DNA from: an uncultured virus (IMG/VR IMGVR_UViG_3300008255_000103) | Taxonomy: Duplodnaviria; Heunggongvirae; Uroviricota; Caudoviricetes | Virus record (IMG/VR): IMGVR_UViG_3300008255_000103 | Location: 1 to 64,000 of that record | DNA: 64,000 nucleotides | Strand: one strand, 5' to 3' | In this document: piece after piece, positions 1 to 64,000 of the stretch | Layout of the letters: every line of letters begins with the position of its first letter | Numbering within the stretch: position 1 is the first letter of the stretch | Position numbers and translations under genes: made by a program | Notes under the pieces: model-generated | Told to the model about the DNA's origin: nothing | What the model saw: only the letters and a program-made list of their open reading frames with translations | Databases searched by the model: none

Positions 1-107
1 AACTGTCCATCCACTTTTTTGTGTCTTTCTATTTTTTGAAAAAAAAAAAATTTTTTTGCCAAAAAGTTCAACTGGAAAAAAAAAAAAAAAATGCTTTTTT
101 ATGGGGA

Positions 108-149
108 AAAAAAAAAAAAAAAAAAAAAAGGCAGCCGGTTAGAGCTGCC
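108..149 (-). terminator. Probable intrinsic terminator after the minus-strand operon
   Basis: GGCAGC-cggttaga-GCTGCC hairpin (130-149) followed on the minus strand by a long T run, ~20 nt downstream of the 171..647 stop; the run length may be an assembly artefact. Confidence 0.5.
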
Positions 150-170
150 ATTTACAAAAACGTTTAATTA

Positions 171-647
171 TTAGACTTCTTCGTAATAATATACGCTGGT
201 TCCAGTTTTAATCATTTGTTTATCTAATAGTTGAGGTAATTCTGGTATCAAATCTACTAATAACATAGAGACGTGTACAGATGCTTTTTCATATTTTGCC
301 ATATCATTTACCTTTTTTAGGCAAACTTCTAAAGCTTCTAGGTCTGTTTGAAGCTCTTCTGTCTGGCAAAGCATATGAAGTACCCAGGTATCACTTTGTA
401 CTGCGGTTGTATTAATAGCGCCTAATTTATAAGCTCCTGTCTTTGTAGCAAACCAACCACGACTTTCTTGCTTTACCTGTCTCCATTTCTTTTCAAAAAT
501 TGGGAACAATGGATTTTCAGGTTTTCCTGCCATATTGTTTACAGATAGCACAAATCTAAGACCTGCATTTTCTGGAGCTAGAATTGTGCCTTTAATAGTC
601 TTAGTCTTACCTTGGGTTTGAAATCTGTTCATATCTACGTTTGTCAT
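171..647 (-). CDS. Divergent macrodomain (Appr-1''-p processing/Poa1p-like) protein
   Basis: Motif order IKGTILAP...VNNMAG...KKW...LGAI...WVLHMLCQ...LEVCLKKV...ASVHV resembles small macrodomains; the canonical PRIGCG loop is missing. Confidence 0.5.
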   Translation of the reverse strand: MTNVDMNRFQTQGKTKTIKGTILAPENAGLRFVLSVNNMAGKPENPLFPIFEKKWRQVKQESRGWFATKTGAYKLGAINTTAVQSDTWVLHMLCQTEELQTDLEALEVCLKKVNDMAKYEKASVHVSMLLVDLIPELPQLLDKQMIKTGTSVYYYEEV

Positions 648-680
648 ATTTTGTCCTTTATCTCCACAGATACGAATATA

Positions 681-1361
681 TCAATGCCTACGAGAATTTT
701 CTTCGTCTTTTGGTTCTAAAATTATATCTCTTATTTGTTGTAACATAGCTAAGCATTCTTTTTTAGAATTAATTTTATCTAAATCAAATTGAACTGCTCT
801 AAATCCAAATTCTTTAGATACAAGTAAATTTTGTGATAAATCGTCTAGATATACACATCCAGTAAACTTGGGGTATCTTTGAAGGAAACTTTGATAATAT
901 AGGGATTGTGGCTTTCTGACGCCAATATCACAACTAAAATGTCTAATTGCATGTTTGAAGATACCATGATGATGCATGTTAGTATATTCTGTATTAAAAA
1001 ATCTATTTATCATTTGGGCATGATCTGTACCAACATTTGATAATAAGGCAATATTAATCTGATTATCATCATCGTACATTTTTTCAAAGAAATCTAAAAC
1101 ACTCCAATCAAAAACTACAACTTCTTTATCCCAAATAGTTAAAATCTTGTCCATAATTACAGAAGATTTAATTTGAAATTCAGAAGCTAATACATCTTTC
1201 ATATCTAACAAACCAACATCCCGCATCTTTTGTGAACGATTGACTCTTTGACCAACCTCCCATGTAGATATATTTGTTGCCTCTGATATTGCAAAAGTAA
1301 ATTTTCTAAAATCTATTCTGCACAATACATTTCCCATATCTAAAGCTAAATATCTTTTCAT
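681..1361 (-). CDS. HAD-superfamily phosphatase (YihX-like)
   Basis: Motif I LDMGNVL, motif II LLSN, motif III RKP, motif IV YLDD..N. Confidence 0.85.
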   Translation of the reverse strand: MKRYLALDMGNVLCRIDFRKFTFAISEATNISTWEVGQRVNRSQKMRDVGLLDMKDVLASEFQIKSSVIMDKILTIWDKEVVVFDWSVLDFFEKMYDDDNQINIALLSNVGTDHAQMINRFFNTEYTNMHHHGIFKHAIRHFSCDIGVRKPQSLYYQSFLQRYPKFTGCVYLDDLSQNLLVSKEFGFRAVQFDLDKINSKKECLAMLQQIRDIILEPKDEENSRRH

Positions 1362-2344
1362 ATATCTTCTATTCTTTCATGTAAAAATTTAATGTTTTCA
1401 TCATATCTTGTATTAACTGATTTTGAAAAATTTAAATCACTATCTAAATCATAAATAATATCACTTAATCCAAAATGTTCTGATGCCAGACTGTTAATAA
1501 TGCATTCTGTATCATTATAATCTATTGTAATTAAACTATATTTACCATTGTAGTATGCATCAGCCAATAAACTTGTTTGACCACTGCAAACAAATAAGTT
1601 TGCATTATATAGATTACATGTATATTCATCAATATTTGACATGTCTTTCAATATAATGTTAGGATAATCTTCATTACAATCTTCAGAAAAAATAATAGAG
1701 TCTGTGTATCTTTTTAGAAGACCAATGATATTTTTATTGGGTTGAATCATTCCTGCCACAATATTATGTTTACATATCACAGATGGTTTACCAATAGTAT
1801 GATAAGGTCTTATCCATTCAAATTCTTCTTTTAATTTCAAATCACTATTTGCATCTCCTAAATGAGAATATACAAAATTATAATTGGAATTATCAATCAT
1901 ATTCATAATCCTTTGATTATTTAGAGGAACTTTATGAAATAGATAATAGAATCTTTTGAAGAGACCTAAGTTATATTTCTGTTCTTGTGGCAATGCAAAA
2001 TTTAATAATGAAGAGCTGCATTGCCATAATGTAGTATTCAATACCATAGCAATATGAGATGTGAAATATTCACAGTCACTTATTATCAAATCAGGATTAA
2101 AACTTTTTACTTGATGAAAATATGTTTCAAAATTTTCATTGTCTAATGATATATGCTCTGGTTTGAACATATTATAAAGACAATCTAAGGTCCAATCTAT
2201 ATTGATATTATTAGGACTGGATTTTTTATATGTGGCTATTTTTAATTGATGTGGCTGATTTTTTATTGCATCAACAAATCTCTCCAATTGGATTTTAGAA
2301 TTAGTATGATTAGAACATGCATACAATATTTTTAATCTATCCAT
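1358..2344 (-). CDS. GT-B fold glycosyltransferase (MJ1255-like)
   Basis: N-terminal KILY, PDLIISDCE and C-terminal FVCSGQTSLLADAYYNGK match the MJ1255-type GT pattern. Confidence 0.6.
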   Translation of the reverse strand: MDRLKILYACSNHTNSKIQLERFVDAIKNQPHQLKIATYKKSSPNNINIDWTLDCLYNMFKPEHISLDNENFETYFHQVKSFNPDLIISDCEYFTSHIAMVLNTTLWQCSSSLLNFALPQEQKYNLGLFKRFYYLFHKVPLNNQRIMNMIDNSNYNFVYSHLGDANSDLKLKEEFEWIRPYHTIGKPSVICKHNIVAGMIQPNKNIIGLLKRYTDSIIFSEDCNEDYPNIILKDMSNIDEYTCNLYNANLFVCSGQTSLLADAYYNGKYSLITIDYNDTECIINSLASEHFGLSDIIYDLDSDLNFSKSVNTRYDENIKFLHERIEDI

Positions 2345-3048
2345 GATTTATTGTTTTTTATTCTAGATATAGTATCTCTATGTACACCAAATAATACCGC
2401 AATTTTTTTATTAGAAACACCCCGCGTAATAAGATATCTAATAATATTTACTTGTTCTTCAGTTAATTTAGCTGTAGCTAAACGATGTTCCTTACTTTTA
2501 GGAATACCTCTTTTAGATTGTGATATTTTATTGCAAAAATCTTGAGATCTTTTTCTGCCTTTTAATGGTGAGTTTTTATTTTGATTTGGATGTTTTCCTG
2601 GTTCATATTTATTGGTGAGAGATTTGGATATTTTTTCTTTTATATCTTCAGGTGTTGATTTACCTTTATTCCAAGGATCTTTTCCCAAATGCGCTTCAGA
2701 TATTTTACGTCTAGCCTCTTTAGACATTTTATGTCCAGAAGTTCCGTCACCACCATCAGTTAAATTGTATAGGCAGTATCCATCATTCTTTAATTTTAGA
2801 ATCCATTCTTGTTCAAGAGCAAATGCAATATTTTCTTCTACAATATCATCTACTATAGATGTTAATAAAAAATTATCATACCCATATTTATTTAAGGCAG
2901 CATGTAAATAATAATATGAATTTGGATATTTTGTTTTTCCACCTCTAGCGATTTTTAAGTGATCTCTAAATCTATCATGTAAATTTTTAGTTTTACCAAC
3001 ATAAATTTTACCATTTATTGTATTTATTAAAAAATATATGCAATACAT
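2332..3048 (-). CDS. GIY-YIG homing endonuclease with NUMOD3-like repeats and C-terminal HTH
   Basis: CIY...IYVGKT, R..DH, YNLTDGGDG, KISEAHLGK/KISQSKRG repeats, IAVLFGVHRDTISRIK HTH. Confidence 0.9.
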   Translation of the reverse strand: MYCIYFLINTINGKIYVGKTKNLHDRFRDHLKIARGGKTKYPNSYYYLHAALNKYGYDNFLLTSIVDDIVEENIAFALEQEWILKLKNDGYCLYNLTDGGDGTSGHKMSKEARRKISEAHLGKDPWNKGKSTPEDIKEKISKSLTNKYEPGKHPNQNKNSPLKGRKRSQDFCNKISQSKRGIPKSKEHRLATAKLTEEQVNIIRYLITRGVSNKKIAVLFGVHRDTISRIKNNKSWID

Positions 3049-3080
3049 ATTATATTACAATAATATTGATAGAAGCAGCA

Positions 3081-3125
3081 AGCGCCATAATTATTTGATG
3101 CCGCATATAATATCTTTAATTTCAT
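3081..3125 (-). pseudogene. Orphaned 5' stub of the 1358..2344 glycosyltransferase
   Basis: ATG overlapping the exonuclease stop (ATGA) reads MKLKILYAASNNYGA versus GT N-terminus MDRLKILYACSNHTN. Confidence 0.7.
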
Positions 3126-3730
3126 CCAGTTACAGTAGTTTTCATAAAATCTAAAATATCTTTAAAGTATTTTACTTGTTTCATAAAGAGTTCTTTAGTG
3201 GCTTTAGTATCTGATGCGGCTGTATGAGCTTTATCATTTTTGATACCATACTTTTTGATAATAGTATTTAGATTATAGTAATTTTCAAAATCACCTTTAC
3301 AATAATCTAAAAATAGCTCAATAACCATTGTATCCATATAGCGTCTACCAAATGGATAAGTATCTTTTGAATTACATTTAATCCAAAGTTGTTCTAATCG
3401 TTCTAAGTCGAATGAAACATTATGACCGACACATAGCCTTTGTCCAGATGGAACGCCATCTTCCATCAACCAATTTTCTATATCAACGATAGCATTATTA
3501 GCATTTTTATAAAGCTCCCTGCCTTCCTTAGTCTCATGTCTTAAATCTTCTAATTTATGACCATTGATTCTAAGAGCTGCGGGTTCGTAGTTTTCGGGAT
3601 TCGTCGGTTGAATAAGCCATGTTTTTTGAGCGTCATCGTTTAATCTGTATAAAGATAATTCAATGACGTCATATTTATGAGAATCTAATCCTGTCGTTTC
3701 TGTGTCTAATACGTAAATGGTATAATCCAT
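3122..3730 (-). CDS. DEDDh 3'-5' exonuclease (DnaQ-like)
   Basis: Exo I LDTETTG, Exo II GHNVSFD, Exo III AHTAASD. Confidence 0.92.
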   Translation of the reverse strand: MDYTIYVLDTETTGLDSHKYDVIELSLYRLNDDAQKTWLIQPTNPENYEPAALRINGHKLEDLRHETKEGRELYKNANNAIVDIENWLMEDGVPSGQRLCVGHNVSFDLERLEQLWIKCNSKDTYPFGRRYMDTMVIELFLDYCKGDFENYYNLNTIIKKYGIKNDKAHTAASDTKATKELFMKQVKYFKDILDFMKTTVTG

Positions 3731-3783
3731 AAAAATCTCCTAAGCGTGTGCTCAGGTATAAACTAATACTTAAAAATAACACG

Positions 3784-4134
3784 TCAAGTGTCGGAATTTA
3801 TTTTATTTCGTATTTCTGTTTTCAAGTGATTAAATGAATTGATGCCACTTTTATATTGAGAAATTAAGAAACTAACACCATCAACTGTTCTAAGAAATGC
3901 TTTTTCTTTTTTAGTTAACTTTGTTCCTTCTACAACAAACATTACCTTACTATTTTCAAAAATCTTCCATCTTTCTCCATCATTTGGTAATGAATATCTT
4001 TTTACTCTAATAATCTTTTCAGCAACATCATCTTCTTCATGAAAAAGATCATATTCAAATTTACTAAGATTATACTTTAAGTTTTGATCTTTGAATTCAT
4101 TTTCCACGGTTGGATCTACAGGTTTATTTGTCAT
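3784..4134 (-). CDS. Hypothetical protein
   Basis: Open frame in the operon; likely start MTNKP at 4134 (track extends to 4197). Confidence 0.6.
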   Translation of the reverse strand: MTNKPVDPTVENEFKDQNLKYNLSKFEYDLFHEEDDVAEKIIRVKRYSLPNDGERWKIFENSKVMFVVEGTKLTKKEKAFLRTVDGVSFLISQYKSGINSFNHLKTEIRNKINSDT

Positions 4135-4193
4135 TATTCTCTCTAAAGTTTTAAAATCAAGTTTAATAGGATTTTGTAGAAAATTACCACACA

Positions 4194-5405
4194 TCATTTA
4201 CACACCATATCGGCGGCGATTATGCCAGTAGTCGCTGCGGATAATATACCATGTATTCCAGCACTTTCACCAACAACATACAATCCGTCCACTTCGGTTT
4301 CTAGATTTGTTCCAATATTAATTTTAGGAGCCATAGGTGTTATGGTTGGAACATGAAAATAAGCCTTTGTAGAAATATCTGGGATAATATTAGAAATTTC
4401 TAAAATTGTTTCTTTAAGCCATTCATATTCAGGTATAATAGAAATTTTACTTTTACCAGCAAGTATCGTAGATATTCTTTCTTTTATTATACGATCATTA
4501 GCTAATACAAAAGTTAATTTTCCAAGTCTATCTGTTTGTTCAAACCCATAATTAGGATATGTCCTATTGCCTATGATTGTAAAAGAAACCTTATCAGTTT
4601 TCCATCGATTTTCATTAGAACGAAATGCTGATATTGCCATATCTAAATGATCTTCTGGAATTACAGTTCCATTCCAATTAAATGGTCCAATAGTTAATTT
4701 ATCATCTTTAGTAATTGTGCATGTAGATTTGTTAAGCTCTTTCAATATACCAGAACTCATTTCTGCTCTAATTCCAAATCTGGCGATATCATTGCTATCT
4801 ATTATACCAAAATTAGTATATAGCTCTTTAGCCCATCTCCAACCACTACGCCCAACTGCAAATATTATCTTTTTACACTTAAACTCTGCCTCTTCTGTAG
4901 AAACTATAAACATAGATTTATTCTTATATATATTCTCTACTTCCATATCAAATGCATATGTAATATTATTGTTCTGTTCAATTATTTCTGACATATATTT
5001 AGATAAAGCATGAATATCTTTAGGATATACTTGATAATGATCATTAAGAGATATAGAATATCCATTCTTCTTTAATCTCTTATTAAAAGCTACTGAAGGA
5101 GACTTATCCTTAATTAGCTTAAAATTATCAATATTTGATATTGTCTTATTAAAATAATTATAAGCAGACTTAGATTTTCGGACACCAACTAATTCAGATA
5201 CTTTGGATAAATCATTAAGATATAATTTACCATCACTATTTGGTAAACAGCCTAACCAGCCCTCAAGTTGACGACGACGTTTCATTGGAGGGCGACCCAA
5301 ATCAAATAGAATCGCTTTAACATTCTTATGTTCCTGTGCTAATCGCAATGCAGCAAAGGAACCTGCAACGCCTGCGCCAATAATACCAACATCATAGTTA
5401 TTCAT
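4194..5405 (-). CDS. FAD-dependent oxidoreductase
   Basis: Rossmann motif IIGAGVAG, internal FAVGRSG, C-terminal TEVDGLYVVGESAG. Confidence 0.85.
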   Translation of the reverse strand: MNNYDVGIIGAGVAGSFAALRLAQEHKNVKAILFDLGRPPMKRRRQLEGWLGCLPNSDGKLYLNDLSKVSELVGVRKSKSAYNYFNKTISNIDNFKLIKDKSPSVAFNKRLKKNGYSISLNDHYQVYPKDIHALSKYMSEIIEQNNNITYAFDMEVENIYKNKSMFIVSTEEAEFKCKKIIFAVGRSGWRWAKELYTNFGIIDSNDIARFGIRAEMSSGILKELNKSTCTITKDDKLTIGPFNWNGTVIPEDHLDMAISAFRSNENRWKTDKVSFTIIGNRTYPNYGFEQTDRLGKLTFVLANDRIIKERISTILAGKSKISIIPEYEWLKETILEISNIIPDISTKAYFHVPTITPMAPKINIGTNLETEVDGLYVVGESAGIHGILSAATTGIIAADMVCK

Positions 5406-5444
5406 ATATAATACCCACTACAGACCACTGTAACGAATATTATA

Positions 5445-6110
5445 TCATGACTGTTCTGTTATTTCAATACGATTAATTAAATCATCTATTATCTTGAATA
5501 TAGGATCCTCATATGGATGCTTATTCGCTTTAATATTTGCTACAGCTTCATTAAATTGTTTGTTTATATCGGGAAAAATCCACATAAAATAGTATGATGA
5601 ACTTTTGAATTCAGACACAAAAGAATCCTTTGCTTTATCTAAATAAGGAATAAAATTCATCTTTTCAGAAAGTTTTTGAATAGCATATAATGAAACCATA
5701 TATGCTCTTCTTTCAAAATACATTCTAAAATAAGCTGGTAATGGACATAAACTTAATATAGATAATATAAGGGCAATCTTCCAACTAATAAAAAATAAAG
5801 GCACAGCAACTAATAATAATGTAATTGGAAATAAATACAGCAAACTATATACAATCTTATTGTATTTTTCTGCATCATATATATGGACCAACTCGTGTAA
5901 AAATATTGTTATGGCAGAGTCAGGTCTTGTTTTAACAAACTTTTCATTGGGAAAATATATTGTATTCCCAATGGTAGTTGTATAGCTTGTCATAAATCTT
6001 TTATTGAAAAACAATATATAACCTAATAGTTTTATAAAGGTAGAGCTATCCTTATATTTGATTTTCAAATCAGGAAAGTATTGTTTTGCGTTTCGTATTA
6101 ATGAATCCAT
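5445..6110 (-). CDS. Putative membrane-associated zinc metallopeptidase
   Basis: TTIGNTIY followed by HELVH (HExxH), hydrophobic segments, downstream FERRAY glutamate. Confidence 0.6.
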   Translation of the reverse strand: MDSLIRNAKQYFPDLKIKYKDSSTFIKLLGYILFFNKRFMTSYTTTIGNTIYFPNEKFVKTRPDSAITIFLHELVHIYDAEKYNKIVYSLLYLFPITLLLVAVPLFFISWKIALILSILSLCPLPAYFRMYFERRAYMVSLYAIQKLSEKMNFIPYLDKAKDSFVSEFKSSSYYFMWIFPDINKQFNEAVANIKANKHPYEDPIFKIIDDLINRIEITEQS

Positions 6111-6114
6111 GATA

Positions 6115-6642
6115 TCACACTTCCATTGTTTGAATTGGTAGGGTGTATGGTTTTATTCCTTGATATGATTGGTTATTTGCTTTTAATTGGTTATTAATGG
6201 TGTCAACTCTTTGCTGCATTGTTACACCTATTATTGATTTATAAAGAGAATCTAATGCAGTACTTATTGCAGGCTTTAAAGATTCAGGCTCAACATCTAA
6301 TGTAAAATAAACATTTTTATTTGCAAGATCAGCAGTTCCAGTTAAATTCATAGATACTGGCTCTCCTTGAGAATCATTTGCAGCTTTTGCAATTAAAATG
6401 CCTATTGGTCCTTCTCCCATAGTCTTAACATATGTTATTTTATCTTCAGGATTGTTACTTTGTTTATCTTGTTCTGTTACCTCCGCGCCTTTCCAAACCC
6501 TACCCATACTTTTAATAAATTGTTCTTGTTTGCCTGCGATATTGGTAAAAAATATAGTAGATGCTGATAGTTCTTGTGCATATTTTCTTAATTTTACTTC
6601 AAATTTACTAGCTAATTTAACTATTTTCCCCGAATATTTCAT
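6115..6642 (-). CDS. Hypothetical protein
   Basis: 175-aa ORF translationally coupled to the upstream gene; no recognisable motif. Confidence 0.6.
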   Translation of the reverse strand: MKYSGKIVKLASKFEVKLRKYAQELSASTIFFTNIAGKQEQFIKSMGRVWKGAEVTEQDKQSNNPEDKITYVKTMGEGPIGILIAKAANDSQGEPVSMNLTGTADLANKNVYFTLDVEPESLKPAISTALDSLYKSIIGVTMQQRVDTINNQLKANNQSYQGIKPYTLPIQTMEV

Positions 6643-7409
6643 TATGTTCCTCGTCTATTTTGCAAATCAGCAATTAATTTATTTCTTATTGTATCAGTAA
6701 CACTAGAATTATAAATATGCATTTCTGCTAATCTTAATTCACATGCATCACCAGTAGTTCCCCATCCACCAATTACAAATTTATCAAAATTACAATAATA
6801 ATAAGTTGAGCTGTAATCAGTGAAATCATAGCTCATTTCAACACCATCAACCCACATACGATGCGTACTTCCAGAAAATTCTACAACCAAATTATGTCTA
6901 TTTCCATCAGCAATAAGTGGAGTGCCATAACGCCTAACATAACGAGAACTCGTACTAAAACTATATTCACAACGAAATATATCAGTTTGTACAGTATATA
7001 TTTTTCTAGGCGCTAAATGTACTGGATAATTATTTCCTGTTCCAGCTGTAAATCCCCATGGCGTATCAGCTACTCCTGTGCTTAATATTTGAACTTTAGC
7101 AGTTATTAAAAAACTTTTTTTGTTTCCTGAAACGCGAGGACCCCAGCCATTAGCTTGTAAACTATGACCATTTATATGAATAGATGGTCCACTATCACCA
7201 CCCCATCCAGTAGGCTCATATGTAGCATTAGTGCTAAATTGAATTAAATCTTCAGTACCCTGTTCATCTGATACGCTAACAACAGTTGATCCACTAACAG
7301 TAGCATTTTCAGCAAACCAATGCGATTGAATAAATCCAGGCACAACATATGCAGGAGGCGGTGGTGCCGATGACTTTACAAAATTAATTATCATTTTACT
7401 CCAATACAA
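6642..7409 (-). CDS. Concanavalin A/LamG-like beta-sandwich protein, probable virion accessory
   Basis: [11 protein letters not shown]...MWVDG...FVIGG...LAEMHIYN pattern. Confidence 0.6.
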
Positions 7410-8619
7410 ATATTAAGTTAACAGTTAAATCGTAATTCAATGATGTATAAGAATATCCCGTATTTGATATATCAATACGATCGCCTGGAAGAATTTCCGT
7501 TCTTAATGGATTTACATTATTATTTAATGATTCATTATAATGACTTGTATTAAGTTCCATAGTTGATAGCAAAAAATCATTTCCATTTATTTGGATATTA
7601 ATTCTTGGATAATAAGAACTATTAGCATATACATTTTGAGATCTGATCTCACAATAAATTAATCTAGCTGTAGGACTTCCCCATCTTATTCCACTATACA
7701 TTCCTAAAAAGGCTGATAAAATGCCAGCATCAGCGCCTGTGTGTCCTGATTCTGCATAAGCACCAGCTATAAAAATTGGCAAGAAGACTGTTCTAGTTGC
7801 TTGAGCATAATACACTTCAATTATATCACCAGCAACAGTACTTAAACTTGGTCCAGATACTTTAATACCCATGTCTCCAGGTGTATCATAATAATTCACA
7901 ACAATATACCATTTAAAAAATTCTACAGTAAATGTTTCAGTACCAAGTGGAGCGCTATTTACTCTTAATGTCCCAGTAATACCACTACCATTATCCCCAA
8001 GTATAGTTATATCCATGCCACCAGTATAACTAAATTCTTCTGCATATAAAATTCTATTCGTTAATGCCGAATCATTATAACCGTCTAACATATATGTTGA
8101 TCCAAGATTAACATATTTGAAATATATTTTTCCAGATTGGTCTAATAAACTGCCCGCTAATCCAACCAATGTATTATAACTATAAGAAATTCCAAAAGAA
8201 GTAGATGATGTAACGCCTTGTTTATCTAATACTCTTACAGCTATATTTTCTCTTAAATTGCGGCTTTGATTAGTTAATATAGTTAAATAATCAATATCTA
8301 TAGCAGTAGTTTCAAAATCAGTATTGGCAATTAAAGGATTCCATTCAGGAGCACCAGTTGGACCAGCAGGACCAACAACCCCTGAATCTCCAGTAGCCCC
8401 AGTAGCCCCAGTAGCCCCAGTCGGACCTGTATCTCCATCAACACCATTAGTTCCTGCCGCCCCTGTAGCACCTGTTGGTCCTGTATCACCAGATAAACCT
8501 CTTTCACCTCTTGGTCCTTGGGTTCCAGTCGAACCAGTAGCTCCAGTCGCTCCCCCTGCACTTGGAGTTACAGATGGAATACTTGTATTGTCATCAAAAT
8601 CATATGGGTATTTTGTCAT
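7396..8619 (-). CDS. Collagen-like (Gly-X-Y) fibre protein
   Basis: ~22 GXY triplets after the N-terminal [10 protein letters not shown], followed by a globular C-terminus. Confidence 0.8.
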
Positions 8620-8651
8620 GTTAGTTACCTAAGATGCATTCTCTATTAGAG

Positions 8652-8672
8652 TATACTAAACTTTTAGTATAT
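8652..8672. promoter_or_regulatory. Palindromic site / probable bidirectional phage promoter between divergent fibre genes
   Basis: TATACTAAA-CT-TTTAGTATA; reads ATACTAA-N7-GTATA on both strands, the motif also found upstream of other genes. Confidence 0.6.
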
Positions 8673-8687
8673 TTACGAGGTTCTTAT

Positions 8688-9662
8688 ATGACAACCACCT
8701 ATCCAGCAGCATTAGACACTAATACAACTTTACCTAAAGTTACCGATAATTTAACTCCAGTTTCTGGATCTGTATATAATCGTTTACAAGAGGCAGTTAT
8801 TAGAGTAGAATATGAATTAGGCGTTAAACCTAGCGGAACTTATTCAACCGTTCGAGCAAGATTAGATGCACTTGAAGGTATTCTTGCAAAACTAAATCTA
8901 AACCTTCAATTTGGTGGAGATATCGAAGCTCAAACAGATCCTACTATTCAACATGTCATCGGTATTAGAGGCGAGACAATTTTAAATAATTTGTCAAAAT
9001 CAGTTGGAGGATCATTAAGATGGGATGGTAGTTATTGGAATCAGGTACAATTATATATGGACGATATATTACCTCCATTTTATGTAGAAATGAATGGACC
9101 TCCAATGCAAGAAGTAAATCAATGGCTATCATATCCTACATTTTATGGCACATATAATTTTGAACCTCCCACTTCTATTACATTAACCGATACTGAAGGA
9201 CACTCACAAATAATACCAATAGTTGATAGGGCTTTATTTTATAGTGATTATGAATTTCAAAAAACAGCATTTGATGGATACGTAACTTTTACATTAACAG
9301 CAGAACATCATCAAATAGAAAAAAGCTTTGACTATACAGTATACTGGGGACAAAAACTTTTTTGGGGTGTTGGTCCTGCTGGTTATACTACAGCATCTGA
9401 TATTACAACCAATTTAGATGGTTACGTTACAAATAGTATTGCTTATAATTTTACTGCAACTGCAGGAGCATCTGAAAAAATCTATTTTGCATGTAGAACA
9501 GCATATGGCGCAGCAACTTTTTATGTTGGGGGATTTGAAGGTGGGTTTACTTTAGTTAGCGATACAATCTCCATAACAAATGATTATGGATTTACTGAAA
9601 ATTATGCGCTTTATGAAAGTGATAATCTTGGATTAGGTACTACCACCGTTACAGTGAGCTAA
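8688..9662 (+). CDS. Probable virion structural/fibre-associated protein
   Basis: GAGG RBS before ATG 8688; N-terminal YPAALD...[13 protein letters not shown] segment shared in part with 22901..24703. Confidence 0.65.
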
Positions 9663-9670
9663 AGGACAAT

Positions 9671-10876
9671 ATGACATCTAGATATTTAACTTGGACGGGA
9701 TCAGACTGGGGCTTAGCTGAAAGCGGTGGCGGCGGTGGCGGAACTGGTACAATTGGACCTATTGGTCCTGCTGGTCCTACTGGAGCTACTGGTGCTACTG
9801 GAGCTACTGGAGCCGCTGGAGATACAGGCGCAACTGGAGCCACTGGTGCTACTGGCGCTACTGGAGCTGCTGGTAGTATAGGATCAACAGGCGCTAGAGG
9901 TCCTACCGGAAATACTGGACCAACCGGACCAACCGGACCAATTGTAGAACATAATTTATTAACATCAATACAAGGCGGTTCTGTAGCAGATGGATATTAT
10001 CATTTAACTAATAGTGAACATGGCTGGTTAACAGATGGATATGTAGATGGATATTGGAATGTAGATAAAGGAGCAATTGGAATAACTGTTTATAATCCTG
10101 GAGATATAATTTATGCTAGTGCAGAAGATATATTAAGTAAAATATCTATTGGCAATGAAGGCGAAACATTAATATCATCAGCAGGATTTCCAGTATGGGG
10201 ATTTCCTACTCATAGTTTATTATCATCATTAGAGGGCGGTTCTGGAATTGATGGTTATTATCATTTAACCAACAATGAACACACTTGGTTAACAGCAGGT
10301 TATACTGCTGGTAAATGGGCTGAAAATAAAGGTGGAACAAACCAAACCACATATACTATTGGTGATTTATTATATGCCAGTGCATCTAATACATTAAGTA
10401 AATTATCAGCATCAATAGATGGTTATATTCTTAAACTAGCATCTGGAATTCCTTCATGGGATATCCATACAAATACATTAACTCAAGTAACTGTTGGAAA
10501 AGATGGTTATATTACACCTGCTTCTGATGGATATCTAACATCTAAGTTTACAGAAGTTAATACAGAAGGATTCCCAGCATATGTGGCTAATACAACCTGC
10601 TACATTAAAAATTTTACAATTACAATGAGTGATGTAATGTTAGCAGGACAAACAGTAGTTATTACAATAAGAAAAAACAATGTGGATACTATACTTACAT
10701 TAACATTAGATAATGCAACTCCTTTGAATTCTGCGGTAACATTGCGAATAGAACAGGATATTACAAATTCTGTATCATTAGTTAATGGTGATAAAGTAAC
10801 GGTTAAATATGTAGCATCTGGCACGGCTGATGCTCAAGATATTTTTGTTACTTTTGATATATTGAAGACAGTATAA
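9671..10876 (+). CDS. Collagen-like fibre protein with duplicated ~88-aa module
   Basis: GXT triplets; two Hx[17 protein letters not shown] repeats; 7 DGY. Confidence 0.8.
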
Positions 10877-10889
10877 GGCTAATAATAAA

Positions 10890-11450
10890 ATGCCAATCAA
10901 TCTAATCTCTAAAATAAAGTCAAAAAATGATGGGTCATTTCCTACTATTGAAGATGTAGATATATATGGCGGTTATCAAGTACGTAGTGATATTGCTGAT
11001 CGTAATAGTATTCCTTCTTTAAATAGAAAAGAAGGAATGATGGTTTTTGTACAAGATGATAGCAAATATTATACTTTAAGTGGAGGCTTAACTGATGGAT
11101 ATTGGACAGAAATATCTTTTGGTGGCGGAAGCTCTATGGCATATGTATTAATAGAAGATGAAGATAGATTAGTTGAATCTGGAGTAAGTGAATTAATCGT
11201 ATCGGCTAATACTGATTCTGTAACAAGGACTATTACATTACCAGCTACGCCTACTGATGGTCAAGAAATAATAATAATACGTCAGGCAGAATATGCTAAT
11301 GGCACGCTTATTATTGATCTAAATGATTCGTTAATAGATTATATAATATCAAGTTGGGGATTTAATTCTTTTACTGATTCAGAATTACATTTGATATATT
11401 ATGGAGATGTATGGTTACATATCTATAGCAGAACTGAGTCTTATGGCTAA
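10890..11450 (+). CDS. Paralogue 1 of tandem modular adhesin-like family
   Basis: Conserved MPINLISK...GGYQVRS...LNRKEGM...KYYTL domain, Gly linker, variable C-terminus. Confidence 0.7.
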   Translation: MPINLISKIKSKNDGSFPTIEDVDIYGGYQVRSDIADRNSIPSLNRKEGMMVFVQDDSKYYTLSGGLTDGYWTEISFGGGSSMAYVLIEDEDRLVESGVSELIVSANTDSVTRTITLPATPTDGQEIIIIRQAEYANGTLIIDLNDSLIDYIISSWGFNSFTDSELHLIYYGDVWLHIYSRTESYG

Positions 11451-11465
11451 TATGTGGAGATTTAA

Positions 11466-12083
11466 ATGCCTATAAATATAATTTCATTATTGAAACCTAA
11501 AAATGATGGCGAATTTCCCATTGCTGAGGATGTTGATGGATATGGTGGATATCAGGTAAGATCAGATATTACAGATAGAAATCTTATACCAGAGTTAAAC
11601 AGAATAGAGGGTATGTTAGTATATGTTCAATCAGATGCTAAATACTATACTTTATCTGGAGGAATAACTAATTCTGATTGGATAGAAGTAACTTTAGGGG
11701 GCGGTTCTACAACCACAAGAGAGATTGTTGTTTTAACTGAACCAACTACATATAATGTTCCCTCTGGAGTAAATCAATTTATTATTAATACATATGTACC
11801 AACTCTGGATGATCCTAGTGGAGTAGTAACTACAGTTGCACTACCTAGTGATCCAACAGATTTGCAAGAAATTATAGTTAAAACTACAAATGCTTCTGGA
11901 AAAAATTATTGGGTTATTGATGTTAATGGTGGAATCAATAATATTGACAATGGTAATGCTGATTTTGGAAGCCCATCTAATTCTTATCCATGGATTATAT
12001 ATAGTAATTATTGTTTAAAAATAAGGTGGACGGGATCAATATGGAGTGTTATCACATTTACATCTCTCACTATTCCAAAGTAA
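11466..12083 (+). CDS. Paralogue 2 of tandem modular adhesin-like family
   Basis: Same N-terminal domain as 10890 and 12097. Confidence 0.7.
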   Translation: MPINIISLLKPKNDGEFPIAEDVDGYGGYQVRSDITDRNLIPELNRIEGMLVYVQSDAKYYTLSGGITNSDWIEVTLGGGSTTTREIVVLTEPTTYNVPSGVNQFIINTYVPTLDDPSGVVTTVALPSDPTDLQEIIVKTTNASGKNYWVIDVNGGINNIDNGNADFGSPSNSYPWIIYSNYCLKIRWTGSIWSVITFTSLTIPK

Positions 12084-12096
12084 AATAGGACATTAA

Positions 12097-12678
12097 ATGC
12101 CAATCAATATAATATCTAAAATAAAGCCCAAAAATGATGGTTTGTTTCCTACATTTGAAGATCGAGATATATTTGGTGGTTATCAAGTACGTAGTAATTC
12201 TACTGATCGCAATAATATACCAGCTTTAAATAGAAAAGAAGGCATGTTAGTTTACACACAAGATGATGATAAATATTATACTTTAAATGGTGGGCTAACT
12301 GATGGATATTGGACAGAAGTAGTATTTGGTGGCGGTGGTGGATCAGATTTTACATTAGTTCATACAGGTATAAGTTATCAAATAGTTGATACAACAAATC
12401 AGTTTATATCTGTAGAATCATTTTTAGGATTTGCTTTAACAATAACATTACCTTTAAATCCTGCTAATGGTCAAGAAGTCATTGTAAAAGATACTGATGG
12501 TGTTTGTAGTTCATTTTCTGAAATATCAATTGAAATATATGGTAATGGACATGATATAATTATTCCTTTTGAATATCGTTATTTGTGGAATGCATATGAA
12601 TGCATTCATATTAAATATAATAGTACATTAGATTTGTGGGGATTAGTAAGTGATTGGTATCCTATTATACAATCATAA
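12097..12678 (+). CDS. Paralogue 3 of tandem modular adhesin-like family
   Basis: Same N-terminal domain; stop overlaps the convergent GT stop (TCATAA). Confidence 0.7.
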   Translation: MPINIISKIKPKNDGLFPTFEDRDIFGGYQVRSNSTDRNNIPALNRKEGMLVYTQDDDKYYTLNGGLTDGYWTEVVFGGGGGSDFTLVHTGISYQIVDTTNQFISVESFLGFALTITLPLNPANGQEVIVKDTDGVCSSFSEISIEIYGNGHDIIIPFEYRYLWNAYECIHIKYNSTLDLWGLVSDWYPIIQS

Positions 12679-13749
12679 TTCACAAAATTGTAGATTGTCT
12701 AATATTCTACTTTTTTCATTATCTGGCAACATACCACTCTTTAATAATGCATTATTTAAAGTAGCTGCTTCTTGTTTTTTACCAATCCAATAAGCAGCAA
12801 CAGCTAATTCATCTATAATCTTCCAATCATAACAAGCCGTTTCTAAAAACAAAGCGTCCTTAGGTTTAGCTATATTACATCCAATCTTAGCATAAAAATA
12901 TGACTTATGAAGTCTATCAAATCTTCTACAATATGAACACAAATAAGACAACGCCTCAACTCTATTTGGTTGATAATTAAAAGCTTCTAGATAAGCGGAT
13001 TCAATTCTTAATGCATCATGAGTATATAATGATTCATGTAGCTTGGCTGCCTCTAATAATGATACATATATCTCTTCTATCCAGCCACCCATTTTACTGC
13101 GCTGTAGATACAATTTTAAAGATTCTTCCTTCTTTCCGGCGTCCCTGTAGCTCTGCGCCGCGTAGAAGACATAGCGGGAGTTATTTGGCTCGACAATCAA
13201 TGCTTTATCGAACGTCATGGCATCCTTAAGATACTTTTGAGGATCATTAGATCGAGACCCGTTAGCTCCAAATATAATCTTACATCCAACCAATGGTTTT
13301 GATACAATATTTATTGGCAATTCTAAATATTCATGTAGAACACCAACATATTTAGATTTTAATTTACTACTAAATAATTGAGTTCTACTATATACAATTG
13401 GACCGTGATTAAACTCGATAGTATAAGCTGATTTTGTGAGGTTTTTAAATACATTGATATTATTTACAGCCAAATAGTCATCAGCATCCATAACTAATAT
13501 ATAATCTGCTTTTGGCTTTGCTAATTGTAATGCTTTATTTCTATTGGTAGAGAAGTCTTCCCATTCATGTTTATGAAGTTCACCGGGGATGTCTTTTAAA
13601 CATTTTTGGATTACTTCTTCTGTGTTGTCTGTAGAGCCTGTGTCGCATATAATCCAATAGTCAATAAAAGGCTTAACAGAATTGAGGCACCTTTCAATAC
13701 AGTGTGCCTCATTCTTAACAATCATAGATAAACATACCGTCATGTACAC
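12673..13749 (-). CDS. Family 2 glycosyltransferase with C-terminal TPR-like helices
   Basis: CLSMIVKNEA, DTGSTD, DFSTNRN, MDADD (DxD), GVLHE, then helical TPR-like region. Confidence 0.9.
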   Translation of the reverse strand: MYMTVCLSMIVKNEAHCIERCLNSVKPFIDYWIICDTGSTDNTEEVIQKCLKDIPGELHKHEWEDFSTNRNKALQLAKPKADYILVMDADDYLAVNNINVFKNLTKSAYTIEFNHGPIVYSRTQLFSSKLKSKYVGVLHEYLELPINIVSKPLVGCKIIFGANGSRSNDPQKYLKDAMTFDKALIVEPNNSRYVFYAAQSYRDAGKKEESLKLYLQRSKMGGWIEEIYVSLLEAAKLHESLYTHDALRIESAYLEAFNYQPNRVEALSYLCSYCRRFDRLHKSYFYAKIGCNIAKPKDALFLETACYDWKIIDELAVAAYWIGKKQEAATLNNALLKSGMLPDNEKSRILDNLQFCEL

Positions 13750-13763
13750 TTATATATCAGACG

Positions 13764-14066
13764 TTATTCTTCCCACACACCAATAATAGTAATTCCTTCT
13801 ACTGGATCTCCGCTAGGCGGTATTGGGCTTGGAGATCCAGTAGACGTCCATATTTCATAACTTAAAGTTACTGTATTCCAAGCTCTCATACGATAATGAT
13901 ATTGTGTTCCAATTGGTACAGCATAGAATTTCCAATTACCTTTTGCTCCAACATATTTAGTTCCGCTTGCAAATGGATCAGTAGGTATTGCCAATCCACC
14001 TCTAACTAAAGAGTAGTTTTCGCTATAAAAAGGTAACGAAAAATAATATCCATCTTCAGAAACCAT
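13764..14066 (-). CDS. Small probable virion protein
   Basis: Likely start MVSEDGYY (TAATG overlap); YRMRAWNT resembles YYMRAYNT at the N-terminus of 15027..17474. Confidence 0.6.
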   Translation of the reverse strand: MVSEDGYYFSLPFYSENYSLVRGGLAIPTDPFASGTKYVGAKGNWKFYAVPIGTQYHYRMRAWNTVTLSYEIWTSTGSPSPIPPSGDPVEGITIIGVWEE

Positions 14067-15022
14067 TATGCAGTCTCCGGTGCAGTTCCATTCCAAGGAA
14101 ATATTATATGTCCAAATTGAACAAATTGATATGATAAATCAGCAGGAAATGCAGTACCAACAGCTACTGCTGTACTTCCCCACCATAAATCATATATAGA
14201 ACCTTTTCTTCCTCTATGAGTTCCCACTGTATTAAGAAGACCCATTGGCATAATTGGCCATTCTCCAGTATCATCATCTTGAGAAATTAAATATTCTCCA
14301 ACCATTGATGTTAAAGCACCTTCACAAGTAACATACATTCCTATTAAATCTCCAGAGACCTCTCCATATATAGTTGCTGTATCATTCCACCAAGCATATT
14401 GTGTCGCATTTGCATCGCCGGCGCGTGCGCCCCAAATACCAGTGGTAAAACCAGTAGTTGGACTACTCGGCATATCAAATAACCAAAATAATTGGCATAC
14501 ATTTGCTACTGTTGTTAATATGCGAGTACATTCACCATCACTAGAGTGCATCACATGAAGTTTACCGGTATATACTGACGAATGAACAAAAGCTGCTGAA
14601 TATACTTGGTGTTGGTCTCCTGCTGTTGGGGGTGATGCAGCAACACCATCTGTACCTGTACCACCAGAACCTATGGCTCCAAACTCACCATTTGGAGATA
14701 CTATAATACGAACATAATTTGTTTGTGTATTATTGTACATATAAAAACAAACTTGCATACTGGTAACTAAATTTTCTAATACAATCCATCGATTACCAGT
14801 ACCTATTGCTGTAGTATCTGTCCAACGGTCAACACCATCATTATTTCCAACAAAATTTCCAGTAGCACTACTACCCCATACTACCCATGGATTAAGTACG
14901 AAATTTTTCATACTATTTTTAATGGCAAGTATTATATTTCGTCCGGTATCGGTAGCTGCTGATCCACTAAATAATTGATTAACATCATATTGCCAAGTTT
15001 TTACTTTTGGAGGTAAAGCCAT
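14066..15022 (-). CDS. Probable virion structural protein
   Basis: G/T/W-rich beta-type composition inside the fibre cluster. Confidence 0.55.
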   Translation of the reverse strand: MALPPKVKTWQYDVNQLFSGSAATDTGRNIILAIKNSMKNFVLNPWVVWGSSATGNFVGNNDGVDRWTDTTAIGTGNRWIVLENLVTSMQVCFYMYNNTQTNYVRIIVSPNGEFGAIGSGGTGTDGVAASPPTAGDQHQVYSAAFVHSSVYTGKLHVMHSSDGECTRILTTVANVCQLFWLFDMPSSPTTGFTTGIWGARAGDANATQYAWWNDTATIYGEVSGDLIGMYVTCEGALTSMVGEYLISQDDDTGEWPIMPMGLLNTVGTHRGRKGSIYDLWWGSTAVAVGTAFPADLSYQFVQFGHIIFPWNGTAPETA

Positions 15023-15026
15023 TTTA

Positions 15027-17474
15027 TTATCCTTCTATTATTATTTGTGCTGACTTACATGTTACAATATTCCCACCACCAGAATTTGCAATCCATAAAC
15101 GAACTTCAAAAACTCCAACCACAGTTCCGGCAAAAGCAGCAGTAATATCTGTTTCAATCATACTTGGTATTAATTGACTGGATGCACCAGTATTATCAAT
15201 TTGTGACCCAGATACTTGAGCAGTTCCACTAATATCATATAAATCTGCTGTTGCTGCATAAGTTGCAGTAGCATTTGTTGATTCTAATATACAACGAAAT
15301 TTTACCGTTCTAGTTGTTGGCCATTGCGATGTATCAACATAACAAGCGCCAATTGCAGTAGCAATTCCTGTAGAATCTGTAGCCAATCCCTTCAATAAAT
15401 CCATTTCAATTGGGAAATTGCTACCGCTTGCAACATTTGGAATCCAAGCGGGGACTCCAGATGCTAAAGCTAATACATAGCCATCATCTGATGCTGGTAA
15501 TGCTGCTAAAATATTAGTATTGGAAGCATATAATATATCTCCAACATTATAAGATGTTAATCCCGTTCCACCTTGAGCTGTGTGCCAATAACCATCTAAA
15601 TAATTATCACTAAGGGCATTTAACATAGCTGCTGTAACATAGCCATCAACATGTGAGCCATCAATAGCGAAATTATTTGCGGAAGTAACAGAACCGCCAG
15701 GTAAATCTATATATGCACCATTCTCAGCCTTTAAGTAAGGCTCGGCACCCATTAGATTAACATATAGTTTCTGAAGACCATCAAAATAAATATGTTCAGC
15801 TTGGTTATTATTATCAAATACTATATTATCATAACCATCAGTTCCAATCAGATGAATATCATTACTATTAGCTGCATTTCTAGCACTTAATGCAGTTAAA
15901 TTATTTGGGACTCTTAATACACCAGATTGTGCGGGTGCAAGTCCAATATCAAAATAAGCGCCATTAATATCTACATTAAAATTTCCATATGATACTAATC
16001 CATATTGAAATACTATCGCTCCGCTTTGATTACTTGGAATTCCAGCACCAGATGATAGATATAAATTTCCACCATAACCAGAAGATAATGAACTTCCAGC
16101 AATTATTGATAATACGCCACCATAGCCAACACTAGCATTACCAGCATATATTGATAACGCTCCACCGTTACCAATATTTACAGAATCTCCTGCGGCTATA
16201 TTAAAAGAACCACCATCAGCCCCAATACCATTAGCATCTTGTGCATTAATTGTTAATAGTTGCCCTGAACCAGATGTTTGTAATACTTGTGAAATAACGG
16301 GGGTTACAGTATCTTTATCAAAAGTTAGATTAGATGTATAAAATAATGTGCTAGTATCAAGTATGTGTATCTTAGGGTTAATGCCATTTTTAATTTGAAC
16401 ATAACCATCAGCAGTAGTTCCGCTTCCAGATCCAAGAATTAATGCTCCGCCAGTAGATCCACCAAAAGATGAAGTTTGCGCCAGTATTGTTAATGTTTGA
16501 CCATTTCCAGTAGCCTGTGTTGTTTGGAAAATACTTGGATTATTTACATCTTCATGAAATCTAACAAAACTTAGTCCAACTTCTAATTGTGGAATATCAT
16601 TTACTTCGAAGGAATGAATATATCCATCTCCGACATTGTGAGTAATACCTTCATTGGATAAATCACCAATAAGAATAAGATCTCCAAGAGTTTCTATTAG
16701 ATTAAGGTTTCCAGAATCAAGATCATTTCTTACATGAATTCCTTCTGTATTTTGTAATCTAATAAATCCAGTAGTTGACGCGCCTGTTAATCCATGAGAT
16801 ATACTATCTTCAACTAACAAATCATTAGCAATATACACCGAAGTAGTATTAGATCCTAATTGAACTCTATCAAATATATCTACTTGAAGAATATCTACAT
16901 CTCCAGTATTTGTAGCATTTCTACCTCTAACAACAGCATCTTCTGTAGCAACATTTGGAATACGAATAATGCCAGATTGCGCAGGATATGTTCCTAATGC
17001 CAAATACCCATCAATAGATAATGTTCCAGTAAAAATAGGTAAAGAAGCGCCAATAGTATAACCATCTCCACCAGTATTATATGCAAATTTCCAACCAGAA
17101 AGAGTTTCATCCCAAAACATACAAGAATGATCTCTAGGGATAAGACCTGTAGTATATCCTCTAACAGCGGCTAAACCTGTAATTTGTGGCGGAACATCTT
17201 GCGTTGTCGCATATGGCGAAGTTGGTGGATGTATCCAGTCATAACTATTTAAATGGAAAAAATAACCATCACTAGAATTAAGTGGTTTTAAAAAATTATC
17301 TATTTTAGATTGAACTATTCTATTAACTATTATATTTTCAAGATTAATAGAACTATAGCCGTCAGGACAATATATTGCATTTGAATCTGGTTGATCGTTA
17401 ACAATCCAATCAACGTAACCAACAGCACCTGGCGCTGCTGTATTATAAGCTCTCATGTAATATTGTATTGGCAT
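15027..17474 (-). CDS. Long tail fibre/spike-like protein
   Basis: GGxLxIxAG glycine-rich repeats, GGTG-x-Y-x-GDILYAS module; 10 DGY. Confidence 0.7.
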   Translation of the reverse strand: MPIQYYMRAYNTAAPGAVGYVDWIVNDQPDSNAIYCPDGYSSINLENIIVNRIVQSKIDNFLKPLNSSDGYFFHLNSYDWIHPPTSPYATTQDVPPQITGLAAVRGYTTGLIPRDHSCMFWDETLSGWKFAYNTGGDGYTIGASLPIFTGTLSIDGYLALGTYPAQSGIIRIPNVATEDAVVRGRNATNTGDVDILQVDIFDRVQLGSNTTSVYIANDLLVEDSISHGLTGASTTGFIRLQNTEGIHVRNDLDSGNLNLIETLGDLILIGDLSNEGITHNVGDGYIHSFEVNDIPQLEVGLSFVRFHEDVNNPSIFQTTQATGNGQTLTILAQTSSFGGSTGGALILGSGSGTTADGYVQIKNGINPKIHILDTSTLFYTSNLTFDKDTVTPVISQVLQTSGSGQLLTINAQDANGIGADGGSFNIAAGDSVNIGNGGALSIYAGNASVGYGGVLSIIAGSSLSSGYGGNLYLSSGAGIPSNQSGAIVFQYGLVSYGNFNVDINGAYFDIGLAPAQSGVLRVPNNLTALSARNAANSNDIHLIGTDGYDNIVFDNNNQAEHIYFDGLQKLYVNLMGAEPYLKAENGAYIDLPGGSVTSANNFAIDGSHVDGYVTAAMLNALSDNYLDGYWHTAQGGTGLTSYNVGDILYASNTNILAALPASDDGYVLALASGVPAWIPNVASGSNFPIEMDLLKGLATDSTGIATAIGACYVDTSQWPTTRTVKFRCILESTNATATYAATADLYDISGTAQVSGSQIDNTGASSQLIPSMIETDITAAFAGTVVGVFEVRLWIANSGGGNIVTCKSAQIIIEG

Positions 17475-17531
17475 TATCTCTCCCTATCCAAGATATCTAT
17501 TTATTACTAAATACAGATATAACATCAATAT

Positions 17532-18224
17532 TTAGATAGCGATTACATGAATTGTTACAACTGCTGTTCTAACTTCAGCATTATCGTATGTTACAGTTAC
17601 AGTTAAATCATATGATCCACCATTTAAACTAACAAAACCATCACCTTCCCAAGTATCACCAGTTTGTGTATATAATTGAGAATCTCCACCATCTAAATTA
17701 CCAGAAAATAACACAACATGTTCACCACTTTCAATAGTTCCATAAGCATAAAAAGGAGCGGTTGGATTATACGATGGAGATTCGTCTGTGGGATCAGTTA
17801 TTGTAATTCCCATCAAATATGTAAACCCAGTATTCTCTACTTGGTAAATTGTACTAAATGTTGAAAGCCTAAATGTATCTGTGCTCGTTTGATTCGCCAC
17901 AAATACAACATCATATCCATCAGTCGATATGCTAATTGTCATTTCCGTCAATATACCAGAAGCGTTATAAATAGAACCATACCCGTCCAAACCAAGTCCA
18001 CCAGCAATATAAGCATTTCCAATTTCTCTTACAACTAAAGCGTCCAACCAATAAGAATATCCATCAGAAGCTGTTGATTGATTTTGAATAAAACATAACG
18101 TATTAATTCTTGTATCTGTATTTGCCGGAACAGTAAACCTACAGACTTCAACACCATGTGTCGAGGTCACAACCGTTCCTGTAATTAATCTTCCATTTTG
18201 TATTGCATATCCATCATTAGGCAT
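17532..18224 (-). CDS. Fibre-associated protein: shared N-terminal domain plus Ig-like C-terminus
   Basis: N-terminus homologous to 18237 and 20717; C-terminal GSYDLTVTVTY Ig-like strand; 4 DGY. Confidence 0.6.
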   Translation of the reverse strand: MPNDGYAIQNGRLITGTVVTSTHGVEVCRFTVPANTDTRINTLCFIQNQSTASDGYSYWLDALVVREIGNAYIAGGLGLDGYGSIYNASGILTEMTISISTDGYDVVFVANQTSTDTFRLSTFSTIYQVENTGFTYLMGITITDPTDESPSYNPTAPFYAYGTIESGEHVVLFSGNLDGGDSQLYTQTGDTWEGDGFVSLNGGSYDLTVTVTYDNAEVRTAVVTIHVIAI

Positions 18225-18236
18225 AATATCCTCTTA

Positions 18237-20705
18237 TCAGGGTGGAGTGTCTTTTATAATATCAGCTTCTTCCATATTTGTCATTGTTCCGTTGAAGCCA
18301 ACCCCATCTCCCATCTTCCAATATCCTACAAGGTTTGCTGAACTCGTTAAGTCTGTTGGTATTCCTGCGTTGTATATTGCTTCAACTTCTGATAAGGAAA
18401 GAACTTTATCCCAAATTGATATGTCTTTTAAATTTCCAATCCAATAATTTTGATTATCAGGTCTTCTTCCAATATTAAAATTAGCCGCATTGGATATTGA
18501 TAATGTTAAAGTATCGTGTCCTACGGTTGCTGGAACTAAAACTCCATTCATATAGAATATAACACCAGCTCCTGTTTTGCTTCCATCATAAGTAACAACA
18601 CCATGTCTCCAAACACTATCTCTGTAACTTCCAAATCCTGTTGTTGTATTTGTAAAAATATAATTGTTTCCCGCCCCAGCGTCATTTATTAAGTATACTT
18701 GAATTCTATGTAAAGAATCAATAAATATAAAATACCCAGTGTATGTAGTACTACCTAAATTTTTTGCTATAATATTAGTATTTGTTCCACCTGTACATTT
18801 GAACCAAAAGGACCAAGAACGAGTTTCCGTTCCGTTTAAATCATGAACATCTCCCATGTCAATAAATTCGTCGGAGCCATCAAATACCATAGAGTTTCCA
18901 ATATATGTTCTTGACTCAACGTCAGTGATTTCCATATTGACCTGAGTTCCATGCAGTCCGTTGCCCGAGAAGTCAGGAACTCCATTTGCTGCAAGACTAT
19001 AATTTTCTCCACACCTCCACCAAGCCGCAAGATTAGCTGCGCAAGATGTTGTAGTTAAATCAATCGGAACCTTATTGTTATAAATTTCTGTTACTTCAGT
19101 TGGAGAAAGCTCTTTATCCCATACCGATACGTCAGAAAGAGAACCTTTATACCATAAATCATTATGATTTCTTGCCCCTAACCTAAAATCACTGGCATTT
19201 GCTGCTGTTGCCGATAACGTATCATAATTTGTAGTTGTTGCAACTGGAGCATTATCTATATAAAAAACAACACCTGCTGCTTTTCCTGTAGAATCTTTTG
19301 TTATCATACAATAATGCCAATTATTATCATTGTATGAATTATTAGTTTGTATTTCAAGAGTATTTGTAAAATATGTATTTATTTGAAAAAAAGCTATTTT
19401 ATTAGTATTCGTACAAAGTATTTGATATCCGGGGGCGCCAGCCGCTACACTAATTTTTGATACAAAAATCCCAGTATGTGTGATTGACCATTTAAACCAA
19501 AAACTAATAGAAAAAGCATCGTTATAATCAAAATCTAATATATCTCCCATATTTACATATTCGTTTGTTCCACCAAACACTAAAGCTTGACTTCCAGGAC
19601 TCGCAAACTGAATATCAGAAACTTCCATGTTAGTTGCTGTTCCATCATATCCATTTGTTGATTCATCAGGAATTACAGGAAACTGATAATCTGAACTATG
19701 ATCTAAAATAGTTGGATATGTATCTCCATCTCCACATCTCCAATAAGCTACCATATTAGAGGCTGATGAAAGGTTCTTTATGTTAGTTGGAATCCCTGAA
19801 TTATAAATAGCTTCAACTTCAGAAAGAGAAAGCTCTTTATTATATATAGATGCTTCATCTATGTTACCAATCATATAATCAAGAGTTCCATTCATAGAAC
19901 CAATGGTGCAAGGCATCGTATCTTGAATAGTTGATGTTAAATTATTAATATTTGTAACAGGAGCTTCATATCCCCCGTCAACATAAAAAGCCGTTCCAGA
20001 AACATTACTACTTCCATCATAAGTAGCAACAATATGATGCCAATTTCCATCATTCAAAATAGAAGATGTGCTTACTGATAACTGACTTGTATTTGCTACG
20101 CTTACAATATCAAATCTAATTGATCCAATAACTCCCCCAAGTCCTTCTTTTTTCAAACCCCATCCTCTATAATTTCCAGCTGGACCTTCCTTACCAATAA
20201 AAAAATTCCAAGGGTTTACATCCGATGTTTTAAACCAACAACTAATACTAAAAGCATCAGTCCTCTCAAAACTTAACACATTTCCCATTGTTACAAATTC
20301 ATTAGTTCCACCAAACAACAAAGAATATCCATCAATAAATTGTTCAACAGAATAAATTTCCATCGAACATGCTACTCTATATATATTCCCATCCGCCGAA
20401 GCTGTTGTGGCATAAATATTATCATTCGTAACAGCTAAAATTACTTCAAAACCTGATGTTGTTCCTTCTTCATTATACTTAGATACATCTCCAACAATCG
20501 TTGCATATCCATCTTGATTATATACATTTGCTGCTAATTTATAAGAACTGCTTATTTGTCCGTTTACTTTTTGAAATAAACATGTTGCTTCTACCCTTGC
20601 AAAAGTTTCCAGTGGAACCGCCCAAGAGCATACATTTACTCCATTAGCTGCCGTTGCAACTGTTCCGGTAGTTTTAATTCCTTGTATTAATTGTCCATCA
20701 GCCAT
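18237..20705 (-). CDS. Protein with three LamG/concanavalin A-like domains (putative receptor/glycan binding)
   Basis: Three repeats of FGGTNE.V.MG...FSIS.WFK...WHH.V.TYDGS...GNIDE.SIYNKELS. Confidence 0.85.
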   Translation of the reverse strand: MADGQLIQGIKTTGTVATAANGVNVCSWAVPLETFARVEATCLFQKVNGQISSSYKLAANVYNQDGYATIVGDVSKYNEEGTTSGFEVILAVTNDNIYATTASADGNIYRVACSMEIYSVEQFIDGYSLLFGGTNEFVTMGNVLSFERTDAFSISCWFKTSDVNPWNFFIGKEGPAGNYRGWGLKKEGLGGVIGSIRFDIVSVANTSQLSVSTSSILNDGNWHHIVATYDGSSNVSGTAFYVDGGYEAPVTNINNLTSTIQDTMPCTIGSMNGTLDYMIGNIDEASIYNKELSLSEVEAIYNSGIPTNIKNLSSASNMVAYWRCGDGDTYPTILDHSSDYQFPVIPDESTNGYDGTATNMEVSDIQFASPGSQALVFGGTNEYVNMGDILDFDYNDAFSISFWFKWSITHTGIFVSKISVAAGAPGYQILCTNTNKIAFFQINTYFTNTLEIQTNNSYNDNNWHYCMITKDSTGKAAGVVFYIDNAPVATTTNYDTLSATAANASDFRLGARNHNDLWYKGSLSDVSVWDKELSPTEVTEIYNNKVPIDLTTTSCAANLAAWWRCGENYSLAANGVPDFSGNGLHGTQVNMEITDVESRTYIGNSMVFDGSDEFIDMGDVHDLNGTETRSWSFWFKCTGGTNTNIIAKNLGSTTYTGYFIFIDSLHRIQVYLINDAGAGNNYIFTNTTTGFGSYRDSVWRHGVVTYDGSKTGAGVIFYMNGVLVPATVGHDTLTLSISNAANFNIGRRPDNQNYWIGNLKDISIWDKVLSLSEVEAIYNAGIPTDLTSSANLVGYWKMGDGVGFNGTMTNMEEADIIKDTPP

Positions 20706-20716
20706 ATTAATCCTTA

Positions 20717-21793
20717 TTACGGAGGTGCATCAGCAATTATATCTCCAGATTCCATATTAGTCATTGTTCCATTGAAACCAGAATCACTATGATCTAAAAT
20801 AGTTGGATAAGTGTCTCCATCTCCACATCTCCAATAAGCTACCATATTTGAAGCAGATGAAAGATTTTTTAGATTAGTTGGAATCCCTGAATTATAAATC
20901 GCTTCAACCTCAGGAAGAGAAAGTTCTTTATTGTATACTGATGTTTCGTCTATGTTGCCTTCAAATGCATAACCAGTGCCATCCCATTGACCAATTCTAA
21001 ATGGAGCAGTTGTAATAATAGAGCCTGTTAAAGTATTTTTCCATATTGTAAGGTCAACAATTTCACCATCAATATAAATATGCATGCCAGATACAAGTGA
21101 TGATCCATCATAGGTACATATACAATGATGCCAATTACCATTATTTATTGTTGCTGTAGTTGTAAAAACCTGAAACTCATTAGTTGATGATGTATTTGAT
21201 AATAAGAAAGTAATAGCTCCAGTATAAGTACCACCATTGAGATATACAGCATAGCCTGCATATGGTGCCGTGCCAGAATTTTTAGCAATAAGAAACTTAT
21301 CATTTGTAGTTGTTTTACACCACAAACTTATAGAAAAAGCATCAGTTCTCTCAAAATTCAACACATTTCCCATATTCACATATTCGTTCGTTCCTCCAAA
21401 CAGCAAAGAATAATAGTTCCCAAATTGTTCAACAACATAAATTTCCATAAAACATGTAACTCTATATTCTTCTCCATCTGTTGTTGCCGTTATAACTGAT
21501 AACGTAGATCCACTTGCAAATAATGTTACAGTCATTGCAACAGAACTCTCTTCCGTATTTACAACAGTCGGTCCTGAAACAATTGAAACATCCGCATCGT
21601 CTCTTCTAACAGTCGCTATTAATTTATATGAACTTTTAGCCGTATTATCGTAAACTTGTTGAACAGTACAATGAACTTCAACCCTTGCAGTAGTATTTAT
21701 TGGAATACTCCATACACAAACCTCAACACCATTTGAAGATGTTTGTATACTTCCTGCTGTTTTTCTTCCTAAAATTATATCTCCATCAGCCAT
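20717..21793 (-). CDS. Single-LamG paralogue of 18237..20705
   Basis: Shared N-terminal domain, one LamG domain, near-identical GFNGTMTNME tail. Confidence 0.85.
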   Translation of the reverse strand: MADGDIILGRKTAGSIQTSSNGVEVCVWSIPINTTARVEVHCTVQQVYDNTAKSSYKLIATVRRDDADVSIVSGPTVVNTEESSVAMTVTLFASGSTLSVITATTDGEEYRVTCFMEIYVVEQFGNYYSLLFGGTNEYVNMGNVLNFERTDAFSISLWCKTTTNDKFLIAKNSGTAPYAGYAVYLNGGTYTGAITFLLSNTSSTNEFQVFTTTATINNGNWHHCICTYDGSSLVSGMHIYIDGEIVDLTIWKNTLTGSIITTAPFRIGQWDGTGYAFEGNIDETSVYNKELSLPEVEAIYNSGIPTNLKNLSSASNMVAYWRCGDGDTYPTILDHSDSGFNGTMTNMESGDIIADAPP

Positions 21794-21807
21794 GATTAAT
21801 TACCTTA

Positions 21808-22896
21808 TTATGCTGGCGCAATGTCAGTTACTGTTCCACTACTTCCTTTAAATTTTAATGCACCACCCTCAACAAATAAATAACCGCCAGAAGTCGCACT
21901 GCCTGTTGGAACTGCATCTACATCTTTAATAAAAATCGCTCCCTGAGCACCTTGCATATTTGTTCCATTAGCACCATTTATAATTAAGTTACCCATATTG
22001 GAATTGCCTGCTTTAAGATAAATATTACCAGCAGTAAGTCCGTCACCACTCCAAATCAAAATATCACCACCAGCATAAGTATTGGTATAGTCTGATTGTC
22101 CAAAAACAATTAATCTTATTCCATTATGAGAAGATGAAGGAGCAATTCCAAATACTGGAAGAGGAAAATCTGATTCAATTAATAAATATCCGTCACATAT
22201 TACAGATGAACCTCCAAATGGTGTTGGAGATGCACTAGTAAAAAATATCGGTGCAGTAGCTAAATATAATGTTGTTGGATAAGTATCCCCAGGACCAGCA
22301 GGACCTGTAGCTCCTGTAACACCAGCTACTCCTGTAGGACCAGCTGTTCCTGTAGCTCCTTGAGGTCCCGTTGCGCCTTGAGGTCCAGTAGCTCCAGCTA
22401 CCCCAGTAGGACCGGCTGTTCCTGTAGCTCCTTGTGGTCCTGTAACTCCAGCAGGACCAGTAGCTCCAGCAGGACCAGTAGCTCCTGTAGCACCATCAAC
22501 TCCAGCAGGACCAGTAGCTCCTGTAGCACCATCAACTCCAGCAGGACCAGTAGCTCCTGTAACTCCAGCAGGACCAGTAGGACCACCATAAGGACCTGTA
22601 GCACCTTGTGGTCCAGTAACTCCATCTATTCCAGCAGAACCGGCAGGTCCAGTAGGACCAGCAGGACCTGTCATTCCAATTCCAGCCGGTCCAGTTGGAC
22701 CAGCAGCACCAGTAGGTCCAGCAATACCGGCAGGACCAGCAGGACCAGTTGCTCCAGCGGGACCAGGAGAACCAGTTGGTCCAAAAGATGGACTGCGAGG
22801 ATCCCAACGTTCTGCAGCTGCATTATAAGCTAAGATGTATCCATCAGCAGGAACTTCAAAGGAGCCAATAATTGTTTTGTTTTTAGTATTAGCCAT
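21808..22896 (-). CDS. Collagen-like fibre protein
   Basis: ~55 uninterrupted GXY triplets (GPT/GAT/GPA); C-terminal [17 protein letters not shown]. Confidence 0.85.
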
Positions 22897-22900
22897 TTAT

Positions 22901-24703
22901 TTATAACCTCGAAAGCTCTCTCCACTCAATAGTAGCTGAAGCCCTTCTATCATCTGTACCATATGAGTCTACTTGAATTATTAATTCGGAACCAGATGTA
23001 TCAACAGTAACCGACCAATTGGTTCCGTTATCATCTATTAAGTCATCATTAAGAATATCTATTACTAATACTCCACTCTCCTGATGTGCTAAAGCATTAT
23101 ACTTAAATCTTGCACAAGTTGATGCTCCAGTAGTATTTACAACAATTATTCTAATGTTAATGTCATAAGATTTTCCATCTTCCATTTCTATATTATTTAG
23201 TGTGCCAGGTATTGTCAAGTTAAATTGACCACCATTTACTTGGTAACCATCTAATAATATTCTTGAGAATTGAGAATCTCCTGGATTTGTAAAGTAATTT
23301 ACAGCATGAGATTTTTGTCCTATAATTCTTGCATCAGCAGCATAACCAAAAACTGCACAATGTATTGCAGAAGTTGTATTGCCATATCCTTCAGCACGAG
23401 AATAATTACCAGTAACAATATTAGAATCACCATTAATAAATACACCATTAGAATTTGATGTATTATTTTGACCAGCAATTAAAGAGTGCTGAGAACTAAT
23501 AATATTGCTAGATCCTAATAATACAAGACTATTAGTTCCAGTTATGCTATTTAACATTCCATTAATAACAGTAGAATAATTTCCTGATACTGTATTTGAT
23601 AATCCATTTAATATAGTAGATTCGTTTCCAGTAGCTTGGTTTCCGTAACCATCAGCAACAAAGGAAGAATCTCCTTGGGCTCTATTTCCAGAACCACCTA
23701 AAATTACAGACAAATACCCATCAGCTAAATTGGTATTACCACCAAGAACTGATGAATAATATCCGTCAGCAGTATTACTTAACCCGCCACCAATCATTGT
23801 ATATTGTTGTGTAGCAGAGTTTGAGCTACCACCTAAAATTGATGAATATATAGCAGAGGCAGTATTGTCTAAGCCGCCACCTATAATAGAATAATTTGCG
23901 GTTACTTGATTTCTGTATCCACCAACTGAGGTAGAATAATCGCCAGTTACACCAATTGATAAATTACTACTTGCTAAATTAACAATACCAACTTTAGTAT
24001 TATCTATTGTTGATTGATTAATTGGTCTATTGGCTACAATATTTTGCGACTCATAAATAGGGTCAAAAACAACCGGTAATCTTGTAGGATACCAAGTTCC
24101 AGACCTATATAATAAGGCATATCCATCTATTGGAGTTGATGAAGATATTGGAACTCCTTGAATTCCTATAACTGTTTGATTTATCTTTGTACCAGATAGA
24201 TCTCCAGAGGCATAGAAACCAATTTGAGATTCCCAATAACCATCTGTATCATTCCAAGTAAGATGATATCCATCTAAGGGCATTGTCGATACTAATGGTC
24301 TATCTTGTAAACCAATTACAGTCTGGCTGTAATATCCTCCTGACAGATCTCCCCCTGCTAACCAAAGATCGGTAGGTATAAGTTGCCATGCACCATCTCT
24401 TCTTTCATATAGACCTTCATAGACATATCCGTCACGTCTTAGGTAAAGAGAGCCATCAACTCTATCTTCTGTTGGATATCCATCACCAACACTAATAGAA
24501 ACACCGCCATATCCATCAACATAAAATGGATTGGTTACGTTAGGAGCTGGTGCATTAGGGTTATTTATTCTTGCCTCAAGAATATCCAAACGTACCCTAA
24601 CATCAGCATAAACTCCATATGGAGTAATACCAAGAGCCCTCTCTATCGCTTCTACTGCATCAGTTAATGCACTAATTGCTGCTGCTTTATCATCAATAAC
24701 CAT
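22901..24703 (-). CDS. Tail spike/adhesin-like protein with GGxxN beta-helix repeats
   Basis: ~14-aa SSILGGxxNxA repeats; AGGDLSG motifs; 10 DGY. Confidence 0.75.
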   Translation of the reverse strand: MVIDDKAAAISALTDAVEAIERALGITPYGVYADVRVRLDILEARINNPNAPAPNVTNPFYVDGYGGVSISVGDGYPTEDRVDGSLYLRRDGYVYEGLYERRDGAWQLIPTDLWLAGGDLSGGYYSQTVIGLQDRPLVSTMPLDGYHLTWNDTDGYWESQIGFYASGDLSGTKINQTVIGIQGVPISSSTPIDGYALLYRSGTWYPTRLPVVFDPIYESQNIVANRPINQSTIDNTKVGIVNLASSNLSIGVTGDYSTSVGGYRNQVTANYSIIGGGLDNTASAIYSSILGGSSNSATQQYTMIGGGLSNTADGYYSSVLGGNTNLADGYLSVILGGSGNRAQGDSSFVADGYGNQATGNESTILNGLSNTVSGNYSTVINGMLNSITGTNSLVLLGSSNIISSQHSLIAGQNNTSNSNGVFINGDSNIVTGNYSRAEGYGNTTSAIHCAVFGYAADARIIGQKSHAVNYFTNPGDSQFSRILLDGYQVNGGQFNLTIPGTLNNIEMEDGKSYDINIRIIVVNTTGASTCARFKYNALAHQESGVLVIDILNDDLIDDNGTNWSVTVDTSGSELIIQVDSYGTDDRRASATIEWRELSRL

Positions 24704-24744
24704 GGATTACCGTTCCAAACTAAAATTTACGCTGCTGTCTCACT

Positions 24745-24764
24745 ATATACGTAAATTTTAGTAT
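24745..24764 (-). promoter_or_regulatory. Putative phage promoter motif
   Basis: ATACTAA-AATTTAC-GTATAT upstream of 24703, matching the 8652 motif. Confidence 0.5.
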
Positions 24765-24789
24765 ACCACGATAATTCAATAAAATGAAA

Positions 24790-25344
24790 TTAAAATACTA
24801 AATATACTCCTAAAGATGTTGATGATAAAACTTTAACAGTGGCAGCATAATTAGTAGTAAGTAATCCATCTCCAGAAATTTGAATTTCTACTAATCCAGA
24901 CCCTAAATGACTAATACTAAATGTATATGGGCTTATAGATGTACTAGGATATGATGTAATAACATTAGAATAAAAATTTCCAGAATAATAAGTAGCAGTA
25001 AATACCATTTGAAAAGCAAATCTTTCATCAAAACTATTTTGAATTGCAGTAACAGTTATTGAGTTGGTAGTATTTGCATCTAATTGAATTTGTATTGCTG
25101 GAGAGAATGATATTGGATAAGTATCAACTCCAGTTTCATATGAAGCATAATATACTGTCTCTTCATAAGGCGCTCCAGCGGGACCTGTGGCTCCTGTATC
25201 TCCAGCGGGACCTGTGGCTCCTACGGAACCTGTAGCACCAACCGCACCAGTAGGTCCAGTGGCTCCAGTTTCCACTTCAATTACCGGAACAAGAACATAT
25301 TTTATTCCATCCCATTTAAGATAGCCAGGCTCAGGTAAACTCAT
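24790..25344 (-). CDS. Short collagen-like fibre protein
   Basis: GYLKWDG N-terminus, ~10 GXY triplets. Confidence 0.75.
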   Translation of the reverse strand: MSLPEPGYLKWDGIKYVLVPVIEVETGATGPTGAVGATGSVGATGPAGDTGATGPAGAPYEETVYYASYETGVDTYPISFSPAIQIQLDANTTNSITVTAIQNSFDERFAFQMVFTATYYSGNFYSNVITSYPSTSISPYTFSISHLGSGLVEIQISGDGLLTTNYAATVKVLSSTSLGVYLVF

Positions 25345-25391
25345 ATTATCCTCACAACAAAGTACAATATGATGTCATAAAAATAGTATGA

Positions 25392-25763
25392 TCAAAGGAA
25401 TGCTTTTAATTTTGACATTTTACGGATTCGTCTGGCAGATTCTTTTAGATTTCTTCTTGAAAATATAATTATGCAATAAGATTTATTCTTACGACTAGTA
25501 TTTACACATCTTATATACTCAAAATCATTACCAGTTTTATCGTTAACTATAGATGCAAAAGTTAAAGCATCAGAAACATAATTTCTAGACATATCAATAT
25601 CAGGAATCCAAGTGAAATCACCTTTAATCATTTTACATAATTCTTGATCAGTCCATCTGTCTTTATCAATTATCTTTTGAAGAAAAGCTGCTTTTTTAAA
25701 AGTAACACGCTTTTTACATTTCTTTCTAATTGTTCGTCGTAATTCATTAAAATCATATATCAA
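25392..25763 (-). CDS. Hypothetical basic protein ending KLKAFL
   Basis: ORF track; TTG start uncertain. Confidence 0.5.
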   Translation of the reverse strand: MIYDFNELRRTIRKKCKKRVTFKKAAFLQKIIDKDRWTDQELCKMIKGDFTWIPDIDMSRNYVSDALTFASIVNDKTGNDFEYIRCVNTSRKNKSYCIIIFSRRNLKESARRIRKMSKLKAFL

Positions 25764-25920
25764 ATAATAACTCTTTAAATTCTTCAGGAGATAATTCTAC
25801 TGCATTTGTAATTTTCTTGAGTGGATTTTCATGATCTTTAGCTTGAATTATTATTAAGATTTTTCCACCCTCTATCTTTTTTGCTTCTATAAAAGATTTA
25901 TCTGTAAATTGAATTTTCAT
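25753..25920 (-). CDS. Small hypothetical protein (55 aa), not in the ORF track
   Basis: MKIQFTDKSFIEAKK...FKELLFDI; ATG overlaps the MetAP stop (ATGA). Confidence 0.65.
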   Translation of the reverse strand: MKIQFTDKSFIEAKKIEGGKILIIIQAKDHENPLKKITNAVELSPEEFKELLFDI

Positions 25921-26717
25921 ATAGAACTCCTATCTGTAATAATTTCTACACGATCTTTATGAACATATACAGAATGTTCTGCATGAGCACAAATCCCATC
26001 TGCTTTAACTGTCCATCCGTCAGACAATACTCGTGTATGAGTGGAGCCCATAACTAACATAGGTTCTATAGCAATTACTAATCCTGGTTGGATTCTAATT
26101 CCACTATCCAATTCAGATTTATTATCTACAAATGGTGGAGTATGAGGTGCATTCCATGATAAACCATGACCTCCGTATTTGGTTATTACAGTAAATCCAT
26201 TACCTTTAGCAGATTTATGAATAGCATCACCGATTACACCTAAGTGTTTATCAATTTCAATAGCGGCAATTCCTTTAGCCAAAGCCTCTTCTGTTGCCTC
26301 TATAATCTTTTTGTGCCATTCATATTTTGGTTGACCATAGATACAAGTAATTGCAGTATCTGCAATTGCTTTCTCATAAGTTACACCAACATCAAATGTA
26401 ATAACATCACCATCTTGTAAATAATAATCTTTAGGAATGCCATGAACCAGTTGTTCATTAACAGAAACACATAAAGCTGATGGAAAGCCTTTATATCCTT
26501 TGAATGTAGGGAAGCCGCCCTGATCTATAATCAGAAGTTCTGCTAGATCATTTAAGGAAGTTAATGATAGTTTAGTTTTATCATTAACTTCCTTTTCTAA
26601 TCTTTTAAGAACTTTTGCGGCAATAATACCGGCACATCTTTGTTTTTGTAACCAATTATTATCCTGCAAAGGAAAAAAGCCGCTTGATTCAAACGACTCT
26701 TTTGATATAACTTTCAT
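25917..26717 (-). CDS. map: Methionine aminopeptidase type I
   Basis: YKGFPSALCVSVNEQLVHGIP, D-x10-D, GGHG, IEPM, AHAEHS metal-binding motifs. Confidence 0.93.
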   Translation of the reverse strand: MKVISKESFESSGFFPLQDNNWLQKQRCAGIIAAKVLKRLEKEVNDKTKLSLTSLNDLAELLIIDQGGFPTFKGYKGFPSALCVSVNEQLVHGIPKDYYLQDGDVITFDVGVTYEKAIADTAITCIYGQPKYEWHKKIIEATEEALAKGIAAIEIDKHLGVIGDAIHKSAKGNGFTVITKYGGHGLSWNAPHTPPFVDNKSELDSGIRIQPGLVIAIEPMLVMGSTHTRVLSDGWTVKADGICAHAEHSVYVHKDRVEIITDRSSI

Positions 26718-26733
26718 TTATCTTACCTCTATA

Positions 26734-26994
26734 TTAAGAATTATTTTTCATACCGAATTTTATGTTAGTTGTACGCGCTGCTTCTTCTACAACTTTTCTA
26801 ACATCTTCATATCCAATATATTCTTTAAATGACTCTGTTTTTAATAAACCAACTATTTTTTTGTCAATTAGAATCAAAGTATTATTCATTTCATTGACAG
26901 TGGGCTTATCTAATACTGGATTTCCCATTGTATTAGATAAATATTGTCTAATTTGTATTAGATCTGTTATTTCTTTTATTTCTACTGGATACAT
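26734..26994 (-). CDS. Hypothetical protein
   Basis: Tiles the operon. Confidence 0.6.
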   Translation of the reverse strand: MYPVEIKEITDLIQIRQYLSNTMGNPVLDKPTVNEMNNTLILIDKKIVGLLKTESFKEYIGYEDVRKVVEEAARTTNIKFGMKNNS

Positions 26995-27000
26995 ATCAAC

Positions 27001-27270
27001 TCACTTCTGTGATTGATTGGCTGCGCCTCTCAGAATCTTACCACTTTCATCAATAGCATCAGCTTCAGTCAATCCATACTTCATATATAATTGTAGAACT
27101 ACATATTTATAGGATATATCTGCTGTATCATTTTGAGCTAAAGCTTTTTCTGCCTGCGCTAAAGCTAAATGTCTTTTAGACTTAGCTAATTCCAAAGCCA
27201 TTCTATCTAATTCTTTAAGTTGCTCAACCTGTGGCACAGGCTTTACTTCCTTAGTTTCTTCATCGCCCAT
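27001..27270 (-). CDS. Hypothetical coiled-coil protein
   Basis: GGAG RBS; helical, A/E/K-rich. Confidence 0.65.
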   Translation of the reverse strand: MGDEETKEVKPVPQVEQLKELDRMALELAKSKRHLALAQAEKALAQNDTADISYKYVVLQLYMKYGLTEADAIDESGKILRGAANQSQK

Positions 27271-27279
27271 AATAACTCC

Positions 27280-28590
27280 TTACAATATCTCTGCTGCTAA
27301 TGTTGCTAATTTACTACGCTCACCTTGTGTAAATGTAATATGACCAGCTAAATCTGACTTCTTAAATTTTTCAATTACATAAGTCAAACCATTACTGGTT
27401 GCATCTAACACAGAGTTGTCAATTTGCTCTATATCACCTGTAAGAATAATTTTGGTTCCTTCTCCAGCACGAGTTAATACGGTTTTGACATCTTCTTTAG
27501 AAAGATTTTGACATTCATCAAGCAAAATTATAGAATTAGGAATGCTTCTACCACGAACATATGTAATGGCTTCCATTTCAACTCTACCCTTTTTCTGATA
27601 CATCTCTAGCTCACGTTTCCAGTCGCCACCATTCTTACTATGAAATAAAGTTTCAAAATTATCCATGATGGCTTGGAACCAAGGTGCTAGTTTTTCTTCC
27701 ATAGTACCAGGTAAGAATCCAATATCACTTCCAACTGGTTGAATTGGACGATAGATAATGAATTTTTCATATTCTTTTCTATTGATAACTAGTTCTAATG
27801 CTGCAGCTAAAACAATTAAACTTTTACCAGTTCCAGCTCTTCCAATTAATGTAACTAGATCAATTTTCTTATCCATAATCATATCGACTGCAAAAGACTG
27901 TTCCTTATTTCTACAAGCAATATTCCATGGATATGTTTTCTTAATTAGTTTTAATTTGTTAGGTTCAACTTTACGAGCCAGAGCTATTCCGCCGCCAGAT
28001 GTATCTTCAAAAAACGCGCACTCATTAGGATTTAGCTCTATTCCATACAATTCAGGATCAATGAATCCCTTCTTTTGTAAATCTAAACCAGCATCTTCAT
28101 CAACAATAACTTGGCTACCAGCATATAGATCACTCAAAGAGCATTTTGGAGCTTCATGAGCTATAGCATTAATGCCTCTTGCCTTAGCTTTAATGCGTAA
28201 ATTTACGTCATTACTTACTAATGTTACGTCATCATTAACATTTACGCAATGAGCGTTATAGGCAGCAACCAATATATGAGTATCTGGATAATATGGATCT
28301 CCAAATCCTTTATATGTATCTGATTTTAAATCATAATATGTAGCATCTACTCTTAATAGAATATCACTATCTAATAAAACTCCGGTACTAATATCTCCAA
28401 GGTCGCTGGCTTTATCTAGAAGTCTGCAACAAACTCTAGCATTTCTTCCTGCTTCTCCTATAGATAACTTCTTTTTATCTAATTCATTAACTACTATAAT
28501 TGGAATTATTACATCACTATTAGTGAAATGTTTGTAGGCACTAGGATCATCAATCAAAACTGAAGTGTCTAATATGTATATTTTTCTCAT
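27280..28590 (-). CDS. phoH: PIN-PhoH fusion protein (PhoH2/YlaK-like)
   Basis: PIN YILDTSVL...ELD...SNDVNLR; Walker A GRAGTGKS; GFLPG, RGRS, DECQN, TRAG, GDIEQID. Confidence 0.93.
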   Translation of the reverse strand: MRKIYILDTSVLIDDPSAYKHFTNSDVIIPIIVVNELDKKKLSIGEAGRNARVCCRLLDKASDLGDISTGVLLDSDILLRVDATYYDLKSDTYKGFGDPYYPDTHILVAAYNAHCVNVNDDVTLVSNDVNLRIKAKARGINAIAHEAPKCSLSDLYAGSQVIVDEDAGLDLQKKGFIDPELYGIELNPNECAFFEDTSGGGIALARKVEPNKLKLIKKTYPWNIACRNKEQSFAVDMIMDKKIDLVTLIGRAGTGKSLIVLAAALELVINRKEYEKFIIYRPIQPVGSDIGFLPGTMEEKLAPWFQAIMDNFETLFHSKNGGDWKRELEMYQKKGRVEMEAITYVRGRSIPNSIILLDECQNLSKEDVKTVLTRAGEGTKIILTGDIEQIDNSVLDATSNGLTYVIEKFKKSDLAGHITFTQGERSKLATLAAEIL

Positions 28591-28958
28591 TATTGCTCTT
28601 GTTCTTCAAAGATTGTCCAAAAATTAATTGTCATTTCCATGTATAATTGTTTTTTAGGATCAAGCTCACGTAAATCGCGTTTTAGCTTGTATGTACTTTT
28701 GAACCATTCTCCTACTAATTCTCGTTCAACATAAACTTGCATGTGTCCATCTAAATCGTCTATAACTTGAATACCATAAGTTGCCAAGATAGTTCTTAAT
28801 TTAACTCTCTGGTCAATAGACAAACTGGTGCCCGTCGTCCAGAAATCATCGACTGTGACACCCATTTGTTCCAACAAATTTCTAAGAAAACTAAGTTTCT
28901 CTTCTTCCTCAATTTGTTTTACATTCTCATTATAGTTGAGAAGAATTGTTCCTTGCAT
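28590..28958 (-). CDS. Hypothetical protein
   Basis: Coupled to phoH (TAATG). Confidence 0.65.
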   Translation of the reverse strand: MQGTILLNYNENVKQIEEEEKLSFLRNLLEQMGVTVDDFWTTGTSLSIDQRVKLRTILATYGIQVIDDLDGHMQVYVERELVGEWFKSTYKLKRDLRELDPKKQLYMEMTINFWTIFEEQEQ

Positions 28959-29000
28959 TTGCTATAATACCAATTAATTCGTAGTGTTATATTTATTTCG

Positions 29001-31517
29001 TTATCCACACTTACTATTTTTACAGGCAGTACATAATACACAGCCTTCTTGATATACTAATGTCCCTTGTGCGCCACATGCAAGACATTTCTTCTCTGCA
29101 GTGAACGTACTTCCATCTTTAATATAAGTTTTTAGAACCCTAGCTATAACTCTAGAAAATGAAGTCATCTCAGAAAACTTATCTTTTGTTAATTGTTCAA
29201 CAACAAATTGAATTGGAGTTCCATGACGCATTGCTAATGAAATTGTTCTTGTAAATGCTCCATAATTCTTATTTTCAAAGATGTTCGCAATATCTTTTAA
29301 TATCATCTGATCGTCATCCTCACCTACGACTAAATTATAAGCAGTAATTCCATCAGAATTTTTACCATTTTTAACAATTTTTCCAGTTTTATATTTATTG
29401 GGTATGTCAATATACTTAGATAATCCGCCAAAGACTTCATATGGTTTGCCATTAATTAACCCAATAAAGATAGTCCAAGCTTCTCCATCAACCTTAGACT
29501 TCTTAATATGACATGGTAGTTCTAATGGTCTTTTTGGAGCAGTATTATATCCAATTTCATCGGGTCTATCAGATAATGATTTGTTTTTCTGAGAAGATTC
29601 TTCTTTAATCAATACTCCTGCACGACAACCATCACGATATACTGTAAATCCTTTACATCCTAATTCCCAAGCTTTCATATAAACTTCAGATACTAATTCT
29701 TTTGTTGCATCAGCTGGAAGGTTACATGTTTTACTAATAGAATGATCTACAGATTTTTGTGCAGCAGCTTGTACTTCAACAGAGGCTAACCAATCAATTT
29801 CTGTAGCTGTTGCGCCCCAATAGGGAGACTCTTCAATGTTAGTGTTACCAGTTATCTCCATCCATTTCTTAACACCAGGATGGTATATTGTAAATTCTTG
29901 CCATCTATCTCCCATTGCATCTATAAAATCAACTCTGGCATTTTTGTCAGACGGATTTATCTTCTTACGACGAACATACGTTAACATATATGCAGGCTCA
30001 ATTCCAGATGTTGTTTGAGTTAAAGTAGATACAGAACCGGTTGGTGCAGTAGTAGTTAAAGCAATATTACGACGACCAGTATTTTTCCACATAGCTTTAA
30101 CTGTTCTTCCAGCATCCTTCATAATACTATTTAAATAATTATGATTCTTTTCTTTCTTAAAATTAAAGATAGGGAAAGCACCACGTTCTTTAGCAAGAAT
30201 ACAAGAGGATGTATGGGCAGCAACAGCTAATGCTCTATAAATATCATAAGTTAATTTTACAGATTCTGGAGAGCCATATCTAACACCCATCATAGCCATA
30301 GTATCACCGAGAGCGGTTGGTCCTAGACCAGTTCTACGTCCACCCATGATAGCTTTTCTAATCTTTTCCCATAGATTAAGCTCAACAATTTTTGCCTCCA
30401 TAGGTTCAGGATCTGCTTTAACTTTAGCTATAATTCTATCAATACATTCAATTTCTAAATCAACGATATCATCCATTAATCTTTGAGCAATGATAGCATG
30501 TTTATGAAACAATTTATAATCGAAAGAGGCTTTAGGAGTAAATGGATTTTTCACATAAGATGAAATATTCAAGACTAATAATCTACAGGCATCATAAGCT
30601 GATAGAACAATTTCTCCACATGGATTTGTAGAAATTGATCCATAGCCTTCTTCTTCATAGATATCTGAAGGTGTATTATCTTTTACATGGTCCCAAAATA
30701 ATAAACCAGGTTCTGCATTATTCCAGGCAGAATCAACTATTTGATCCCATATATCTTTGGCTTTGATTTGTTTTATAATTCGTGCATCTTTTGCATTTTT
30801 ATCAACTGGCCAACGGAGAGTATAGTCTTCATTATCTTTTACTGCATTCATAAATTCATTGTATAAACGAATAGATATGTTTGCGCCAGTTACTCTCTTG
30901 CGATCACGTTTGATATTGATAAAAGTTTCAATCTCCGGATGTTTTCCAGAGATTGTAAGCATTTCGGCACCTCTTCGTCCATTTTGAGCGACCTCTCTAC
31001 ATGTATTAGAGAAGCGATCCATGAATACTCCAAGACCATCTGTAGTTTTTGCTGCGTTATTTGTTATAGCATCTTTTGGTCTTATTCCAGAAATATCTGC
31101 TCCACATCCACCACGACGTTTCATGATTTGTGCCAGCTCTTGATCAGCCAGCATAATACCACCATATGAATCTAATTTATCTGTATACACACCCTGAATT
31201 ACAAAACAATTAGAAAGGCTTTGTAATTGATATTTATTTCCAATAGCAGACATTGGACTTCCTTGCGGAACAATATATTTAAAACGTTCTAATAGACTAA
31301 AAATTTCCTCTTCTGTTAATGGATTTGGATATTTAGATTCTATTCTAGCAAATTCTTTTGCCAAACGATGGTGCATATCTTCTGGAGTTAATTCCAAATA
31401 AATGCCTTCTTGATTTTGTAAAGCATATTTATCAACAAAAACTTTGGCGGCGAACTCATCTCCGTTAAAATAATCTAGAGTCGCATCAAAAACCTGAGAG
31501 TATACGTATCCTGTCAT
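29001..31517 (-). CDS. nrdJ: Class II (adenosylcobalamin-dependent) ribonucleotide reductase
   Basis: SNCFV, RRGA, TNPCGE, RRTGLG, APTG, SISKTCN, YRDG motifs; C-terminal domain with CxxC...CxxC; no beta subunit nearby. Confidence 0.93.
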   Translation of the reverse strand: MTGYVYSQVFDATLDYFNGDEFAAKVFVDKYALQNQEGIYLELTPEDMHHRLAKEFARIESKYPNPLTEEEIFSLLERFKYIVPQGSPMSAIGNKYQLQSLSNCFVIQGVYTDKLDSYGGIMLADQELAQIMKRRGGCGADISGIRPKDAITNNAAKTTDGLGVFMDRFSNTCREVAQNGRRGAEMLTISGKHPEIETFINIKRDRKRVTGANISIRLYNEFMNAVKDNEDYTLRWPVDKNAKDARIIKQIKAKDIWDQIVDSAWNNAEPGLLFWDHVKDNTPSDIYEEEGYGSISTNPCGEIVLSAYDACRLLVLNISSYVKNPFTPKASFDYKLFHKHAIIAQRLMDDIVDLEIECIDRIIAKVKADPEPMEAKIVELNLWEKIRKAIMGGRRTGLGPTALGDTMAMMGVRYGSPESVKLTYDIYRALAVAAHTSSCILAKERGAFPIFNFKKEKNHNYLNSIMKDAGRTVKAMWKNTGRRNIALTTTAPTGSVSTLTQTTSGIEPAYMLTYVRRKKINPSDKNARVDFIDAMGDRWQEFTIYHPGVKKWMEITGNTNIEESPYWGATATEIDWLASVEVQAAAQKSVDHSISKTCNLPADATKELVSEVYMKAWELGCKGFTVYRDGCRAGVLIKEESSQKNKSLSDRPDEIGYNTAPKRPLELPCHIKKSKVDGEAWTIFIGLINGKPYEVFGGLSKYIDIPNKYKTGKIVKNGKNSDGITAYNLVVGEDDDQMILKDIANIFENKNYGAFTRTISLAMRHGTPIQFVVEQLTKDKFSEMTSFSRVIARVLKTYIKDGSTFTAEKKCLACGAQGTLVYQEGCVLCTACKNSKCG

Positions 31518-31561
31518 AATTCATCCTTGATAAGAATTAAGTTCAAACAAACAACATTACT

Positions 31562-32191
31562 TTATATTCTAATATGCTCTTTCATTATTGACAGAGAAGA
31601 ATTAATCAATTTAATACAACTTATTCTAGAGATATTAAGTTTCTTGCAAATTTTATTGATAGACATTGGCTTGTCTCCATCAAACCCATAAGCAAGGCTA
31701 ATAATTTCTTTTTGGTCATTATTTAAGAAAGATAGTGCTCCTTGAATAGCACGATTCACTTGAATTTCTTCCAATTCTTTATCTGGACAATATTTTTCTT
31801 CAATCAAAGTTGGCATTAATGCTTCTTTATGAGGAGTATTATTTTTAGCAACTTTTAATGGAAATCTAATTGTAGTATGTAGATTAGCGCTTCTAGAAAT
31901 TCTAGTATCAATATATTTGTGTGCCCACCAGAAAAAAGATCCTTTATTCTTATCGTAGTTATTCATAGACTTAATCAAGGCTTCAAAACCTTCTTGATTA
32001 AGATCATCATAATTGCTAAACGCCTTATAACGTCCCGTTTTCATTGTAACTAAATACTTGAATTTTGACATGCAAATACGTTCATGCTTTGTTAGCTGCT
32101 TTTTTATAGAGGGATCATCAGAGTTTTTGCTCTTTTCTCTGAGATCAATTAACGTAGTCATCAGGTCTTGGGCTTCTTGTTCTGTCAACAT
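31562..32191 (-). CDS. Phage-encoded sigma-70 family RNA polymerase sigma factor
   Basis: Region 2 DDLNQEGFEALIKS...YD.NKGSF..WA; region 4 LNNDQKEII...ICKKLNISR. Confidence 0.88.
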   Translation of the reverse strand: MLTEQEAQDLMTTLIDLREKSKNSDDPSIKKQLTKHERICMSKFKYLVTMKTGRYKAFSNYDDLNQEGFEALIKSMNNYDKNKGSFFWWAHKYIDTRISRSANLHTTIRFPLKVAKNNTPHKEALMPTLIEEKYCPDKELEEIQVNRAIQGALSFLNNDQKEIISLAYGFDGDKPMSINKICKKLNISRISCIKLINSSLSIMKEHIRI

Positions 32192-32272
32192 TCTTATCTC
32201 TCTCTCGAATAAAGTACTGATATACTTAATTATTGATACTAGTATAATATTACTAATTACTAATGAATTTCA

Positions 32273-32431
32273 CTAATTTCTTTTAGAAATCTCTTCTTCT
32301 AATAATTCAATAACCGATTCAATAGATGATTTTATAATCTCATCATCATCTAACTCTAATACAAATTTTAATAGATCTGCAATATGTTGCAAACGTTGTT
32401 TTGAATTTCTATTAGAAGGTGTTTTGGGCAT
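32273..32431 (-). CDS. Small hypothetical protein (52 aa), not in the ORF track
   Basis: MPKTPSNRNSKQRLQHIADLLKF...EEEISKRN fills the gap between genes. Confidence 0.55.
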   Translation of the reverse strand: MPKTPSNRNSKQRLQHIADLLKFVLELDDDEIIKSSIESVIELLEEEISKRN

Positions 32432-32434
32432 AAG

Positions 32435-32635
32435 TTAACTATAGCCATTGCTAGCCCAGCCGGAACCTCCGCGTTTTAATACGAAAATTCCGCCTGATGC
32501 GATTAATCTGGTTACCTTGTTGGGAGGATCAATATTTTCTTCCTTACACAATGGACATTCTGTAAGTTCCTCTTTTATAGAATGAGACTCCTCGAATTCT
32601 CCATGAATTTCACACTTGTATAAATACGTTGGCAT
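32435..32635 (-). CDS. FmdB-family zinc-ribbon protein
   Basis: MPTYLYKCxxH...CPLC...RLI...GSGW. Confidence 0.85.
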   Translation of the reverse strand: MPTYLYKCEIHGEFEESHSIKEELTECPLCKEENIDPPNKVTRLIASGGIFVLKRGGSGWASNGYS

Positions 32636-32689
32636 ATTATCCCTATAATCTAATTATGATATTTTTATTGTCAATCCCGACATTTTTTA

Positions 32690-32995
32690 TTATCTTTTTC
32701 TACGGTCCATTTTTGTCTGTAATTCATGATACTTAGATTCACCAAGCATATTTGCATATACATTAGTGTTATTAGCCATCTCTTTTTTAAGTTGCTTGGC
32801 GTCATTTTTACATTTATCAATTAAATCTTGACCGGTTAATTCGACAACCCCTTTACCACCAAGAGATATCATTCTTTTAGCTGTTTCTTGTAAACATTTT
32901 GGACATTGTGTTGGAGGATCCTGTTTAATTGAATATTCATCTTCCCATTCGTGTTTACACTCAGGGTTTTGACACTGATGCTCGTAAATAGCCAT
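32690..32995 (-). CDS. FmdB-family zinc-ribbon protein
   Basis: MAIYEHQC...C.H...CPKC...KRMIS. Confidence 0.8.
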   Translation of the reverse strand: MAIYEHQCQNPECKHEWEDEYSIKQDPPTQCPKCLQETAKRMISLGGKGVVELTGQDLIDKCKNDAKQLKKEMANNTNVYANMLGESKYHELQTKMDRRKR

Positions 32996-33183
32996 TATCT
33001 TTCCTTTGTTTCATTGACCAATAATCGATCTATTAGTCTATATTCTATATCATTAACCCAATTAGACTTTATAAAATTCTTGTGCTTTTCATTCTTAATT
33101 TCAAAAACTATAAATAGCTTTCCTGTTGTTTCTTCATATTCTAATCTAACAGCTTCACCAATGATTTCTTCATAATTTTTCAT
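32995..33183 (-). CDS. Hypothetical protein
   Basis: GAGG RBS; tiles the operon. Confidence 0.65.
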   Translation of the reverse strand: MKNYEEIIGEAVRLEYEETTGKLFIVFEIKNEKHKNFIKSNWVNDIEYRLIDRLLVNETKER

Positions 33184-33209
33184 GATTACCTCATTAGTTA
33201 AATGCCTTA

Positions 33210-34619
33210 TTATATGTCTAATAGTTCAATTTTTTCAGATATATCATCTGGGTCTCTCATGATAAATTCTGTAGTATCTTCATCAATCTTGTCATCCAAT
33301 AATGTGCCATTAGCCAAATTTTTAATAATACGACCTTTACCTAATTCACCATCTCTATTCTTTATTAAATGATACAACATGTCAGGATATTGTTTTTCAT
33401 TTGGTCTAGTTTCGATTTGTACAGCAATATTTGCGTTTTGTAAAATTAATGCTGAACGTCCGACTCTATGAAGACCAATCTTTTCTTCTGCATCTTTAGA
33501 TGGTTTTGCTCTATTAAGTTGAACTGCACTCAATACTATACAATTATGAACTCTAGCAAATTCATGGATTTTTTCAGCAATCTTACCTAGCTTTAACCAA
33601 TCTTCCATGTCTGCGCCTTCATACGCCATTAAACCCAGATAGTCAATTACAATAATTTTTGGATCGTAATTAGCTCGAACATCCTCGTAAATAAGTTCAA
33701 GACTTTCCATCGTTGCACCACGAGGAATGTCTATAATCTCAAACTCATAAGGATAGTTTTTAATAAAACGCAAAACCTTTTTAAGCTTTATTGCCTCATC
33801 AGGGTTTAAAGAGGCATTTCTAATTTTCTTTGAAGGGTTTCCGGACATACGCGATAATACACGGTTTAAACATGGTTTAAATGGCATCTCCAAAGAGAAA
33901 TATAAAACATTATTTCCTGATTTCCAGTCACCAGTCATGTCTATATTATTTTCTTGTAGCCACATCTGTACTGCTATGTTCATCAATAACATTGATTTAC
34001 CAGCACCAGATTCAGCCCCAATCAATAAAAGCTCTCCATCACGCAAACCATCCGTAGCATAATCTAAATATGAATATCCCGTCTTTATCCCCCTATCAAA
34101 ATTGGGATCGGTCATTTTTGCATTATATTCATCTCTAAAAATTGGAATCGCTTCTTTTAAAGTCTTTCTTTCATATGCTTTAACTTCGCTCAAGCTTTTT
34201 ATTGATTGCAAGGTTTTTTGCATATCTAAAACGGCTCTGCCTACATCCATGCTTCCTGGTTGTAATTTTACAAACTTATCCTTCATCGAAGAAAGCTCTC
34301 GTTCAGCATATCTGTTCTTAAACTTCTCAAGATCATGCTTAAACTCTGAGTCGACAATGTTTACCTTATCTAATTGCTCCCAAATTCCCTTAATATAAGC
34401 AATAAGTTTGTCGTTATTTCCTTTTTCAAGCTTTTCAGTTATTACTCTTAATGTTGGAATATCTTTATAAGTTTTGGTATAGCCAACTATTAAATTGGCT
34501 GCATTCCAGGCTTCTGCTGAAAATAATTTGGTATCACATTCATTTGCAAAATCTAATGCATGCTTCTTATTTGTGATAAGGTTTTTAAGAATAGTTAAAT
34601 CTAACTCTGGTAAACTCAT
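33210..34619 (-). CDS. dnaB: DnaB-like replicative helicase
   Basis: TGYSYLD, Walker A AESGAGKS, FSLEM, IVIDYL, AVQLNR, KNRDG. Confidence 0.92.
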   Translation of the reverse strand: MSLPELDLTILKNLITNKKHALDFANECDTKLFSAEAWNAANLIVGYTKTYKDIPTLRVITEKLEKGNNDKLIAYIKGIWEQLDKVNIVDSEFKHDLEKFKNRYAERELSSMKDKFVKLQPGSMDVGRAVLDMQKTLQSIKSLSEVKAYERKTLKEAIPIFRDEYNAKMTDPNFDRGIKTGYSYLDYATDGLRDGELLLIGAESGAGKSMLLMNIAVQMWLQENNIDMTGDWKSGNNVLYFSLEMPFKPCLNRVLSRMSGNPSKKIRNASLNPDEAIKLKKVLRFIKNYPYEFEIIDIPRGATMESLELIYEDVRANYDPKIIVIDYLGLMAYEGADMEDWLKLGKIAEKIHEFARVHNCIVLSAVQLNRAKPSKDAEEKIGLHRVGRSALILQNANIAVQIETRPNEKQYPDMLYHLIKNRDGELGKGRIIKNLANGTLLDDKIDEDTTEFIMRDPDDISEKIELLDI

Positions 34620-35320
34620 TATTTCTTCTTTCTAAAATCTTCACCAAAAACAGGAAATGTTTTTAGATAACCATGCATTAAACTATCAATGCTTTGTTTT
34701 AATGGACCATTAAAACTCTCAACTATATTGGGACTATTTGTACACATAAGCGTTGGTAATTTATTTTGACTACGACTTCTAAATACTCCCTCTAAACTGC
34801 GCGCATATAAATCAGCAGCATTTTCAGATGGCATAAATCTAGAATCAAACTCATCAATTACTAAAAAATCAACTAAAGCAAGTTCTCTCTTAGCTAAAAA
34901 CTTATCTTCGCCTATTCCTTGAGTTACAACATTAACAATGTCACTCAGCGTAGAATACAAACAAGAAAATCCCTTTTGACTAGCTTTCTTTAATATACAT
35001 GTAACAGTCATTGTTTTACCCAAACCATGACCTCCAGCAAAACATATTGAATTACCATTAATATATGATGATTTTAAATCTGCTGTATATTCATCGTATT
35101 TAACCAATAATCTTGGGTCGCCATGAAAATCTCTTTCCATCTTAAGAGTCCAATATTCTATTGGGATATTACTTTCGGCATATCGATTAACCGCAATCAT
35201 TTTTATTATTTTATCTTTAGGTTCGTCACTCCCATGTTCAATAACTGATAGAAGTTCTAATAGTTTTTTTCTAGGAATACTATTAAGAGATTTACTCCTT
35301 ACAAAATCTAATGAATCCAT
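34619..35320 (-). CDS. DnaC/IstB-like AAA+ ATPase (putative helicase loader)
   Basis: Walker A GGHGLGKT, Walker B LVIDE, R...LPTLMCTN; adjacent to dnaB. Confidence 0.8.
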   Translation of the reverse strand: MDSLDFVRSKSLNSIPRKKLLELLSVIEHGSDEPKDKIIKMIAVNRYAESNIPIEYWTLKMERDFHGDPRLLVKYDEYTADLKSSYINGNSICFAGGHGLGKTMTVTCILKKASQKGFSCLYSTLSDIVNVVTQGIGEDKFLAKRELALVDFLVIDEFDSRFMPSENAADLYARSLEGVFRSRSQNKLPTLMCTNSPNIVESFNGPLKQSIDSLMHGYLKTFPVFGEDFRKKK

Positions 35321-35766
35321 TATTTATTACCTTTTTTATTCAGTATATTTGGATAACCATATTGAACTGGTTTGACTTCAGTGATTTTATGATTATTCAG
35401 TCTAGCTGCAATTATTTTTTTTTCTTCTTCTATTGCGGCTAAGTGTAATTCTGATATTTTTTTAGCACGTAATGATATAGGATTTATTTCTGAAAAATCT
35501 GGATCTTCATTCTCATCTTTTTGTGTGGGAATAAATGGTTTAGGTCTATTTTCTCGATCTTCATATACACTTTCAGCTTTCGGGTTTTCCTCTTTCATAA
35601 CCTTAACAAGCATTATATCTTGCTCAGGATTTTGTATAATTAGATAGCTTTTACTATCTTCAGATCGTAAAATGAAATCTTCATCCCAAATATCTACAAT
35701 TCCTTCAACACTCGTTCCATTTCGAAATAATATCTTAACTAATTGACCTGGTACTAATTTTTTCAT
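35320..35766 (-). CDS. Hypothetical protein (possible N-terminal Sm/SH3-like fold)
   Basis: GQLVKILFRNGTSVEGIV beta pattern. Confidence 0.55.
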   Translation of the reverse strand: MKKLVPGQLVKILFRNGTSVEGIVDIWDEDFILRSEDSKSYLIIQNPEQDIMLVKVMKEENPKAESVYEDRENRPKPFIPTQKDENEDPDFSEINPISLRAKKISELHLAAIEEEKKIIAARLNNHKITEVKPVQYGYPNILNKKGNK

Positions 35767-36083
35767 AAAAATGCCTTTAACTTTTTTGTTTTCTTAAATA
35801 AACGAATTAATTCAGACTCTTTTGCATGAAGAATAGCGCACCGTGCCATAGAATCATTTAAAGTGATGTCATAGATATAATAAATAACTGTTATATCATC
35901 TGAGGACCAATCATAATCATTATTTTCTAATTCTGATAAACATATTTCTGCTATATCTTCTCTATCAATATTAACATGTATTGTAGCAAATCCAATATTA
36001 TATATGTTAATTACATCTACAATAAATTTGGAACTACAAACACCAACTTTAGAAAAAAAATCTATACAATTAAGTATCTTCAT
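35763..36083 (-). CDS. Hypothetical protein ending KLKAFL
   Basis: Coupled ORF (ATGA overlaps at both ends). Confidence 0.6.
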   Translation of the reverse strand: MKILNCIDFFSKVGVCSSKFIVDVINIYNIGFATIHVNIDREDIAEICLSELENNDYDWSSDDITVIYYIYDITLNDSMARCAILHAKESELIRLFKKTKKLKAFL

Positions 36084-36682
36084 ACAACTCTATCTAATAT
36101 AGACATATCTAAACCTAAACCTTCTACACTAACAAATGCATAATCTAGATCTGCTGGTTTATCTGTCATTTGTTTTAGAAATGCTAAATCACCATATGTA
36201 GAAATATTAAACCCAAAGGAACTGAAAATATCTTTATATTTATCGGGAAGCGGAGTTGAGCGATCAATAGAATTATTACTTAATTTACTATTCAATAACA
36301 CATTAAATTTGTATTCATTCATTATGCCTTCAACAGTCATAAAAGATATAGAGGTAAGCCTACGCTTAGCTTTAGTTACCTTATTTAAATAAACCCAATC
36401 AATATATTCTTTTAGAAGAACGGGGTCAGAGGTTAGGTTTGATGCCAACTTTTTAACTTGAAAAACCTCAAAAGATTTTGATGGCGCGGGGCTATTGAAT
36501 TTGAATTTGTACTTCACTTTATATGTGTCATAATACTTTTTGCAAAAATAACCTAAAATATGCGGGACTTTCCATTTAGAAGTATCTAAAGAATCAATCT
36601 CTTCAAATTTCTCAAAAAGCCGTTTATATTTCTCATTGGGAACATCATTTAAGTTATAATAAGAATCATTTAGTGAGTTCAT
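36080..36682 (-). CDS. Hypothetical protein in the replication cluster
   Basis: 200-aa ORF upstream of the DnaC/DnaB genes. Confidence 0.65.
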   Translation of the reverse strand: MNSLNDSYYNLNDVPNEKYKRLFEKFEEIDSLDTSKWKVPHILGYFCKKYYDTYKVKYKFKFNSPAPSKSFEVFQVKKLASNLTSDPVLLKEYIDWVYLNKVTKAKRRLTSISFMTVEGIMNEYKFNVLLNSKLSNNSIDRSTPLPDKYKDIFSSFGFNISTYGDLAFLKQMTDKPADLDYAFVSVEGLGLDMSILDRVV

Positions 36683-37485
36683 TGTATATTTCCTGAGTGT
36701 CTAGATCTTGTTACGCCGTCTAGAACATTTTGTTTTGAAGGATATGGTCTAAGATTTGTAAGACACCAACATTTATTGAAATTATCATCTGCCATAGACA
36801 TATATGGCAAATCAGATTGTGGAATAATATGGTCTATATTCCATGTCCATGTAGATTGATCATTGTCATTCCAAGTTTTTGAATCATATTTACCATAATT
36901 GCTCCAGTTCATCCAAGGCTCAAAGTGTTGTTCAAGATGTTGTTTTAGTTCCATTATTGTATAGGGCAAATACTGTAATATAGATTTCCCTGATTTTGAT
37001 CTATTATTGGCAGCTAAAGATATCCAAATACTTGTAGACAATCTGGATCTTAATTTAAAAGCAGGATCTATAGATTTTCTATTTTTTGAATATGAATTGT
37101 TTTTAAGGCGAATTTTATCTATGTTATTTTGAGCATATTGTTTTTGGTATTCTGCTATTTCTTGTTTATGATCTAAAATATATTGTTTGTGATATTCTTC
37201 AATCTTCTCTTTATTGTCTTTTGCATATTTTTTATTTCTAGATAATTCGCGTTCTTTATTGGTGATATAGAAATTTTTCCTGTAGACACTTCGCTCTTTT
37301 TGATGCTTAAGATAATATTCTTTATTATTTTTTGATATAGTCATCTTATTTTTTAATTTATATTCTTGCACTCTTTTATTATAGCACTCTTTACAACATT
37401 TTCTATACGCTTTAGAGTCGGCTCTAAAATGGAAACTATCTAATTCCTTGTCTTTACCACACATGTTGCACTTTATTGTATCCAT
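36679..37485 (-). CDS. Putative HNH-type homing endonuclease
   Basis: N-terminal CxxC...CxxC, Lys-rich linker, WNIDHIIP...NLRP...N core; paralogue of 48552..49262. Confidence 0.75.
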   Translation of the reverse strand: MDTIKCNMCGKDKELDSFHFRADSKAYRKCCKECYNKRVQEYKLKNKMTISKNNKEYYLKHQKERSVYRKNFYITNKERELSRNKKYAKDNKEKIEEYHKQYILDHKQEIAEYQKQYAQNNIDKIRLKNNSYSKNRKSIDPAFKLRSRLSTSIWISLAANNRSKSGKSILQYLPYTIMELKQHLEQHFEPWMNWSNYGKYDSKTWNDNDQSTWTWNIDHIIPQSDLPYMSMADDNFNKCWCLTNLRPYPSKQNVLDGVTRSRHSGNIQ

Positions 37486-37488
37486 GTT

Positions 37489-37596
37489 TTACCTCTGATT
37501 GCATACAATAATATGTACGGGTTTCCAATATAATTTGCGATAGTTTTCGTTCGGCGCGTCTGTCAACGAGCCGCCCGTGGTATCTTTTTCTTTCAT
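37489..37596 (-). pseudogene. Orphaned 5' stub of the 36080..36682 gene
   Basis: GGAG RBS plus MKEKDTTGGSLTDAPNENYRKLYWKPVHII versus LNDVPNEKYKRLF...WKVPHIL. Confidence 0.7.
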
Positions 37597-37638
37597 TATT
37601 AATCTCCAAATTACAATGTAATTACGAATGTTTACGCG

Positions 37639-39108
37639 TCAACCACTCTTCATTTCTTTGCATTTGATGACTCTGAAGCCTTTTTCTGAAGAATAAATTT
37701 CGGATCTAATTACCGAATGTTTTTTGAGAAATTTTATCTGATCGTAAAAATCAACAATAGCTGCAAACTTTTTACCAGGAAAATATCTAATAACTCTACC
37801 TATTCTTTGTAACGCTCTTATACTGCTCTTACCACCACCACATAACACTAAAGCATTTAACATAGGAATATCAACACCAAGATCAAAAATGGTACTGGCA
37901 AGAATAGCTTGAATTTCACCAGCAACTAACATTTCTTTTACTTCTGTACGCCTTTTAATAGAATCATTACCATACAGCATTTCACATTTAATACCAGCGT
38001 CAGTCATCATATCAAATAATAATTGACCATGTTTAATATGTTTAAACAAAATAAGTGGAGTATATTTTTTATCTAAAAGTTCTTTAGTTTGATCTATAAT
38101 AATTATATTTCTTATATCATTTTCAGTTATATAGCTTTTATATACTGTTTGATATTGTGCTAACGGCATACTCATATGTGGTACTGCAATAAACTTAATG
38201 ATAGGCTGAGCTAAGATTTTCTTTTCTATTAATTCAGATGCAGATACATCTACAATTTGTTCACCAAGAATACCATTAATTAATAAATCAGTGTTATCAT
38301 CTCTATATGGAGTTCCACTAAAACCATATATGTGTTCTGGATCAATGTTTTTATGTATTGATTGAATAGTATCACAAGTAACAACATGACACTCATCAAA
38401 TATATGTACTTTAGTTTGTTTTAATAACTTTATAATCTTCTCTTTTTGAGTTAAATCTACTTTTTCTTCACAAGAAATTTCGTCATCAGTACAAATGTTT
38501 TTCTTATTAATATTTAAAGCACTTCCAATTGTCCAAATACTAGCAATATTAATTCTCTCTATATTGCAAACACCATCACCAATATACCCTATTTTTTCCT
38601 TAAATAGAGTTGTAAATAAATCATGAGTTTGTTTTAATAAGTCTAAACCTATTACATATATAATGGTGGGTTTATTTAATCTGGCAGCTATCATAGCTGT
38701 GCAAAGTGTTTTGCCAGATCCAGTACAAGCTCTTACAATACCGTTACGAGAATTACAAGTAGCATCAACTATTCTATCTTGATAATCTCTGGGGACCATC
38801 TTAATCTTTTTCAATACTTTAGATAGATCTATTGGTTTATTTACTTTTAATGGCGGTCTTAAATCTTCAATAATATAAGTTTCATGATGATCTTTTAGAA
38901 ACTCTTCAACTACAGAAAGTAGTCCATAGAAAAAATTTCCTTTCTTACCTATTAGATAGGTTACGCCATTCCATCCATTTTTATATGCCTCGGTGTATTC
39001 AACACCATTCATCTTATAGGATAATTTTGAGCGTAATACTCTGAATAGACTGGCATCTTCTGTCACAAATTGACATGCCTTGTTGTCATGAATTATTATT
39101 TTATGCAT
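37639..39108 (-). CDS. Superfamily 2 DExH helicase (UvsW/XPB-like)
   Basis: PRDYQ, CTGSGKT, DECH, SGTP, GVDIP, QRIGR motifs. Confidence 0.92.
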   Translation of the reverse strand: MHKIIIHDNKACQFVTEDASLFRVLRSKLSYKMNGVEYTEAYKNGWNGVTYLIGKKGNFFYGLLSVVEEFLKDHHETYIIEDLRPPLKVNKPIDLSKVLKKIKMVPRDYQDRIVDATCNSRNGIVRACTGSGKTLCTAMIAARLNKPTIIYVIGLDLLKQTHDLFTTLFKEKIGYIGDGVCNIERINIASIWTIGSALNINKKNICTDDEISCEEKVDLTQKEKIIKLLKQTKVHIFDECHVVTCDTIQSIHKNIDPEHIYGFSGTPYRDDNTDLLINGILGEQIVDVSASELIEKKILAQPIIKFIAVPHMSMPLAQYQTVYKSYITENDIRNIIIIDQTKELLDKKYTPLILFKHIKHGQLLFDMMTDAGIKCEMLYGNDSIKRRTEVKEMLVAGEIQAILASTIFDLGVDIPMLNALVLCGGGKSSIRALQRIGRVIRYFPGKKFAAIVDFYDQIKFLKKHSVIRSEIYSSEKGFRVIKCKEMKSG

Positions 39109-39111
39109 ATC

Positions 39112-39960
39112 TTACTTAATGCCAAATATCTTATGAAAAAATTCTACAAATTTATTTTTTGGAACTGTAAGCATCTCCATTGGGGTCTCTATAACGTCAT
39201 GGTCAGAGATTAAATCTAAATCAATTGGCAATGGCGGCGTAATTGTTATTCTTTCCGACTCTTTATGATGTAAGCTTTCGGCAAATGCTTTAAATTCTTC
39301 GACAGTCCCCTTATACTGATTCCTATCCACAACAACATTGATACCAGGAACACGCAGAACTGTATCACCTTTTGCGCATTGATCTCCAGATCTTTGCCAA
39401 ATAGTCCAGCCTTTTGTTTTCCATATATAAGGAACATATATATCTGGAGTTTTAGTATAAGCAGCTAACCATAAAGGATAGCGATTTAGCTTTTTAACTA
39501 ATTCATCGCCAGGATACCACTCACCTTTATCGTTTTCTTTTCCACCATACTTATCAAAATATGGTCCACCAGTATAAACAATTGGCATTACATTTGTTTC
39601 TCTCTCCACGGTCTCTAAAAATGTAATTACCCAATTAATAAATTGTTGTTTTGATAATTTATTTCGGTCATCTTCTATATCAAGAACAAGCATATCGCCT
39701 TTATCTAAAGGACCTACTGTTTTAATAAAGTTCTTTACTTCTTTCACAGGATCATTTATAGTTCGGGCAAAATGATAGGCACCTCTAATTAGCCCAGCGT
39801 CTTTTATTCCCTTCCAATTATAAGAGAATCTTTTAGTAACATACGTTTCGCCCTCAGTGGCTTTACAGAAAGCATATTCAATACCGCTAGCTTTTACTTT
39901 ATCCCATTTAGGAAATCCTTGAACATCAGAGACATCAATACCTTCTAACATATTACCCAT
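39112..39960 (-). CDS. GH25 lysozyme (putative endolysin)
   Basis: GIDVS, KATEG, GAYHF, LDIE, LWLAAY, IWQ, VDRN. Confidence 0.92.
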   Translation of the reverse strand: MGNMLEGIDVSDVQGFPKWDKVKASGIEYAFCKATEGETYVTKRFSYNWKGIKDAGLIRGAYHFARTINDPVKEVKNFIKTVGPLDKGDMLVLDIEDDRNKLSKQQFINWVITFLETVERETNVMPIVYTGGPYFDKYGGKENDKGEWYPGDELVKKLNRYPLWLAAYTKTPDIYVPYIWKTKGWTIWQRSGDQCAKGDTVLRVPGINVVVDRNQYKGTVEEFKAFAESLHHKESERITITPPLPIDLDLISDHDVIETPMEMLTVPKNKFVEFFHKIFGIK

Positions 39961-40180
39961 ATTTTTTCCCCTCAATTCCTAAAACTCTAGCAACAAAGCC
40001 ATCTGCCAGCGTTAACTCGCCAGCAGATAGCTTTTTAATTACAGGATATAGTTCTGCCCCACACGAACATTCATCAGATTTTGAATTTTTACTCAATATC
40101 CATATTCTTCCACAATGCACGCAATGTGCAACGCTATATCTTCTCATGAAATTACTTTCTGCGGTCAACAACCCCACCAA
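39953..40180 (-). CDS. Small zinc-ribbon protein
   Basis: CVHCG...CSCG; true start probably MRRYS. Confidence 0.55.
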   Translation of the reverse strand: MVGLLTAESNFMRRYSVAHCVHCGRIWILSKNSKSDECSCGAELYPVIKKLSAGELTLADGFVARVLGIEGKKYG

Positions 40181-41507
40181 CTAATTTTCCAAATGCTGAT
40201 TGTTTCTGAGAAATCTTATCTTTTATTTTTTGAGCAGCAGATACATTTTCTTCTGTTCCAGTATCTAATTGTAAACTAAGATTTCTACTATCATCTTTGC
40301 CCTTAACAATCTTCATATGATCCTGAGCATCTTTCTTCAATTGAGTTACTCTGGATTCTGGCAATCCCAATCCTGTAAATATAGAGTATATCTTTACAAC
40401 TGGTTCAGGAATATCTATAGTATAAATACCCTTGTATACTCCCTTTGGAGATCCACATTGATCATTTACAATAGCCATTGCATAGTTAACACTAGAACTT
40501 GGAATTTGCGCCCAAACTTCTTTGTTTGCAGCAATAATTACACCAACATATTTTGATTGCTTTAAATCAAAACCACCAGCAAGTAAGTTTCCATTCAAAT
40601 TATTGATGACAGCCTCTGCAATAGCAGTATCTTCAGCATAATTTTCAACAGTCAACTCACCATAAATGGTTAAGCCTTCGCCGTCTGTAAATAACTTTCC
40701 CCACTCCATCGGATCAAGTCCCTTAACAGAAGATGCCATAGATGATAGAGTATTAAACATATCAATTGGTTCAACAATAGCCTTGTTAGCTGTTGGATAG
40801 AAATCAACTTGGCTTATATGTTGATAAATAGATTCAATCTTAGCATTATCAACAACAATAAGGTTATTGACTCTCTTTGTTTGAGTGAACTTTGCTAATT
40901 TAGAAAGCGTCTCTAATGCGTTTGATTTGGTTTGCGCATCTTCTGTTTCCATTGGCAATGCAGCGATAACAACTAATGGCTTGCCACTATCTGCTAATAG
41001 ATCTACTAAGGTTTCACATGAACCTGCGCCTGAACCGCCGCCTAAACTTAAGCATAAAACATTTACTAATGCATTTGCAAGCTTATCATTAATTAGTTGT
41101 AACATCTCACCACGATGTGACTCAGCAGCAGCTTTACCAATTTCTATTTCTTTAGCTGCGCCACCAAGTCCATACTCTAACAAAAGCTTATTAGAATCTG
41201 GAATATCAATATACTTTAAATCTTGCATAGCCGTATTAATAGCAATAGCGTCATAACCCAATTTATAAAATGATTCAGCTATTCTGGAGCCAGCTTGCCC
41301 GGTTCCTATAATACCTAATACTAAACTTCTTTCTTTCTTTGCAACAATTTTTGCTGCCATGGGAGTCTCCTGTTTTGCTTGACTTTTTGCTTTAAGGGCT
41401 GCTAATTTATCCATATCAACCGAATCTTCAGATGGTTTTGTTTCTTGAGAAACGTCATCTATTAGTTCTTCTGGTTTTGTTTCATCTGTAATCGAAGTTG
41501 CCGACAT
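40152..41507 (-). CDS. Tubulin/FtsZ-family GTPase
   Basis: GTGQAGSRIA, AINT..D, signature LGGGSGAG, VVDN, LDPME T7-like loop. Confidence 0.9.
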   Translation of the reverse strand: MSATSITDETKPEELIDDVSQETKPSEDSVDMDKLAALKAKSQAKQETPMAAKIVAKKERSLVLGIIGTGQAGSRIAESFYKLGYDAIAINTAMQDLKYIDIPDSNKLLLEYGLGGAAKEIEIGKAAAESHRGEMLQLINDKLANALVNVLCLSLGGGSGAGSCETLVDLLADSGKPLVVIAALPMETEDAQTKSNALETLSKLAKFTQTKRVNNLIVVDNAKIESIYQHISQVDFYPTANKAIVEPIDMFNTLSSMASSVKGLDPMEWGKLFTDGEGLTIYGELTVENYAEDTAIAEAVINNLNGNLLAGGFDLKQSKYVGVIIAANKEVWAQIPSSSVNYAMAIVNDQCGSPKGVYKGIYTIDIPEPVVKIYSIFTGLGLPESRVTQLKKDAQDHMKIVKGKDDSRNLSLQLDTGTEENVSAAQKIKDKISQKQSAFGKLVGGVVDRRK

Positions 41508-41522
41508 TAAAATTCTCCTAAT

Positions 41523-41720
41523 TTATTCAGTTAAACTTTGGCTAGTAGCTAATAATACAGAGTTATCTGCACTCTGCCTTAAAACAACAAAGTCTTTTTC
41601 CATGCGTATTACGTTGATCGCCTCATCATTTGCAGATACCGTATAAAAAGAATACATCAATTCAACATTTGCTTCCGGATCTTGACTAGATAATTGGCTT
41701 ATTAGGTCTTTCACTTTCAT
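41523..41720 (-). CDS. Small hypothetical phage protein
   Basis: MKVKDLISQLSSQDPEA.V, a common small-phage-protein N-terminal pattern. Confidence 0.6.
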   Translation of the reverse strand: MKVKDLISQLSSQDPEANVELMYSFYTVSANDEAINVIRMEKDFVVLRQSADNSVLLATSQSLTE

Positions 41721-41755
41721 GTAATTTCCCTTATTTATGCAATAATATTGCTTAC

Positions 41756-41884
41756 TTATCTCAAATTATTTAACAACTCCGACCACTCTCTTCTAGTTAA
41801 AGGTACTTGTAAATTTTCTTTAAAGTTTTGGATATTTACTGGAAAATCATCAAATCTTTTATTTACTTGTTTTATATCATTCAT
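41756..41884 (-). CDS. Small hypothetical protein (42 aa), not in the ORF track
   Basis: MNDIKQVNKRFDD...WSELLNNLR overlapping the endonuclease stop. Confidence 0.35.
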   Translation of the reverse strand: MNDIKQVNKRFDDFPVNIQNFKENLQVPLTRREWSELLNNLR

Positions 41885-42581
41885 TTGTATTCCATGTTTT
41901 TCCAGAGATAATATTTCCTATTGTGACAGCCGAAACTCTATACTCTTTAGATAAAGCAACTTTAGTATAATTTCCTGTCTTCCATTTCTCACGAATCTCT
42001 TTCACTTTCTGTATTGTAAGTTTTGAATGAGCATTATTTTCGCCAGCACACCTACCTTTTGATGAATCTCCAATTTTCTTTTTTGACCATTCTGAGTGTG
42101 TTCGTCCAAAAAATGGATTACCATCTCCAGAGAACATAATACTCATTTTCCGTAATGTTTCTAGAGATTTTTTCTTACCAAACATGGGATTTCCTTCTCC
42201 ACTCATTTTCAATGACATTCTTCGTTTATGATCATTGGACAAACTTATTGAGTCAAAAACCTGACCTTTTTCGTTATATCCGTATCCATCATCTTCTGAG
42301 TTATAAAACTTAATATAGTATAGTTCCCTGTCACAACTATCACCAAAACTATTACATTTCTCAAAAACTTCAAAAATAAAATGTTCTGACCCTACAGAAC
42401 TAATTTCTCTATGTATTTTTTGATGTGTTAAGTTGTTATCTAATATATGTTCAGCATAATAGTTATGTTGTCTATACCTATATCTGGGATTTTTTGTCCT
42501 ACCAATATAAACCTTATTATTAAGTAAGTTTGTTATTTTGTATAAATAGTAAACATCATTAAAGGGACATATATATCTCAT
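41877..42581 (-). CDS. GIY-YIG homing endonuclease with NUMOD3 repeats and HTH
   Basis: YLYKITN...VYIGRT, GYN, GNPMFGK/GNPFFGR repeats, C-terminal HTH; likely start at the ATGA overlap 42581. Confidence 0.88.
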   Translation of the reverse strand: MRYICPFNDVYYLYKITNLLNNKVYIGRTKNPRYRYRQHNYYAEHILDNNLTHQKIHREISSVGSEHFIFEVFEKCNSFGDSCDRELYYIKFYNSEDDGYGYNEKGQVFDSISLSNDHKRRMSLKMSGEGNPMFGKKKSLETLRKMSIMFSGDGNPFFGRTHSEWSKKKIGDSSKGRCAGENNAHSKLTIQKVKEIREKWKTGNYTKVALSKEYRVSAVTIGNIISGKTWNTNE

Positions 42582-43534
42582 TTCAAAAACCACTGGTTTG
42601 CAAGATACCATTGCACTGTTTGCTGTATACCATTAGGAAAAGTGTACTCTGGCATCCAACCTAAAGCTCGAATTTTAGACGAATCAACACTATATCTAAA
42701 ATCATGCCCAGGTCTATCCTTTGTAAAGGATATGAGTTTATGCCCGTCCTTCATAACATTACAGACTTTTTGCACAACTTCTATATTACTTAACTCTTGA
42801 TTAGCTGAGATATTATAAGTTTCATTTGGTTCACCTTTAGCAAGAATAGTTAACAAAGCTGAACAATTGTCAAAGACATGAAGCCAATCTCTCATTTGTA
42901 ATCCTTGACCATAGATAGGTATCGGATTACCTTCCAATATGTTTTTTATTACTTTAGGTAAGAGCTTTTCCGGTGTCTGCCTATGTCCATAGTTATTGGA
43001 AGATCTTGTAATGTTGTAAATTAAACCATGAGATTCATGAGCGGCTTTTACCATTAGCTCTCCAGACGCTTTAGATGCTGAATAAGGGTTTCTGGGATTT
43101 AACGGCGCATCTTCAGTCCAAGAAGGCTCTGCTTCGCTTTTTAAATGACCATATACCTCATCAGTAGATATATAAATCAATTTTTGTACACCATACTTAA
43201 TGCAAGCATTTGTTATTACTTGAGTTCCCAATACATTGGAAGTTACAAATGAATTGGGATCACTTAAAGAATAATCAACAAACGTCTCTGCTGCACCATG
43301 TATAACAATATCTGGCTTTTCAAACTGGAAAATTGTATCAATAACGTGTTGGTCTCGAATATCAGCTATATGAAAAGTATGATTCTTATTCCAATACATT
43401 GAGTTAATTGCATTTGAATTAACTCTATCTATACTTACGAAAGTATATGGATGTTTTTCATAAATAGCTTTACGTATAAAATTACCAAATATGAATCCGC
43501 AGGATCCAGTAATTAAAACTTTTGGTTTACTCAT
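42578..43534 (-). CDS. rfbB: dTDP-glucose 4,6-dehydratase-like extended SDR
   Basis: TGSCGFI, HGAAETFVD, STDEVYG, YSASK, SNNYG, RDWLHV.D, DRPGHDFRY. Confidence 0.9.
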   Translation of the reverse strand: MSKPKVLITGSCGFIFGNFIRKAIYEKHPYTFVSIDRVNSNAINSMYWNKNHTFHIADIRDQHVIDTIFQFEKPDIVIHGAAETFVDYSLSDPNSFVTSNVLGTQVITNACIKYGVQKLIYISTDEVYGHLKSEAEPSWTEDAPLNPRNPYSASKASGELMVKAAHESHGLIYNITRSSNNYGHRQTPEKLLPKVIKNILEGNPIPIYGQGLQMRDWLHVFDNCSALLTILAKGEPNETYNISANQELSNIEVVQKVCNVMKDGHKLISFTKDRPGHDFRYSVDSSKIRALGWMPEYTFPNGIQQTVQWYLANQWFLK

Positions 43535-43537
43535 AAC

Positions 43538-44365
43538 TTACCTGTTGTAAAGATTAAACTTTCTATCTTTTTCGTATATATCTTGGTCTAAGCAATAATG
43601 CTTTTCCCACTTATTTTTTAAATAGATTAGGTTGTGATTCAAAAACAATCTATTTGTTGGCACTTTTTTAAGAGAGCTACTGTCTTCATGATAGATATTG
43701 GTGCCACCACAGTACACAATCTTTTTTTCCATATTATACTTAATAGCTAAACATAAATCAACATCATCAAATCCCCAATGATATTTTTCATCCATACCAT
43801 TATTACCTGATTTTTGATTGTGATGTGCTGCCTTAAAGTATTTAGCTTTAGTTAAAAGAACTGCCCCCGTAACTACCTGAAATAAACGGTTTTTTTCAGC
43901 ATCATTATCAGATTCATCATTTAATCTAAAATGTGCTGGTGCTTTATGATTATTATTGAAAACAACACCTGCATGCTGTAATTTATTAGTATCTGTAAAT
44001 AATAATCTAGCCCCAACTACACCAATATGAGAATCTTCTTCCATTAATTTAATCATTTTATTGATTGATGTAGTGTCATTAAATATAACATCATTATTTA
44101 ACAATAACACATAATCATTATCATTTGGGGCAGCCTCATTAAAACACATATTGGTGCCTTGTGAAAAATTCTGCAAATTATTGTGATATGGTATTAATTT
44201 TATATTACCTTCCCAGTCAGACACAACATCTATTGTCCCGTCTGTTGATGCATTGTCTTTGATAAACCAAGTATAATCAATATCAGATAAAGAATGCAGC
44301 AGCGATTCTTTTAATTTAGTTAGTTTATCTATTCCGTTCCAAGTTAGTGTTAATATATGTAACAT
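43538..44365 (-). CDS. Family 2 glycosyltransferase (WbbL/rhamnosyltransferase-like)
   Basis: DNASTD, LLNND, LQHAG, VTGA, DDVDLC. Confidence 0.88.
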   Translation of the reverse strand: MLHILTLTWNGIDKLTKLKESLLHSLSDIDYTWFIKDNASTDGTIDVVSDWEGNIKLIPYHNNLQNFSQGTNMCFNEAAPNDNDYVLLLNNDVIFNDTTSINKMIKLMEEDSHIGVVGARLLFTDTNKLQHAGVVFNNNHKAPAHFRLNDESDNDAEKNRLFQVVTGAVLLTKAKYFKAAHHNQKSGNNGMDEKYHWGFDDVDLCLAIKYNMEKKIVYCGGTNIYHEDSSSLKKVPTNRLFLNHNLIYLKNKWEKHYCLDQDIYEKDRKFNLYNR

Positions 44366-44374
44366 ATTCTACCT

Positions 44375-45382
44375 TTATAAAGCGGTTCTTAATCCACCCA
44401 TAACCGCTATATCTCCGTTTGTTCCAAAATATAATGATGGACCCACGTATGTATTATTCATAAGAGGAATGTGTTTTCCTACATTATACGCAAACGGCGT
44501 AACTACTCCTTGCAGTTTGCCGCTAACTATTCCATAACCAAATCCAAGTTGTAAGAATGAAAAATCAGGCTGATTTTTATATCTTCCATATGACATAAAC
44601 CCTATATCCAGGTTAGGCGCAAATTCAGCATTCATTTGTGACAAATTTAAACCAGTATCAACCCCCATAAATAACCTGGGGTTCCAAAAACTAAAACCAG
44701 CTTCAGGATACTCCTGCTTAGAAACTGCTTTATCAATTCTTAAATCATATGATCTGCCATCTACAACTACAGTGAATTTATTATAAATGTATTCTCTTTG
44801 ATTTTCATCAACTCCAGTAACCGTGGTTACTCTATATTGTCTCGGTAATACATTTATATACCATGGATCTTTTTTCCATGCAGAAAATCCAACCTGACCA
44901 AATGGCACAGATGTATTTCCAAATTGTTCTGATAAATCTAAATCTTTACGTGCCGCCATATATCCAAAAGGATCTGCATTAGGACACGGAACTTGGGTTC
45001 CATTACAATCTACTGTTGGTGTTTGTGGATTAGGATTAGTAGGACCCGTATTGGTACTTGGTACATTATCCTTTTTTGTTCCATTACTTACAACCGTAAC
45101 AACATTTATGGATTTAATCTCTGCATGCAACTTATCCATATCATTTCGAATTGCATCTAATGCTACACCATTATTTTTAGCAAATACTTCAATATCTTTT
45201 CTTGTGGCATATTCGCCCATACTACGAGTTATTCCGTCAGTTAATTCTTTTTGTTTAATAACTTCAGTTTCTATAGCTTTCTGTCTTTCTGAAATTTCAA
45301 ATTGCTTATATATTATTAATGAAGTTGCACACAAAGCAACAATAACGCCAACTGTAATTAATATTTTTGTTAGTAATGACAT
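44375..45382 (-). CDS. Membrane-anchored hypothetical protein
   Basis: N-terminal hydrophobic helix, coiled region, amphipathic beta-strand-rich C-terminus. Confidence 0.6.
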   Translation of the reverse strand: MSLLTKILITVGVIVALCATSLIIYKQFEISERQKAIETEVIKQKELTDGITRSMGEYATRKDIEVFAKNNGVALDAIRNDMDKLHAEIKSINVVTVVSNGTKKDNVPSTNTGPTNPNPQTPTVDCNGTQVPCPNADPFGYMAARKDLDLSEQFGNTSVPFGQVGFSAWKKDPWYINVLPRQYRVTTVTGVDENQREYIYNKFTVVVDGRSYDLRIDKAVSKQEYPEAGFSFWNPRLFMGVDTGLNLSQMNAEFAPNLDIGFMSYGRYKNQPDFSFLQLGFGYGIVSGKLQGVVTPFAYNVGKHIPLMNNTYVGPSLYFGTNGDIAVMGGLRTAL

Positions 45383-45430
45383 GATAACCTTAGAGGTATA
45401 TAATTCCTGTACACCTCCACCTATACCAAA

Positions 45431-45487
45431 TCATTTCATCCATTTATTTACAAAAATATCTCTGGCTGATTTATACAATTGGTAACT
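45431..45487 (-). pseudogene. Orphaned 3' stub of the 46427..47113 glycosyltransferase
   Basis: Reads SYQLYKSARDIFVNKWMK* versus GT C-terminus TYKLYKNARSIFIKKWEK. Confidence 0.72.
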
Positions 45488-46451
45488 TTTTTCTATTTCC
45501 AGCACAATCGGGGCACCAATGTCCCCTTTCTATAGAATATCCAATAGCTGTCCATATATGTCCATTTTTACATTTCCAAATTAATTTTGTATTATAATTA
45601 ATATATATATTACTCAAACACTCGCCATCCCTATTTTTTGCCAACTCTTTATATTTTTGGATTTTATCAGAGTATAATTTGGTTAAATCCAAAAAAATAT
45701 CTCTAGGTATAAATCCATATTCTATTAAAATATTATTAATTATATCAGTAATTGATTTTAAATTAACATGATTATTGAAATATGGAATTAAAATCAATAA
45801 AACATTATTTTCTGAACATAATTTTTGTTTAAGTAAATCATCTTCTTTTCTTTTATCTAATTGTTTTTGAGTTTTAATAAAAAAACCATCTATTTCATAA
45901 TGTTGAATTCCTTGATATTCAAAAGCAATTTTTAATTCAGAATTAAATCCATCTAATTCTAATAATGATCCTGATTTTTTTCTTAACCATTTTGGTTTAG
46001 CCTTAGAAAACGGTTTTTTAAAAAATTGTTCAAAAAATAATCTACATATATTCTCTCCAACATGAGTATTGCAAATAGGGCACCAAGAATTTTTTGATTT
46101 CACATTATTAAAATTTGCCTTCCATATATGTCCAAATTTGCACTCCCATTTTAATGCTGTGGCAGAATTTACATATTTTGTAGATCTACAATAACCATCT
46201 TTGGATTTAGCAAAATATATACAGTCTTGTAATGTTAATTTTTTATTTTGAGAACAAACTGGACACCATTTACCACATTTAATATTTGCTGGAGATGCCC
46301 GCCAAATATGACCAAACTCACATTCCCATAATAATTTAGAATGAATAGATACATACTCTTTAGATAAACATTTTCCGCCTTTATCTACTGCATATTTATT
46401 GCAAATAGATAAAAAATCATATTTGGTCATTTTATTATATGTTTTTCCCAT
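45471..46451 (-). CDS. Putative homing endonuclease with repeated zinc-ribbon modules and PD-(D/E)xK-like core
   Basis: Three GxCLS..Y....L.W.C..GH.W...WCP.C repeats; LELDGF...AFEYQGIQHY. Confidence 0.75.
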   Translation of the reverse strand: MGKTYNKMTKYDFLSICNKYAVDKGGKCLSKEYVSIHSKLLWECEFGHIWRASPANIKCGKWCPVCSQNKKLTLQDCIYFAKSKDGYCRSTKYVNSATALKWECKFGHIWKANFNNVKSKNSWCPICNTHVGENICRLFFEQFFKKPFSKAKPKWLRKKSGSLLELDGFNSELKIAFEYQGIQHYEIDGFFIKTQKQLDKRKEDDLLKQKLCSENNVLLILIPYFNNHVNLKSITDIINNILIEYGFIPRDIFLDLTKLYSDKIQKYKELAKNRDGECLSNIYINYNTKLIWKCKNGHIWTAIGYSIERGHWCPDCAGNRKKLPIV

Positions 46452-47113
46452 TTTTTTATGAAAATACTTCTTGCATTTTTATATAGTTTATAAGTATTTA
46501 ACTGCTTACTACTGATTTTACCAAAATGAACAACCGGAATATCTACGACACTTAATTGTATTCCCTTTTCTCGTGCTCTAAAAGATAAATCGGTATCTTC
46601 AAAGTAACAAAAGAACTCTTCACTAAATATCTCTTTATTACCAGAAATATCTAATTTTTGCCATATTTCTTTTGAACTAGCAATACACCAACCAGATAGA
46701 TATGACCTTTTAGTTGGAAGTTGCCCATCTGCTTCCATTACAAATTCTAATTTATCATTCAATAATCCCATTGTTGGTCCACATAAAGCATCTGAACACT
46801 TATCAATAAGCGGCTTTGTCCAATCAGAATAATTAGATTTAACTCTGATATCATTGTTTAAAAACAAAACATTAGGGGCGCTGGAATATAAATAACCATA
46901 ATTACACCCACTTGCAAATCCTGAATTATGACCCATTTCTTTATACACAATTTCTTTTGAATTTTTTAATTGAGATTTTGTTTCATCTGTACTACCATTA
47001 TCTATGATAATTATCTCATGATCATTTGATAGTTGAGATAAGTCTTTTAAACATGATTTTGTAAAGTTATATTTATTAAATACAGGAATAACTATACTTA
47101 ATATCTTATTCAT
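46427..47113 (-). CDS. Family 2 glycosyltransferase
   Basis: SIVIPVFN, DNGSTD, GFASGCN, FLNND, YFEDTD. Confidence 0.9.
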   Translation of the reverse strand: MNKILSIVIPVFNKYNFTKSCLKDLSQLSNDHEIIIIDNGSTDETKSQLKNSKEIVYKEMGHNSGFASGCNYGYLYSSAPNVLFLNNDIRVKSNYSDWTKPLIDKCSDALCGPTMGLLNDKLEFVMEADGQLPTKRSYLSGWCIASSKEIWQKLDISGNKEIFSEEFFCYFEDTDLSFRAREKGIQLSVVDIPVVHFGKISSKQLNTYKLYKNARSIFIKKWEKHIIK

Positions 47114-47528
47114 TAAGATTCTCCATTTTACTTAACTTAGTTATTGCTTCAGGATTTACTAAACTCATACTAATTGTTTCATGTACAGCCCATCCAAGTA
47201 ATAAATGTCTATTAGATTTAATTATTCTTTTTCTTGGATCAATAATTATAGTATTATGATCAAATGGTTCTAATTTTGGAATATCTGGTCCTAAAACTTC
47301 AATATCCATTCTAACAGAAACTTCCTCAAGTAATTTTAAATCTTCAAGTTCTATAATTTCTCCGGGAAAACATAGCTTATTTTCTTTAAGATACAAATTA
47401 GATTTAGGAAGATATGTAATACTATCTTCATTTACAGAGGTTAATAATTTTTTGTGTAACTTTTCCCCAAGTATATTCAGTAACCAGTTCTTGCATTTTA
47501 GGAGAGAATTTTGCATGGTAGCCTCCAT
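47106..47528 (-). CDS. Hypothetical protein (start uncertain)
   Basis: Fills the gap between two GT genes; the track start overlaps the upstream gene by ~100 nt. Confidence 0.45.
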   Translation of the reverse strand: MEATMQNSLLKCKNWLLNILGEKLHKKLLTSVNEDSITYLPKSNLYLKENKLCFPGEIIELEDLKLLEEVSVRMDIEVLGPDIPKLEPFDHNTIIIDPRKRIIKSNRHLLLGWAVHETISMSLVNPEAITKLSKMENLNE

Positions 47529-48555
47529 AATTATTCACAACATCTTTTAACGCCTGAGCCGCTTTATCAACATCAGGTTCAAATACTTTTGCATATGGCG
47601 ATGGTTCCCAATATTGCATTCTTTTATCTGCTCTAATTTCTTTTCCATCTATTAGAACGGAATTATCATCGTTCATAAAATCTAATTGACCACCATAACG
47701 AGGCGCAACAACAATTTTATTAGCTCCAAATCCTTCTAAACCTGGCATCCAAAAACATTCAGCATGAGACATTGAAAATACAATATCACAAGCATTGTAT
47801 AATGATTCAATATCTGTAATAAAATGATCAATTATCTCTACTTCACCACGCTTTTTATATTCCATACAAAAATCTCTATAAATATCATTGAATGGTATAC
47901 TGCTCGTATGAGTATGTGATTGTGGGCTGGTTCTTGATACCTTCAAAACCAAACAAACATCATCACTTTTAGTAAAAGCTTTACCATATGCTTTCAAAAC
48001 ATTTGGAATATTCTTTCTAAGATGTGGTTGAGCTATATTAACTAATATTTTATATTTCTTTTTAGTTTTTAGTGGATATTTATCTGCCGATTTAAACTTA
48101 TCTAAATGTATACCATGTGGAATAACAACTTGATGATCTGATGGCATGCCATTATCTGTAAATATCTTTTTAGAAAAATTAGATGACGGTAATACTTTAT
48201 CTACAGATTTATAATATTTTGCAAAAGCAGGTGGTAAAACTGTTGTCTCGTAATTCCAAATTCCAAATCTATTTTTATCGCCTCTTACAAAATAATAAGG
48301 AAAATTCTTAAGTGCAGTATAGGATAGTTGACATTCGTATAATTTATCTGGCTCTCTACCGAAAATATGTTGAGGTTCATTTTCATTTATGAATCCAACT
48401 AAATTATTTTTAAGATCATTTGGGAAATATGTATTTCCATTTGTTGAAAATATATGTACTTCATTATTTTGTTTAATCAACTCTCTACATATATTTTGAG
48501 CTACAATTGACCAAGAAAAGTTTTTGGCAGCAAAACCATACCATAAAATCTTCAT
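47428..48555 (-). CDS. GT-B glycosyltransferase (GT4-like)
   Basis: IPHGI, RKN, SHAECFWMPGLEG (E-x7-E) motif. Confidence 0.88.
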   Translation of the reverse strand: MKILWYGFAAKNFSWSIVAQNICRELIKQNNEVHIFSTNGNTYFPNDLKNNLVGFINENEPQHIFGREPDKLYECQLSYTALKNFPYYFVRGDKNRFGIWNYETTVLPPAFAKYYKSVDKVLPSSNFSKKIFTDNGMPSDHQVVIPHGIHLDKFKSADKYPLKTKKKYKILVNIAQPHLRKNIPNVLKAYGKAFTKSDDVCLVLKVSRTSPQSHTHTSSIPFNDIYRDFCMEYKKRGEVEIIDHFITDIESLYNACDIVFSMSHAECFWMPGLEGFGANKIVVAPRYGGQLDFMNDDNSVLIDGKEIRADKRMQYWEPSPYAKVFEPDVDKAAQALKDVVNNYGGYHAKFSPKMQELVTEYTWGKVTQKIINLCK

Positions 48556-49262
48556 CTTCTATTCCCGTTTTTAATATTTTCTTTAGCAGAATAAGGTCTC
48601 AAATTTTCCAATGACCAACATTTCTTAAAATTTTCATCATTCATCGATGTATATGGTAATTTACTTTGTGGAATTATATGATCTATATTCCATTTCCAAG
48701 TATTTTTATCTTGATCATTCCAATTACTTAGATCATATTTACCATGATTGTCCCAATTCATCCATGGCTCAAATAAAGATTCTAGATAACTTTTTAACTC
48801 ATCAATAGTATAATCTAGATAATTTATACAAGAAGAATTCTTTATACTATTATTATTTTTTAATGCAGACCCTATATATATTGAAATATACTGCCTTAAC
48901 TTAAATTCAATATCTGTTTTTCTTCTATCAATCATTTTATGATTTCTTTGATTTTTATAAGAGTTTTGATATTTTCTAATACAATCTTTACATCTTCCAA
49001 CAAAATATAATCCTTTGATGCCTTTTCTTTGATGGAAATTATCAGAATTAGCTTCTTTTTCTATTTTACACGAAGAGCATATTTTGGTTACACAATTATA
49101 TAATGATTTGTTTTTTGTATATAATCGCTCACAATAATACTTACTTGTACACTTTTTACATTTTGTACGATAATATTGTTTTCCATTTCTGCCTTTAGTA
49201 ATAGGGAAATTTTTAATATTTTGCAATATACCACAATTAGAACATACCTTCTTCATACCCAT
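48552..49262 (-). CDS. Putative HNH-type homing endonuclease
   Basis: Two CxxC...CxxC modules, WNIDHIIP...NLRP...N. Confidence 0.75.
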   Translation of the reverse strand: MGMKKVCSNCGILQNIKNFPITKGRNGKQYYRTKCKKCTSKYYCERLYTKNKSLYNCVTKICSSCKIEKEANSDNFHQRKGIKGLYFVGRCKDCIRKYQNSYKNQRNHKMIDRRKTDIEFKLRQYISIYIGSALKNNNSIKNSSCINYLDYTIDELKSYLESLFEPWMNWDNHGKYDLSNWNDQDKNTWKWNIDHIIPQSKLPYTSMNDENFKKCWSLENLRPYSAKENIKNGNRR

Positions 49263-49295
49263 ATATCACAGTATTAGTATTTTGCAAAACTTTAT

Positions 49296-50042
49296 TTAAC
49301 TCCACAAATTGCGCCTAATTTTCATCAATCTCGCAATCATTTCATCTGTCTTACGCTCAAACTCTTCTTCCATAGCTCTCATTTTTTTCCATAAATATTC
49401 AGTATTATTTGCTTTTTCTTTTCTCGATATAGACCATTGATGTCGCATATTCTCATATGCTTTATATTCAATTTTTCTATCATAAGTCCACCACTTATGA
49501 ATGGCTAATATTTCAAAATATATTTCCCTTTGAGATATTAGAGATTTCTGAGACCACTTTAGAAGGTCATTTTCAGCATTTTTAATTTCTTCTTCTGTAG
49601 GACAATATAAATTTGGAAGTTCATATTTAACAAATTCATCTAATAGATTAAACATAGCAAATAGCATTCTTTCAGGAGTATCTCTCCAACCATATTTATA
49701 TTCATCTACATCATAACCATCTTTAGACTTGGGCTGTCTTAAATCTAACATATGATATCTACGACTTGGTATACTATGAGACACAAACCAATATTTTAAC
49801 TCTTTAATTGGTTTATATACAGGGTATACTAGTTTATATTTCACAAAATCTGATGCTGTTTCTGCAAAGAAATATCTAATAGGATACTTTTCTTTTACAT
49901 CAGCATGCCAGTCTTCCCAAGTATACCCTTCACAATCAGGAGTAAATTGTCTGGACTGCAAGGCATCACAGTCGCTTTTACCTAACTCTTTTGCACCAGG
50001 TAGCTTAAATAATTTTCTAAAAAACAACATAAAAATTTCCAC
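49296..50042 (-). CDS. Hypothetical phage protein
   Basis: W/Y-rich helical ORF ending RRNLWS. Confidence 0.65.
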   Translation of the reverse strand: MEIFMLFFRKLFKLPGAKELGKSDCDALQSRQFTPDCEGYTWEDWHADVKEKYPIRYFFAETASDFVKYKLVYPVYKPIKELKYWFVSHSIPSRRYHMLDLRQPKSKDGYDVDEYKYGWRDTPERMLFAMFNLLDEFVKYELPNLYCPTEEEIKNAENDLLKWSQKSLISQREIYFEILAIHKWWTYDRKIEYKAYENMRHQWSISRKEKANNTEYLWKKMRAMEEEFERKTDEMIARLMKIRRNLWS

Positions 50043-50097
50043 GCAAGTGATTTCTCACAATGTAAATCATTTTTATTTTATATCAACCGTCACTAAA

Positions 50098-53000
50098 TTA
50101 AAGAGATAATGGAGGCATATTTGGCGTAAAATTGTAACTATGAGCCACAGTGTCGCTTGTACTGCCATCACCAGAGGTATTGTAAGGATTATTATATGTC
50201 ATTACCAAACGAGCCATCTTACATATAGCAGCCTCCGTCGCGCTGCCTGGCGACAAGCTCAAATGTATTTCATATACAAAATCAGATGCCCCCTCAGATA
50301 ATAACGTAGCAATATTGTTTGATGCAAGATACGTAGCTTCAGTATTTGTAGTTGTCATACCAGTTAAAGCAATATATGTATGCGTAGACACATTATATAG
50401 TTGTATCTCTGCAGTATTAGCTACATTTGTAGTTTCCAATATAACTTCAAGCTTAATTTCCTTTAGTGCTTGACCAATATATTGATCAAATCTAAATGGG
50501 AAAGCGCCAATTACTGTTGGAGAAACACTGTCATTAGAGAATACACCAGCAGTACCATAAACATAAACTGGATTCTTATAATAAAAGCTAGGATCTAATA
50601 ATCCATAACCATCTGTCTTGGGAACCCTATTAGCATCAATAGCACCACGAGAGAAAGCAATAACACCTTCAAGATCATAGATAAACTGATAACTTAAAGC
50701 TCCACCAGAACTCATTAATACAGTTCCATAAGGACCAGTATCATTAAGTCCAGTACCACCATGCACTATTGGTAATACTCCAGTTACCTCTGTCTCTAAA
50801 TCTATTAATGTTGTAGGTCCAGCATCTCCAGGTCCATTAAACACACTAATTAATGATAATATATTTCTAACCTTAGTAGAATCCACATATAATGGTAGAT
50901 TGTTAAAACCACTCTTCTTTAAATAAACACTAATTTGAATCTTAGTACGTAATGTTAGATAGACTGCATCTTCATATAAATTAGTAAAATTAAGAGTTAA
51001 TAAACCATTTTCATAATCTACAGATACTCCAATTTTTCCATCTACGACTACACCAGAATATCCGTCAGAATCTACACCATCTGTATTTGGAGAGAATGAC
51101 TGAACTGCAACAGAGAATCTAACCTGATCATTAGTTAATGCATTGCTTTCTACAAAAGAACAATCAGCGAATCTCATTGCAGGGAATCCAAGCGAAGTGA
51201 CACCTGTTGGTAAATTCGTAGTTCCATCTAATGTTGTTGCAATAAAATCTTGCAATATATTTAGAGTCTTTTCAGATGTATATAATCCATTAGGTATTTC
51301 TAATACTATTGTTCCAACTTCAAAATCTACCTTATAGAAAGATCCATCGAGATTCTTTAAGTCTCCCTCTCCTATAATAATGTTATTTGGTGCAAAGATA
51401 TCTACGATACCAGGATCAAAAGTAGGTTGTTCTCCATATGTATTACACAATATACCATCTAAAGAACAAGGATGTCTTCCAGAACCAGTTTGTGAAGTAA
51501 ATACTGTTGGAACTAATTTTGTTTTACTATTACTAACGATTAAACTCTCGTTCCATGTTAATTGCTTTTGAACATTAAATGTAACAGGGATAGTGTAGAA
51601 ATCATGACTTGCAAAATAATCATTATCAGTAAATACATCTTGTGGCGGATGAATTTCAGTAGATCTACCAGTTGAAACAGACGAATAGTCATCTGTTCTG
51701 TCAATGAATTTTTCAACTTTTAGTCTAAGAACATTAAACTTATTTCCAATTTTTGTATATGGATCGGTCGTTGGAGCAGGATATGTTGAATATGGCGATA
51801 AAACATAAGGAATACGATCTATATAATTTTGTAATAAATATCCATCACTTAAAGTAATTGCAAAATCTCCATCAATATCTGCTCTAAGTATTTGAGCAAG
51901 CGTATCACCAGTTAATATTACTTTTCTAATTGTAATAACGTCAGTGATTCCATCAATAGCAGTTATACTAAATCCGCCCGAATTAGTTAAAGTAGTTGAT
52001 AATACAACTAATGTATAATCTGATAGTCCAACAATAGTTCCAAAGGATATTGAAGAAGATGTAAATTTAGCCAATCTATCATCATTAGGATTTGCTATCA
52101 ATACACCATCTGTTGCACTAGCAACAACAGTACCATATCCATCCACTAATTGAAATTCTATTCCATACTCATCAGAAAATGCTTCTGTGTATGCACTATA
52201 TCCATTTGTGAAAGTAGTAGTGCTACCGTCTGTTGTAATAACTGAGTCTTCTGGTAACCCTGTATTTAGATTATAATCTAAATATGACATTAGAAGAGTT
52301 AAATCATCTAAATCAACAATACCATCTCCATTTACATCTCCCAATATCATTGAACAAAGTTTTGCTTCAGATACACGATAATAAATATCTGGTTTATCTG
52401 CATCTAGAGTAAATTTTGCATCAATAAAATCACCATTTAAAATATTATATTCTAAATCAGTAACAGATGTATCGTACCTTCCAGTATCTGTTTGGTCGGT
52501 AACAATTCTTATCAAAATTTCATCTTTTACAAGCGTTGCTGAATGTAATTTAGAAGTAAACAAGGCGGTTGCTGGATCAAAAGATTTCTTGTTCTTATCT
52601 GATATTGCACCAATTAAAAATGGTTCAGATGCGGCTTCTAAATTAGCAATATCAATAGAATTTAATAATCTAATTTCTGGAACATATTGCTGACGAGAGT
52701 TAACGGACTGTCCAGTTCTTTGATCTGGTATTTGTGTACTTTCTTGAGTCGTTGCGGATACTACACCCTTATATACATCATTACCTGTAAATTGAAGTCC
52801 CTTCATGGAATAATCTATTGTTGCCAAAGATTCAGAATCAATAGTAGTCTTTGGTACAATGATGCCATGACCAGTATCATATCCTTGTCCATCTGTGATC
52901 TTTGCTGCTGAATGACAAATTCTAAACCACAAATCTTCTTCTGGAGTATCTACCCACAATGATCCTGTAAAAGTAGTAATTCTTGAATTAGGAACTCTAT

Positions 53001-54144
53001 CAGCACCATTATCAATTAAAATATCGCACTTATTTGCAGAACCAGAACGTTTTAATGAAAAAGCATAATAATTACCTGGTACAAGGATATTACCAGATGC
53101 AATTGGACTATTACTAAAAACAAAATCGACTGGTTGAGGAACAGAATTTCCATAACCATCATCTAATACAATTCCTTGCGCTTTAAGAGTATCATAATTT
53201 ATACTAATTTGAGCCAATGGAATATTATTAGGAGCAAAATCAATTGCTAAATTAGGCACAACATCTGATGGACACTCAATACTCGTTTGTAATGGATAAA
53301 TACTAAGAACTAAATCACCTGTCCATGCCAAATCTGTTTCAGCACCTAGTTCTAAGTTACGAACAGATAATAATAAAGATATCTTCTGAATATTATTGGT
53401 AGTAGCAATAAACTTTTGTCCAATTTGAGTAGTAACATCACCATTTAATAATATTTTTTGATCCTTATTTCCCGTATAGATGCCAAGGGTGTCAACGTTA
53501 TAATATGGTAATGCTTCTTGCAAAGCGACAGACAATGAAGTTGATCCATTGAAAAACAAATCTCTAAAAAATAAGTTTGGCTCTATGTCTTGTGCCAACA
53601 TTATTGGATTTCTTGACAATGTAAGTGGTTTTGCCTCTCTTATTATTAGTCTACCGCCTAGATTCATAGATAAAGAGGGATCCCCAATAAAATCATTAAA
53701 TAATAAAACTAAAATATTGGTAAAATGTTTATGACTAATTTGAATTTCATTTGTTCTGAATACAAAAGTTTCAAATTGCAAGTTGCTCTCAAAATCCAAA
53801 CCAATAATAGCGACCTTAATTGTCTTTTTACCAGCTGCCTTTGAGCCAGTTAGTTCTAACTCTAACTGATTTCCAAAATTACTATCTGCTGGTTGAGAGA
53901 TATAATAATCTGTATCTGAAGCAGGAATAGCGTCTCCATCTAAAAATCCAGTTACTAATGAAGAATCAAAAAGAATATTTTGAACTAAAACTTCTGATAG
54001 AACACCTGTTCCAATATGATTATTTATTATACCTGATTGAATGGTATCATTATAGCCCTGTTCTAAAGTTAGATCAGAGTCATCTACTTGTTCGGCATCG
54101 AACCAGATATTTTGAATGGCGGATACGGGATTTCTTTTTGTCAT
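50098..54144 (-). CDS. Large virion structural protein with split dockerin/EF-hand-like motifs
   Basis: GDVNGDGIVDLDD and ADIDGDFAITLSD motifs; LPIVHGGTG fibre motif; 5 DGY. Confidence 0.7.
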   Translation of the reverse strand: MTKRNPVSAIQNIWFDAEQVDDSDLTLEQGYNDTIQSGIINNHIGTGVLSEVLVQNILFDSSLVTGFLDGDAIPASDTDYYISQPADSNFGNQLELELTGSKAAGKKTIKVAIIGLDFESNLQFETFVFRTNEIQISHKHFTNILVLLFNDFIGDPSLSMNLGGRLIIREAKPLTLSRNPIMLAQDIEPNLFFRDLFFNGSTSLSVALQEALPYYNVDTLGIYTGNKDQKILLNGDVTTQIGQKFIATTNNIQKISLLLSVRNLELGAETDLAWTGDLVLSIYPLQTSIECPSDVVPNLAIDFAPNNIPLAQISINYDTLKAQGIVLDDGYGNSVPQPVDFVFSNSPIASGNILVPGNYYAFSLKRSGSANKCDILIDNGADRVPNSRITTFTGSLWVDTPEEDLWFRICHSAAKITDGQGYDTGHGIIVPKTTIDSESLATIDYSMKGLQFTGNDVYKGVVSATTQESTQIPDQRTGQSVNSRQQYVPEIRLLNSIDIANLEAASEPFLIGAISDKNKKSFDPATALFTSKLHSATLVKDEILIRIVTDQTDTGRYDTSVTDLEYNILNGDFIDAKFTLDADKPDIYYRVSEAKLCSMILGDVNGDGIVDLDDLTLLMSYLDYNLNTGLPEDSVITTDGSTTTFTNGYSAYTEAFSDEYGIEFQLVDGYGTVVASATDGVLIANPNDDRLAKFTSSSISFGTIVGLSDYTLVVLSTTLTNSGGFSITAIDGITDVITIRKVILTGDTLAQILRADIDGDFAITLSDGYLLQNYIDRIPYVLSPYSTYPAPTTDPYTKIGNKFNVLRLKVEKFIDRTDDYSSVSTGRSTEIHPPQDVFTDNDYFASHDFYTIPVTFNVQKQLTWNESLIVSNSKTKLVPTVFTSQTGSGRHPCSLDGILCNTYGEQPTFDPGIVDIFAPNNIIIGEGDLKNLDGSFYKVDFEVGTIVLEIPNGLYTSEKTLNILQDFIATTLDGTTNLPTGVTSLGFPAMRFADCSFVESNALTNDQVRFSVAVQSFSPNTDGVDSDGYSGVVVDGKIGVSVDYENGLLTLNFTNLYEDAVYLTLRTKIQISVYLKKSGFNNLPLYVDSTKVRNILSLISVFNGPGDAGPTTLIDLETEVTGVLPIVHGGTGLNDTGPYGTVLMSSGGALSYQFIYDLEGVIAFSRGAIDANRVPKTDGYGLLDPSFYYKNPVYVYGTAGVFSNDSVSPTVIGAFPFRFDQYIGQALKEIKLEVILETTNVANTAEIQLYNVSTHTYIALTGMTTTNTEATYLASNNIATLLSEGASDFVYEIHLSLSPGSATEAAICKMARLVMTYNNPYNTSGDGSTSDTVAHSYNFTPNMPPLSL

Positions 54145-54158
54145 GTTGATCTCATATA

Positions 54159-54178
54159 ATATGTATTAAGATTAGTTA
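54159..54178 (-). promoter_or_regulatory. Putative phage promoter motif
   Basis: TAACTAA-TCTTAAT-ACATAT, 14 nt upstream of the 54144 start. Confidence 0.4.
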
Positions 54179-54191
54179 CATACGCCATCTT

Positions 54192-57100
54192 TTATCGGGT
54201 ATATTGTATGTAGACCTTGCTATTGGCTGGTTTAAGTATTCTTATAAGCTTTTCCAAAACCTTTTGAACTTTTATACTATCATTTACTATACCAAAAGAA
54301 TCTATTATGTTGATGGAGAAGTCAAACGATCCTGTATTTCTGTTAATTATTGTTGTGAAATCTTCATTTTTTATATTTGTGACGTCACTGTCTTGTAAGA
54401 AAGTAGTATATAAATCTGCAGTTACTGGATAAACAACATTTAAATTACTGTTATAGTTAACATCTAATGGTTCATTAAATGGAGAATATACTGGTCTAGA
54501 TATATTGCTTATTCTTAAATTGTTCAACAAACCAAATAGTTTATTAGCTCCAGTATATTGTGAACCTATATGTAATGTATTTATTGGATCTTTAAATCTA
54601 ATATTTCCAACAATACTAGCTCCATGACCTACTCTTACGGATCCCATAACAGCTGGTGAGCCTCCAAAAAGAAGACCCGATCCAAACAATATACTAGAAT
54701 CATTTCCATATTGATATCCATCTAAGAATAGACTGATCTCATCTCTACCTTGACCACCATTAAGCTTATAACTTACTTTGATTCTATGCCAGGTGTTTCT
54801 TACCCAACGTGTTGGAGCGCGTACAACATAATCAGTTCCTGATGCTGATATTCCGAAATTAATGTATCCAAATTCATCTTTATATAGAGCTATACGATCT
54901 CCCTGAACTCCCTTTGGTAGATATTTAACAATAACATGTGATTTTTGAGCTGGTAATTTTTTATTCAATCTAATTACTTGGGTATTTAATGTAACATTAT
55001 TATTTTGAGTAGTTTGATAAGTTACCGAAACTACAGTATTACTAGAAGGTAGGGCTTTATTTAGATATATGGTTTTGTTATCAGTACCAATAGTTCCCTC
55101 ATTAAAATAATCAACATTAGAATAATCACCAGGTATTGTAACAGATATCACTTGTAATATTGGTAAATTAACTTGAACTGTAGTAGTGCTTGAACTTGTA
55201 TATGTTTCTCTTACTGCACGTTGTGTATCTATTTCAACTTTACCGCCTGCGAAATAATCTATATTAGGATCTCCAGATTTAAGAGTTACACTTAAAACTC
55301 TATTTATTGAATTAGATAATTTAACAGACACAAGATCTGTACTCACAGCTTCCTCAATAATCGCACTGGTAGCATCAAAATAAAATCTTGTAATAGGATC
55401 GTTAGCGGTATCATATAGTGGACTAGTCCAGAATTCTATAGATCCTTGCTTTCTCGTATCTAAAATACCATCATTAGATAATATCATTGGTTCATGAATT
55501 ATAGCAAGACTATCATCAAAATTCTCATTTACCTTAGCAGATGAGTGAAAATGCTGCTTATCTGCGTATGTATTAATATAAAAATCTGCACTATTTGTAA
55601 ATGGATACTCATCAAAGTTAATTAACATTAAAGTATCACTATCTTTCTTTAATGGTTTTAATGAGTTAAAATCCTGTGTTACAGATTTTTGATTACTAGT
55701 AACTTGTTCACCAACTCTAGTATCTGTTAACATGCTCGAATATATCTTAACTTGGTCTATTATAGAGTTTACCTGATTGCTACCAAACATATCTGAGCCT
55801 AGATATACATTATCACGGGGCATATCCAATTTAATTCTTGCATATGTATGATATTCAACCTCATAAAATCCATGAGATAACAAATAAGGAATGCTGGGCA
55901 AAACATTTACTTCTAAAGTAATAAATCCATTTTGTAAACCACTTCTATAATCATTTACATTAAGTATTTGATAAACACCATCAGTAAATGTAGGTATTGG
56001 TGATGGCGGATATGGTCCAACACTAGTTGTTTCAACAGTAAGTGTAGTTTTATCATCTGAAACTGCTAAAATCTTATAGAAACCGGCAGCAACTAATGGA
56101 GATTGAATTACTAAATAATTATCAACACAATGATCGTTAAAAGTATAATAACCATCCGTAACAGTATTATCTCCAGAACTATATAATGTAGTTCCTGTTC
56201 CAATTTGATAACTATATCTAATAACTGGTACAAGTCCGCTTGCTTCACTACGAGTAATTGGATATTTTTCTCTTACATCTATTACTAAAGCATTTTTAGA
56301 AGAATTAATTGGACGAGCAACTACATTGATATGATTTATAGATATGTATAAATTAGAAAAATCCATGGTTCCATAATCAGTAAAATACAATGTTTCACTA
56401 ACTGTATAATAACTAACGCCACCATTAATAGTAACTTCTACTGGTGTTGAAAAATCAGTATTATTTCCAGAAATAGTAACACTTATCGTTCTTCCCTGCT
56501 GACTATTAGACGGGTGTGTACATGGGAAATTAATAGAATGAAATTCTCCAGCAATAAGTGTAGAATTAGCAGGACCAATTGCTGATGTATAACCATCATT
56601 CAATATAAGTTTTGTAATATTGAGTTCATCCAAAGAAATTGGAGGTGGCATTCTGGTCATTAAGATATTCTCTACCTCATCACTCCAAACATAATATTGT
56701 TTTTTAACTTTTCTATGATTTAAACCAAGTGTTCTAATTAATACTAAATCATCAGCAAAAACAGAATTTGATATTGTTAGAATGTTATTATAATAGCCAT
56801 CTTTAGATACAGAATATGATGGTCTTGTAGCTCTCATTCCTGGAATTTCTGTTTCATCATTTGAGTAAATATTAAATGATGCACCAGATAATCCTACTGG
56901 TAAATTATCAGTTATTGTAAGAGAATTTCCTGAGACCTGAGTAATTACATAAGTAACTGGAAGTGAAGAATCATCTATTCTAATAGAATATCCTGCCAAT
57001 ACATCTTCTGTTGTAAAATTTGTTATAGCAGATGTAACTATGTTAGTTCCAATTGTTCCTGACAAATCAGAACCGGATAACATTGAACTAATAGTAGTTA

Positions 57101-60100
57101 CCTGAATATTAGGAGCAATATCGATATTAGAATCGACGGTATATTCTGTACGATTTACAGAGAACCTGCCATTTGTTAGTAAATATGGCATTGGTTGTAA
57201 GAGCGTTAATGTTTGTCCATATACAGTATCAATTGTATATCCAGAAGTATCAAAACCAATTTCATCTATAAAAATTAGATCGCCACTATAGATATTGTAG
57301 GCGCTAAAGTTTATACTTGATGTAACAGTATATCCATCTAAAATAGTCACTAAATCTGTTCCCGATATAATGTCTCTATTAGATAGACCTAAAATCTCCT
57401 CAGGATCTACTGTTCTAAATTTTTCATGTAGATATGGTTGTAGTTTTTGACTAAACTTAATAATATTGGGGACCTCAAAACCATCAACAAATAGATGCAT
57501 TTCATCTCTACTATTGATTGTATTAAGTTTCCATGATACGGCTACATGGTGTTTATCTTGTGCTTTCCATGAAGAAATATCTGTGCTAACTATATAAGGA
57601 ATCTTATCTTTATCTATTACTCTAAAGTTCAGATATCCACCAGAATCTTTAAATATAGATACTCTATTACGTAATGCGCTTTCTCCAAAATCTAATAGAT
57701 AATGAGGAAAATCAGAAAGGAAAGTAATTCCACTATCTAAAGATGAACCTCCAGTAATATTAATTGTAATACTATTGGTACCAGTAAACATACTTAAATT
57801 TGATGGTTTAGGAGATACTATGGATTTAGCATCATAGACAGTGCCGGGTGTTGTAAGTTTGATTTTATATGTAGAACTTGGAGAAGATACATAACCATCT
57901 ATTACCTGAATATACCATCTATAAAAATCTCCAGATGTATCCTTATCATAGTAAATAAATACTCCATCCTTATTTCTATTTGGATAACCATCAAGAATTG
58001 TATTCTTATTTATAGTAAATAGCCCATTATTTATTACTGGATGTATTTCGGACGTTCCAATAAATATCTCTGAAGAATCTATAGTGCTACCATTTTTCAA
58101 GATATTAAATGTTAATTCTGCATCATTATCTAAACCATTCCATTGAGGAACAACCCAGGTTTCGAATGATCCTTCTTCTAATTTGATATTAGAATTAATT
58201 GGGAAAGTTATTGTTTGATCTGATGAATTAACCAATACACCATTATTAAATTTAGCTGGTAATAATTGGAATGCTCCAGTAGTTGAAATTCCTTGTGGAG
58301 TTAGCAAACTATTACCAAGTGACCATCCAAGAAATACTGATTCAGTAATTTCAGGAGTAATATGAGATATAGTCTTTCCAATATTTTTCATAGCAGGAAT
58401 GGTTGGTCCCTGAATAAATGAAGATAGCGCTGCCATTAATGCTTCACGATATCTCTCTCTATCAAAATCAATATTAAAAGTAGTTAATTCGGGTATGTCT
58501 ACTAAATTACCAAAATTCCTATATAAAGCATCTCTTAAAGCTCCAGCCTTATATGATACATAGTATTCAGTATTTTCTGAAACACTATTGGTTGAGCGAA
58601 AATCAAGAACATTGTCCCCATATTCATAACTTAAAATTATTTCATCAGCTAAATAAGTATAATCAACAAAATAATCACCTTTATTGTAATCTACCATTAT
58701 AGTAGATAGGTTTTTAATTGTGAATGAATAAGTAATACTTACAGAGTCTCCTAAAACTGGAGAGCCATAACCAGATAAAATTAGTTTTAATGGATTTCCT
58801 GGCACTACAGTTCCAGATGAATCCCATAGTTCTTGAGAATCAGAAACTCTAATAACACTGAACGTATAAGTAATATTAGAAGAAATATATGGAATATTTT
58901 CGTTAATATTGACATAAAAATTAGTTCCATCAAATAAAACATTATCAAATATTTGTGAAGACAATGTATCAACAGAGATATTATAATCTGAGCTTATACT
59001 ACTACTTGCAAAGTTTATTGGTTTTGTACTACTCTTTAAATCATTCATTTCATAAATAGCGCGAACAAATTTAACTTGATTCGTAACGCCAGAAACAAAT
59101 GATGAATCAATAAATACTCCTATATCTCCACCATATAGATAATATGGAGCAGTTGTGGTACCATTTAGATATAATTCATCGCCATAGTCTAATGTGCTAG
59201 GAACTATAGAGCCGTCTTCAAATAATAAATAGCTAAATGTTTTACTTTTAGCATTTAATGCGCCTATACGATAATAAATATCATCTACCGAAATAAGATG
59301 GGGATATGTAGGAGAGATATGATTTGTTTTATAAGTGATATATCCAACAACATTATCCTGAGATGTAGATACTGCACAATATACAACGCCGTTAACATAA
59401 TCTATTAAATATTCCCCTATATTTTGCAATATATCTAAATTAACCGAAACGGTTTGTCTTCTATCAAACCATCTTTCAGTTACAAATATATTAGATTTTG
59501 AAAATACTATTCCAGAATTAAATGCATAACCAATTCCGTCCTCTGTCGCAGATACCAGCATGTTGTTGTTTAAAGGAATTTTAAATATTCTTTGAGAGCC
59601 GCTGTTTGTCAGAGTGTCCGTGACAAACATCATTTCATTAACTTCATCCTTGAAGGTTGCTCGCTCTCCCTCTTGAGCATTTATTCTTGGAGGATTCTGG
59701 TATTTGTAATAAATCTTATTATCATTCCATCTGGTGATATTATAAATTTCACCAGAAGTTTCGTTATAAACTCTAAAAACATTAGTAATTGGATAATTTT
59801 CAGTTTTAACTACATTTAAAGCAACTAATCTATTATCTGTACGTTCAGACATTGCTTCTTGATGTAGTGCAGATTGGTAATCTACGCCAGGAATAAAAAC
59901 TTCCTCATATGAGAATTTAACTGTTCCTGAAAAATCAACTAAACTTCCATTTGGTAAAGCAACTAACTCTAAAGAATCATAATCATAAACATAATCAATT
60001 TCAGATTGATATGTATATCTATACTTATAAGTTGCTAATGGAGGAAATGCACCAGTACCGTCATTATTTATGTCTGCACCATATACATATACAGTTCCAG

Positions 60101-61355
60101 TTTCATAATCAATAGAATATTGTCCAATAGATGATGGTAATGCATTCAGCCTAAATGGTATTTCGGATACGAAAGCTGGATGTTTTGTACCAACTTGATT
60201 ATTATTAGGATCAGTAAATATTACGCCACCTAATTTTGGTATTGTATTGTCGATATATATAATTGGCGCGTGTTGTAGATTGAAAACATTAATAATAGGA
60301 GGTAATGTCTCGCGAGTAGAATCAAGACTGGTAGATACTTCAACACTGGTTTCGTCTATAACTCTACCCAAATTCTTATATTCATATGTTACAACAACCT
60401 TGAGTATATTTTCTACATCAAAATCAGGATCTTCAAGTATCGAAGTATTTAATTTTACTTGATTATTACTTAATTGATAATAAGTAGATGAATAATCTTG
60501 ATCATATCGAGAATCAAAAATTTGATAACCTAAAGTAGTGATATCATAAGTATAAATAGGATTAGCGCATTGTATTGTAAAAACTATACTACTAACCCTA
60601 GTAACAGGATTACTTGATAAATTAAGTACAAAAGTATTGATATTGAATTTGCCGTCTTCACCTGTGGAATCAGCATATAAAGTTTCTGTTATGCTTTGTT
60701 TTTGTAGAGTTATTGGATAACTTGGAAATGTAGTATATGGAAATGATAATTTGGCATTAGTTCCTGTTGGAGTTCTTGCAACACGAATTAATTTATATGC
60801 GCCTTCTTCGTTTAATCTATCGAATGGACCAGCACCACGAGTTTTTATCTCATCTTCAACATCAATAGATAAATAATTTTCATTCTTTACTAATCCAATA
60901 TCATACAATGCTTTGGATAAATTGACAGATAACGATTGTATATATTTATTTATTACAGTATTAGTGTCGTCTATACTATAGATATTTTCTCGCAAATAAT
61001 TTAGTAAATATTCTTTAAAAATATTATCTGTTGGTAATGGTCCAAGTATTATATATTGATTAGATACACCATCTTCAAGAATTCTAGCATCACCATTTAG
61101 TGAAATAAATGGATATATTGGAGTGGATACAAATTTCAAATAATAATAGCCATATGGAGTTAAAGGCTGACAAACTATGCTTAATATTTGACCACTTATC
61201 TTAATTTCTAATACTTCAGATGTGGCGCTTGTATCTGTTTCTGACGTAATTAACACATTATACGTTGATAGTTGAGGGGTTAACTCATGAGTAAATTTCA
61301 CTTCAATATGAGTGCTATCAACTATTTCAACTGATACGATTCTAAGGTTTTGCAT
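54192..61355 (-). CDS. Giant virion structural protein (baseplate/tail-associated) with LamG-like domains
   Basis: 2387 aa; ERYREAL...QGPTIPAM wedge-like motif; EGSFETW/HHVAVSW/LFVDG LamG-like motifs; follows the baseplate J-like gene; 7 DGY. Confidence 0.65.
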   Translation of the reverse strand: MQNLRIVSVEIVDSTHIEVKFTHELTPQLSTYNVLITSETDTSATSEVLEIKISGQILSIVCQPLTPYGYYYLKFVSTPIYPFISLNGDARILEDGVSNQYIILGPLPTDNIFKEYLLNYLRENIYSIDDTNTVINKYIQSLSVNLSKALYDIGLVKNENYLSIDVEDEIKTRGAGPFDRLNEEGAYKLIRVARTPTGTNAKLSFPYTTFPSYPITLQKQSITETLYADSTGEDGKFNINTFVLNLSSNPVTRVSSIVFTIQCANPIYTYDITTLGYQIFDSRYDQDYSSTYYQLSNNQVKLNTSILEDPDFDVENILKVVVTYEYKNLGRVIDETSVEVSTSLDSTRETLPPIINVFNLQHAPIIYIDNTIPKLGGVIFTDPNNNQVGTKHPAFVSEIPFRLNALPSSIGQYSIDYETGTVYVYGADINNDGTGAFPPLATYKYRYTYQSEIDYVYDYDSLELVALPNGSLVDFSGTVKFSYEEVFIPGVDYQSALHQEAMSERTDNRLVALNVVKTENYPITNVFRVYNETSGEIYNITRWNDNKIYYKYQNPPRINAQEGERATFKDEVNEMMFVTDTLTNSGSQRIFKIPLNNNMLVSATEDGIGYAFNSGIVFSKSNIFVTERWFDRRQTVSVNLDILQNIGEYLIDYVNGVVYCAVSTSQDNVVGYITYKTNHISPTYPHLISVDDIYYRIGALNAKSKTFSYLLFEDGSIVPSTLDYGDELYLNGTTTAPYYLYGGDIGVFIDSSFVSGVTNQVKFVRAIYEMNDLKSSTKPINFASSSISSDYNISVDTLSSQIFDNVLFDGTNFYVNINENIPYISSNITYTFSVIRVSDSQELWDSSGTVVPGNPLKLILSGYGSPVLGDSVSITYSFTIKNLSTIMVDYNKGDYFVDYTYLADEIILSYEYGDNVLDFRSTNSVSENTEYYVSYKAGALRDALYRNFGNLVDIPELTTFNIDFDRERYREALMAALSSFIQGPTIPAMKNIGKTISHITPEITESVFLGWSLGNSLLTPQGISTTGAFQLLPAKFNNGVLVNSSDQTITFPINSNIKLEEGSFETWVVPQWNGLDNDAELTFNILKNGSTIDSSEIFIGTSEIHPVINNGLFTINKNTILDGYPNRNKDGVFIYYDKDTSGDFYRWYIQVIDGYVSSPSSTYKIKLTTPGTVYDAKSIVSPKPSNLSMFTGTNSITINITGGSSLDSGITFLSDFPHYLLDFGESALRNRVSIFKDSGGYLNFRVIDKDKIPYIVSTDISSWKAQDKHHVAVSWKLNTINSRDEMHLFVDGFEVPNIIKFSQKLQPYLHEKFRTVDPEEILGLSNRDIISGTDLVTILDGYTVTSSINFSAYNIYSGDLIFIDEIGFDTSGYTIDTVYGQTLTLLQPMPYLLTNGRFSVNRTEYTVDSNIDIAPNIQVTTISSMLSGSDLSGTIGTNIVTSAITNFTTEDVLAGYSIRIDDSSLPVTYVITQVSGNSLTITDNLPVGLSGASFNIYSNDETEIPGMRATRPSYSVSKDGYYNNILTISNSVFADDLVLIRTLGLNHRKVKKQYYVWSDEVENILMTRMPPPISLDELNITKLILNDGYTSAIGPANSTLIAGEFHSINFPCTHPSNSQQGRTISVTISGNNTDFSTPVEVTINGGVSYYTVSETLYFTDYGTMDFSNLYISINHINVVARPINSSKNALVIDVREKYPITRSEASGLVPVIRYSYQIGTGTTLYSSGDNTVTDGYYTFNDHCVDNYLVIQSPLVAAGFYKILAVSDDKTTLTVETTSVGPYPPSPIPTFTDGVYQILNVNDYRSGLQNGFITLEVNVLPSIPYLLSHGFYEVEYHTYARIKLDMPRDNVYLGSDMFGSNQVNSIIDQVKIYSSMLTDTRVGEQVTSNQKSVTQDFNSLKPLKKDSDTLMLINFDEYPFTNSADFYINTYADKQHFHSSAKVNENFDDSLAIIHEPMILSNDGILDTRKQGSIEFWTSPLYDTANDPITRFYFDATSAIIEEAVSTDLVSVKLSNSINRVLSVTLKSGDPNIDYFAGGKVEIDTQRAVRETYTSSSTTTVQVNLPILQVISVTIPGDYSNVDYFNEGTIGTDNKTIYLNKALPSSNTVVSVTYQTTQNNNVTLNTQVIRLNKKLPAQKSHVIVKYLPKGVQGDRIALYKDEFGYINFGISASGTDYVVRAPTRWVRNTWHRIKVSYKLNGGQGRDEISLFLDGYQYGNDSSILFGSGLLFGGSPAVMGSVRVGHGASIVGNIRFKDPINTLHIGSQYTGANKLFGLLNNLRISNISRPVYSPFNEPLDVNYNSNLNVVYPVTADLYTTFLQDSDVTNIKNEDFTTIINRNTGSFDFSINIIDSFGIVNDSIKVQKVLEKLIRILKPANSKVYIQYTR

Positions 61356-64000
61356 TATCTGGTCTCAGTATTAATGAGTATTGTGCCTGGAGAAAAATAC
61401 TCGTCTTTTTGTGCTTGTATTATTAGTAATTGCCCGACATTACCTGCTTTATTAAAATGTAATATTCTTGCTCTAGCTATTCCAGGTACGGCTTGTGCCA
61501 CATTGATTAATGTTGGAGCATCTACTACCGTTCCAAGTGATAAAGATGTAAGTGTCGATGTTAATTGGCTGCGTAAATCTTGCAATACAGTATCTTCAGA
61601 ACTAGTATAATCAGAAGAAATAACAACATTCATAGTTAAATCTACCAATACGATTTTAGCCGCCCTAACTAATACGTCCGCATTTATTGGTCTTGTATTT
61701 TCGATATTAAACGTAGTGTCGGCAATTAGCTGATTATAGTTATATCGAATAGATATTCTTTCATTTTGCTTTGGTGCTAAATAATCATAAAAGATTTTAT
61801 ATCTAGATCCTAAAGCTGGCTGAGTAAATGATGACGCAGTAAACCTAGTTGATTGCGACGTTCTAAATCCACTAGAGATATAGATCTTATTAATCAACGC
61901 AAACTTCTTATTAGTATATAACGTTCCATTTCTAGTATAAGATATATTTTCTATATCATTATCTGTTACATAATAAAAAGTTGCTCTTAATTTATCACCA
62001 ATCATTGGTAAGTTTCTTGTAGATAAATTCATTGTGTTATTCTGTGTTGATGGTAAAATAAACTCAGAGTTCTGCAATGATGAATCTGCCAATGTATCTA
62101 ATAAGTATAATAAATTATTTTGTATTGTTGTGTTTATAACATCATACGTTGATAATGCTGATAATACTTCACTACTATTTGCACTAACAGTTGATACTCT
62201 TTCTAATTTGATTAGCTTTGCTAATCTTACATTAGATGGTACAGATGTAGAAGAACTAATATCTAAAGCTTTACGTAAAGCTTCTGACAAATTTAATTGT
62301 AATCCATTAGCGGTTGCAGTAAAGATAATATCAGTAGCCTTTGTGATAGATGTTCCACTTACAGACATAACTCCAGTGCTAACTACTTGATCAATAGTTG
62401 TACAATTCAATCTGGTTTGTGCCCTACGTAAGTTGTTAAAATTATAGAACATAACAAAAACACCATCATTATTATTAGCGCTAATACTGCTAGGTAACAA
62501 CAATCTATTATTAGAAATTTGTATTGTTCCTGAATAATTCCATATTTCTTTTCCGTCTAAAACTCTAATAATTGAGATTTGATCGTATGTTATATGATCT
62601 AATTCATTAGATATCGTTATTTTATTATTTGTTGAGTTATACGATAAGATATCATATAATCCGTTATTATTTGGATCTGTTGCACCAGAAATTATTAGCT
62701 TCTTAGATGTTAAATCTGCTTGTGAAGCAAAACTTATGGTAGAACTACTTACAATACCTGTACCAGTTCCTACAGTTAAATATCCATCAGTTACTGAAAA
62801 TAGCTCTATATCTGTATTAGGTTCTATTATAGTGAATGTTAAACCAGATGCTTGAGCCACAAATTTATTTATAGATACCATAAATCTACTGGTAAGAGGC
62901 TCAATAGATAATGTATCTACTCTATTTTTAATTATTATATTACTAAAACTATATGGCTGATATCTTCTTAAATCTGTAGCATAATATACAACTAAACATT
63001 TATCATTAAGCGCGGGAATGTTGTATCCAGTAAAAATAAGCTGATAATTACCCGGTGTACTTGTTGCAATAGTTCCTGGATTTTCAGAGTTCCATAACTC
63101 TAGATTATCTGATAACCTAATAACAGAAATTATTTGACCAGTAGATAATGAAAATTCTGTACTGTTAATAGCTAATTCTACATAAAATTGACTGCTTAGG
63201 TTTTGCTGTACTGTAGCATTTTCTCTTCTAGATATATTTGTAATACTAAAGTTATTAAATCCCGTATTATTTGATAATGTAAACCCATTTCCAGTTCTAC
63301 TACATGGTAATGATGTTGTGGCTGAAGAAAACAGATCAGTTACTGCAGCTACATATGTTACTTTTAATAAAATAGATGTGGCTAATGTATCAATTAATGA
63401 TGCAGGTATAGTTATCTGTGTTCCGCTAATACTTCCATTAGTTGTGTCAGAATAAAATACATCGATGCTATTCATATAAACAGTTACAATGTCTCCAACT
63501 TCTACTACACAATCAGTTGGTAAGATAATAGTAATATTATATAGAACTTGAATTCCAACGACAGTTGTTTCATTAATAATAGTTCCATTCCCCTCAGAAG
63601 TATTATATAGTTCTATATTGCTATTTTTAATAGTTATAGAATCTATAGTCTCTGCTGATACTGAATGATTTCTTACTATTACCGCTAGTCTATTAACATA
63701 TACGCCTGATGTAATAGTTTCTACATACGTATCTGCACTAACAAATGTTTTTGCGGATACAATTGAGCTTATACTGTGTGTAGATGTTCCTACAAAAAAG
63801 TTATTACTAACATTTTTCTCAAACCAAATATTTTCATCTGTAATCATTGAGGAATATCCCCAATCAACGCTGTCAGTAACTGATCGAGGATTAGATGTAT
63901 ATTCTAAGCCATCATAGTCAGAATATTGATCATAAGTTATTATCCAATTATAATCAACCTGTAATACATCGCTTGGAGATGGTAATGTATTTCCTGATAT
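61355..64000 (-). CDS. Baseplate wedge/J-like protein, 5' end outside the window
   Basis: Frame stays open to the window edge (ISGNTLPSP...); C-terminal RPINADVLVR...LGTVV....LINVAQAVPGI is typical of baseplate J C-termini. Confidence 0.65.
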   Translation of the reverse strand: MSGNTLPSPSDVLQVDYNWIITYDQYSDYDGLEYTSNPRSVTDSVDWGYSSMITDENIWFEKNVSNNFFVGTSTHSISSIVSAKTFVSADTYVETITSGVYVNRLAVIVRNHSVSAETIDSITIKNSNIELYNTSEGNGTIINETTVVGIQVLYNITIILPTDCVVEVGDIVTVYMNSIDVFYSDTTNGSISGTQITIPASLIDTLATSILLKVTYVAAVTDLFSSATTSLPCSRTGNGFTLSNNTGFNNFSITNISRRENATVQQNLSSQFYVELAINSTEFSLSTGQIISVIRLSDNLELWNSENPGTIATSTPGNYQLIFTGYNIPALNDKCLVVYYATDLRRYQPYSFSNIIIKNRVDTLSIEPLTSRFMVSINKFVAQASGLTFTIIEPNTDIELFSVTDGYLTVGTGTGIVSSSTISFASQADLTSKKLIISGATDPNNNGLYDILSYNSTNNKITISNELDHITYDQISIIRVLDGKEIWNYSGTIQISNNRLLLPSSISANNNDGVFVMFYNFNNLRRAQTRLNCTTIDQVVSTGVMSVSGTSITKATDIIFTATANGLQLNLSEALRKALDISSSTSVPSNVRLAKLIKLERVSTVSANSSEVLSALSTYDVINTTIQNNLLYLLDTLADSSLQNSEFILPSTQNNTMNLSTRNLPMIGDKLRATFYYVTDNDIENISYTRNGTLYTNKKFALINKIYISSGFRTSQSTRFTASSFTQPALGSRYKIFYDYLAPKQNERISIRYNYNQLIADTTFNIENTRPINADVLVRAAKIVLVDLTMNVVISSDYTSSEDTVLQDLRSQLTSTLTSLSLGTVVDAPTLINVAQAVPGIARARILHFNKAGNVGQLLIIQAQKDEYFSPGTILINTETR

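Follow-up and report, generated by a model that had tools for sequence, protein, structure and literature searches.

Asp-Gly-Tyr as a candidate recognition tag on tail-side virion proteins of a clade of large uncultured myoviruses

Genes of the fibre block and of the sugar cassette

The window, which is the whole stretch of 64,000 nucleotides analysed here, includes a block of fibre genes, a sugar cassette and several large virion genes (Table 1). The ORF set consisted of simple longest-ORF calls; therefore, some of the start codons may be wrong. Two of the three small tandem paralogues in the fibre block carry Asp-Gly-Tyr (DGY) in the same context, and Foldseek matched the 600-amino acid protein to phage tailspikes (E 3e-7). 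The nearest NCBIfam family of the GT2 glycosyltransferase located within the block is that of the SunS-type peptide S-glycosyltransferases (TIGR04195), and its score of 61 bits falls well short of the 350 required. At least eight proteins encoded in the genome are collagen-like; their heads vary, and one has a BclA C-terminal domain. Their collagen repeats offer an alternative sugar target of a known type, Thr.

In all six genomes compared, the sugar cassette lies directly after the genes for the baseplate and the giant virion proteins, on the same strand. Rhamnosyltransferase-like genes are also present. The product of the GT4-like gene matched the PDB profile 7mi0 (5.7e-10).

Table 1. Features of the fibre block, the sugar cassette and the adjoining virion genes, with the number of DGY tripeptides per protein
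Feature	Coordinates	Strand	DGY	Basis or remark
Collagen-like tail-fibre protein, 407 aa	7396..8619	(-)	1	Pfam Collagen 2.5e-12; PHROG tail-fibre families
342-aa protein	8634..9662	(+)	2	No family match (Pfam, PHROG)
Collagen-like tail-fibre protein, 401 aa	9671..10876	(+)	7	Includes DGYVDGY and a duplicated module
Three tandem paralogous small virion proteins, 186/205/193 aa	10890..12678	(+)	1 each	PHROG 23630/25379/24134
GT2 glycosyltransferase in fibre cluster	12673..13749	(-)	0	Pfam Glycos_transf_2 3.6e-13
ORF pair, 110 aa and 318 aa	13764..15022	(-)	1 and 0	ORF calls, DGY counts
Fibre protein, 815 aa	15027..17474	(-)	10	Each DGY in a different context; G001 orthologue has 9
230-aa protein	17532..18224	(-)	4	DGY count
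Two Laminin_G_3 (concanavalin-like) proteins, 822 aa and 358 aa	18237..21793	(-)	2 and 0	Pfam PF13385 7e-58, 5e-22
Collagen-like fibre protein, 362 aa	21808..22896	(-)	2	DGY count, family search
Beta-helix tail fibre/spike, 600 aa	22901..24703	(-)	10	718 homologues; AF2 model; Foldseek
Collagen-like protein, 184 aa	24790..25344	(-)	0	Part of the fibre block, just beyond the range of the sequence-only reading
dTDP-glucose 4,6-dehydratase-like enzyme, far end of cassette	42578..43534	(-)		TIGR01181 357 bits vs cut-off 365; synteny in six genomes
GT2 'a' of cassette	43538..44365	(-)		Absent from 5/30 related records that keep the DGY excess
335-aa cassette gene	44375..45382	(-)		Absent from 2/30 records, one of them 97% complete
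GT2 'b' of cassette	46427..47113	(-)		Missing from the same 5/30 records as GT2 'a'
GT4-like (GT-B) glycosyltransferase	47428..48555	(-)		Pfam Glyco_transf_4 and Glycos_transf_1 ~1e-6, at or just below curated cut-offs
Virion protein, 1348 aa	50098..54144	(-)	5	Six orthologues 5/5/7/7/7/3
Virion protein, 2387 aa	54192..61355	(-)	7	Six orthologues 7/6/8/7/5/4
Baseplate J-like protein, 1365 aa	61355..64000 (continues to 65452 in the genome)	(-)	1	Pfam Baseplate_J 2.4e-21; PHROG 6

Enrichment and specificity of the tripeptide

A sequence-only reading of this DNA had counted 42 DGY tripeptides in the fibre cluster (7396-24703), where about 2 would be expected, and a single one at 25.4-45.4 kb. Both counts were reproduced. 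The 15 ORFs of the cluster, 5,707 aa in total, hold 42 DGY, with the same numbers as before in the 815-, 600-, 401- and 230-amino acid proteins (10, 10, 7 and 4), and the 25 ORFs at 25.4-45.4 kb hold 1 in 6,298 aa. Per-protein composition gives an expectation of 2.03, in line with the earlier estimate. When each protein of the cluster was shuffled (n=5000), the mean was also 2.03 (sd 1.40) and no shuffle exceeded 9. DGY ranked first of all tripeptides in the fibre set (Poisson p 8e-40), followed by the collagen triplets ATG and TGA (p ~1e-12), while a first-order Markov model, whose expectation is inflated by the motif itself, gave 8.0. These results confirmed that the DGY enrichment is real.

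Both the residues and their order are specific. The fibre set includes one each of DGF, NGY, EGY and SGY and no DGW, and the permuted orders YGD, DYG, GDY, GYD and YDG occur 1, 1, 1, 3 and 4 times, respectively. Tyrosine is the next residue after 42 of the 80 DG dipeptides. The claim that selection acts on the protein and not on the DNA also held. DGY is encoded on both strands with both Asp, all four Gly and both Tyr codons, and its codon usage is that of the background, which argues for selection on the protein. Genome-wide, 89 of the 93 matches to GAYGGNTAY lie in the sense reading frame. Thirteen fully conserved DGY sites are written with two to six different codon triplets, and the synonymous codons differ between genomes. 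A motif at the DNA or RNA level was therefore rejected.

The contexts of the tripeptide proved as unrelated as had been proposed. Independent contexts account for 38 of the 42 occurrences, and only eight match another occurrence at 7 or more of 20 flanking residues, so that a paralogous or fold-specific repeat was rejected as the source of DGY. There is no extended flanking consensus among 1237 distinct contexts. Ser/Thr at the third position of DGY columns showed a weak enrichment that was not significant (14/33 vs 86/324, p 0.066). No cultured-phage match was found with which generic fibre motifs could be compared.

Carriers and turnover across the clade

The carriers of DGY are tail-side virion proteins: fibres, the baseplate periphery, the sheath and neck-region proteins. 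The virion blocks hold 85 DGY against 6.5 expected, and the other blocks 4 against 2.65. Throughout the clade, this phage included, the tripeptide stands about twenty-fold above chance in the proteins of the tail fibres, baseplate and sheath. Its sites are internal and present in multiple copies. DGY is missing from the major capsid protein in all six genomes; the lack of the mark on this exposed protein fits better with a tail-specific role than with a general glycan shield. Across the same genomes, orthologous families have either no DGY at all or at least one in nearly all members.

The excess extends through the relatives. Fibre homologues (n=120) hold 1101 DGY against 21.9 expected, and the five whole relatives of 200-480 kb gave observed/expected values of 87/16.1, 73/15.5, 99/9.8, 80/20.9 and 44/17.8. 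The DGY ratio was 6.7 or higher in 70 of 71 related loci, whose GC content ranges from 27 to 44%, and no DGY-free close relative was found that could serve as a contrast. Bacillus phage G resembles the clade in having a local DGY excess in large structural proteins, but it has no general excess (33 vs 21.1 genome-wide; 0 in the sheath). Six of the 14 DGY in its large proteins lie in DGYWYVRG and three more share a second recurring context; thus, the tripeptide belongs there to long conserved contexts, whereas here the flanks are unrelated in 38 of 42 cases.

Individual sites come and go. In the 600-amino acid fibre/spike, DGY at positions 91, 144 and 193 is conserved (43 to 59 of 60 homologues) and the other sites turn over; family members without DGY have D, E or Q at the Tyr position. 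Among 136 sites aligned across the six genomes, 61 are confined to a single genome and 11 are shared by all six, and many fall in indels. Opposite the Tyr of DGY, 8% of aligned residues are Phe, compared with 34% at other Tyr columns; where this Tyr is lost, S, T, N, D, E or Q stands in its place. Tandem DGYxx units are inserted in loops. DGY thus evolves like a tag, with turnover, tandem loop units and rare change of Tyr to Phe. Exact order and residue specificity, the independent contexts, site turnover, tandem loop insertion, confinement to a single set of virion proteins and clade-wide presence all support the view that DGY behaves as a short linear motif, with selection on the protein favouring the tripeptide as such. 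This part of the earlier interpretation stood; Tyr O-glycosylation, its other part, is an interpretive step that is weighed below.

Possible readings of the tripeptide

The reading that we favor, at a probability of about 0.35, is that DGY is a short recognition tag on tail-side virion proteins, read and modified at the tyrosine hydroxyl by a phage enzyme conserved in the clade. These proteins belong to a large clade of uncultured myoviruses of 200-480 kb, and selection would keep the tripeptide itself, not a fold. As tails are assembled in the cytoplasm, the enzyme would recognise the exposed D-G-Y turn and attach a covalent group to the tyrosine hydroxyl. A 6-deoxyhexose-type sugar would be the likeliest group, and the GT4-like transferase and the dTDP-glucose 4,6-dehydratase-like enzyme may be the suppliers of this mark. 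We infer the existence of the reader, the covalent nature of the reading, the sugar on Tyr and the identity of the enzyme alike.

Several genes were considered as the reader. The GT2 of the fibre cluster was rejected as an obligatory reader since a clear orthologue was found in only one of the five whole relatives, in addition to a weak match of 30% identity in G002. GT2 'a', GT2 'b' and the 335-amino acid cassette gene were rejected in the same role because of their absences among the 30 related records (Table 1): the five records that lack both GT2 genes keep the full DGY excess, and each of these three genes, like the GT2 of the fibre cluster, is dispensable for it. The GT4-like gene is the remaining candidate because it is the sole cassette gene present in all eight relatives that are at least 90% complete; its presence in complete genomes is weak evidence, since every core gene is present there. 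The targets of the numerous sugar enzymes of the phage could just as well be the collagen-like (BclA-type) proteins.

Three-residue sequons are well known in protein glycosylation, as in N-X-S/T and in the D-(S/T)-(A/I/L/V/M/T) of general O-glycosylation in Bacteroidota. Like these, DGY is a very short, order-specific motif with a hydroxyl residue that is gained and lost in many unrelated surface or exported proteins, and it shares the leading Asp with the Bacteroidota sequon. As expected of a sequon, it is enriched on, and restricted to, one class of proteins (42 vs 2.03 in the fibre cluster, 85 vs 6.5 in the virion blocks, 4 vs 2.65 elsewhere). Nonetheless, DGY has its Tyr at +2, after Gly, and its carriers are virion proteins assembled in the cytoplasm. 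To our knowledge, no Tyr-directed transferase with a DGY site has been described, and the literature that we searched held no description of a DGY mark.

Passages of PMC12619734, citing Freeman et al. 2023, describe mycobacteriophage virions glycosylated by phage-encoded glycosyltransferases, with the glycans at the C-termini of capsid and tail-tube subunits. As in the cassette of the six genomes studied here, those genes adjoin structural genes and virion proteins are the supposed targets; in contrast to what these passages describe, the mark in this clade is absent from the capsid protein, internal, multi-copy and carried by fibres, baseplate and sheath. In the passages of PMC2943079 on the S-layers of Paenibacillus alvei and Thermoanaerobacter, both Gram-positive, Tyr is O-glycosylated through rhamnose-rich linkers; the glycans are first assembled on a lipid carrier, and an O-oligosaccharyltransferase then attaches them, outside the cytoplasm, to a small number of Tyr residues. 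The acceptor is the same as the one proposed for DGY, and the rhamnose linkers match the dTDP-glucose 4,6-dehydratase-like and rhamnosyltransferase-like genes of the phage. However, these S-layer passages give no sequon, and Pfam detected no membrane O-oligosaccharyltransferase in 112 of the 121 ORFs of this phage, whose 139-kb record is part of a larger genome and whose host could provide the enzyme.

A different possibility, which we consider unlikely, is that nothing modifies DGY and that the tripeptide is a non-covalent hook for multivalent weak adhesion of fibres, baseplate and sheath to glycans of the host envelope. The three residues would form a small surface element resembling a paratope: the Tyr would stack on a sugar ring and donate its hydroxyl, the Asp would bond sugar hydroxyls and the Gly would give the loop its freedom. 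The tail-specific distribution and the DGY-free capsid protein suit such a hook, site turnover resembles that of host-contact surfaces, and Trp is enriched 4.8-fold at +1, directly after DGY. An Ig-like domain that Foldseek matched weakly to antibody variable domains (E ~3e-3, TM 0.4-0.47) has four tandem DGYxx units in one 25-residue loop, predicted with low confidence, and antibody binding loops are dominated by Tyr, Gly, Asp and Ser. Yet adhesion chemistry should tolerate DGW, NGY, EGY, YGD and DSY, all of which are at background (0-1 each vs 42). The strict order points instead to a stereospecific reader, and it is not obvious that sheath and neck-side proteins touch the host.

Two further explanations seem less probable still. 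In one, DGY on an exposed turn would be the docking site for a phage protein, which could be a decoration protein, a collagen-like fibril or an assembly chaperone. Strict tripeptide identity and limitation to tail-side proteins would suit a protein reader, the genome has many collagen-like proteins with varied heads, and the relatives encode trigger factor and DnaJ homologues. Three residues are, however, very short for protein-protein recognition, the rapid gain and loss (61 of 136 sites in one genome) suits fixed stoichiometric docking poorly, and no candidate partner was identified. In the other, which we hold to be just as improbable, nothing reads DGY; it would be no more than a preferred structural element, in which a strand-starting aromatic follows an Asx/type I' turn, kept by ancestry and by a folding or stability preference. 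Consistent with this, all DGY-rich proteins are beta-rich, some sites are widely kept (the three of the 600-amino acid protein and the 11 found in all six genomes), and the AF2 model of that protein (pLDDT 78) places D and G in coil at 9 of 10 sites, with Tyr starting a strand at three. But a turn preference should also lift NGY, DGF and DGW, which are at background, and the residues found where Tyr is lost are S, T, N, D, E or Q and not Phe. Four large proteins of this virion that are also beta-rich (1656, 769, 696 and 560 aa) have no DGY in any of the six genomes, those of phage G show no general excess, and tandem DGYxx units were inserted in a loop predicted to be disordered. Very unlikely is another covalent chemistry (Tyr phosphorylation, sulfation or nucleotidylation, or cross-linking of tail components through an Asp-Gly succinimide or isoaspartate): Tyr is needed over Phe and Asp over Asn or Glu, Asp-Gly is the sequence most prone to succinimide formation, and four large relatives share a conserved protein of the tyrosine phosphatase family (PF03162, 6.4e-9), but Pfam found no kinase, sulfotransferase, Fic protein or isoaspartyl methyltransferase in 112 of the 121 ORFs or in 85 of the 88 clade core families that have no member in this genome.

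Our preferred reading remains that of a tag modified at its tyrosine by an enzyme of the phage. More tentatively, DGY would be the acceptor of a cytoplasmic protein-tyrosine modification system new to science, with Tyr O-glycosylation through a soluble GT-B transferase as its most likely form. If so, tails and fibres, but not heads, would be coated in this way across a whole clade of huge environmental phages, and phage virions would have in DGY their first described sequon-like code.

DGY in the fibre cluster

The fibre cluster (15 ORFs between window positions 7396 and 24703, 5,707 amino acids) contained 42 copies of the tripeptide Asp-Gly-Tyr (DGY). The number expected from the composition of each protein was 2.03, which was also the mean of 5000 per-protein shuffles, whose maximum was 9. 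Recounting the cluster and the enzyme region reproduced every count of the sequence-only reading, and the enrichment it had described exceeded all shuffled controls. DGY ranked first among all tripeptides in these ORFs (Poisson p 8e-40), and the next in rank were collagen triplets, with p about 1e-12. A first-order Markov model gave an expectation of 8.0, a figure inflated by the motif itself. In the same ORFs, the near variants DGF, NGY, EGY and SGY were found once each and DGW not at all, the three residues in other orders occurred 1–4 times each, and Tyr directly followed 42 of the 80 DG dipeptides.

The same reading had proposed that selection acts on the protein and not on the DNA, and this was borne out. 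The pattern GAYGGNTAY had 93 matches in the whole genome, 89 of them in the sense reading frame, codon use within DGY was that of the background, and each of 13 sites kept in all family members (five or six genomes) was encoded by two to six codon triplets. The contexts were also unrelated, as had been claimed: only 8 of the 42 occurrences matched another one at 7 or more of 20 flanking residues, leaving 38 independent contexts. The 1,237 distinct contexts collected in the clade showed no extended flanking consensus; the only flank signals, all mild, were T, A, V or I on the N-terminal side of DGY and W, H, G or V on the C-terminal side.

The genome, its relatives and the distribution of DGY

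The virus is represented by a single record of 138,879 bp (33% G+C), of which the window is the first 64 kb. It encodes contractile-tail virion proteins (sheath, baseplate J, wedge proteins and major head protein), a TubZ-like tubulin, a GH25 lysin, at least eight collagen-like proteins and numerous sugar enzymes. Since a 444-kb contig holds an identical copy of the 600-aa fibre protein and the genomes of the relatives measure 200–480 kb, the record is probably part of a huge phage genome. The fibre proteins had no match among cultured phages in a near-DNA search and in protein searches with three fibre or virion proteins, and a pattern search with the 815-aa fibre found no match. The nearest cultured phage by capsid protein is Bacillus phage G (53% identity). 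One clade member (contig L218) was binned in an Acidobacteriota (Terriglobia) MAG, and a cultured Tunturiibacter phage has 33% capsid identity. This hint is too faint for naming a host and conflicts with the low G+C of the present phage.

Two genes varied in length. The major capsid ORF has 337 aa here and 239 aa in two relatives, and an HNH endonuclease gene adjoins it on the opposite strand; in some clade members, therefore, the capsid gene may be interrupted by a mobile element. The ORF of the ribonucleotide reductase large subunit measured 838, 1161, 567, 839, 836 and 598 aa in the six compared genomes, an unevenness that suggests inteins, splits or frameshifts. The table lists the location of these and other features.

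Features of the genome and their DGY counts or occurrence (window positions unless marked as genome; DGY counts are for the present genome followed by five whole relatives, G001–G005)
Feature	Position	Observation
2387-aa protein	54192-61355	DGY 7/6/8/7/5/4
1348-aa protein	50098-54144	DGY 5/5/7/7/7/3
1963-aa protein		DGY 7/5/7/5/6/3
522-aa protein		DGY 5/5/6/4/3/3
Sheath		DGY 3/3/2/3/1/1
815-aa fibre	15027-17474	
600-aa fibre	22901-24703	
GT2 inside the fibre cluster	12673-13749	clear orthologue in 1/5 whole relatives
GT2a	43538-44365	missing together with GT2b in 5/30 records that hold the GT4-like gene
GT2b	46427-47113	as GT2a
335-aa gene	44375-45382	missing in 2/30 records, one of them 97% complete
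GT4-like transferase	47428-48555	present in 8/8 records at least 90% complete
TubZ/PhuZ-like tubulin	40152-41507	Pfam Tubulin 7.7e-14, TubZ-like_C 1.2e-6; conserved in 4/6 compared genomes
Three GIY-YIG/NUMOD3 homing-endonuclease-like genes	2332-3048; 41877-42611; genome 132359-133141	
Ribonucleotide reductase large subunit	29001-31517	
Major capsid ORF	genome 122328-124644 (L004:2378-4694)	
Second sugar cluster	genome 103416-118443 (L003:2966-17993)	
Inverted repeats at the start of the + strand gene block	8345-8491 and 9754-9873	92-111 nt, 71-74% complementary

The whole genome contained 89 DGY against 9.1 expected. The blocks holding virion genes accounted for 85 (6.5 expected) and all other blocks for 4 (2.65 expected), half of the latter being one each in two GIY-YIG/NUMOD3 homing-endonuclease-like genes. 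The split among virion families is sharp and inherited across the six genomes. While several families carry the motif throughout (table), the major capsid protein and the 1656-aa, 769-aa, 696-aa and 560-aa proteins have none in any of the six, and the enzymes also lack it, save for lone single occurrences in a few families. The comparison of DGY-bearing families with those at zero, such as the capsid, indicates that DGY marks the tail side of the virion and not every exposed protein. Outside the tail module, a Kelch-repeat protein with 4–6 DGY is kept in four large relatives (G001, L025:8877-10190).

The excess extends across the clade. The five whole relatives showed observed/expected values of 87/16.1, 73/15.5, 99/9.8, 80/20.9 and 44/17.8. 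The 600-aa fibre had 718 homologues, and the 120 listed contained 1,101 DGY against 21.9 expected, in a search seeded on common 5-residue words that may somewhat favour DGY-bearing relatives. The surroundings of 522-aa protein orthologues (43–85% identity, G+C 27–44%) were compared at 71 loci, and the ratio was at least 6.7 at 70 of them; the exception (L191) consists solely of families that never carry DGY and of a truncated orthologue with a single DGY. Scans that started from the 522-aa protein and from the sheath never left the clade and found no DGY-free close relative. Bacillus phage G has 33 DGY genome-wide against 21.1 expected, and none in its sheath. Its only local excess, 13 against about 2 expected in six adjacent large proteins (record positions 316783-347675, L208–L210) with 1 more in a 460-aa neighbour, is due to paralogy of one repeated domain common to the six, with the motifs DGYWYVRG and DGY.VK.GGN. 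As an outgroup for gene-content contrast phage G was too distant, with 114 of 159 clade families absent. In four distant capsid relatives, crude counts of the DNA pattern, a rough control that is not frame-aware, gave 0.11–0.18 per kb vs 0.31–0.67 here.

Sugar genes and candidate readers

The order baseplate J, 2387-aa, 1348-aa, GT4-like, (GT2b), 335-aa, (GT2a), dTDP-glucose 4,6-dehydratase-like was found in all six genomes, with all genes on one strand. The stretch from the GT4-like to the dehydratase-like gene occupies window positions 42578-48555. The fibre-cluster GT2, GT2a, GT2b and the 335-aa gene were rejected as the obligatory DGY reader because they are missing from some relatives. 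Moreover, the DGY ratio was kept in the five records without GT2a and GT2b (11.1–16.0), with a mean of 13.1 vs 13.8 in the other 25 (Mann-Whitney p 0.74), some of the five being near-identical to one another. The 335-aa gene matched no family, and its Atlas model was poor. By its presence in the records, the GT4-like transferase is the remaining candidate reader, though any core gene passes the same test. A complex prediction of this enzyme with the 122-aa protein had a score of 0.00 and a mark of 0.32, values that favour neither binding nor its absence.

Genes of the clade core (G001: L029, L038, L039 and L040) encode a release factor (PCRF/RF-1), trigger factor, DnaJ, peptide deformylase, ClpP, a Thg1-like enzyme, a SET-domain protein and a tyrosine-phosphatase-family protein, the last kept in four large relatives. 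Neither a kinase nor a sulfotransferase was seen among the clade-core genes scanned with Pfam.

The second large sugar cluster includes a patatin-like lipase, a dehydratase, a C-methyltransferase, FkbM methyltransferases, a cupin, GT1s and an 815-aa GT2-GT4 fusion. It adjoins a collagen-like protein with a BclA C-terminal domain and a 1085-aa collagen protein, an arrangement that resembles a BclA-type glycosylated fibre system. Inverted repeats bracket the beginning of the + strand gene block; an invertible segment was considered and rejected, as the repeats are simply collagen-coding sequence in two divergent fibre genes.

Possible roles of DGY

Individual sites turn over. Alignment of 18 orthologous families gave 136 DGY sites. 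Of these, 61 occurred in a single genome and 11 in each of the six, and many fell in indels. Of the residues that align with the DGY Tyr, 8% were Phe, vs 34% at other Tyr columns; the usual substitutes were S, T, N, D, E and Q, and interchange with DGS/DGT at orthologous sites was not significant (p 0.066). The loop that follows strand two of the 122-aa protein (genome 100060-100428) has one DGY in three genomes and DGYYA-DGYYA-DGYTI-DGYES in the present one, and the 522-aa protein of another relative has a TDGYADGYK insertion. The 122-aa model is a weakly Ig-like sandwich with the tandem units in a 25-residue low-confidence loop. In the 600-aa fibre model (pLDDT 78), D and G lie in coil at 9 of 10 sites, and Tyr is in coil at five and starts a strand at three. 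The models suggest that DGY sites are solvent-exposed.

Four features speak for selection of the tripeptide itself by a stereospecific reader: the exact order and identity of its residues, the need for Tyr where Phe would not do, the insertions in loops and the turnover of sites. Our first choice, with a probability of about 0.35, is that a clade-conserved enzyme would modify the Tyr hydroxyl covalently, glycosylation being the most plausible reaction. This reading is not strong because the capsid lacks DGY and the sugar enzymes may have collagen-type targets. A non-covalent hook in which DGY binds glycans is an unlikely alternative. It is somewhat less probable that DGY is a docking site for another phage protein, and equally so that it reflects a structural preference alone. 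A site of other chemistry seems the least probable.

As to the favored glycosylation, Tyr O-glycosylation with rhamnose-rich linkers is documented in a passage of an S-layer review (PMC2943079). Sections of a 2025 paper on a large aquatic phage lineage, not equated here with the present clade, describe four core glycosyltransferase families, give no motif and cite mycobacteriophage virion glycosylation (PMC12619734). Full-text literature searches brought up no account of a DGY motif for phages.

In hundreds of uncultured huge phages, a single class of virion proteins carries DGY at 10–25 times the chance level. A mark kept throughout the clade implies a common, so far undescribed piece of tail biology, which may be a protein modification, an adhesion principle or an assembly signal of a new kind. 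The density of DGY is also a sequence handle that separates proteins of the tail surface from the remaining virion proteins (those of the inner tail and the capsid), most virion proteins of the clade being without family assignment.

Follow-up and report, generated by a model that had tools for sequence, protein, structure and literature searches.

DGY tripeptides in three tandem candidate tail-fibre paralogues of an uncultured huge phage: a pattern probably of history rather than compensation

Background

Three adjacent genes of an uncultured virus of the Caudoviricetes encode paralogous proteins, each of which contains the tripeptide Asp-Gly-Tyr (DGY) exactly once. We analysed them in the context of the window, i.e. 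the whole stretch of 64,000 nucleotides (positions 1 to 64,000 of the IMG/VR record IMGVR_UViG_3300008255_000103). In paralogues 1 and 3 the tripeptide starts at residue 69, where both read LTDGYW and paralogue 2 has ITNSDW (site B); in paralogue 2 it starts at residue 24, within DVDGYGGY, where paralogues 1 and 3 have DVDIYGGY and DRDIFGGY, respectively (site A). An earlier note, made from the letters of this DNA, had described these same facts and took them for compensatory turnover, in which the presence of the motif is conserved and its position is not, as would be typical of a modification or docking site rather than a structural residue. The question is whether these proteins have to keep one movable DGY, or whether the pattern has another origin.

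Results

Organization of the locus

The three genes lie in tandem (Table 1), and their products share one architecture: an N-terminal module (residues 1–81), a Gly-rich linker and a C-terminal domain predicted to be an XD1-like beta-sandwich. Mean column identity in the alignment of the three paralogues is 64%, with nearly all of the conservation in residues 1–80. A relative of the product of the gene at 8634..9662 is encoded immediately 5' of a module-bearing gene in the loci L004–L007, and in protein P0006 the C-terminal part of that product is joined behind the module. The collagen-like fibre protein encoded next to the paralogues contains seven DGY, and its predicted model gave fold matches with Z-scores of 7.6–9.2. 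The glycosyltransferase gene that adjoins the paralogues on the other side is kept in L004 and L008 (tblastn, 77% and 74% identity, respectively); its product also has a weak TPR_17 match (E=0.037, under the curated cut-off). More generally, the phage encodes several collagen-like fibres, and glycosyltransferase genes lie beside its virion genes; further glycosyltransferases are encoded at 46427-47113 and 47428-48555. A DNA search of 50,697 phage records returned collagen-repeat matches only, covering 3% of the query, and a scan of viral contigs returned only four related loci. From metagenomes, a scan yielded a piece of 5.5 kb rather than the contig of 12.9 kb.

Table 1. Features of the locus, with positions in the window
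Feature	Position	Strand	Remarks
Upstream gene	8634..9662	+	342 aa, no family match
Collagen-like (G-X-T) fibre protein with jelly-roll C-terminal head (C1q/TNF/BclA-like)	9671..10876	+	Pfam Collagen; model m2405b88372a5
Paralogue 1	10890..11450	+	186 aa; site A DIY, site B DGY; HMM match 10890-11132, E=4.1e-47
Site A codons, paralogue 1	10959-10967	+	GAT ATA TAT
Site B codons, paralogue 1	11094..11102	+	GAT GGA TAT (residues 69-71)
Paralogue 2 (P0001)	11466..12083	+	205 aa; site A DGY, site B NSD; HMM match 11466-11708, E=3e-48
Site A codons, paralogue 2	11535..11543	+	GAT GGA TAT (residues 24-26)
Site B codons, paralogue 2	11670-11678	+	AAT TCT GAT
Paralogue 3 (P0009)	12097..12678	+	193 aa; site A DIF, site B DGY; HMM match 12097-12339, E=6.3e-47
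Site A codons, paralogue 3	12166-12174	+	GAT ATA TTT
Site B codons, paralogue 3	12301-12309	+	GAT GGA TAT
GT2 glycosyltransferase	12673..13749	-	Pfam Glycos_transf_2 E=3.6e-13; PHROG 13126

The N-terminal module

The module, of about 80 aa (82 aa), consists of a highly conserved N-terminal arm (residues 1–29) and a small, putative trimerisation core (approximately residues 30–80). All three paralogues match the PHROG profiles 23630, 25379 (tail protein), 24134 (virion structural protein) and 10485, with E-values from about 7.8e-10 to 6.2e-4. Our own profile of the module (A2), which matches the paralogues with E-values of 3e-48 to 6e-47, detected 4391 representative proteins (clusters) at E<=1e-3. 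Pfam searches with the three paralogues at E<=0.1 returned nothing except StcE_b-sandwich for paralogue 1 (E=0.02, under its cut-off), and in 56 members of A3 they returned no family covering the module, only five unrelated families with one member each. The Atlas leads Mtd_N (28% of one cluster) and DUF2793 were not confirmed by the Pfam scans, and a dehydrogenase (E=0.11), the sole match of the PDB sequence search, was dismissed as due to chance. In many phages the module begins fibre or spike proteins that have nothing else in common; pectate-lyase-like, beta-helix, YadA-head and DUF5907 regions are among the parts attached behind it. One of its carriers is gp61 of Cellulophaga phage phi18:1, which has the module at its N-terminus (44% identity over 75 residues); it is recorded as a tail protein on the basis of experimental MS/MS proteomics, and its gene lies beyond the tape-measure gene.

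Fold and trimer model

Fold comparisons were carried out with a predicted model of paralogue 2 (md98bdd153c9c, pLDDT 81.7). Whole-domain matches identify its C-terminal domain as a predicted beta-sandwich of the T4 gp9/gp10 XD1 type: residues 77–203 match a baseplate chain of KP1 (9f4a_LS: Z 11.3, rmsd 2.3, 103 residues aligned), residues 84–201 match residues 79–180 of CBA120 TSP4 (7rej_B: Z 10.9, rmsd 2.3, 95 aligned), and residues 87–201 match T4 gp9 (1qex_A: Z 8.5, rmsd 2.6, 90 aligned), with further matches to 5iv5_AC (Z 8.5), 6o38_A (Z 8.2) and 4dny (Z 6.6). Residues 28–88 resemble the trimerisation domain of collagen XV (3n3f_B: Z 6.3, rmsd 3.4, 53 aligned). The paralogues are predicted to be homotrimers on one threefold axis: the trimer model has an ipSAE of 0.85 (median of three runs), compared with 0.00 for the best control. 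In the calibration, 20 of 30 proteins whose solved structures are pairs attained this ipSAE mark, as did one of 23 solved as single chains; it applies only roughly here, because a custom alignment and three copies were used. The runs have at least 79% of contacts in common, and the partner pLDDT does not fall below 76.

Mapped on this model, as the earlier note had proposed, the two sites turn out not to be equivalent. Residues 24–26 (site A) lie in the modelled subunit interface, where they are in contact with residues 10, 11 and 18 of an adjoining subunit, whereas residues 65–74, around site B, are absent from the listed interface. According to DSSP, site B of paralogue 2 is a short turn (residues 69–71) directly before the strand 72–75. 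Another module position, column 57–59, falls in a hairpin loop of the same model, and its Tyr position opens the strand 59–63.

Census of DGY among homologues

The census covered 194 proteins, assembled from 93 hits and the best 150 of the 4391 profile matches, a sample biased to the nearest relatives. The module is present as a single copy in 144 of them, and in 123 of these it begins within 12 residues of the N-terminus, with both sites aligned; the counts below refer to these 123 modules, the three proteins of the window included. DGY is missing altogether from 78, occurs once in 36 and twice in nine, which contradicts the proposed conservation of a count of one. At the two sites, one module has DGY at both, 25 at site A only, six at site B only and 91 at neither (Fisher p=1), so that absence from both sites, which the earlier note had named as an outcome that would refute its idea, is common, and no negative association is seen; independent-pairs tests on the tree revealed no trend and had no power. 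Whole-protein counts also vary among 43 short homologues, with 24 having no DGY, nine one, seven two, two three and one four.

The one level at which the proposal fares better is that of the immediate clade, in every one of whose seven members the module contains DGY at least once, as the idea predicts at that depth. However, P0002, to which paralogue 2 is most closely related outside the window, carries three DGY (residues 24, 69 and 80), and P0010 has two. Moreover, site A is the commonest placement of DGY in the family (26 of the 123 modules), and since 24 of the 26 carriers come from sources other than the window and L008, the DGY at site A is probably older than the lineage of paralogue 2 and not a fresh, compensating gain.

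History of the paralogues

Over the first 246 nt, paralogues 1 and 3 are 81% identical, whereas either of them is 68–69% identical to paralogue 2, and paralogues 1 and 3 share the DGY at site B through common ancestry. The nearest neighbours in the tree are P0002 for paralogue 2, P0004 for paralogue 3, and P0010 and P0016 for paralogue 1, and the C-terminal domains pair in the same way. The genes for P0002 and P0004 adjoin on L008 and are followed by the same GT2 gene. The nucleotide identity of P0002 to paralogue 2 is 87% in codons 1–35 and 73% in codons 36–75, while that to its neighbour P0004 is 67% and 85%, respectively (Fisher p=0.0016 for a split point picked post hoc). We suggest that P0002 probably owes its two sites to gene conversion from the neighbouring paralogue. 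Over the whole tree, which is poorly resolved, the DGY at four turns of the module require at least 9, 3, 11 and 5 changes.

Excess of DGY in fibre proteins

DGY is the top tripeptide of the window proteome. In the fibre proteins of this phage it was observed 89 times (9.8 expected), whereas its five permutations occur 5–12 times each, which rules out a local composition rich in Asp, Gly and Tyr as the cause. It is absent from 88 of 117 ORFs and confined to fibre-like or outer tail proteins. Outside the module, it is likewise the top tripeptide in 191 relatives' proteins (157 observed vs 19.5 or 35.0 expected). The third residue matters, as the window contains DGY and DGF in a ratio of 59:4 and the relatives, in which Tyr and Phe are equally frequent, in one of 157:18. 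NGY, the other classic start of a tight turn, is rare, with three occurrences in the window. Several trivial sources of the excess were rejected. A nucleotide-level motif is ruled out because every one of the 59 matches to GAYGGNTAY falls in the reading frame of a gene and the codons differ among them, and copies of one repeat unit because the flanks of 88 DGY sites are heterogeneous and form no extended motif. A general property of fibres is ruled out on two controls only, namely T4 gp34–38 (no DGY in 3091 aa) and the tail proteins of phi18:1 (none in 2671 aa), on account of which we regard the excess as lineage-specific. A search of the literature for a DGY motif, or for DGY in phage tail fibers, found no match.

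The module follows the protein to which it is attached: DGY is commoner in modules whose attached protein is DGY-rich (29 of 51 vs 14 of 58; Fisher p=0.0008, relatedness ignored). Since DGY is about 9–12 times over its compositional expectation in the structural proteins of this phage generally, one DGY in a fibre protein of about 190 aa is unremarkable, and the implied regularity of one per protein is no more than descent and background would give. What stands of the earlier claim is that the occurrence of DGY is non-random and not bound to one position, as it is found at four turns of the module; its count is not conserved.

The structural context of the tripeptide is mixed. In the model of the neighbouring collagen-like fibre, Tyr is the first residue of a strand at three of the seven DGY and Asp at one more, while the jelly-roll head also has some DGY within its beta-strands. 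Among 11 modelled DGY positions, Tyr is at or beside the start of a strand in only five, and two are in low-confidence coil. In near homologues of this fibre, the position of DGY is conserved in 9–11 of 28 sequences at three columns.

Discussion

We favour, with moderate confidence, the interpretation that the three genes arose by tandem duplication, that their products are short tail-fibre or adaptor proteins which form homotrimers and combine the module with an XD1-type end, and that their DGY pattern results from history together with a lineage-wide preference for the tripeptide. What the analysis itself shows is the arrangement of the genes, the census among homologues, the matching folds and the enrichment of DGY. 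The arm and core of the module would fix the trimer, provided that it forms in vivo, to the tail, and the diverged C-terminal sandwiches may present three alternative distal surfaces, glycan-binding or partner-binding. The preference of the phage lineage for DGY throughout its fibre proteins would explain why it appears at several turns of the module. Within the locus, paralogue 2 would retain the commonest arrangement of the family, with DGY at site A and N-x-D at site B, and paralogues 1 and 3 would carry the rarer, clade-specific DGY at site B. On this reading, the pattern is one of history, not of compensation. The most likely structural reason for the excess is a tight turn made by Asp-Gly, with Tyr beginning or bordering the beta-strand that follows; the preference for Tyr over Phe exceeds what a simple rule of turn plus hydrophobic residue would give and counts against this reason, as do the rarity of NGY and the small share of modelled DGY (five of 11) with Tyr at or beside the start of a strand.

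The original proposal, namely that each paralogue must retain exactly one DGY for modification or docking, so that the loss of LTDGYW in paralogue 2 was offset by the gain of DVDGYGGY, now appears extremely unlikely. It can appeal to the single DGY in each of the three proteins of the window and to the seven members of the immediate clade, but the census refutes it at the level of the family, P0002 and P0010 carry three and two DGY, respectively, site A is probably too old to be a response to a loss at site B, and the modelled interface includes one site and not the other, so that they are not interchangeable surfaces. A broader alternative shares with it the idea of a functional tag and drops the fixed dose: DGY may mark the outer tail and fibre proteins of a huge-phage clade in a hitherto undescribed manner that does not depend on position, with the tyrosine hydroxyl recognized by a phage-encoded enzyme that modifies it, by an assembly factor or by a molecule of the host surface. 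The module would gain this mark at any permissive turn. Paralogue 2 on the one hand and paralogues 1 and 3 on the other would then display two instances of such a gain. The order-specific excess, the top rank of the tripeptide both in the window and in relatives, its confinement to fibre-like proteins, its encoding in frame by varied codons, the strong bias towards Tyr and against Phe, its repeated appearance at four positions of the module, its correlation with the DGY-richness of the attached protein and the nearby glycosyltransferase genes are all consistent with a mark. Nevertheless, we consider this alternative unlikely, as the modification is purely hypothetical, the trimer model buries site A between subunits, some DGY lie within the strands of the jelly-roll head, and the columns conserved among near homologues of the neighbouring fibre show the behaviour of structural residues; the Thr-rich collagen-like repeats are, moreover, a more obvious candidate target of the adjacent GT2.

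The same enrichment could also be read as adhesion, with DGY sites serving as small sugar-binding patches for weak, multivalent attachment to host polysaccharide; each patch would bind a glycan through the carboxylate of Asp and the ring of Tyr. Confinement of the excess to fibre and outer tail proteins agrees with this, the need for Tyr rather than Phe fits hydrogen bonding and stacking, and the XD1 fold is described as serving glycan binding in CpaA and StcE (PMC8825819), a fold represented among our matches by 6o38_A and 4dny. Yet site A is again in the modelled interface, and the contexts of DGY are too varied for a defined pocket, for which reasons we regard such patches as very improbable.

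Compared with these alternatives, history combined with a lineage-wide preference for DGY remains our preferred interpretation. As posed, the question has a negative answer, in that there is no evidence that the paralogues have to keep one movable DGY. At the same time, the analysis places new constraints on any explanation of the excess: proteins differ in how many DGY they carry, a recurrent site falls within a modelled subunit interface, and gene conversion can probably spread the motif between tandem paralogues. The module itself, widespread and uncurated (4391 representative clusters and no Pfam model), should aid the annotation of receptor-binding proteins of uncultured huge phages.

Comparison with known systems

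If DGY were a mark, its nearest counterpart would be sequon-directed glycosylation. Bacteroidota have an O-glycosylation motif, D-(S/T)-(A/I/L/V/M/T), and glycosylation of virions is known in mycobacteriophages. Like DGY, such a sequon is a position-free motif of three residues, with Asp first, on surface proteins, and the phage has its own glycosyltransferases beside virion genes; in contrast to the Bacteroidota motif, DGY has Gly-Tyr in place of Ser/Thr and an aliphatic residue, its count per protein is not conserved, and the modification is hypothetical here.

In predicted architecture, the paralogues resemble the N-terminal region of CBA120 TSP4 (AD and XD1; PDB 7REJ/7RFO/7RFV) and the XD1 domains of T4 gp9/gp10, with a short N-terminal anchor followed by a beta-sandwich of about 100 aa on a common threefold axis, albeit with no sequence similarity detectable by Pfam or PDB sequence searches. 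In TSP4, the N-terminal region of about 80 residues is taken as the baseplate anchor, and XD1 is assigned the part of a spacer rather than a binding surface (PMC8825819), on which account any role of the terminal XD1-like domain in the paralogues is putative. Unlike TSP4, the paralogues end after XD1, with neither the docking domains XD2/XD3 nor a catalytic body, and their module is not the triple-stranded beta-helix of TSP4. Instead, its core resembles the NC1 trimerisation domain of the multiplexin collagens XV/XVIII (PDB 3N3F, 3HSH), which is of the same size; residues 28–88 of the model span residues 2–54 of the 53-residue chain. With a middling Z-score (about 6) and 17% identity this may reflect a common arrangement, and we claim no evolutionary link.

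The closest comparisons by sequence are with other carriers of the module. Gp61 of phi18:1 has the N-terminal module of about 80 aa in common with the paralogues but is 356 aa long, has another C-terminal part and contains no DGY. Compared with the members of PHROG 23630, 25379, 24134 and 10485, the window is distinguished by three short tandem copies, each of which ends in a predicted XD1-like domain.

Distribution of DGY in the paralogues and their homologs

Paralogues 1-3 are arranged head to tail, and nearly all invariant columns of their alignment (mean column identity 64%) fall within residues 1-80, i.e. in the N-terminal module that they share with many phage fibre and spike proteins. 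The description of exactly one Asp-Gly-Tyr (DGY) per paralogue, at a shifted position, given in the earlier note is exact: the tripeptide starts at residue 69 in paralogue 1, 24 in paralogue 2 and 69 in paralogue 3. At site A (residues 24-26) the three proteins read DIY, DGY and DIF (codons GAT ATA TAT, GAT GGA TAT and GAT ATA TTT), and at site B (residues 69-71) DGY, NSD and DGY (GAT GGA TAT, AAT TCT GAT and GAT GGA TAT). Paralogues 1 and 3 share 81% identity in their first 246 nt, whereas either shows 68-69% to paralogue 2; the site-B DGY of paralogues 1 and 3 is therefore one state by descent, not two observations.

The further proposal, that one DGY per protein is maintained by compensation between positions, is wrong. 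A word-indexed search with paralogue 2 identified 7 proteins of like length, and profile A2, built on the first 82 residues, identified 93 longer ones; against 1.84 billion representatives this profile matched 4391 proteins at E<=1e-3 (972 at <=1e-10, 30 at <=1e-30). The census comprised 194 distinct proteins, including the window's own three and the best 150 of the 4391 matches, and is biased towards near relatives. It contains 295 copies of the module (one copy in 144 proteins, two to nine in 50). Among the 123 single-copy modules that start at most 12 residues from the N-terminus and have both sites aligned, 78 possess no DGY, 36 one and 9 two, with two further DGY places at columns 14-16 and 57-59. 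DGY occurs at both sites in one of these modules, at A only in 25, at B only in 6 and at neither in 91, with no association between the sites (Fisher p=1); site B has the family consensus NSD/NSN/NGD. Homologs without DGY at either site are thus common, the very outcome by which the note would count its idea refuted. Whole-protein counts of 0, 1, 2, 3 and 4 were found in 24, 9, 7, 2 and 1 of the 43 homologs of up to 300 aa, the window's own excluded.

In the tree of the 123 modules, calculated with the trait columns removed and poorly resolved (strong support on 17 of 119 inner branches), the homologous protein P0002 groups with paralogue 2, P0004 with paralogue 3, and P0010 and P0016 with paralogue 1; the pairings of the C-terminal domains match. 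P0002 and P0004 are encoded side by side on a related contig (L008, 114-695 and 697-1254) with the same glycosyltransferase gene after them, hence the duplication predates the divergence of the two phages. DGY is present in P0002 at residues 24, 69 and 80, so a natural protein with both sites exists. The identity of P0002 to paralogue 2 drops from 87% over codons 1-35 to 73% over codons 36-75, and that to its own neighbour P0004 rises from 67% to 85%. P0002 appears to be a mosaic (Fisher p=0.0016 and 0.02, values that are only indicative because the split point was picked post hoc), a sequence pattern that suggests gene conversion between tandem paralogues. Site-B DGY is carried by 7 of the 123 modules, six of them from the clade of paralogues 1 and 3. 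The simplest reading needs no compensating event: paralogue 2 would retain the common family state (DGY at A, N-x-D at B), paralogues 1 and 3 would have the rarer, clade-specific DGY at B, and P0002 would have acquired its site-B DGY from P0004 by gene conversion. On this weak tree the minimum numbers of changes at the four module DGY positions are 9, 3, 11 and 5.

Excess of DGY in fibre-like proteins

The DGY excess is real and lineage-specific. In 53 hand-picked window ORFs of at least 100 aa it is the most over-represented tripeptide, with 59 occurrences vs 4.8 expected from composition and 12.4 from dipeptides. This set omits nested or antisense ORFs (6398-6700, 8324-8632, 22360-22833, 27758-28159, 40885-41256, 45051-45485, 62034-62390), the small ORFs 32690-32995 and 35763-36083, and an open-ended duplicate of 61355-63847. 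At the nucleotide level all 59 lie in the coding frame, with varied codons, and comparison of the flanks revealed no longer motif in common. An automatic set for the whole record (117 ORFs, 44,622 aa) has 89 DGY vs 9.8 expected, with none in 88 ORFs. The excess is order-specific, as each of the five other orders of D, G and Y is found 5-12 times, and it is confined to fibre-like proteins.

DGY is also the top tripeptide in the non-module part (80,479 aa) of 191 proteins from other sources (157 vs 19.5 or 35.0 expected); of the 136 proteins whose non-module part reaches 200 aa, 57 have DGY at least once and 23 at least three times. Observed and expected numbers in the related loci are 10/0.98 (L004), 8/0.65 (L005), 10/0.60 (L008), 2/0.32 (L006) and 1/0.37 (L007). 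The outside controls were two: T4 long tail fibre proteins gp34-38 (0 in 3091 aa, 0.58 expected) and five tail proteins of phage phi18:1 (0 in 2671 aa, 0.72 expected). Homologs of the 9671-10876 fibre (28 of the 133 found) have 2-9 DGY in 16 cases and none in 12, and DGY swaps with NGQ, VGQ, DGS and others at the same columns. The module itself has DGY in 29 of 51 cases if the attached protein bears it vs 14 of 58 otherwise (p=0.0008, uncorrected for relatedness). No report of a DGY motif in phage fibres was found in the open-access literature searched.

Features of the virus record and related loci
Feature	Position	Strand	Remarks
Paralogue 1	10890-11450	+	186 aa
Paralogue 2	11466-12083	+	205 aa
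Paralogue 3	12097-12678	+	193 aa
Collagen-like fibre	9671-10876	+	Thr-rich G-X-T repeats; among densest DGY stretches
Collagen-like fibre	7396-8619	-	Thr-rich G-X-T repeats
Collagen-like fibre	21808-22896	-	Thr-rich G-X-T repeats
Collagen-like fibre	24790-25344	-	Thr-rich G-X-T repeats
Dense DGY stretch	15027-17474
Dense DGY stretch	17532-18224
Dense DGY stretch	22901-24703
GT2 gene	12673-13749	-	conserved, beside collagen-like fibre genes
Upstream protein	8634-9662	+	no family match
Its relative	L004 3706-4731
Its relative	L005 4866-5990
Its relative	L006 5390-5995
Its relative	L007 5103-5981
LamG-like protein	18237-20705	-	Pfam Laminin_G_3, E=7e-58
LamG-like protein	20717-21793	-	Pfam Laminin_G_3, E=5e-22
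GIY-YIG homing endonuclease	2332-3048	-
GIY-YIG homing endonuclease	41877-42611	-
DNA-polymerase exonuclease-like ORF	3122-3730	-	short
Tubulin PhuZ match	40152-41507	-	weak, E=2e-8
Very large ORF	50098-54144	-	1348 aa; 5 DGY
Very large ORF	54192-61355	-	2387 aa; 7 DGY
Very large ORF	61355-63847	-	830 aa; 1 DGY
ORF beyond window	G000:C1:100060-100428	-	122 aa; 5 DGY, four in consecutive five-residue repeats (DGY and two more residues)

Possible reasons for the preference

The structural claims made here all derive from predicted models. In the AlphaFold2 model of paralogue 2 (computed from 56 of the 194 sequences; mean pLDDT 81.7; two domains), confidence is lower for residues 1-29 (block pLDDT 62-76) and high for residues 30-75 (91-97). 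At site A a short turn ends at D24, G25-Y26 are coil and a strand follows at 30-32; site B forms a short turn immediately ahead of strand 72-75, which begins with the invariant Trp. In the trimer model, residues 24-26 contact residues 10, 11 and 18 of another chain, with small expected error. Residues 65-74 are outside the listed interface in every copy, which is no proof of a free surface. The environments of the two sites therefore differ, and at least one of them is probably not an open docking surface.

The leading explanation is structural: Asp-Gly would make a tight turn, and Tyr would stand at, or next to, the beginning of the strand that follows. Such a placement is predicted for 5 of 11 cases in two models (module columns 57-59, site B and 3 of the 7 DGY of the 9671-10876 fibre), which is suggestive and no more; of the other DGY in that fibre, one has its Asp opening a strand, one is at a strand end and two are in low-confidence coil, while in the N-terminal arm turn or coil is predicted for site A and column 14. 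A simple turn rule is a poor fit to the restriction to one phage lineage and to the strong preference for Tyr over Phe and Asp over Asn: DGY:DGF is 59:4 in the window, where NGY occurs 3 times, and 157:18 in the 191 other-source proteins, in which Tyr and Phe are equally frequent. These features leave some room for the alternative, that DGY is a mark read by some partner. The GT2 gene nearby does not speak specifically for such a mark. The Thr-rich repeats and head of the adjacent fibres would be a more conventional candidate target, by analogy with BclA, which is glycosylated: the C-terminal end of the 9671-10876 protein is modelled as a jelly-roll head that resembles C1q/TNF, the tips of phage fibres and the C-terminal domain of BclA (Z 7.6-9.2, middling). 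As the conserved GT2 gene lies beside the collagen-like fibre genes, glycosylation of their repeats is a possibility.

Genomic context

The source is an uncultured huge phage (GC ~31%). The record is 138,879 bases long (CheckV completeness 32%), of which the window covers the first 64 kb, and the same proteins are found on a 444-kb contig in the protein database. Nearby genes encode collagen-like tail fibres, ribonucleotide reductase, PhoH, a DnaB-type helicase and endolysin. The four viral loci L004-L007 each encode a relative of the 8634-9662 protein immediately upstream of the gene that bears the module. In P0006 the C-terminal part of such a protein follows the module within one polypeptide, and the 8634-9662 protein could act either as a partner or as an alternative distal domain. 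L004 has a single 634-aa module protein in place of the three short paralogues, with relatives of the GT2 gene and of 14066-15022 downstream, and in L008 the GT2 gene again follows the paralogues. The 18237-20705 and 20717-21793 proteins possess one to three concanavalin/LamG-like domains, and their L008 relatives adjoin the same GT2 gene. One of the GIY-YIG genes adjoins the exonuclease-like ORF, which may point to a split polymerase. The three very large ORFs have no PHROG match at E<=1e-5.

Domain architecture and comparison with known fibre proteins

No Pfam model for the module was found in scans of the paralogues and homologs; it matches PHROG families labelled tail protein or virion structural protein. 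Other proteins carry it ahead of pectate-lyase-like, beta-helix, YadA-head or DUF5907 parts, and in cultured phages it occurs in 27 records (Cellulophaga, Erwinia, Pseudomonas, Tenacibaculum, Yersinia, Salmonella and Flavobacterium phages). Gp61 of Cellulophaga phage phi18:1, encoded just past the tape-measure and distal-tail genes, starts with the module and is annotated as a tail protein from MS/MS proteomics. Long proteins (P0095-P0100 and others) have 2 to 15 stretches matching the module core (residues ~30-75), hence the core doubles as a repeated shaft unit.

Structural matches of the paralogue 2 model (the score of the collagen XV match, in the N-terminal core, may reflect just a common arrangement)
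Match	Model residues	Z	Rmsd	Aligned
KP1 baseplate chain 9f4a_LS	77-203	11.3	2.3	103
CBA120 TSP4 residues 79-180 (7rej_B)	84-201	10.9	2.3	95
T4 gp9 (1qex_A)	87-201	8.5	2.6	90
T4 baseplate chain 5iv5_AC	87-203	8.5	2.7	95
CpaA (6o38_A)	79-199	8.2	2.8	87
StcE (4dny)	79-197	6.6	3.1	89
Collagen XV trimerisation domain (3n3f_B)	28-88	6.3	3.4	53

The three-copy prediction scored 0.85 (median of three runs) vs 0.00 for the best of three controls. In calibration this mark was attained for 20 of 30 proteins of known pair structure, as opposed to 1 of 23 known as single chains, although this calibration is only rough for a custom alignment and three copies; at least 79% of contacts are common to the runs, with partner pLDDT of at least 76. 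We read the three genes as encoding short homotrimeric fibre or adaptor proteins, which have in common a conserved N-terminal module for attachment and trimerisation and differ in their three diverged distal sandwiches; we infer the tail attachment and the distal-domain role. The C-terminal domain is predicted to be an XD1 sandwich of the TSP4-N type. In the TSP4-N report, the ~80 residues preceding XD1 are taken as the baseplate anchor, XD1 is described as a spacer, and its fold as a glycan binder in CpaA and StcE (PMC8825819). The paralogues belong to a known kind of protein, the modular fibre proteins of phages that have an N-terminal anchor in common.
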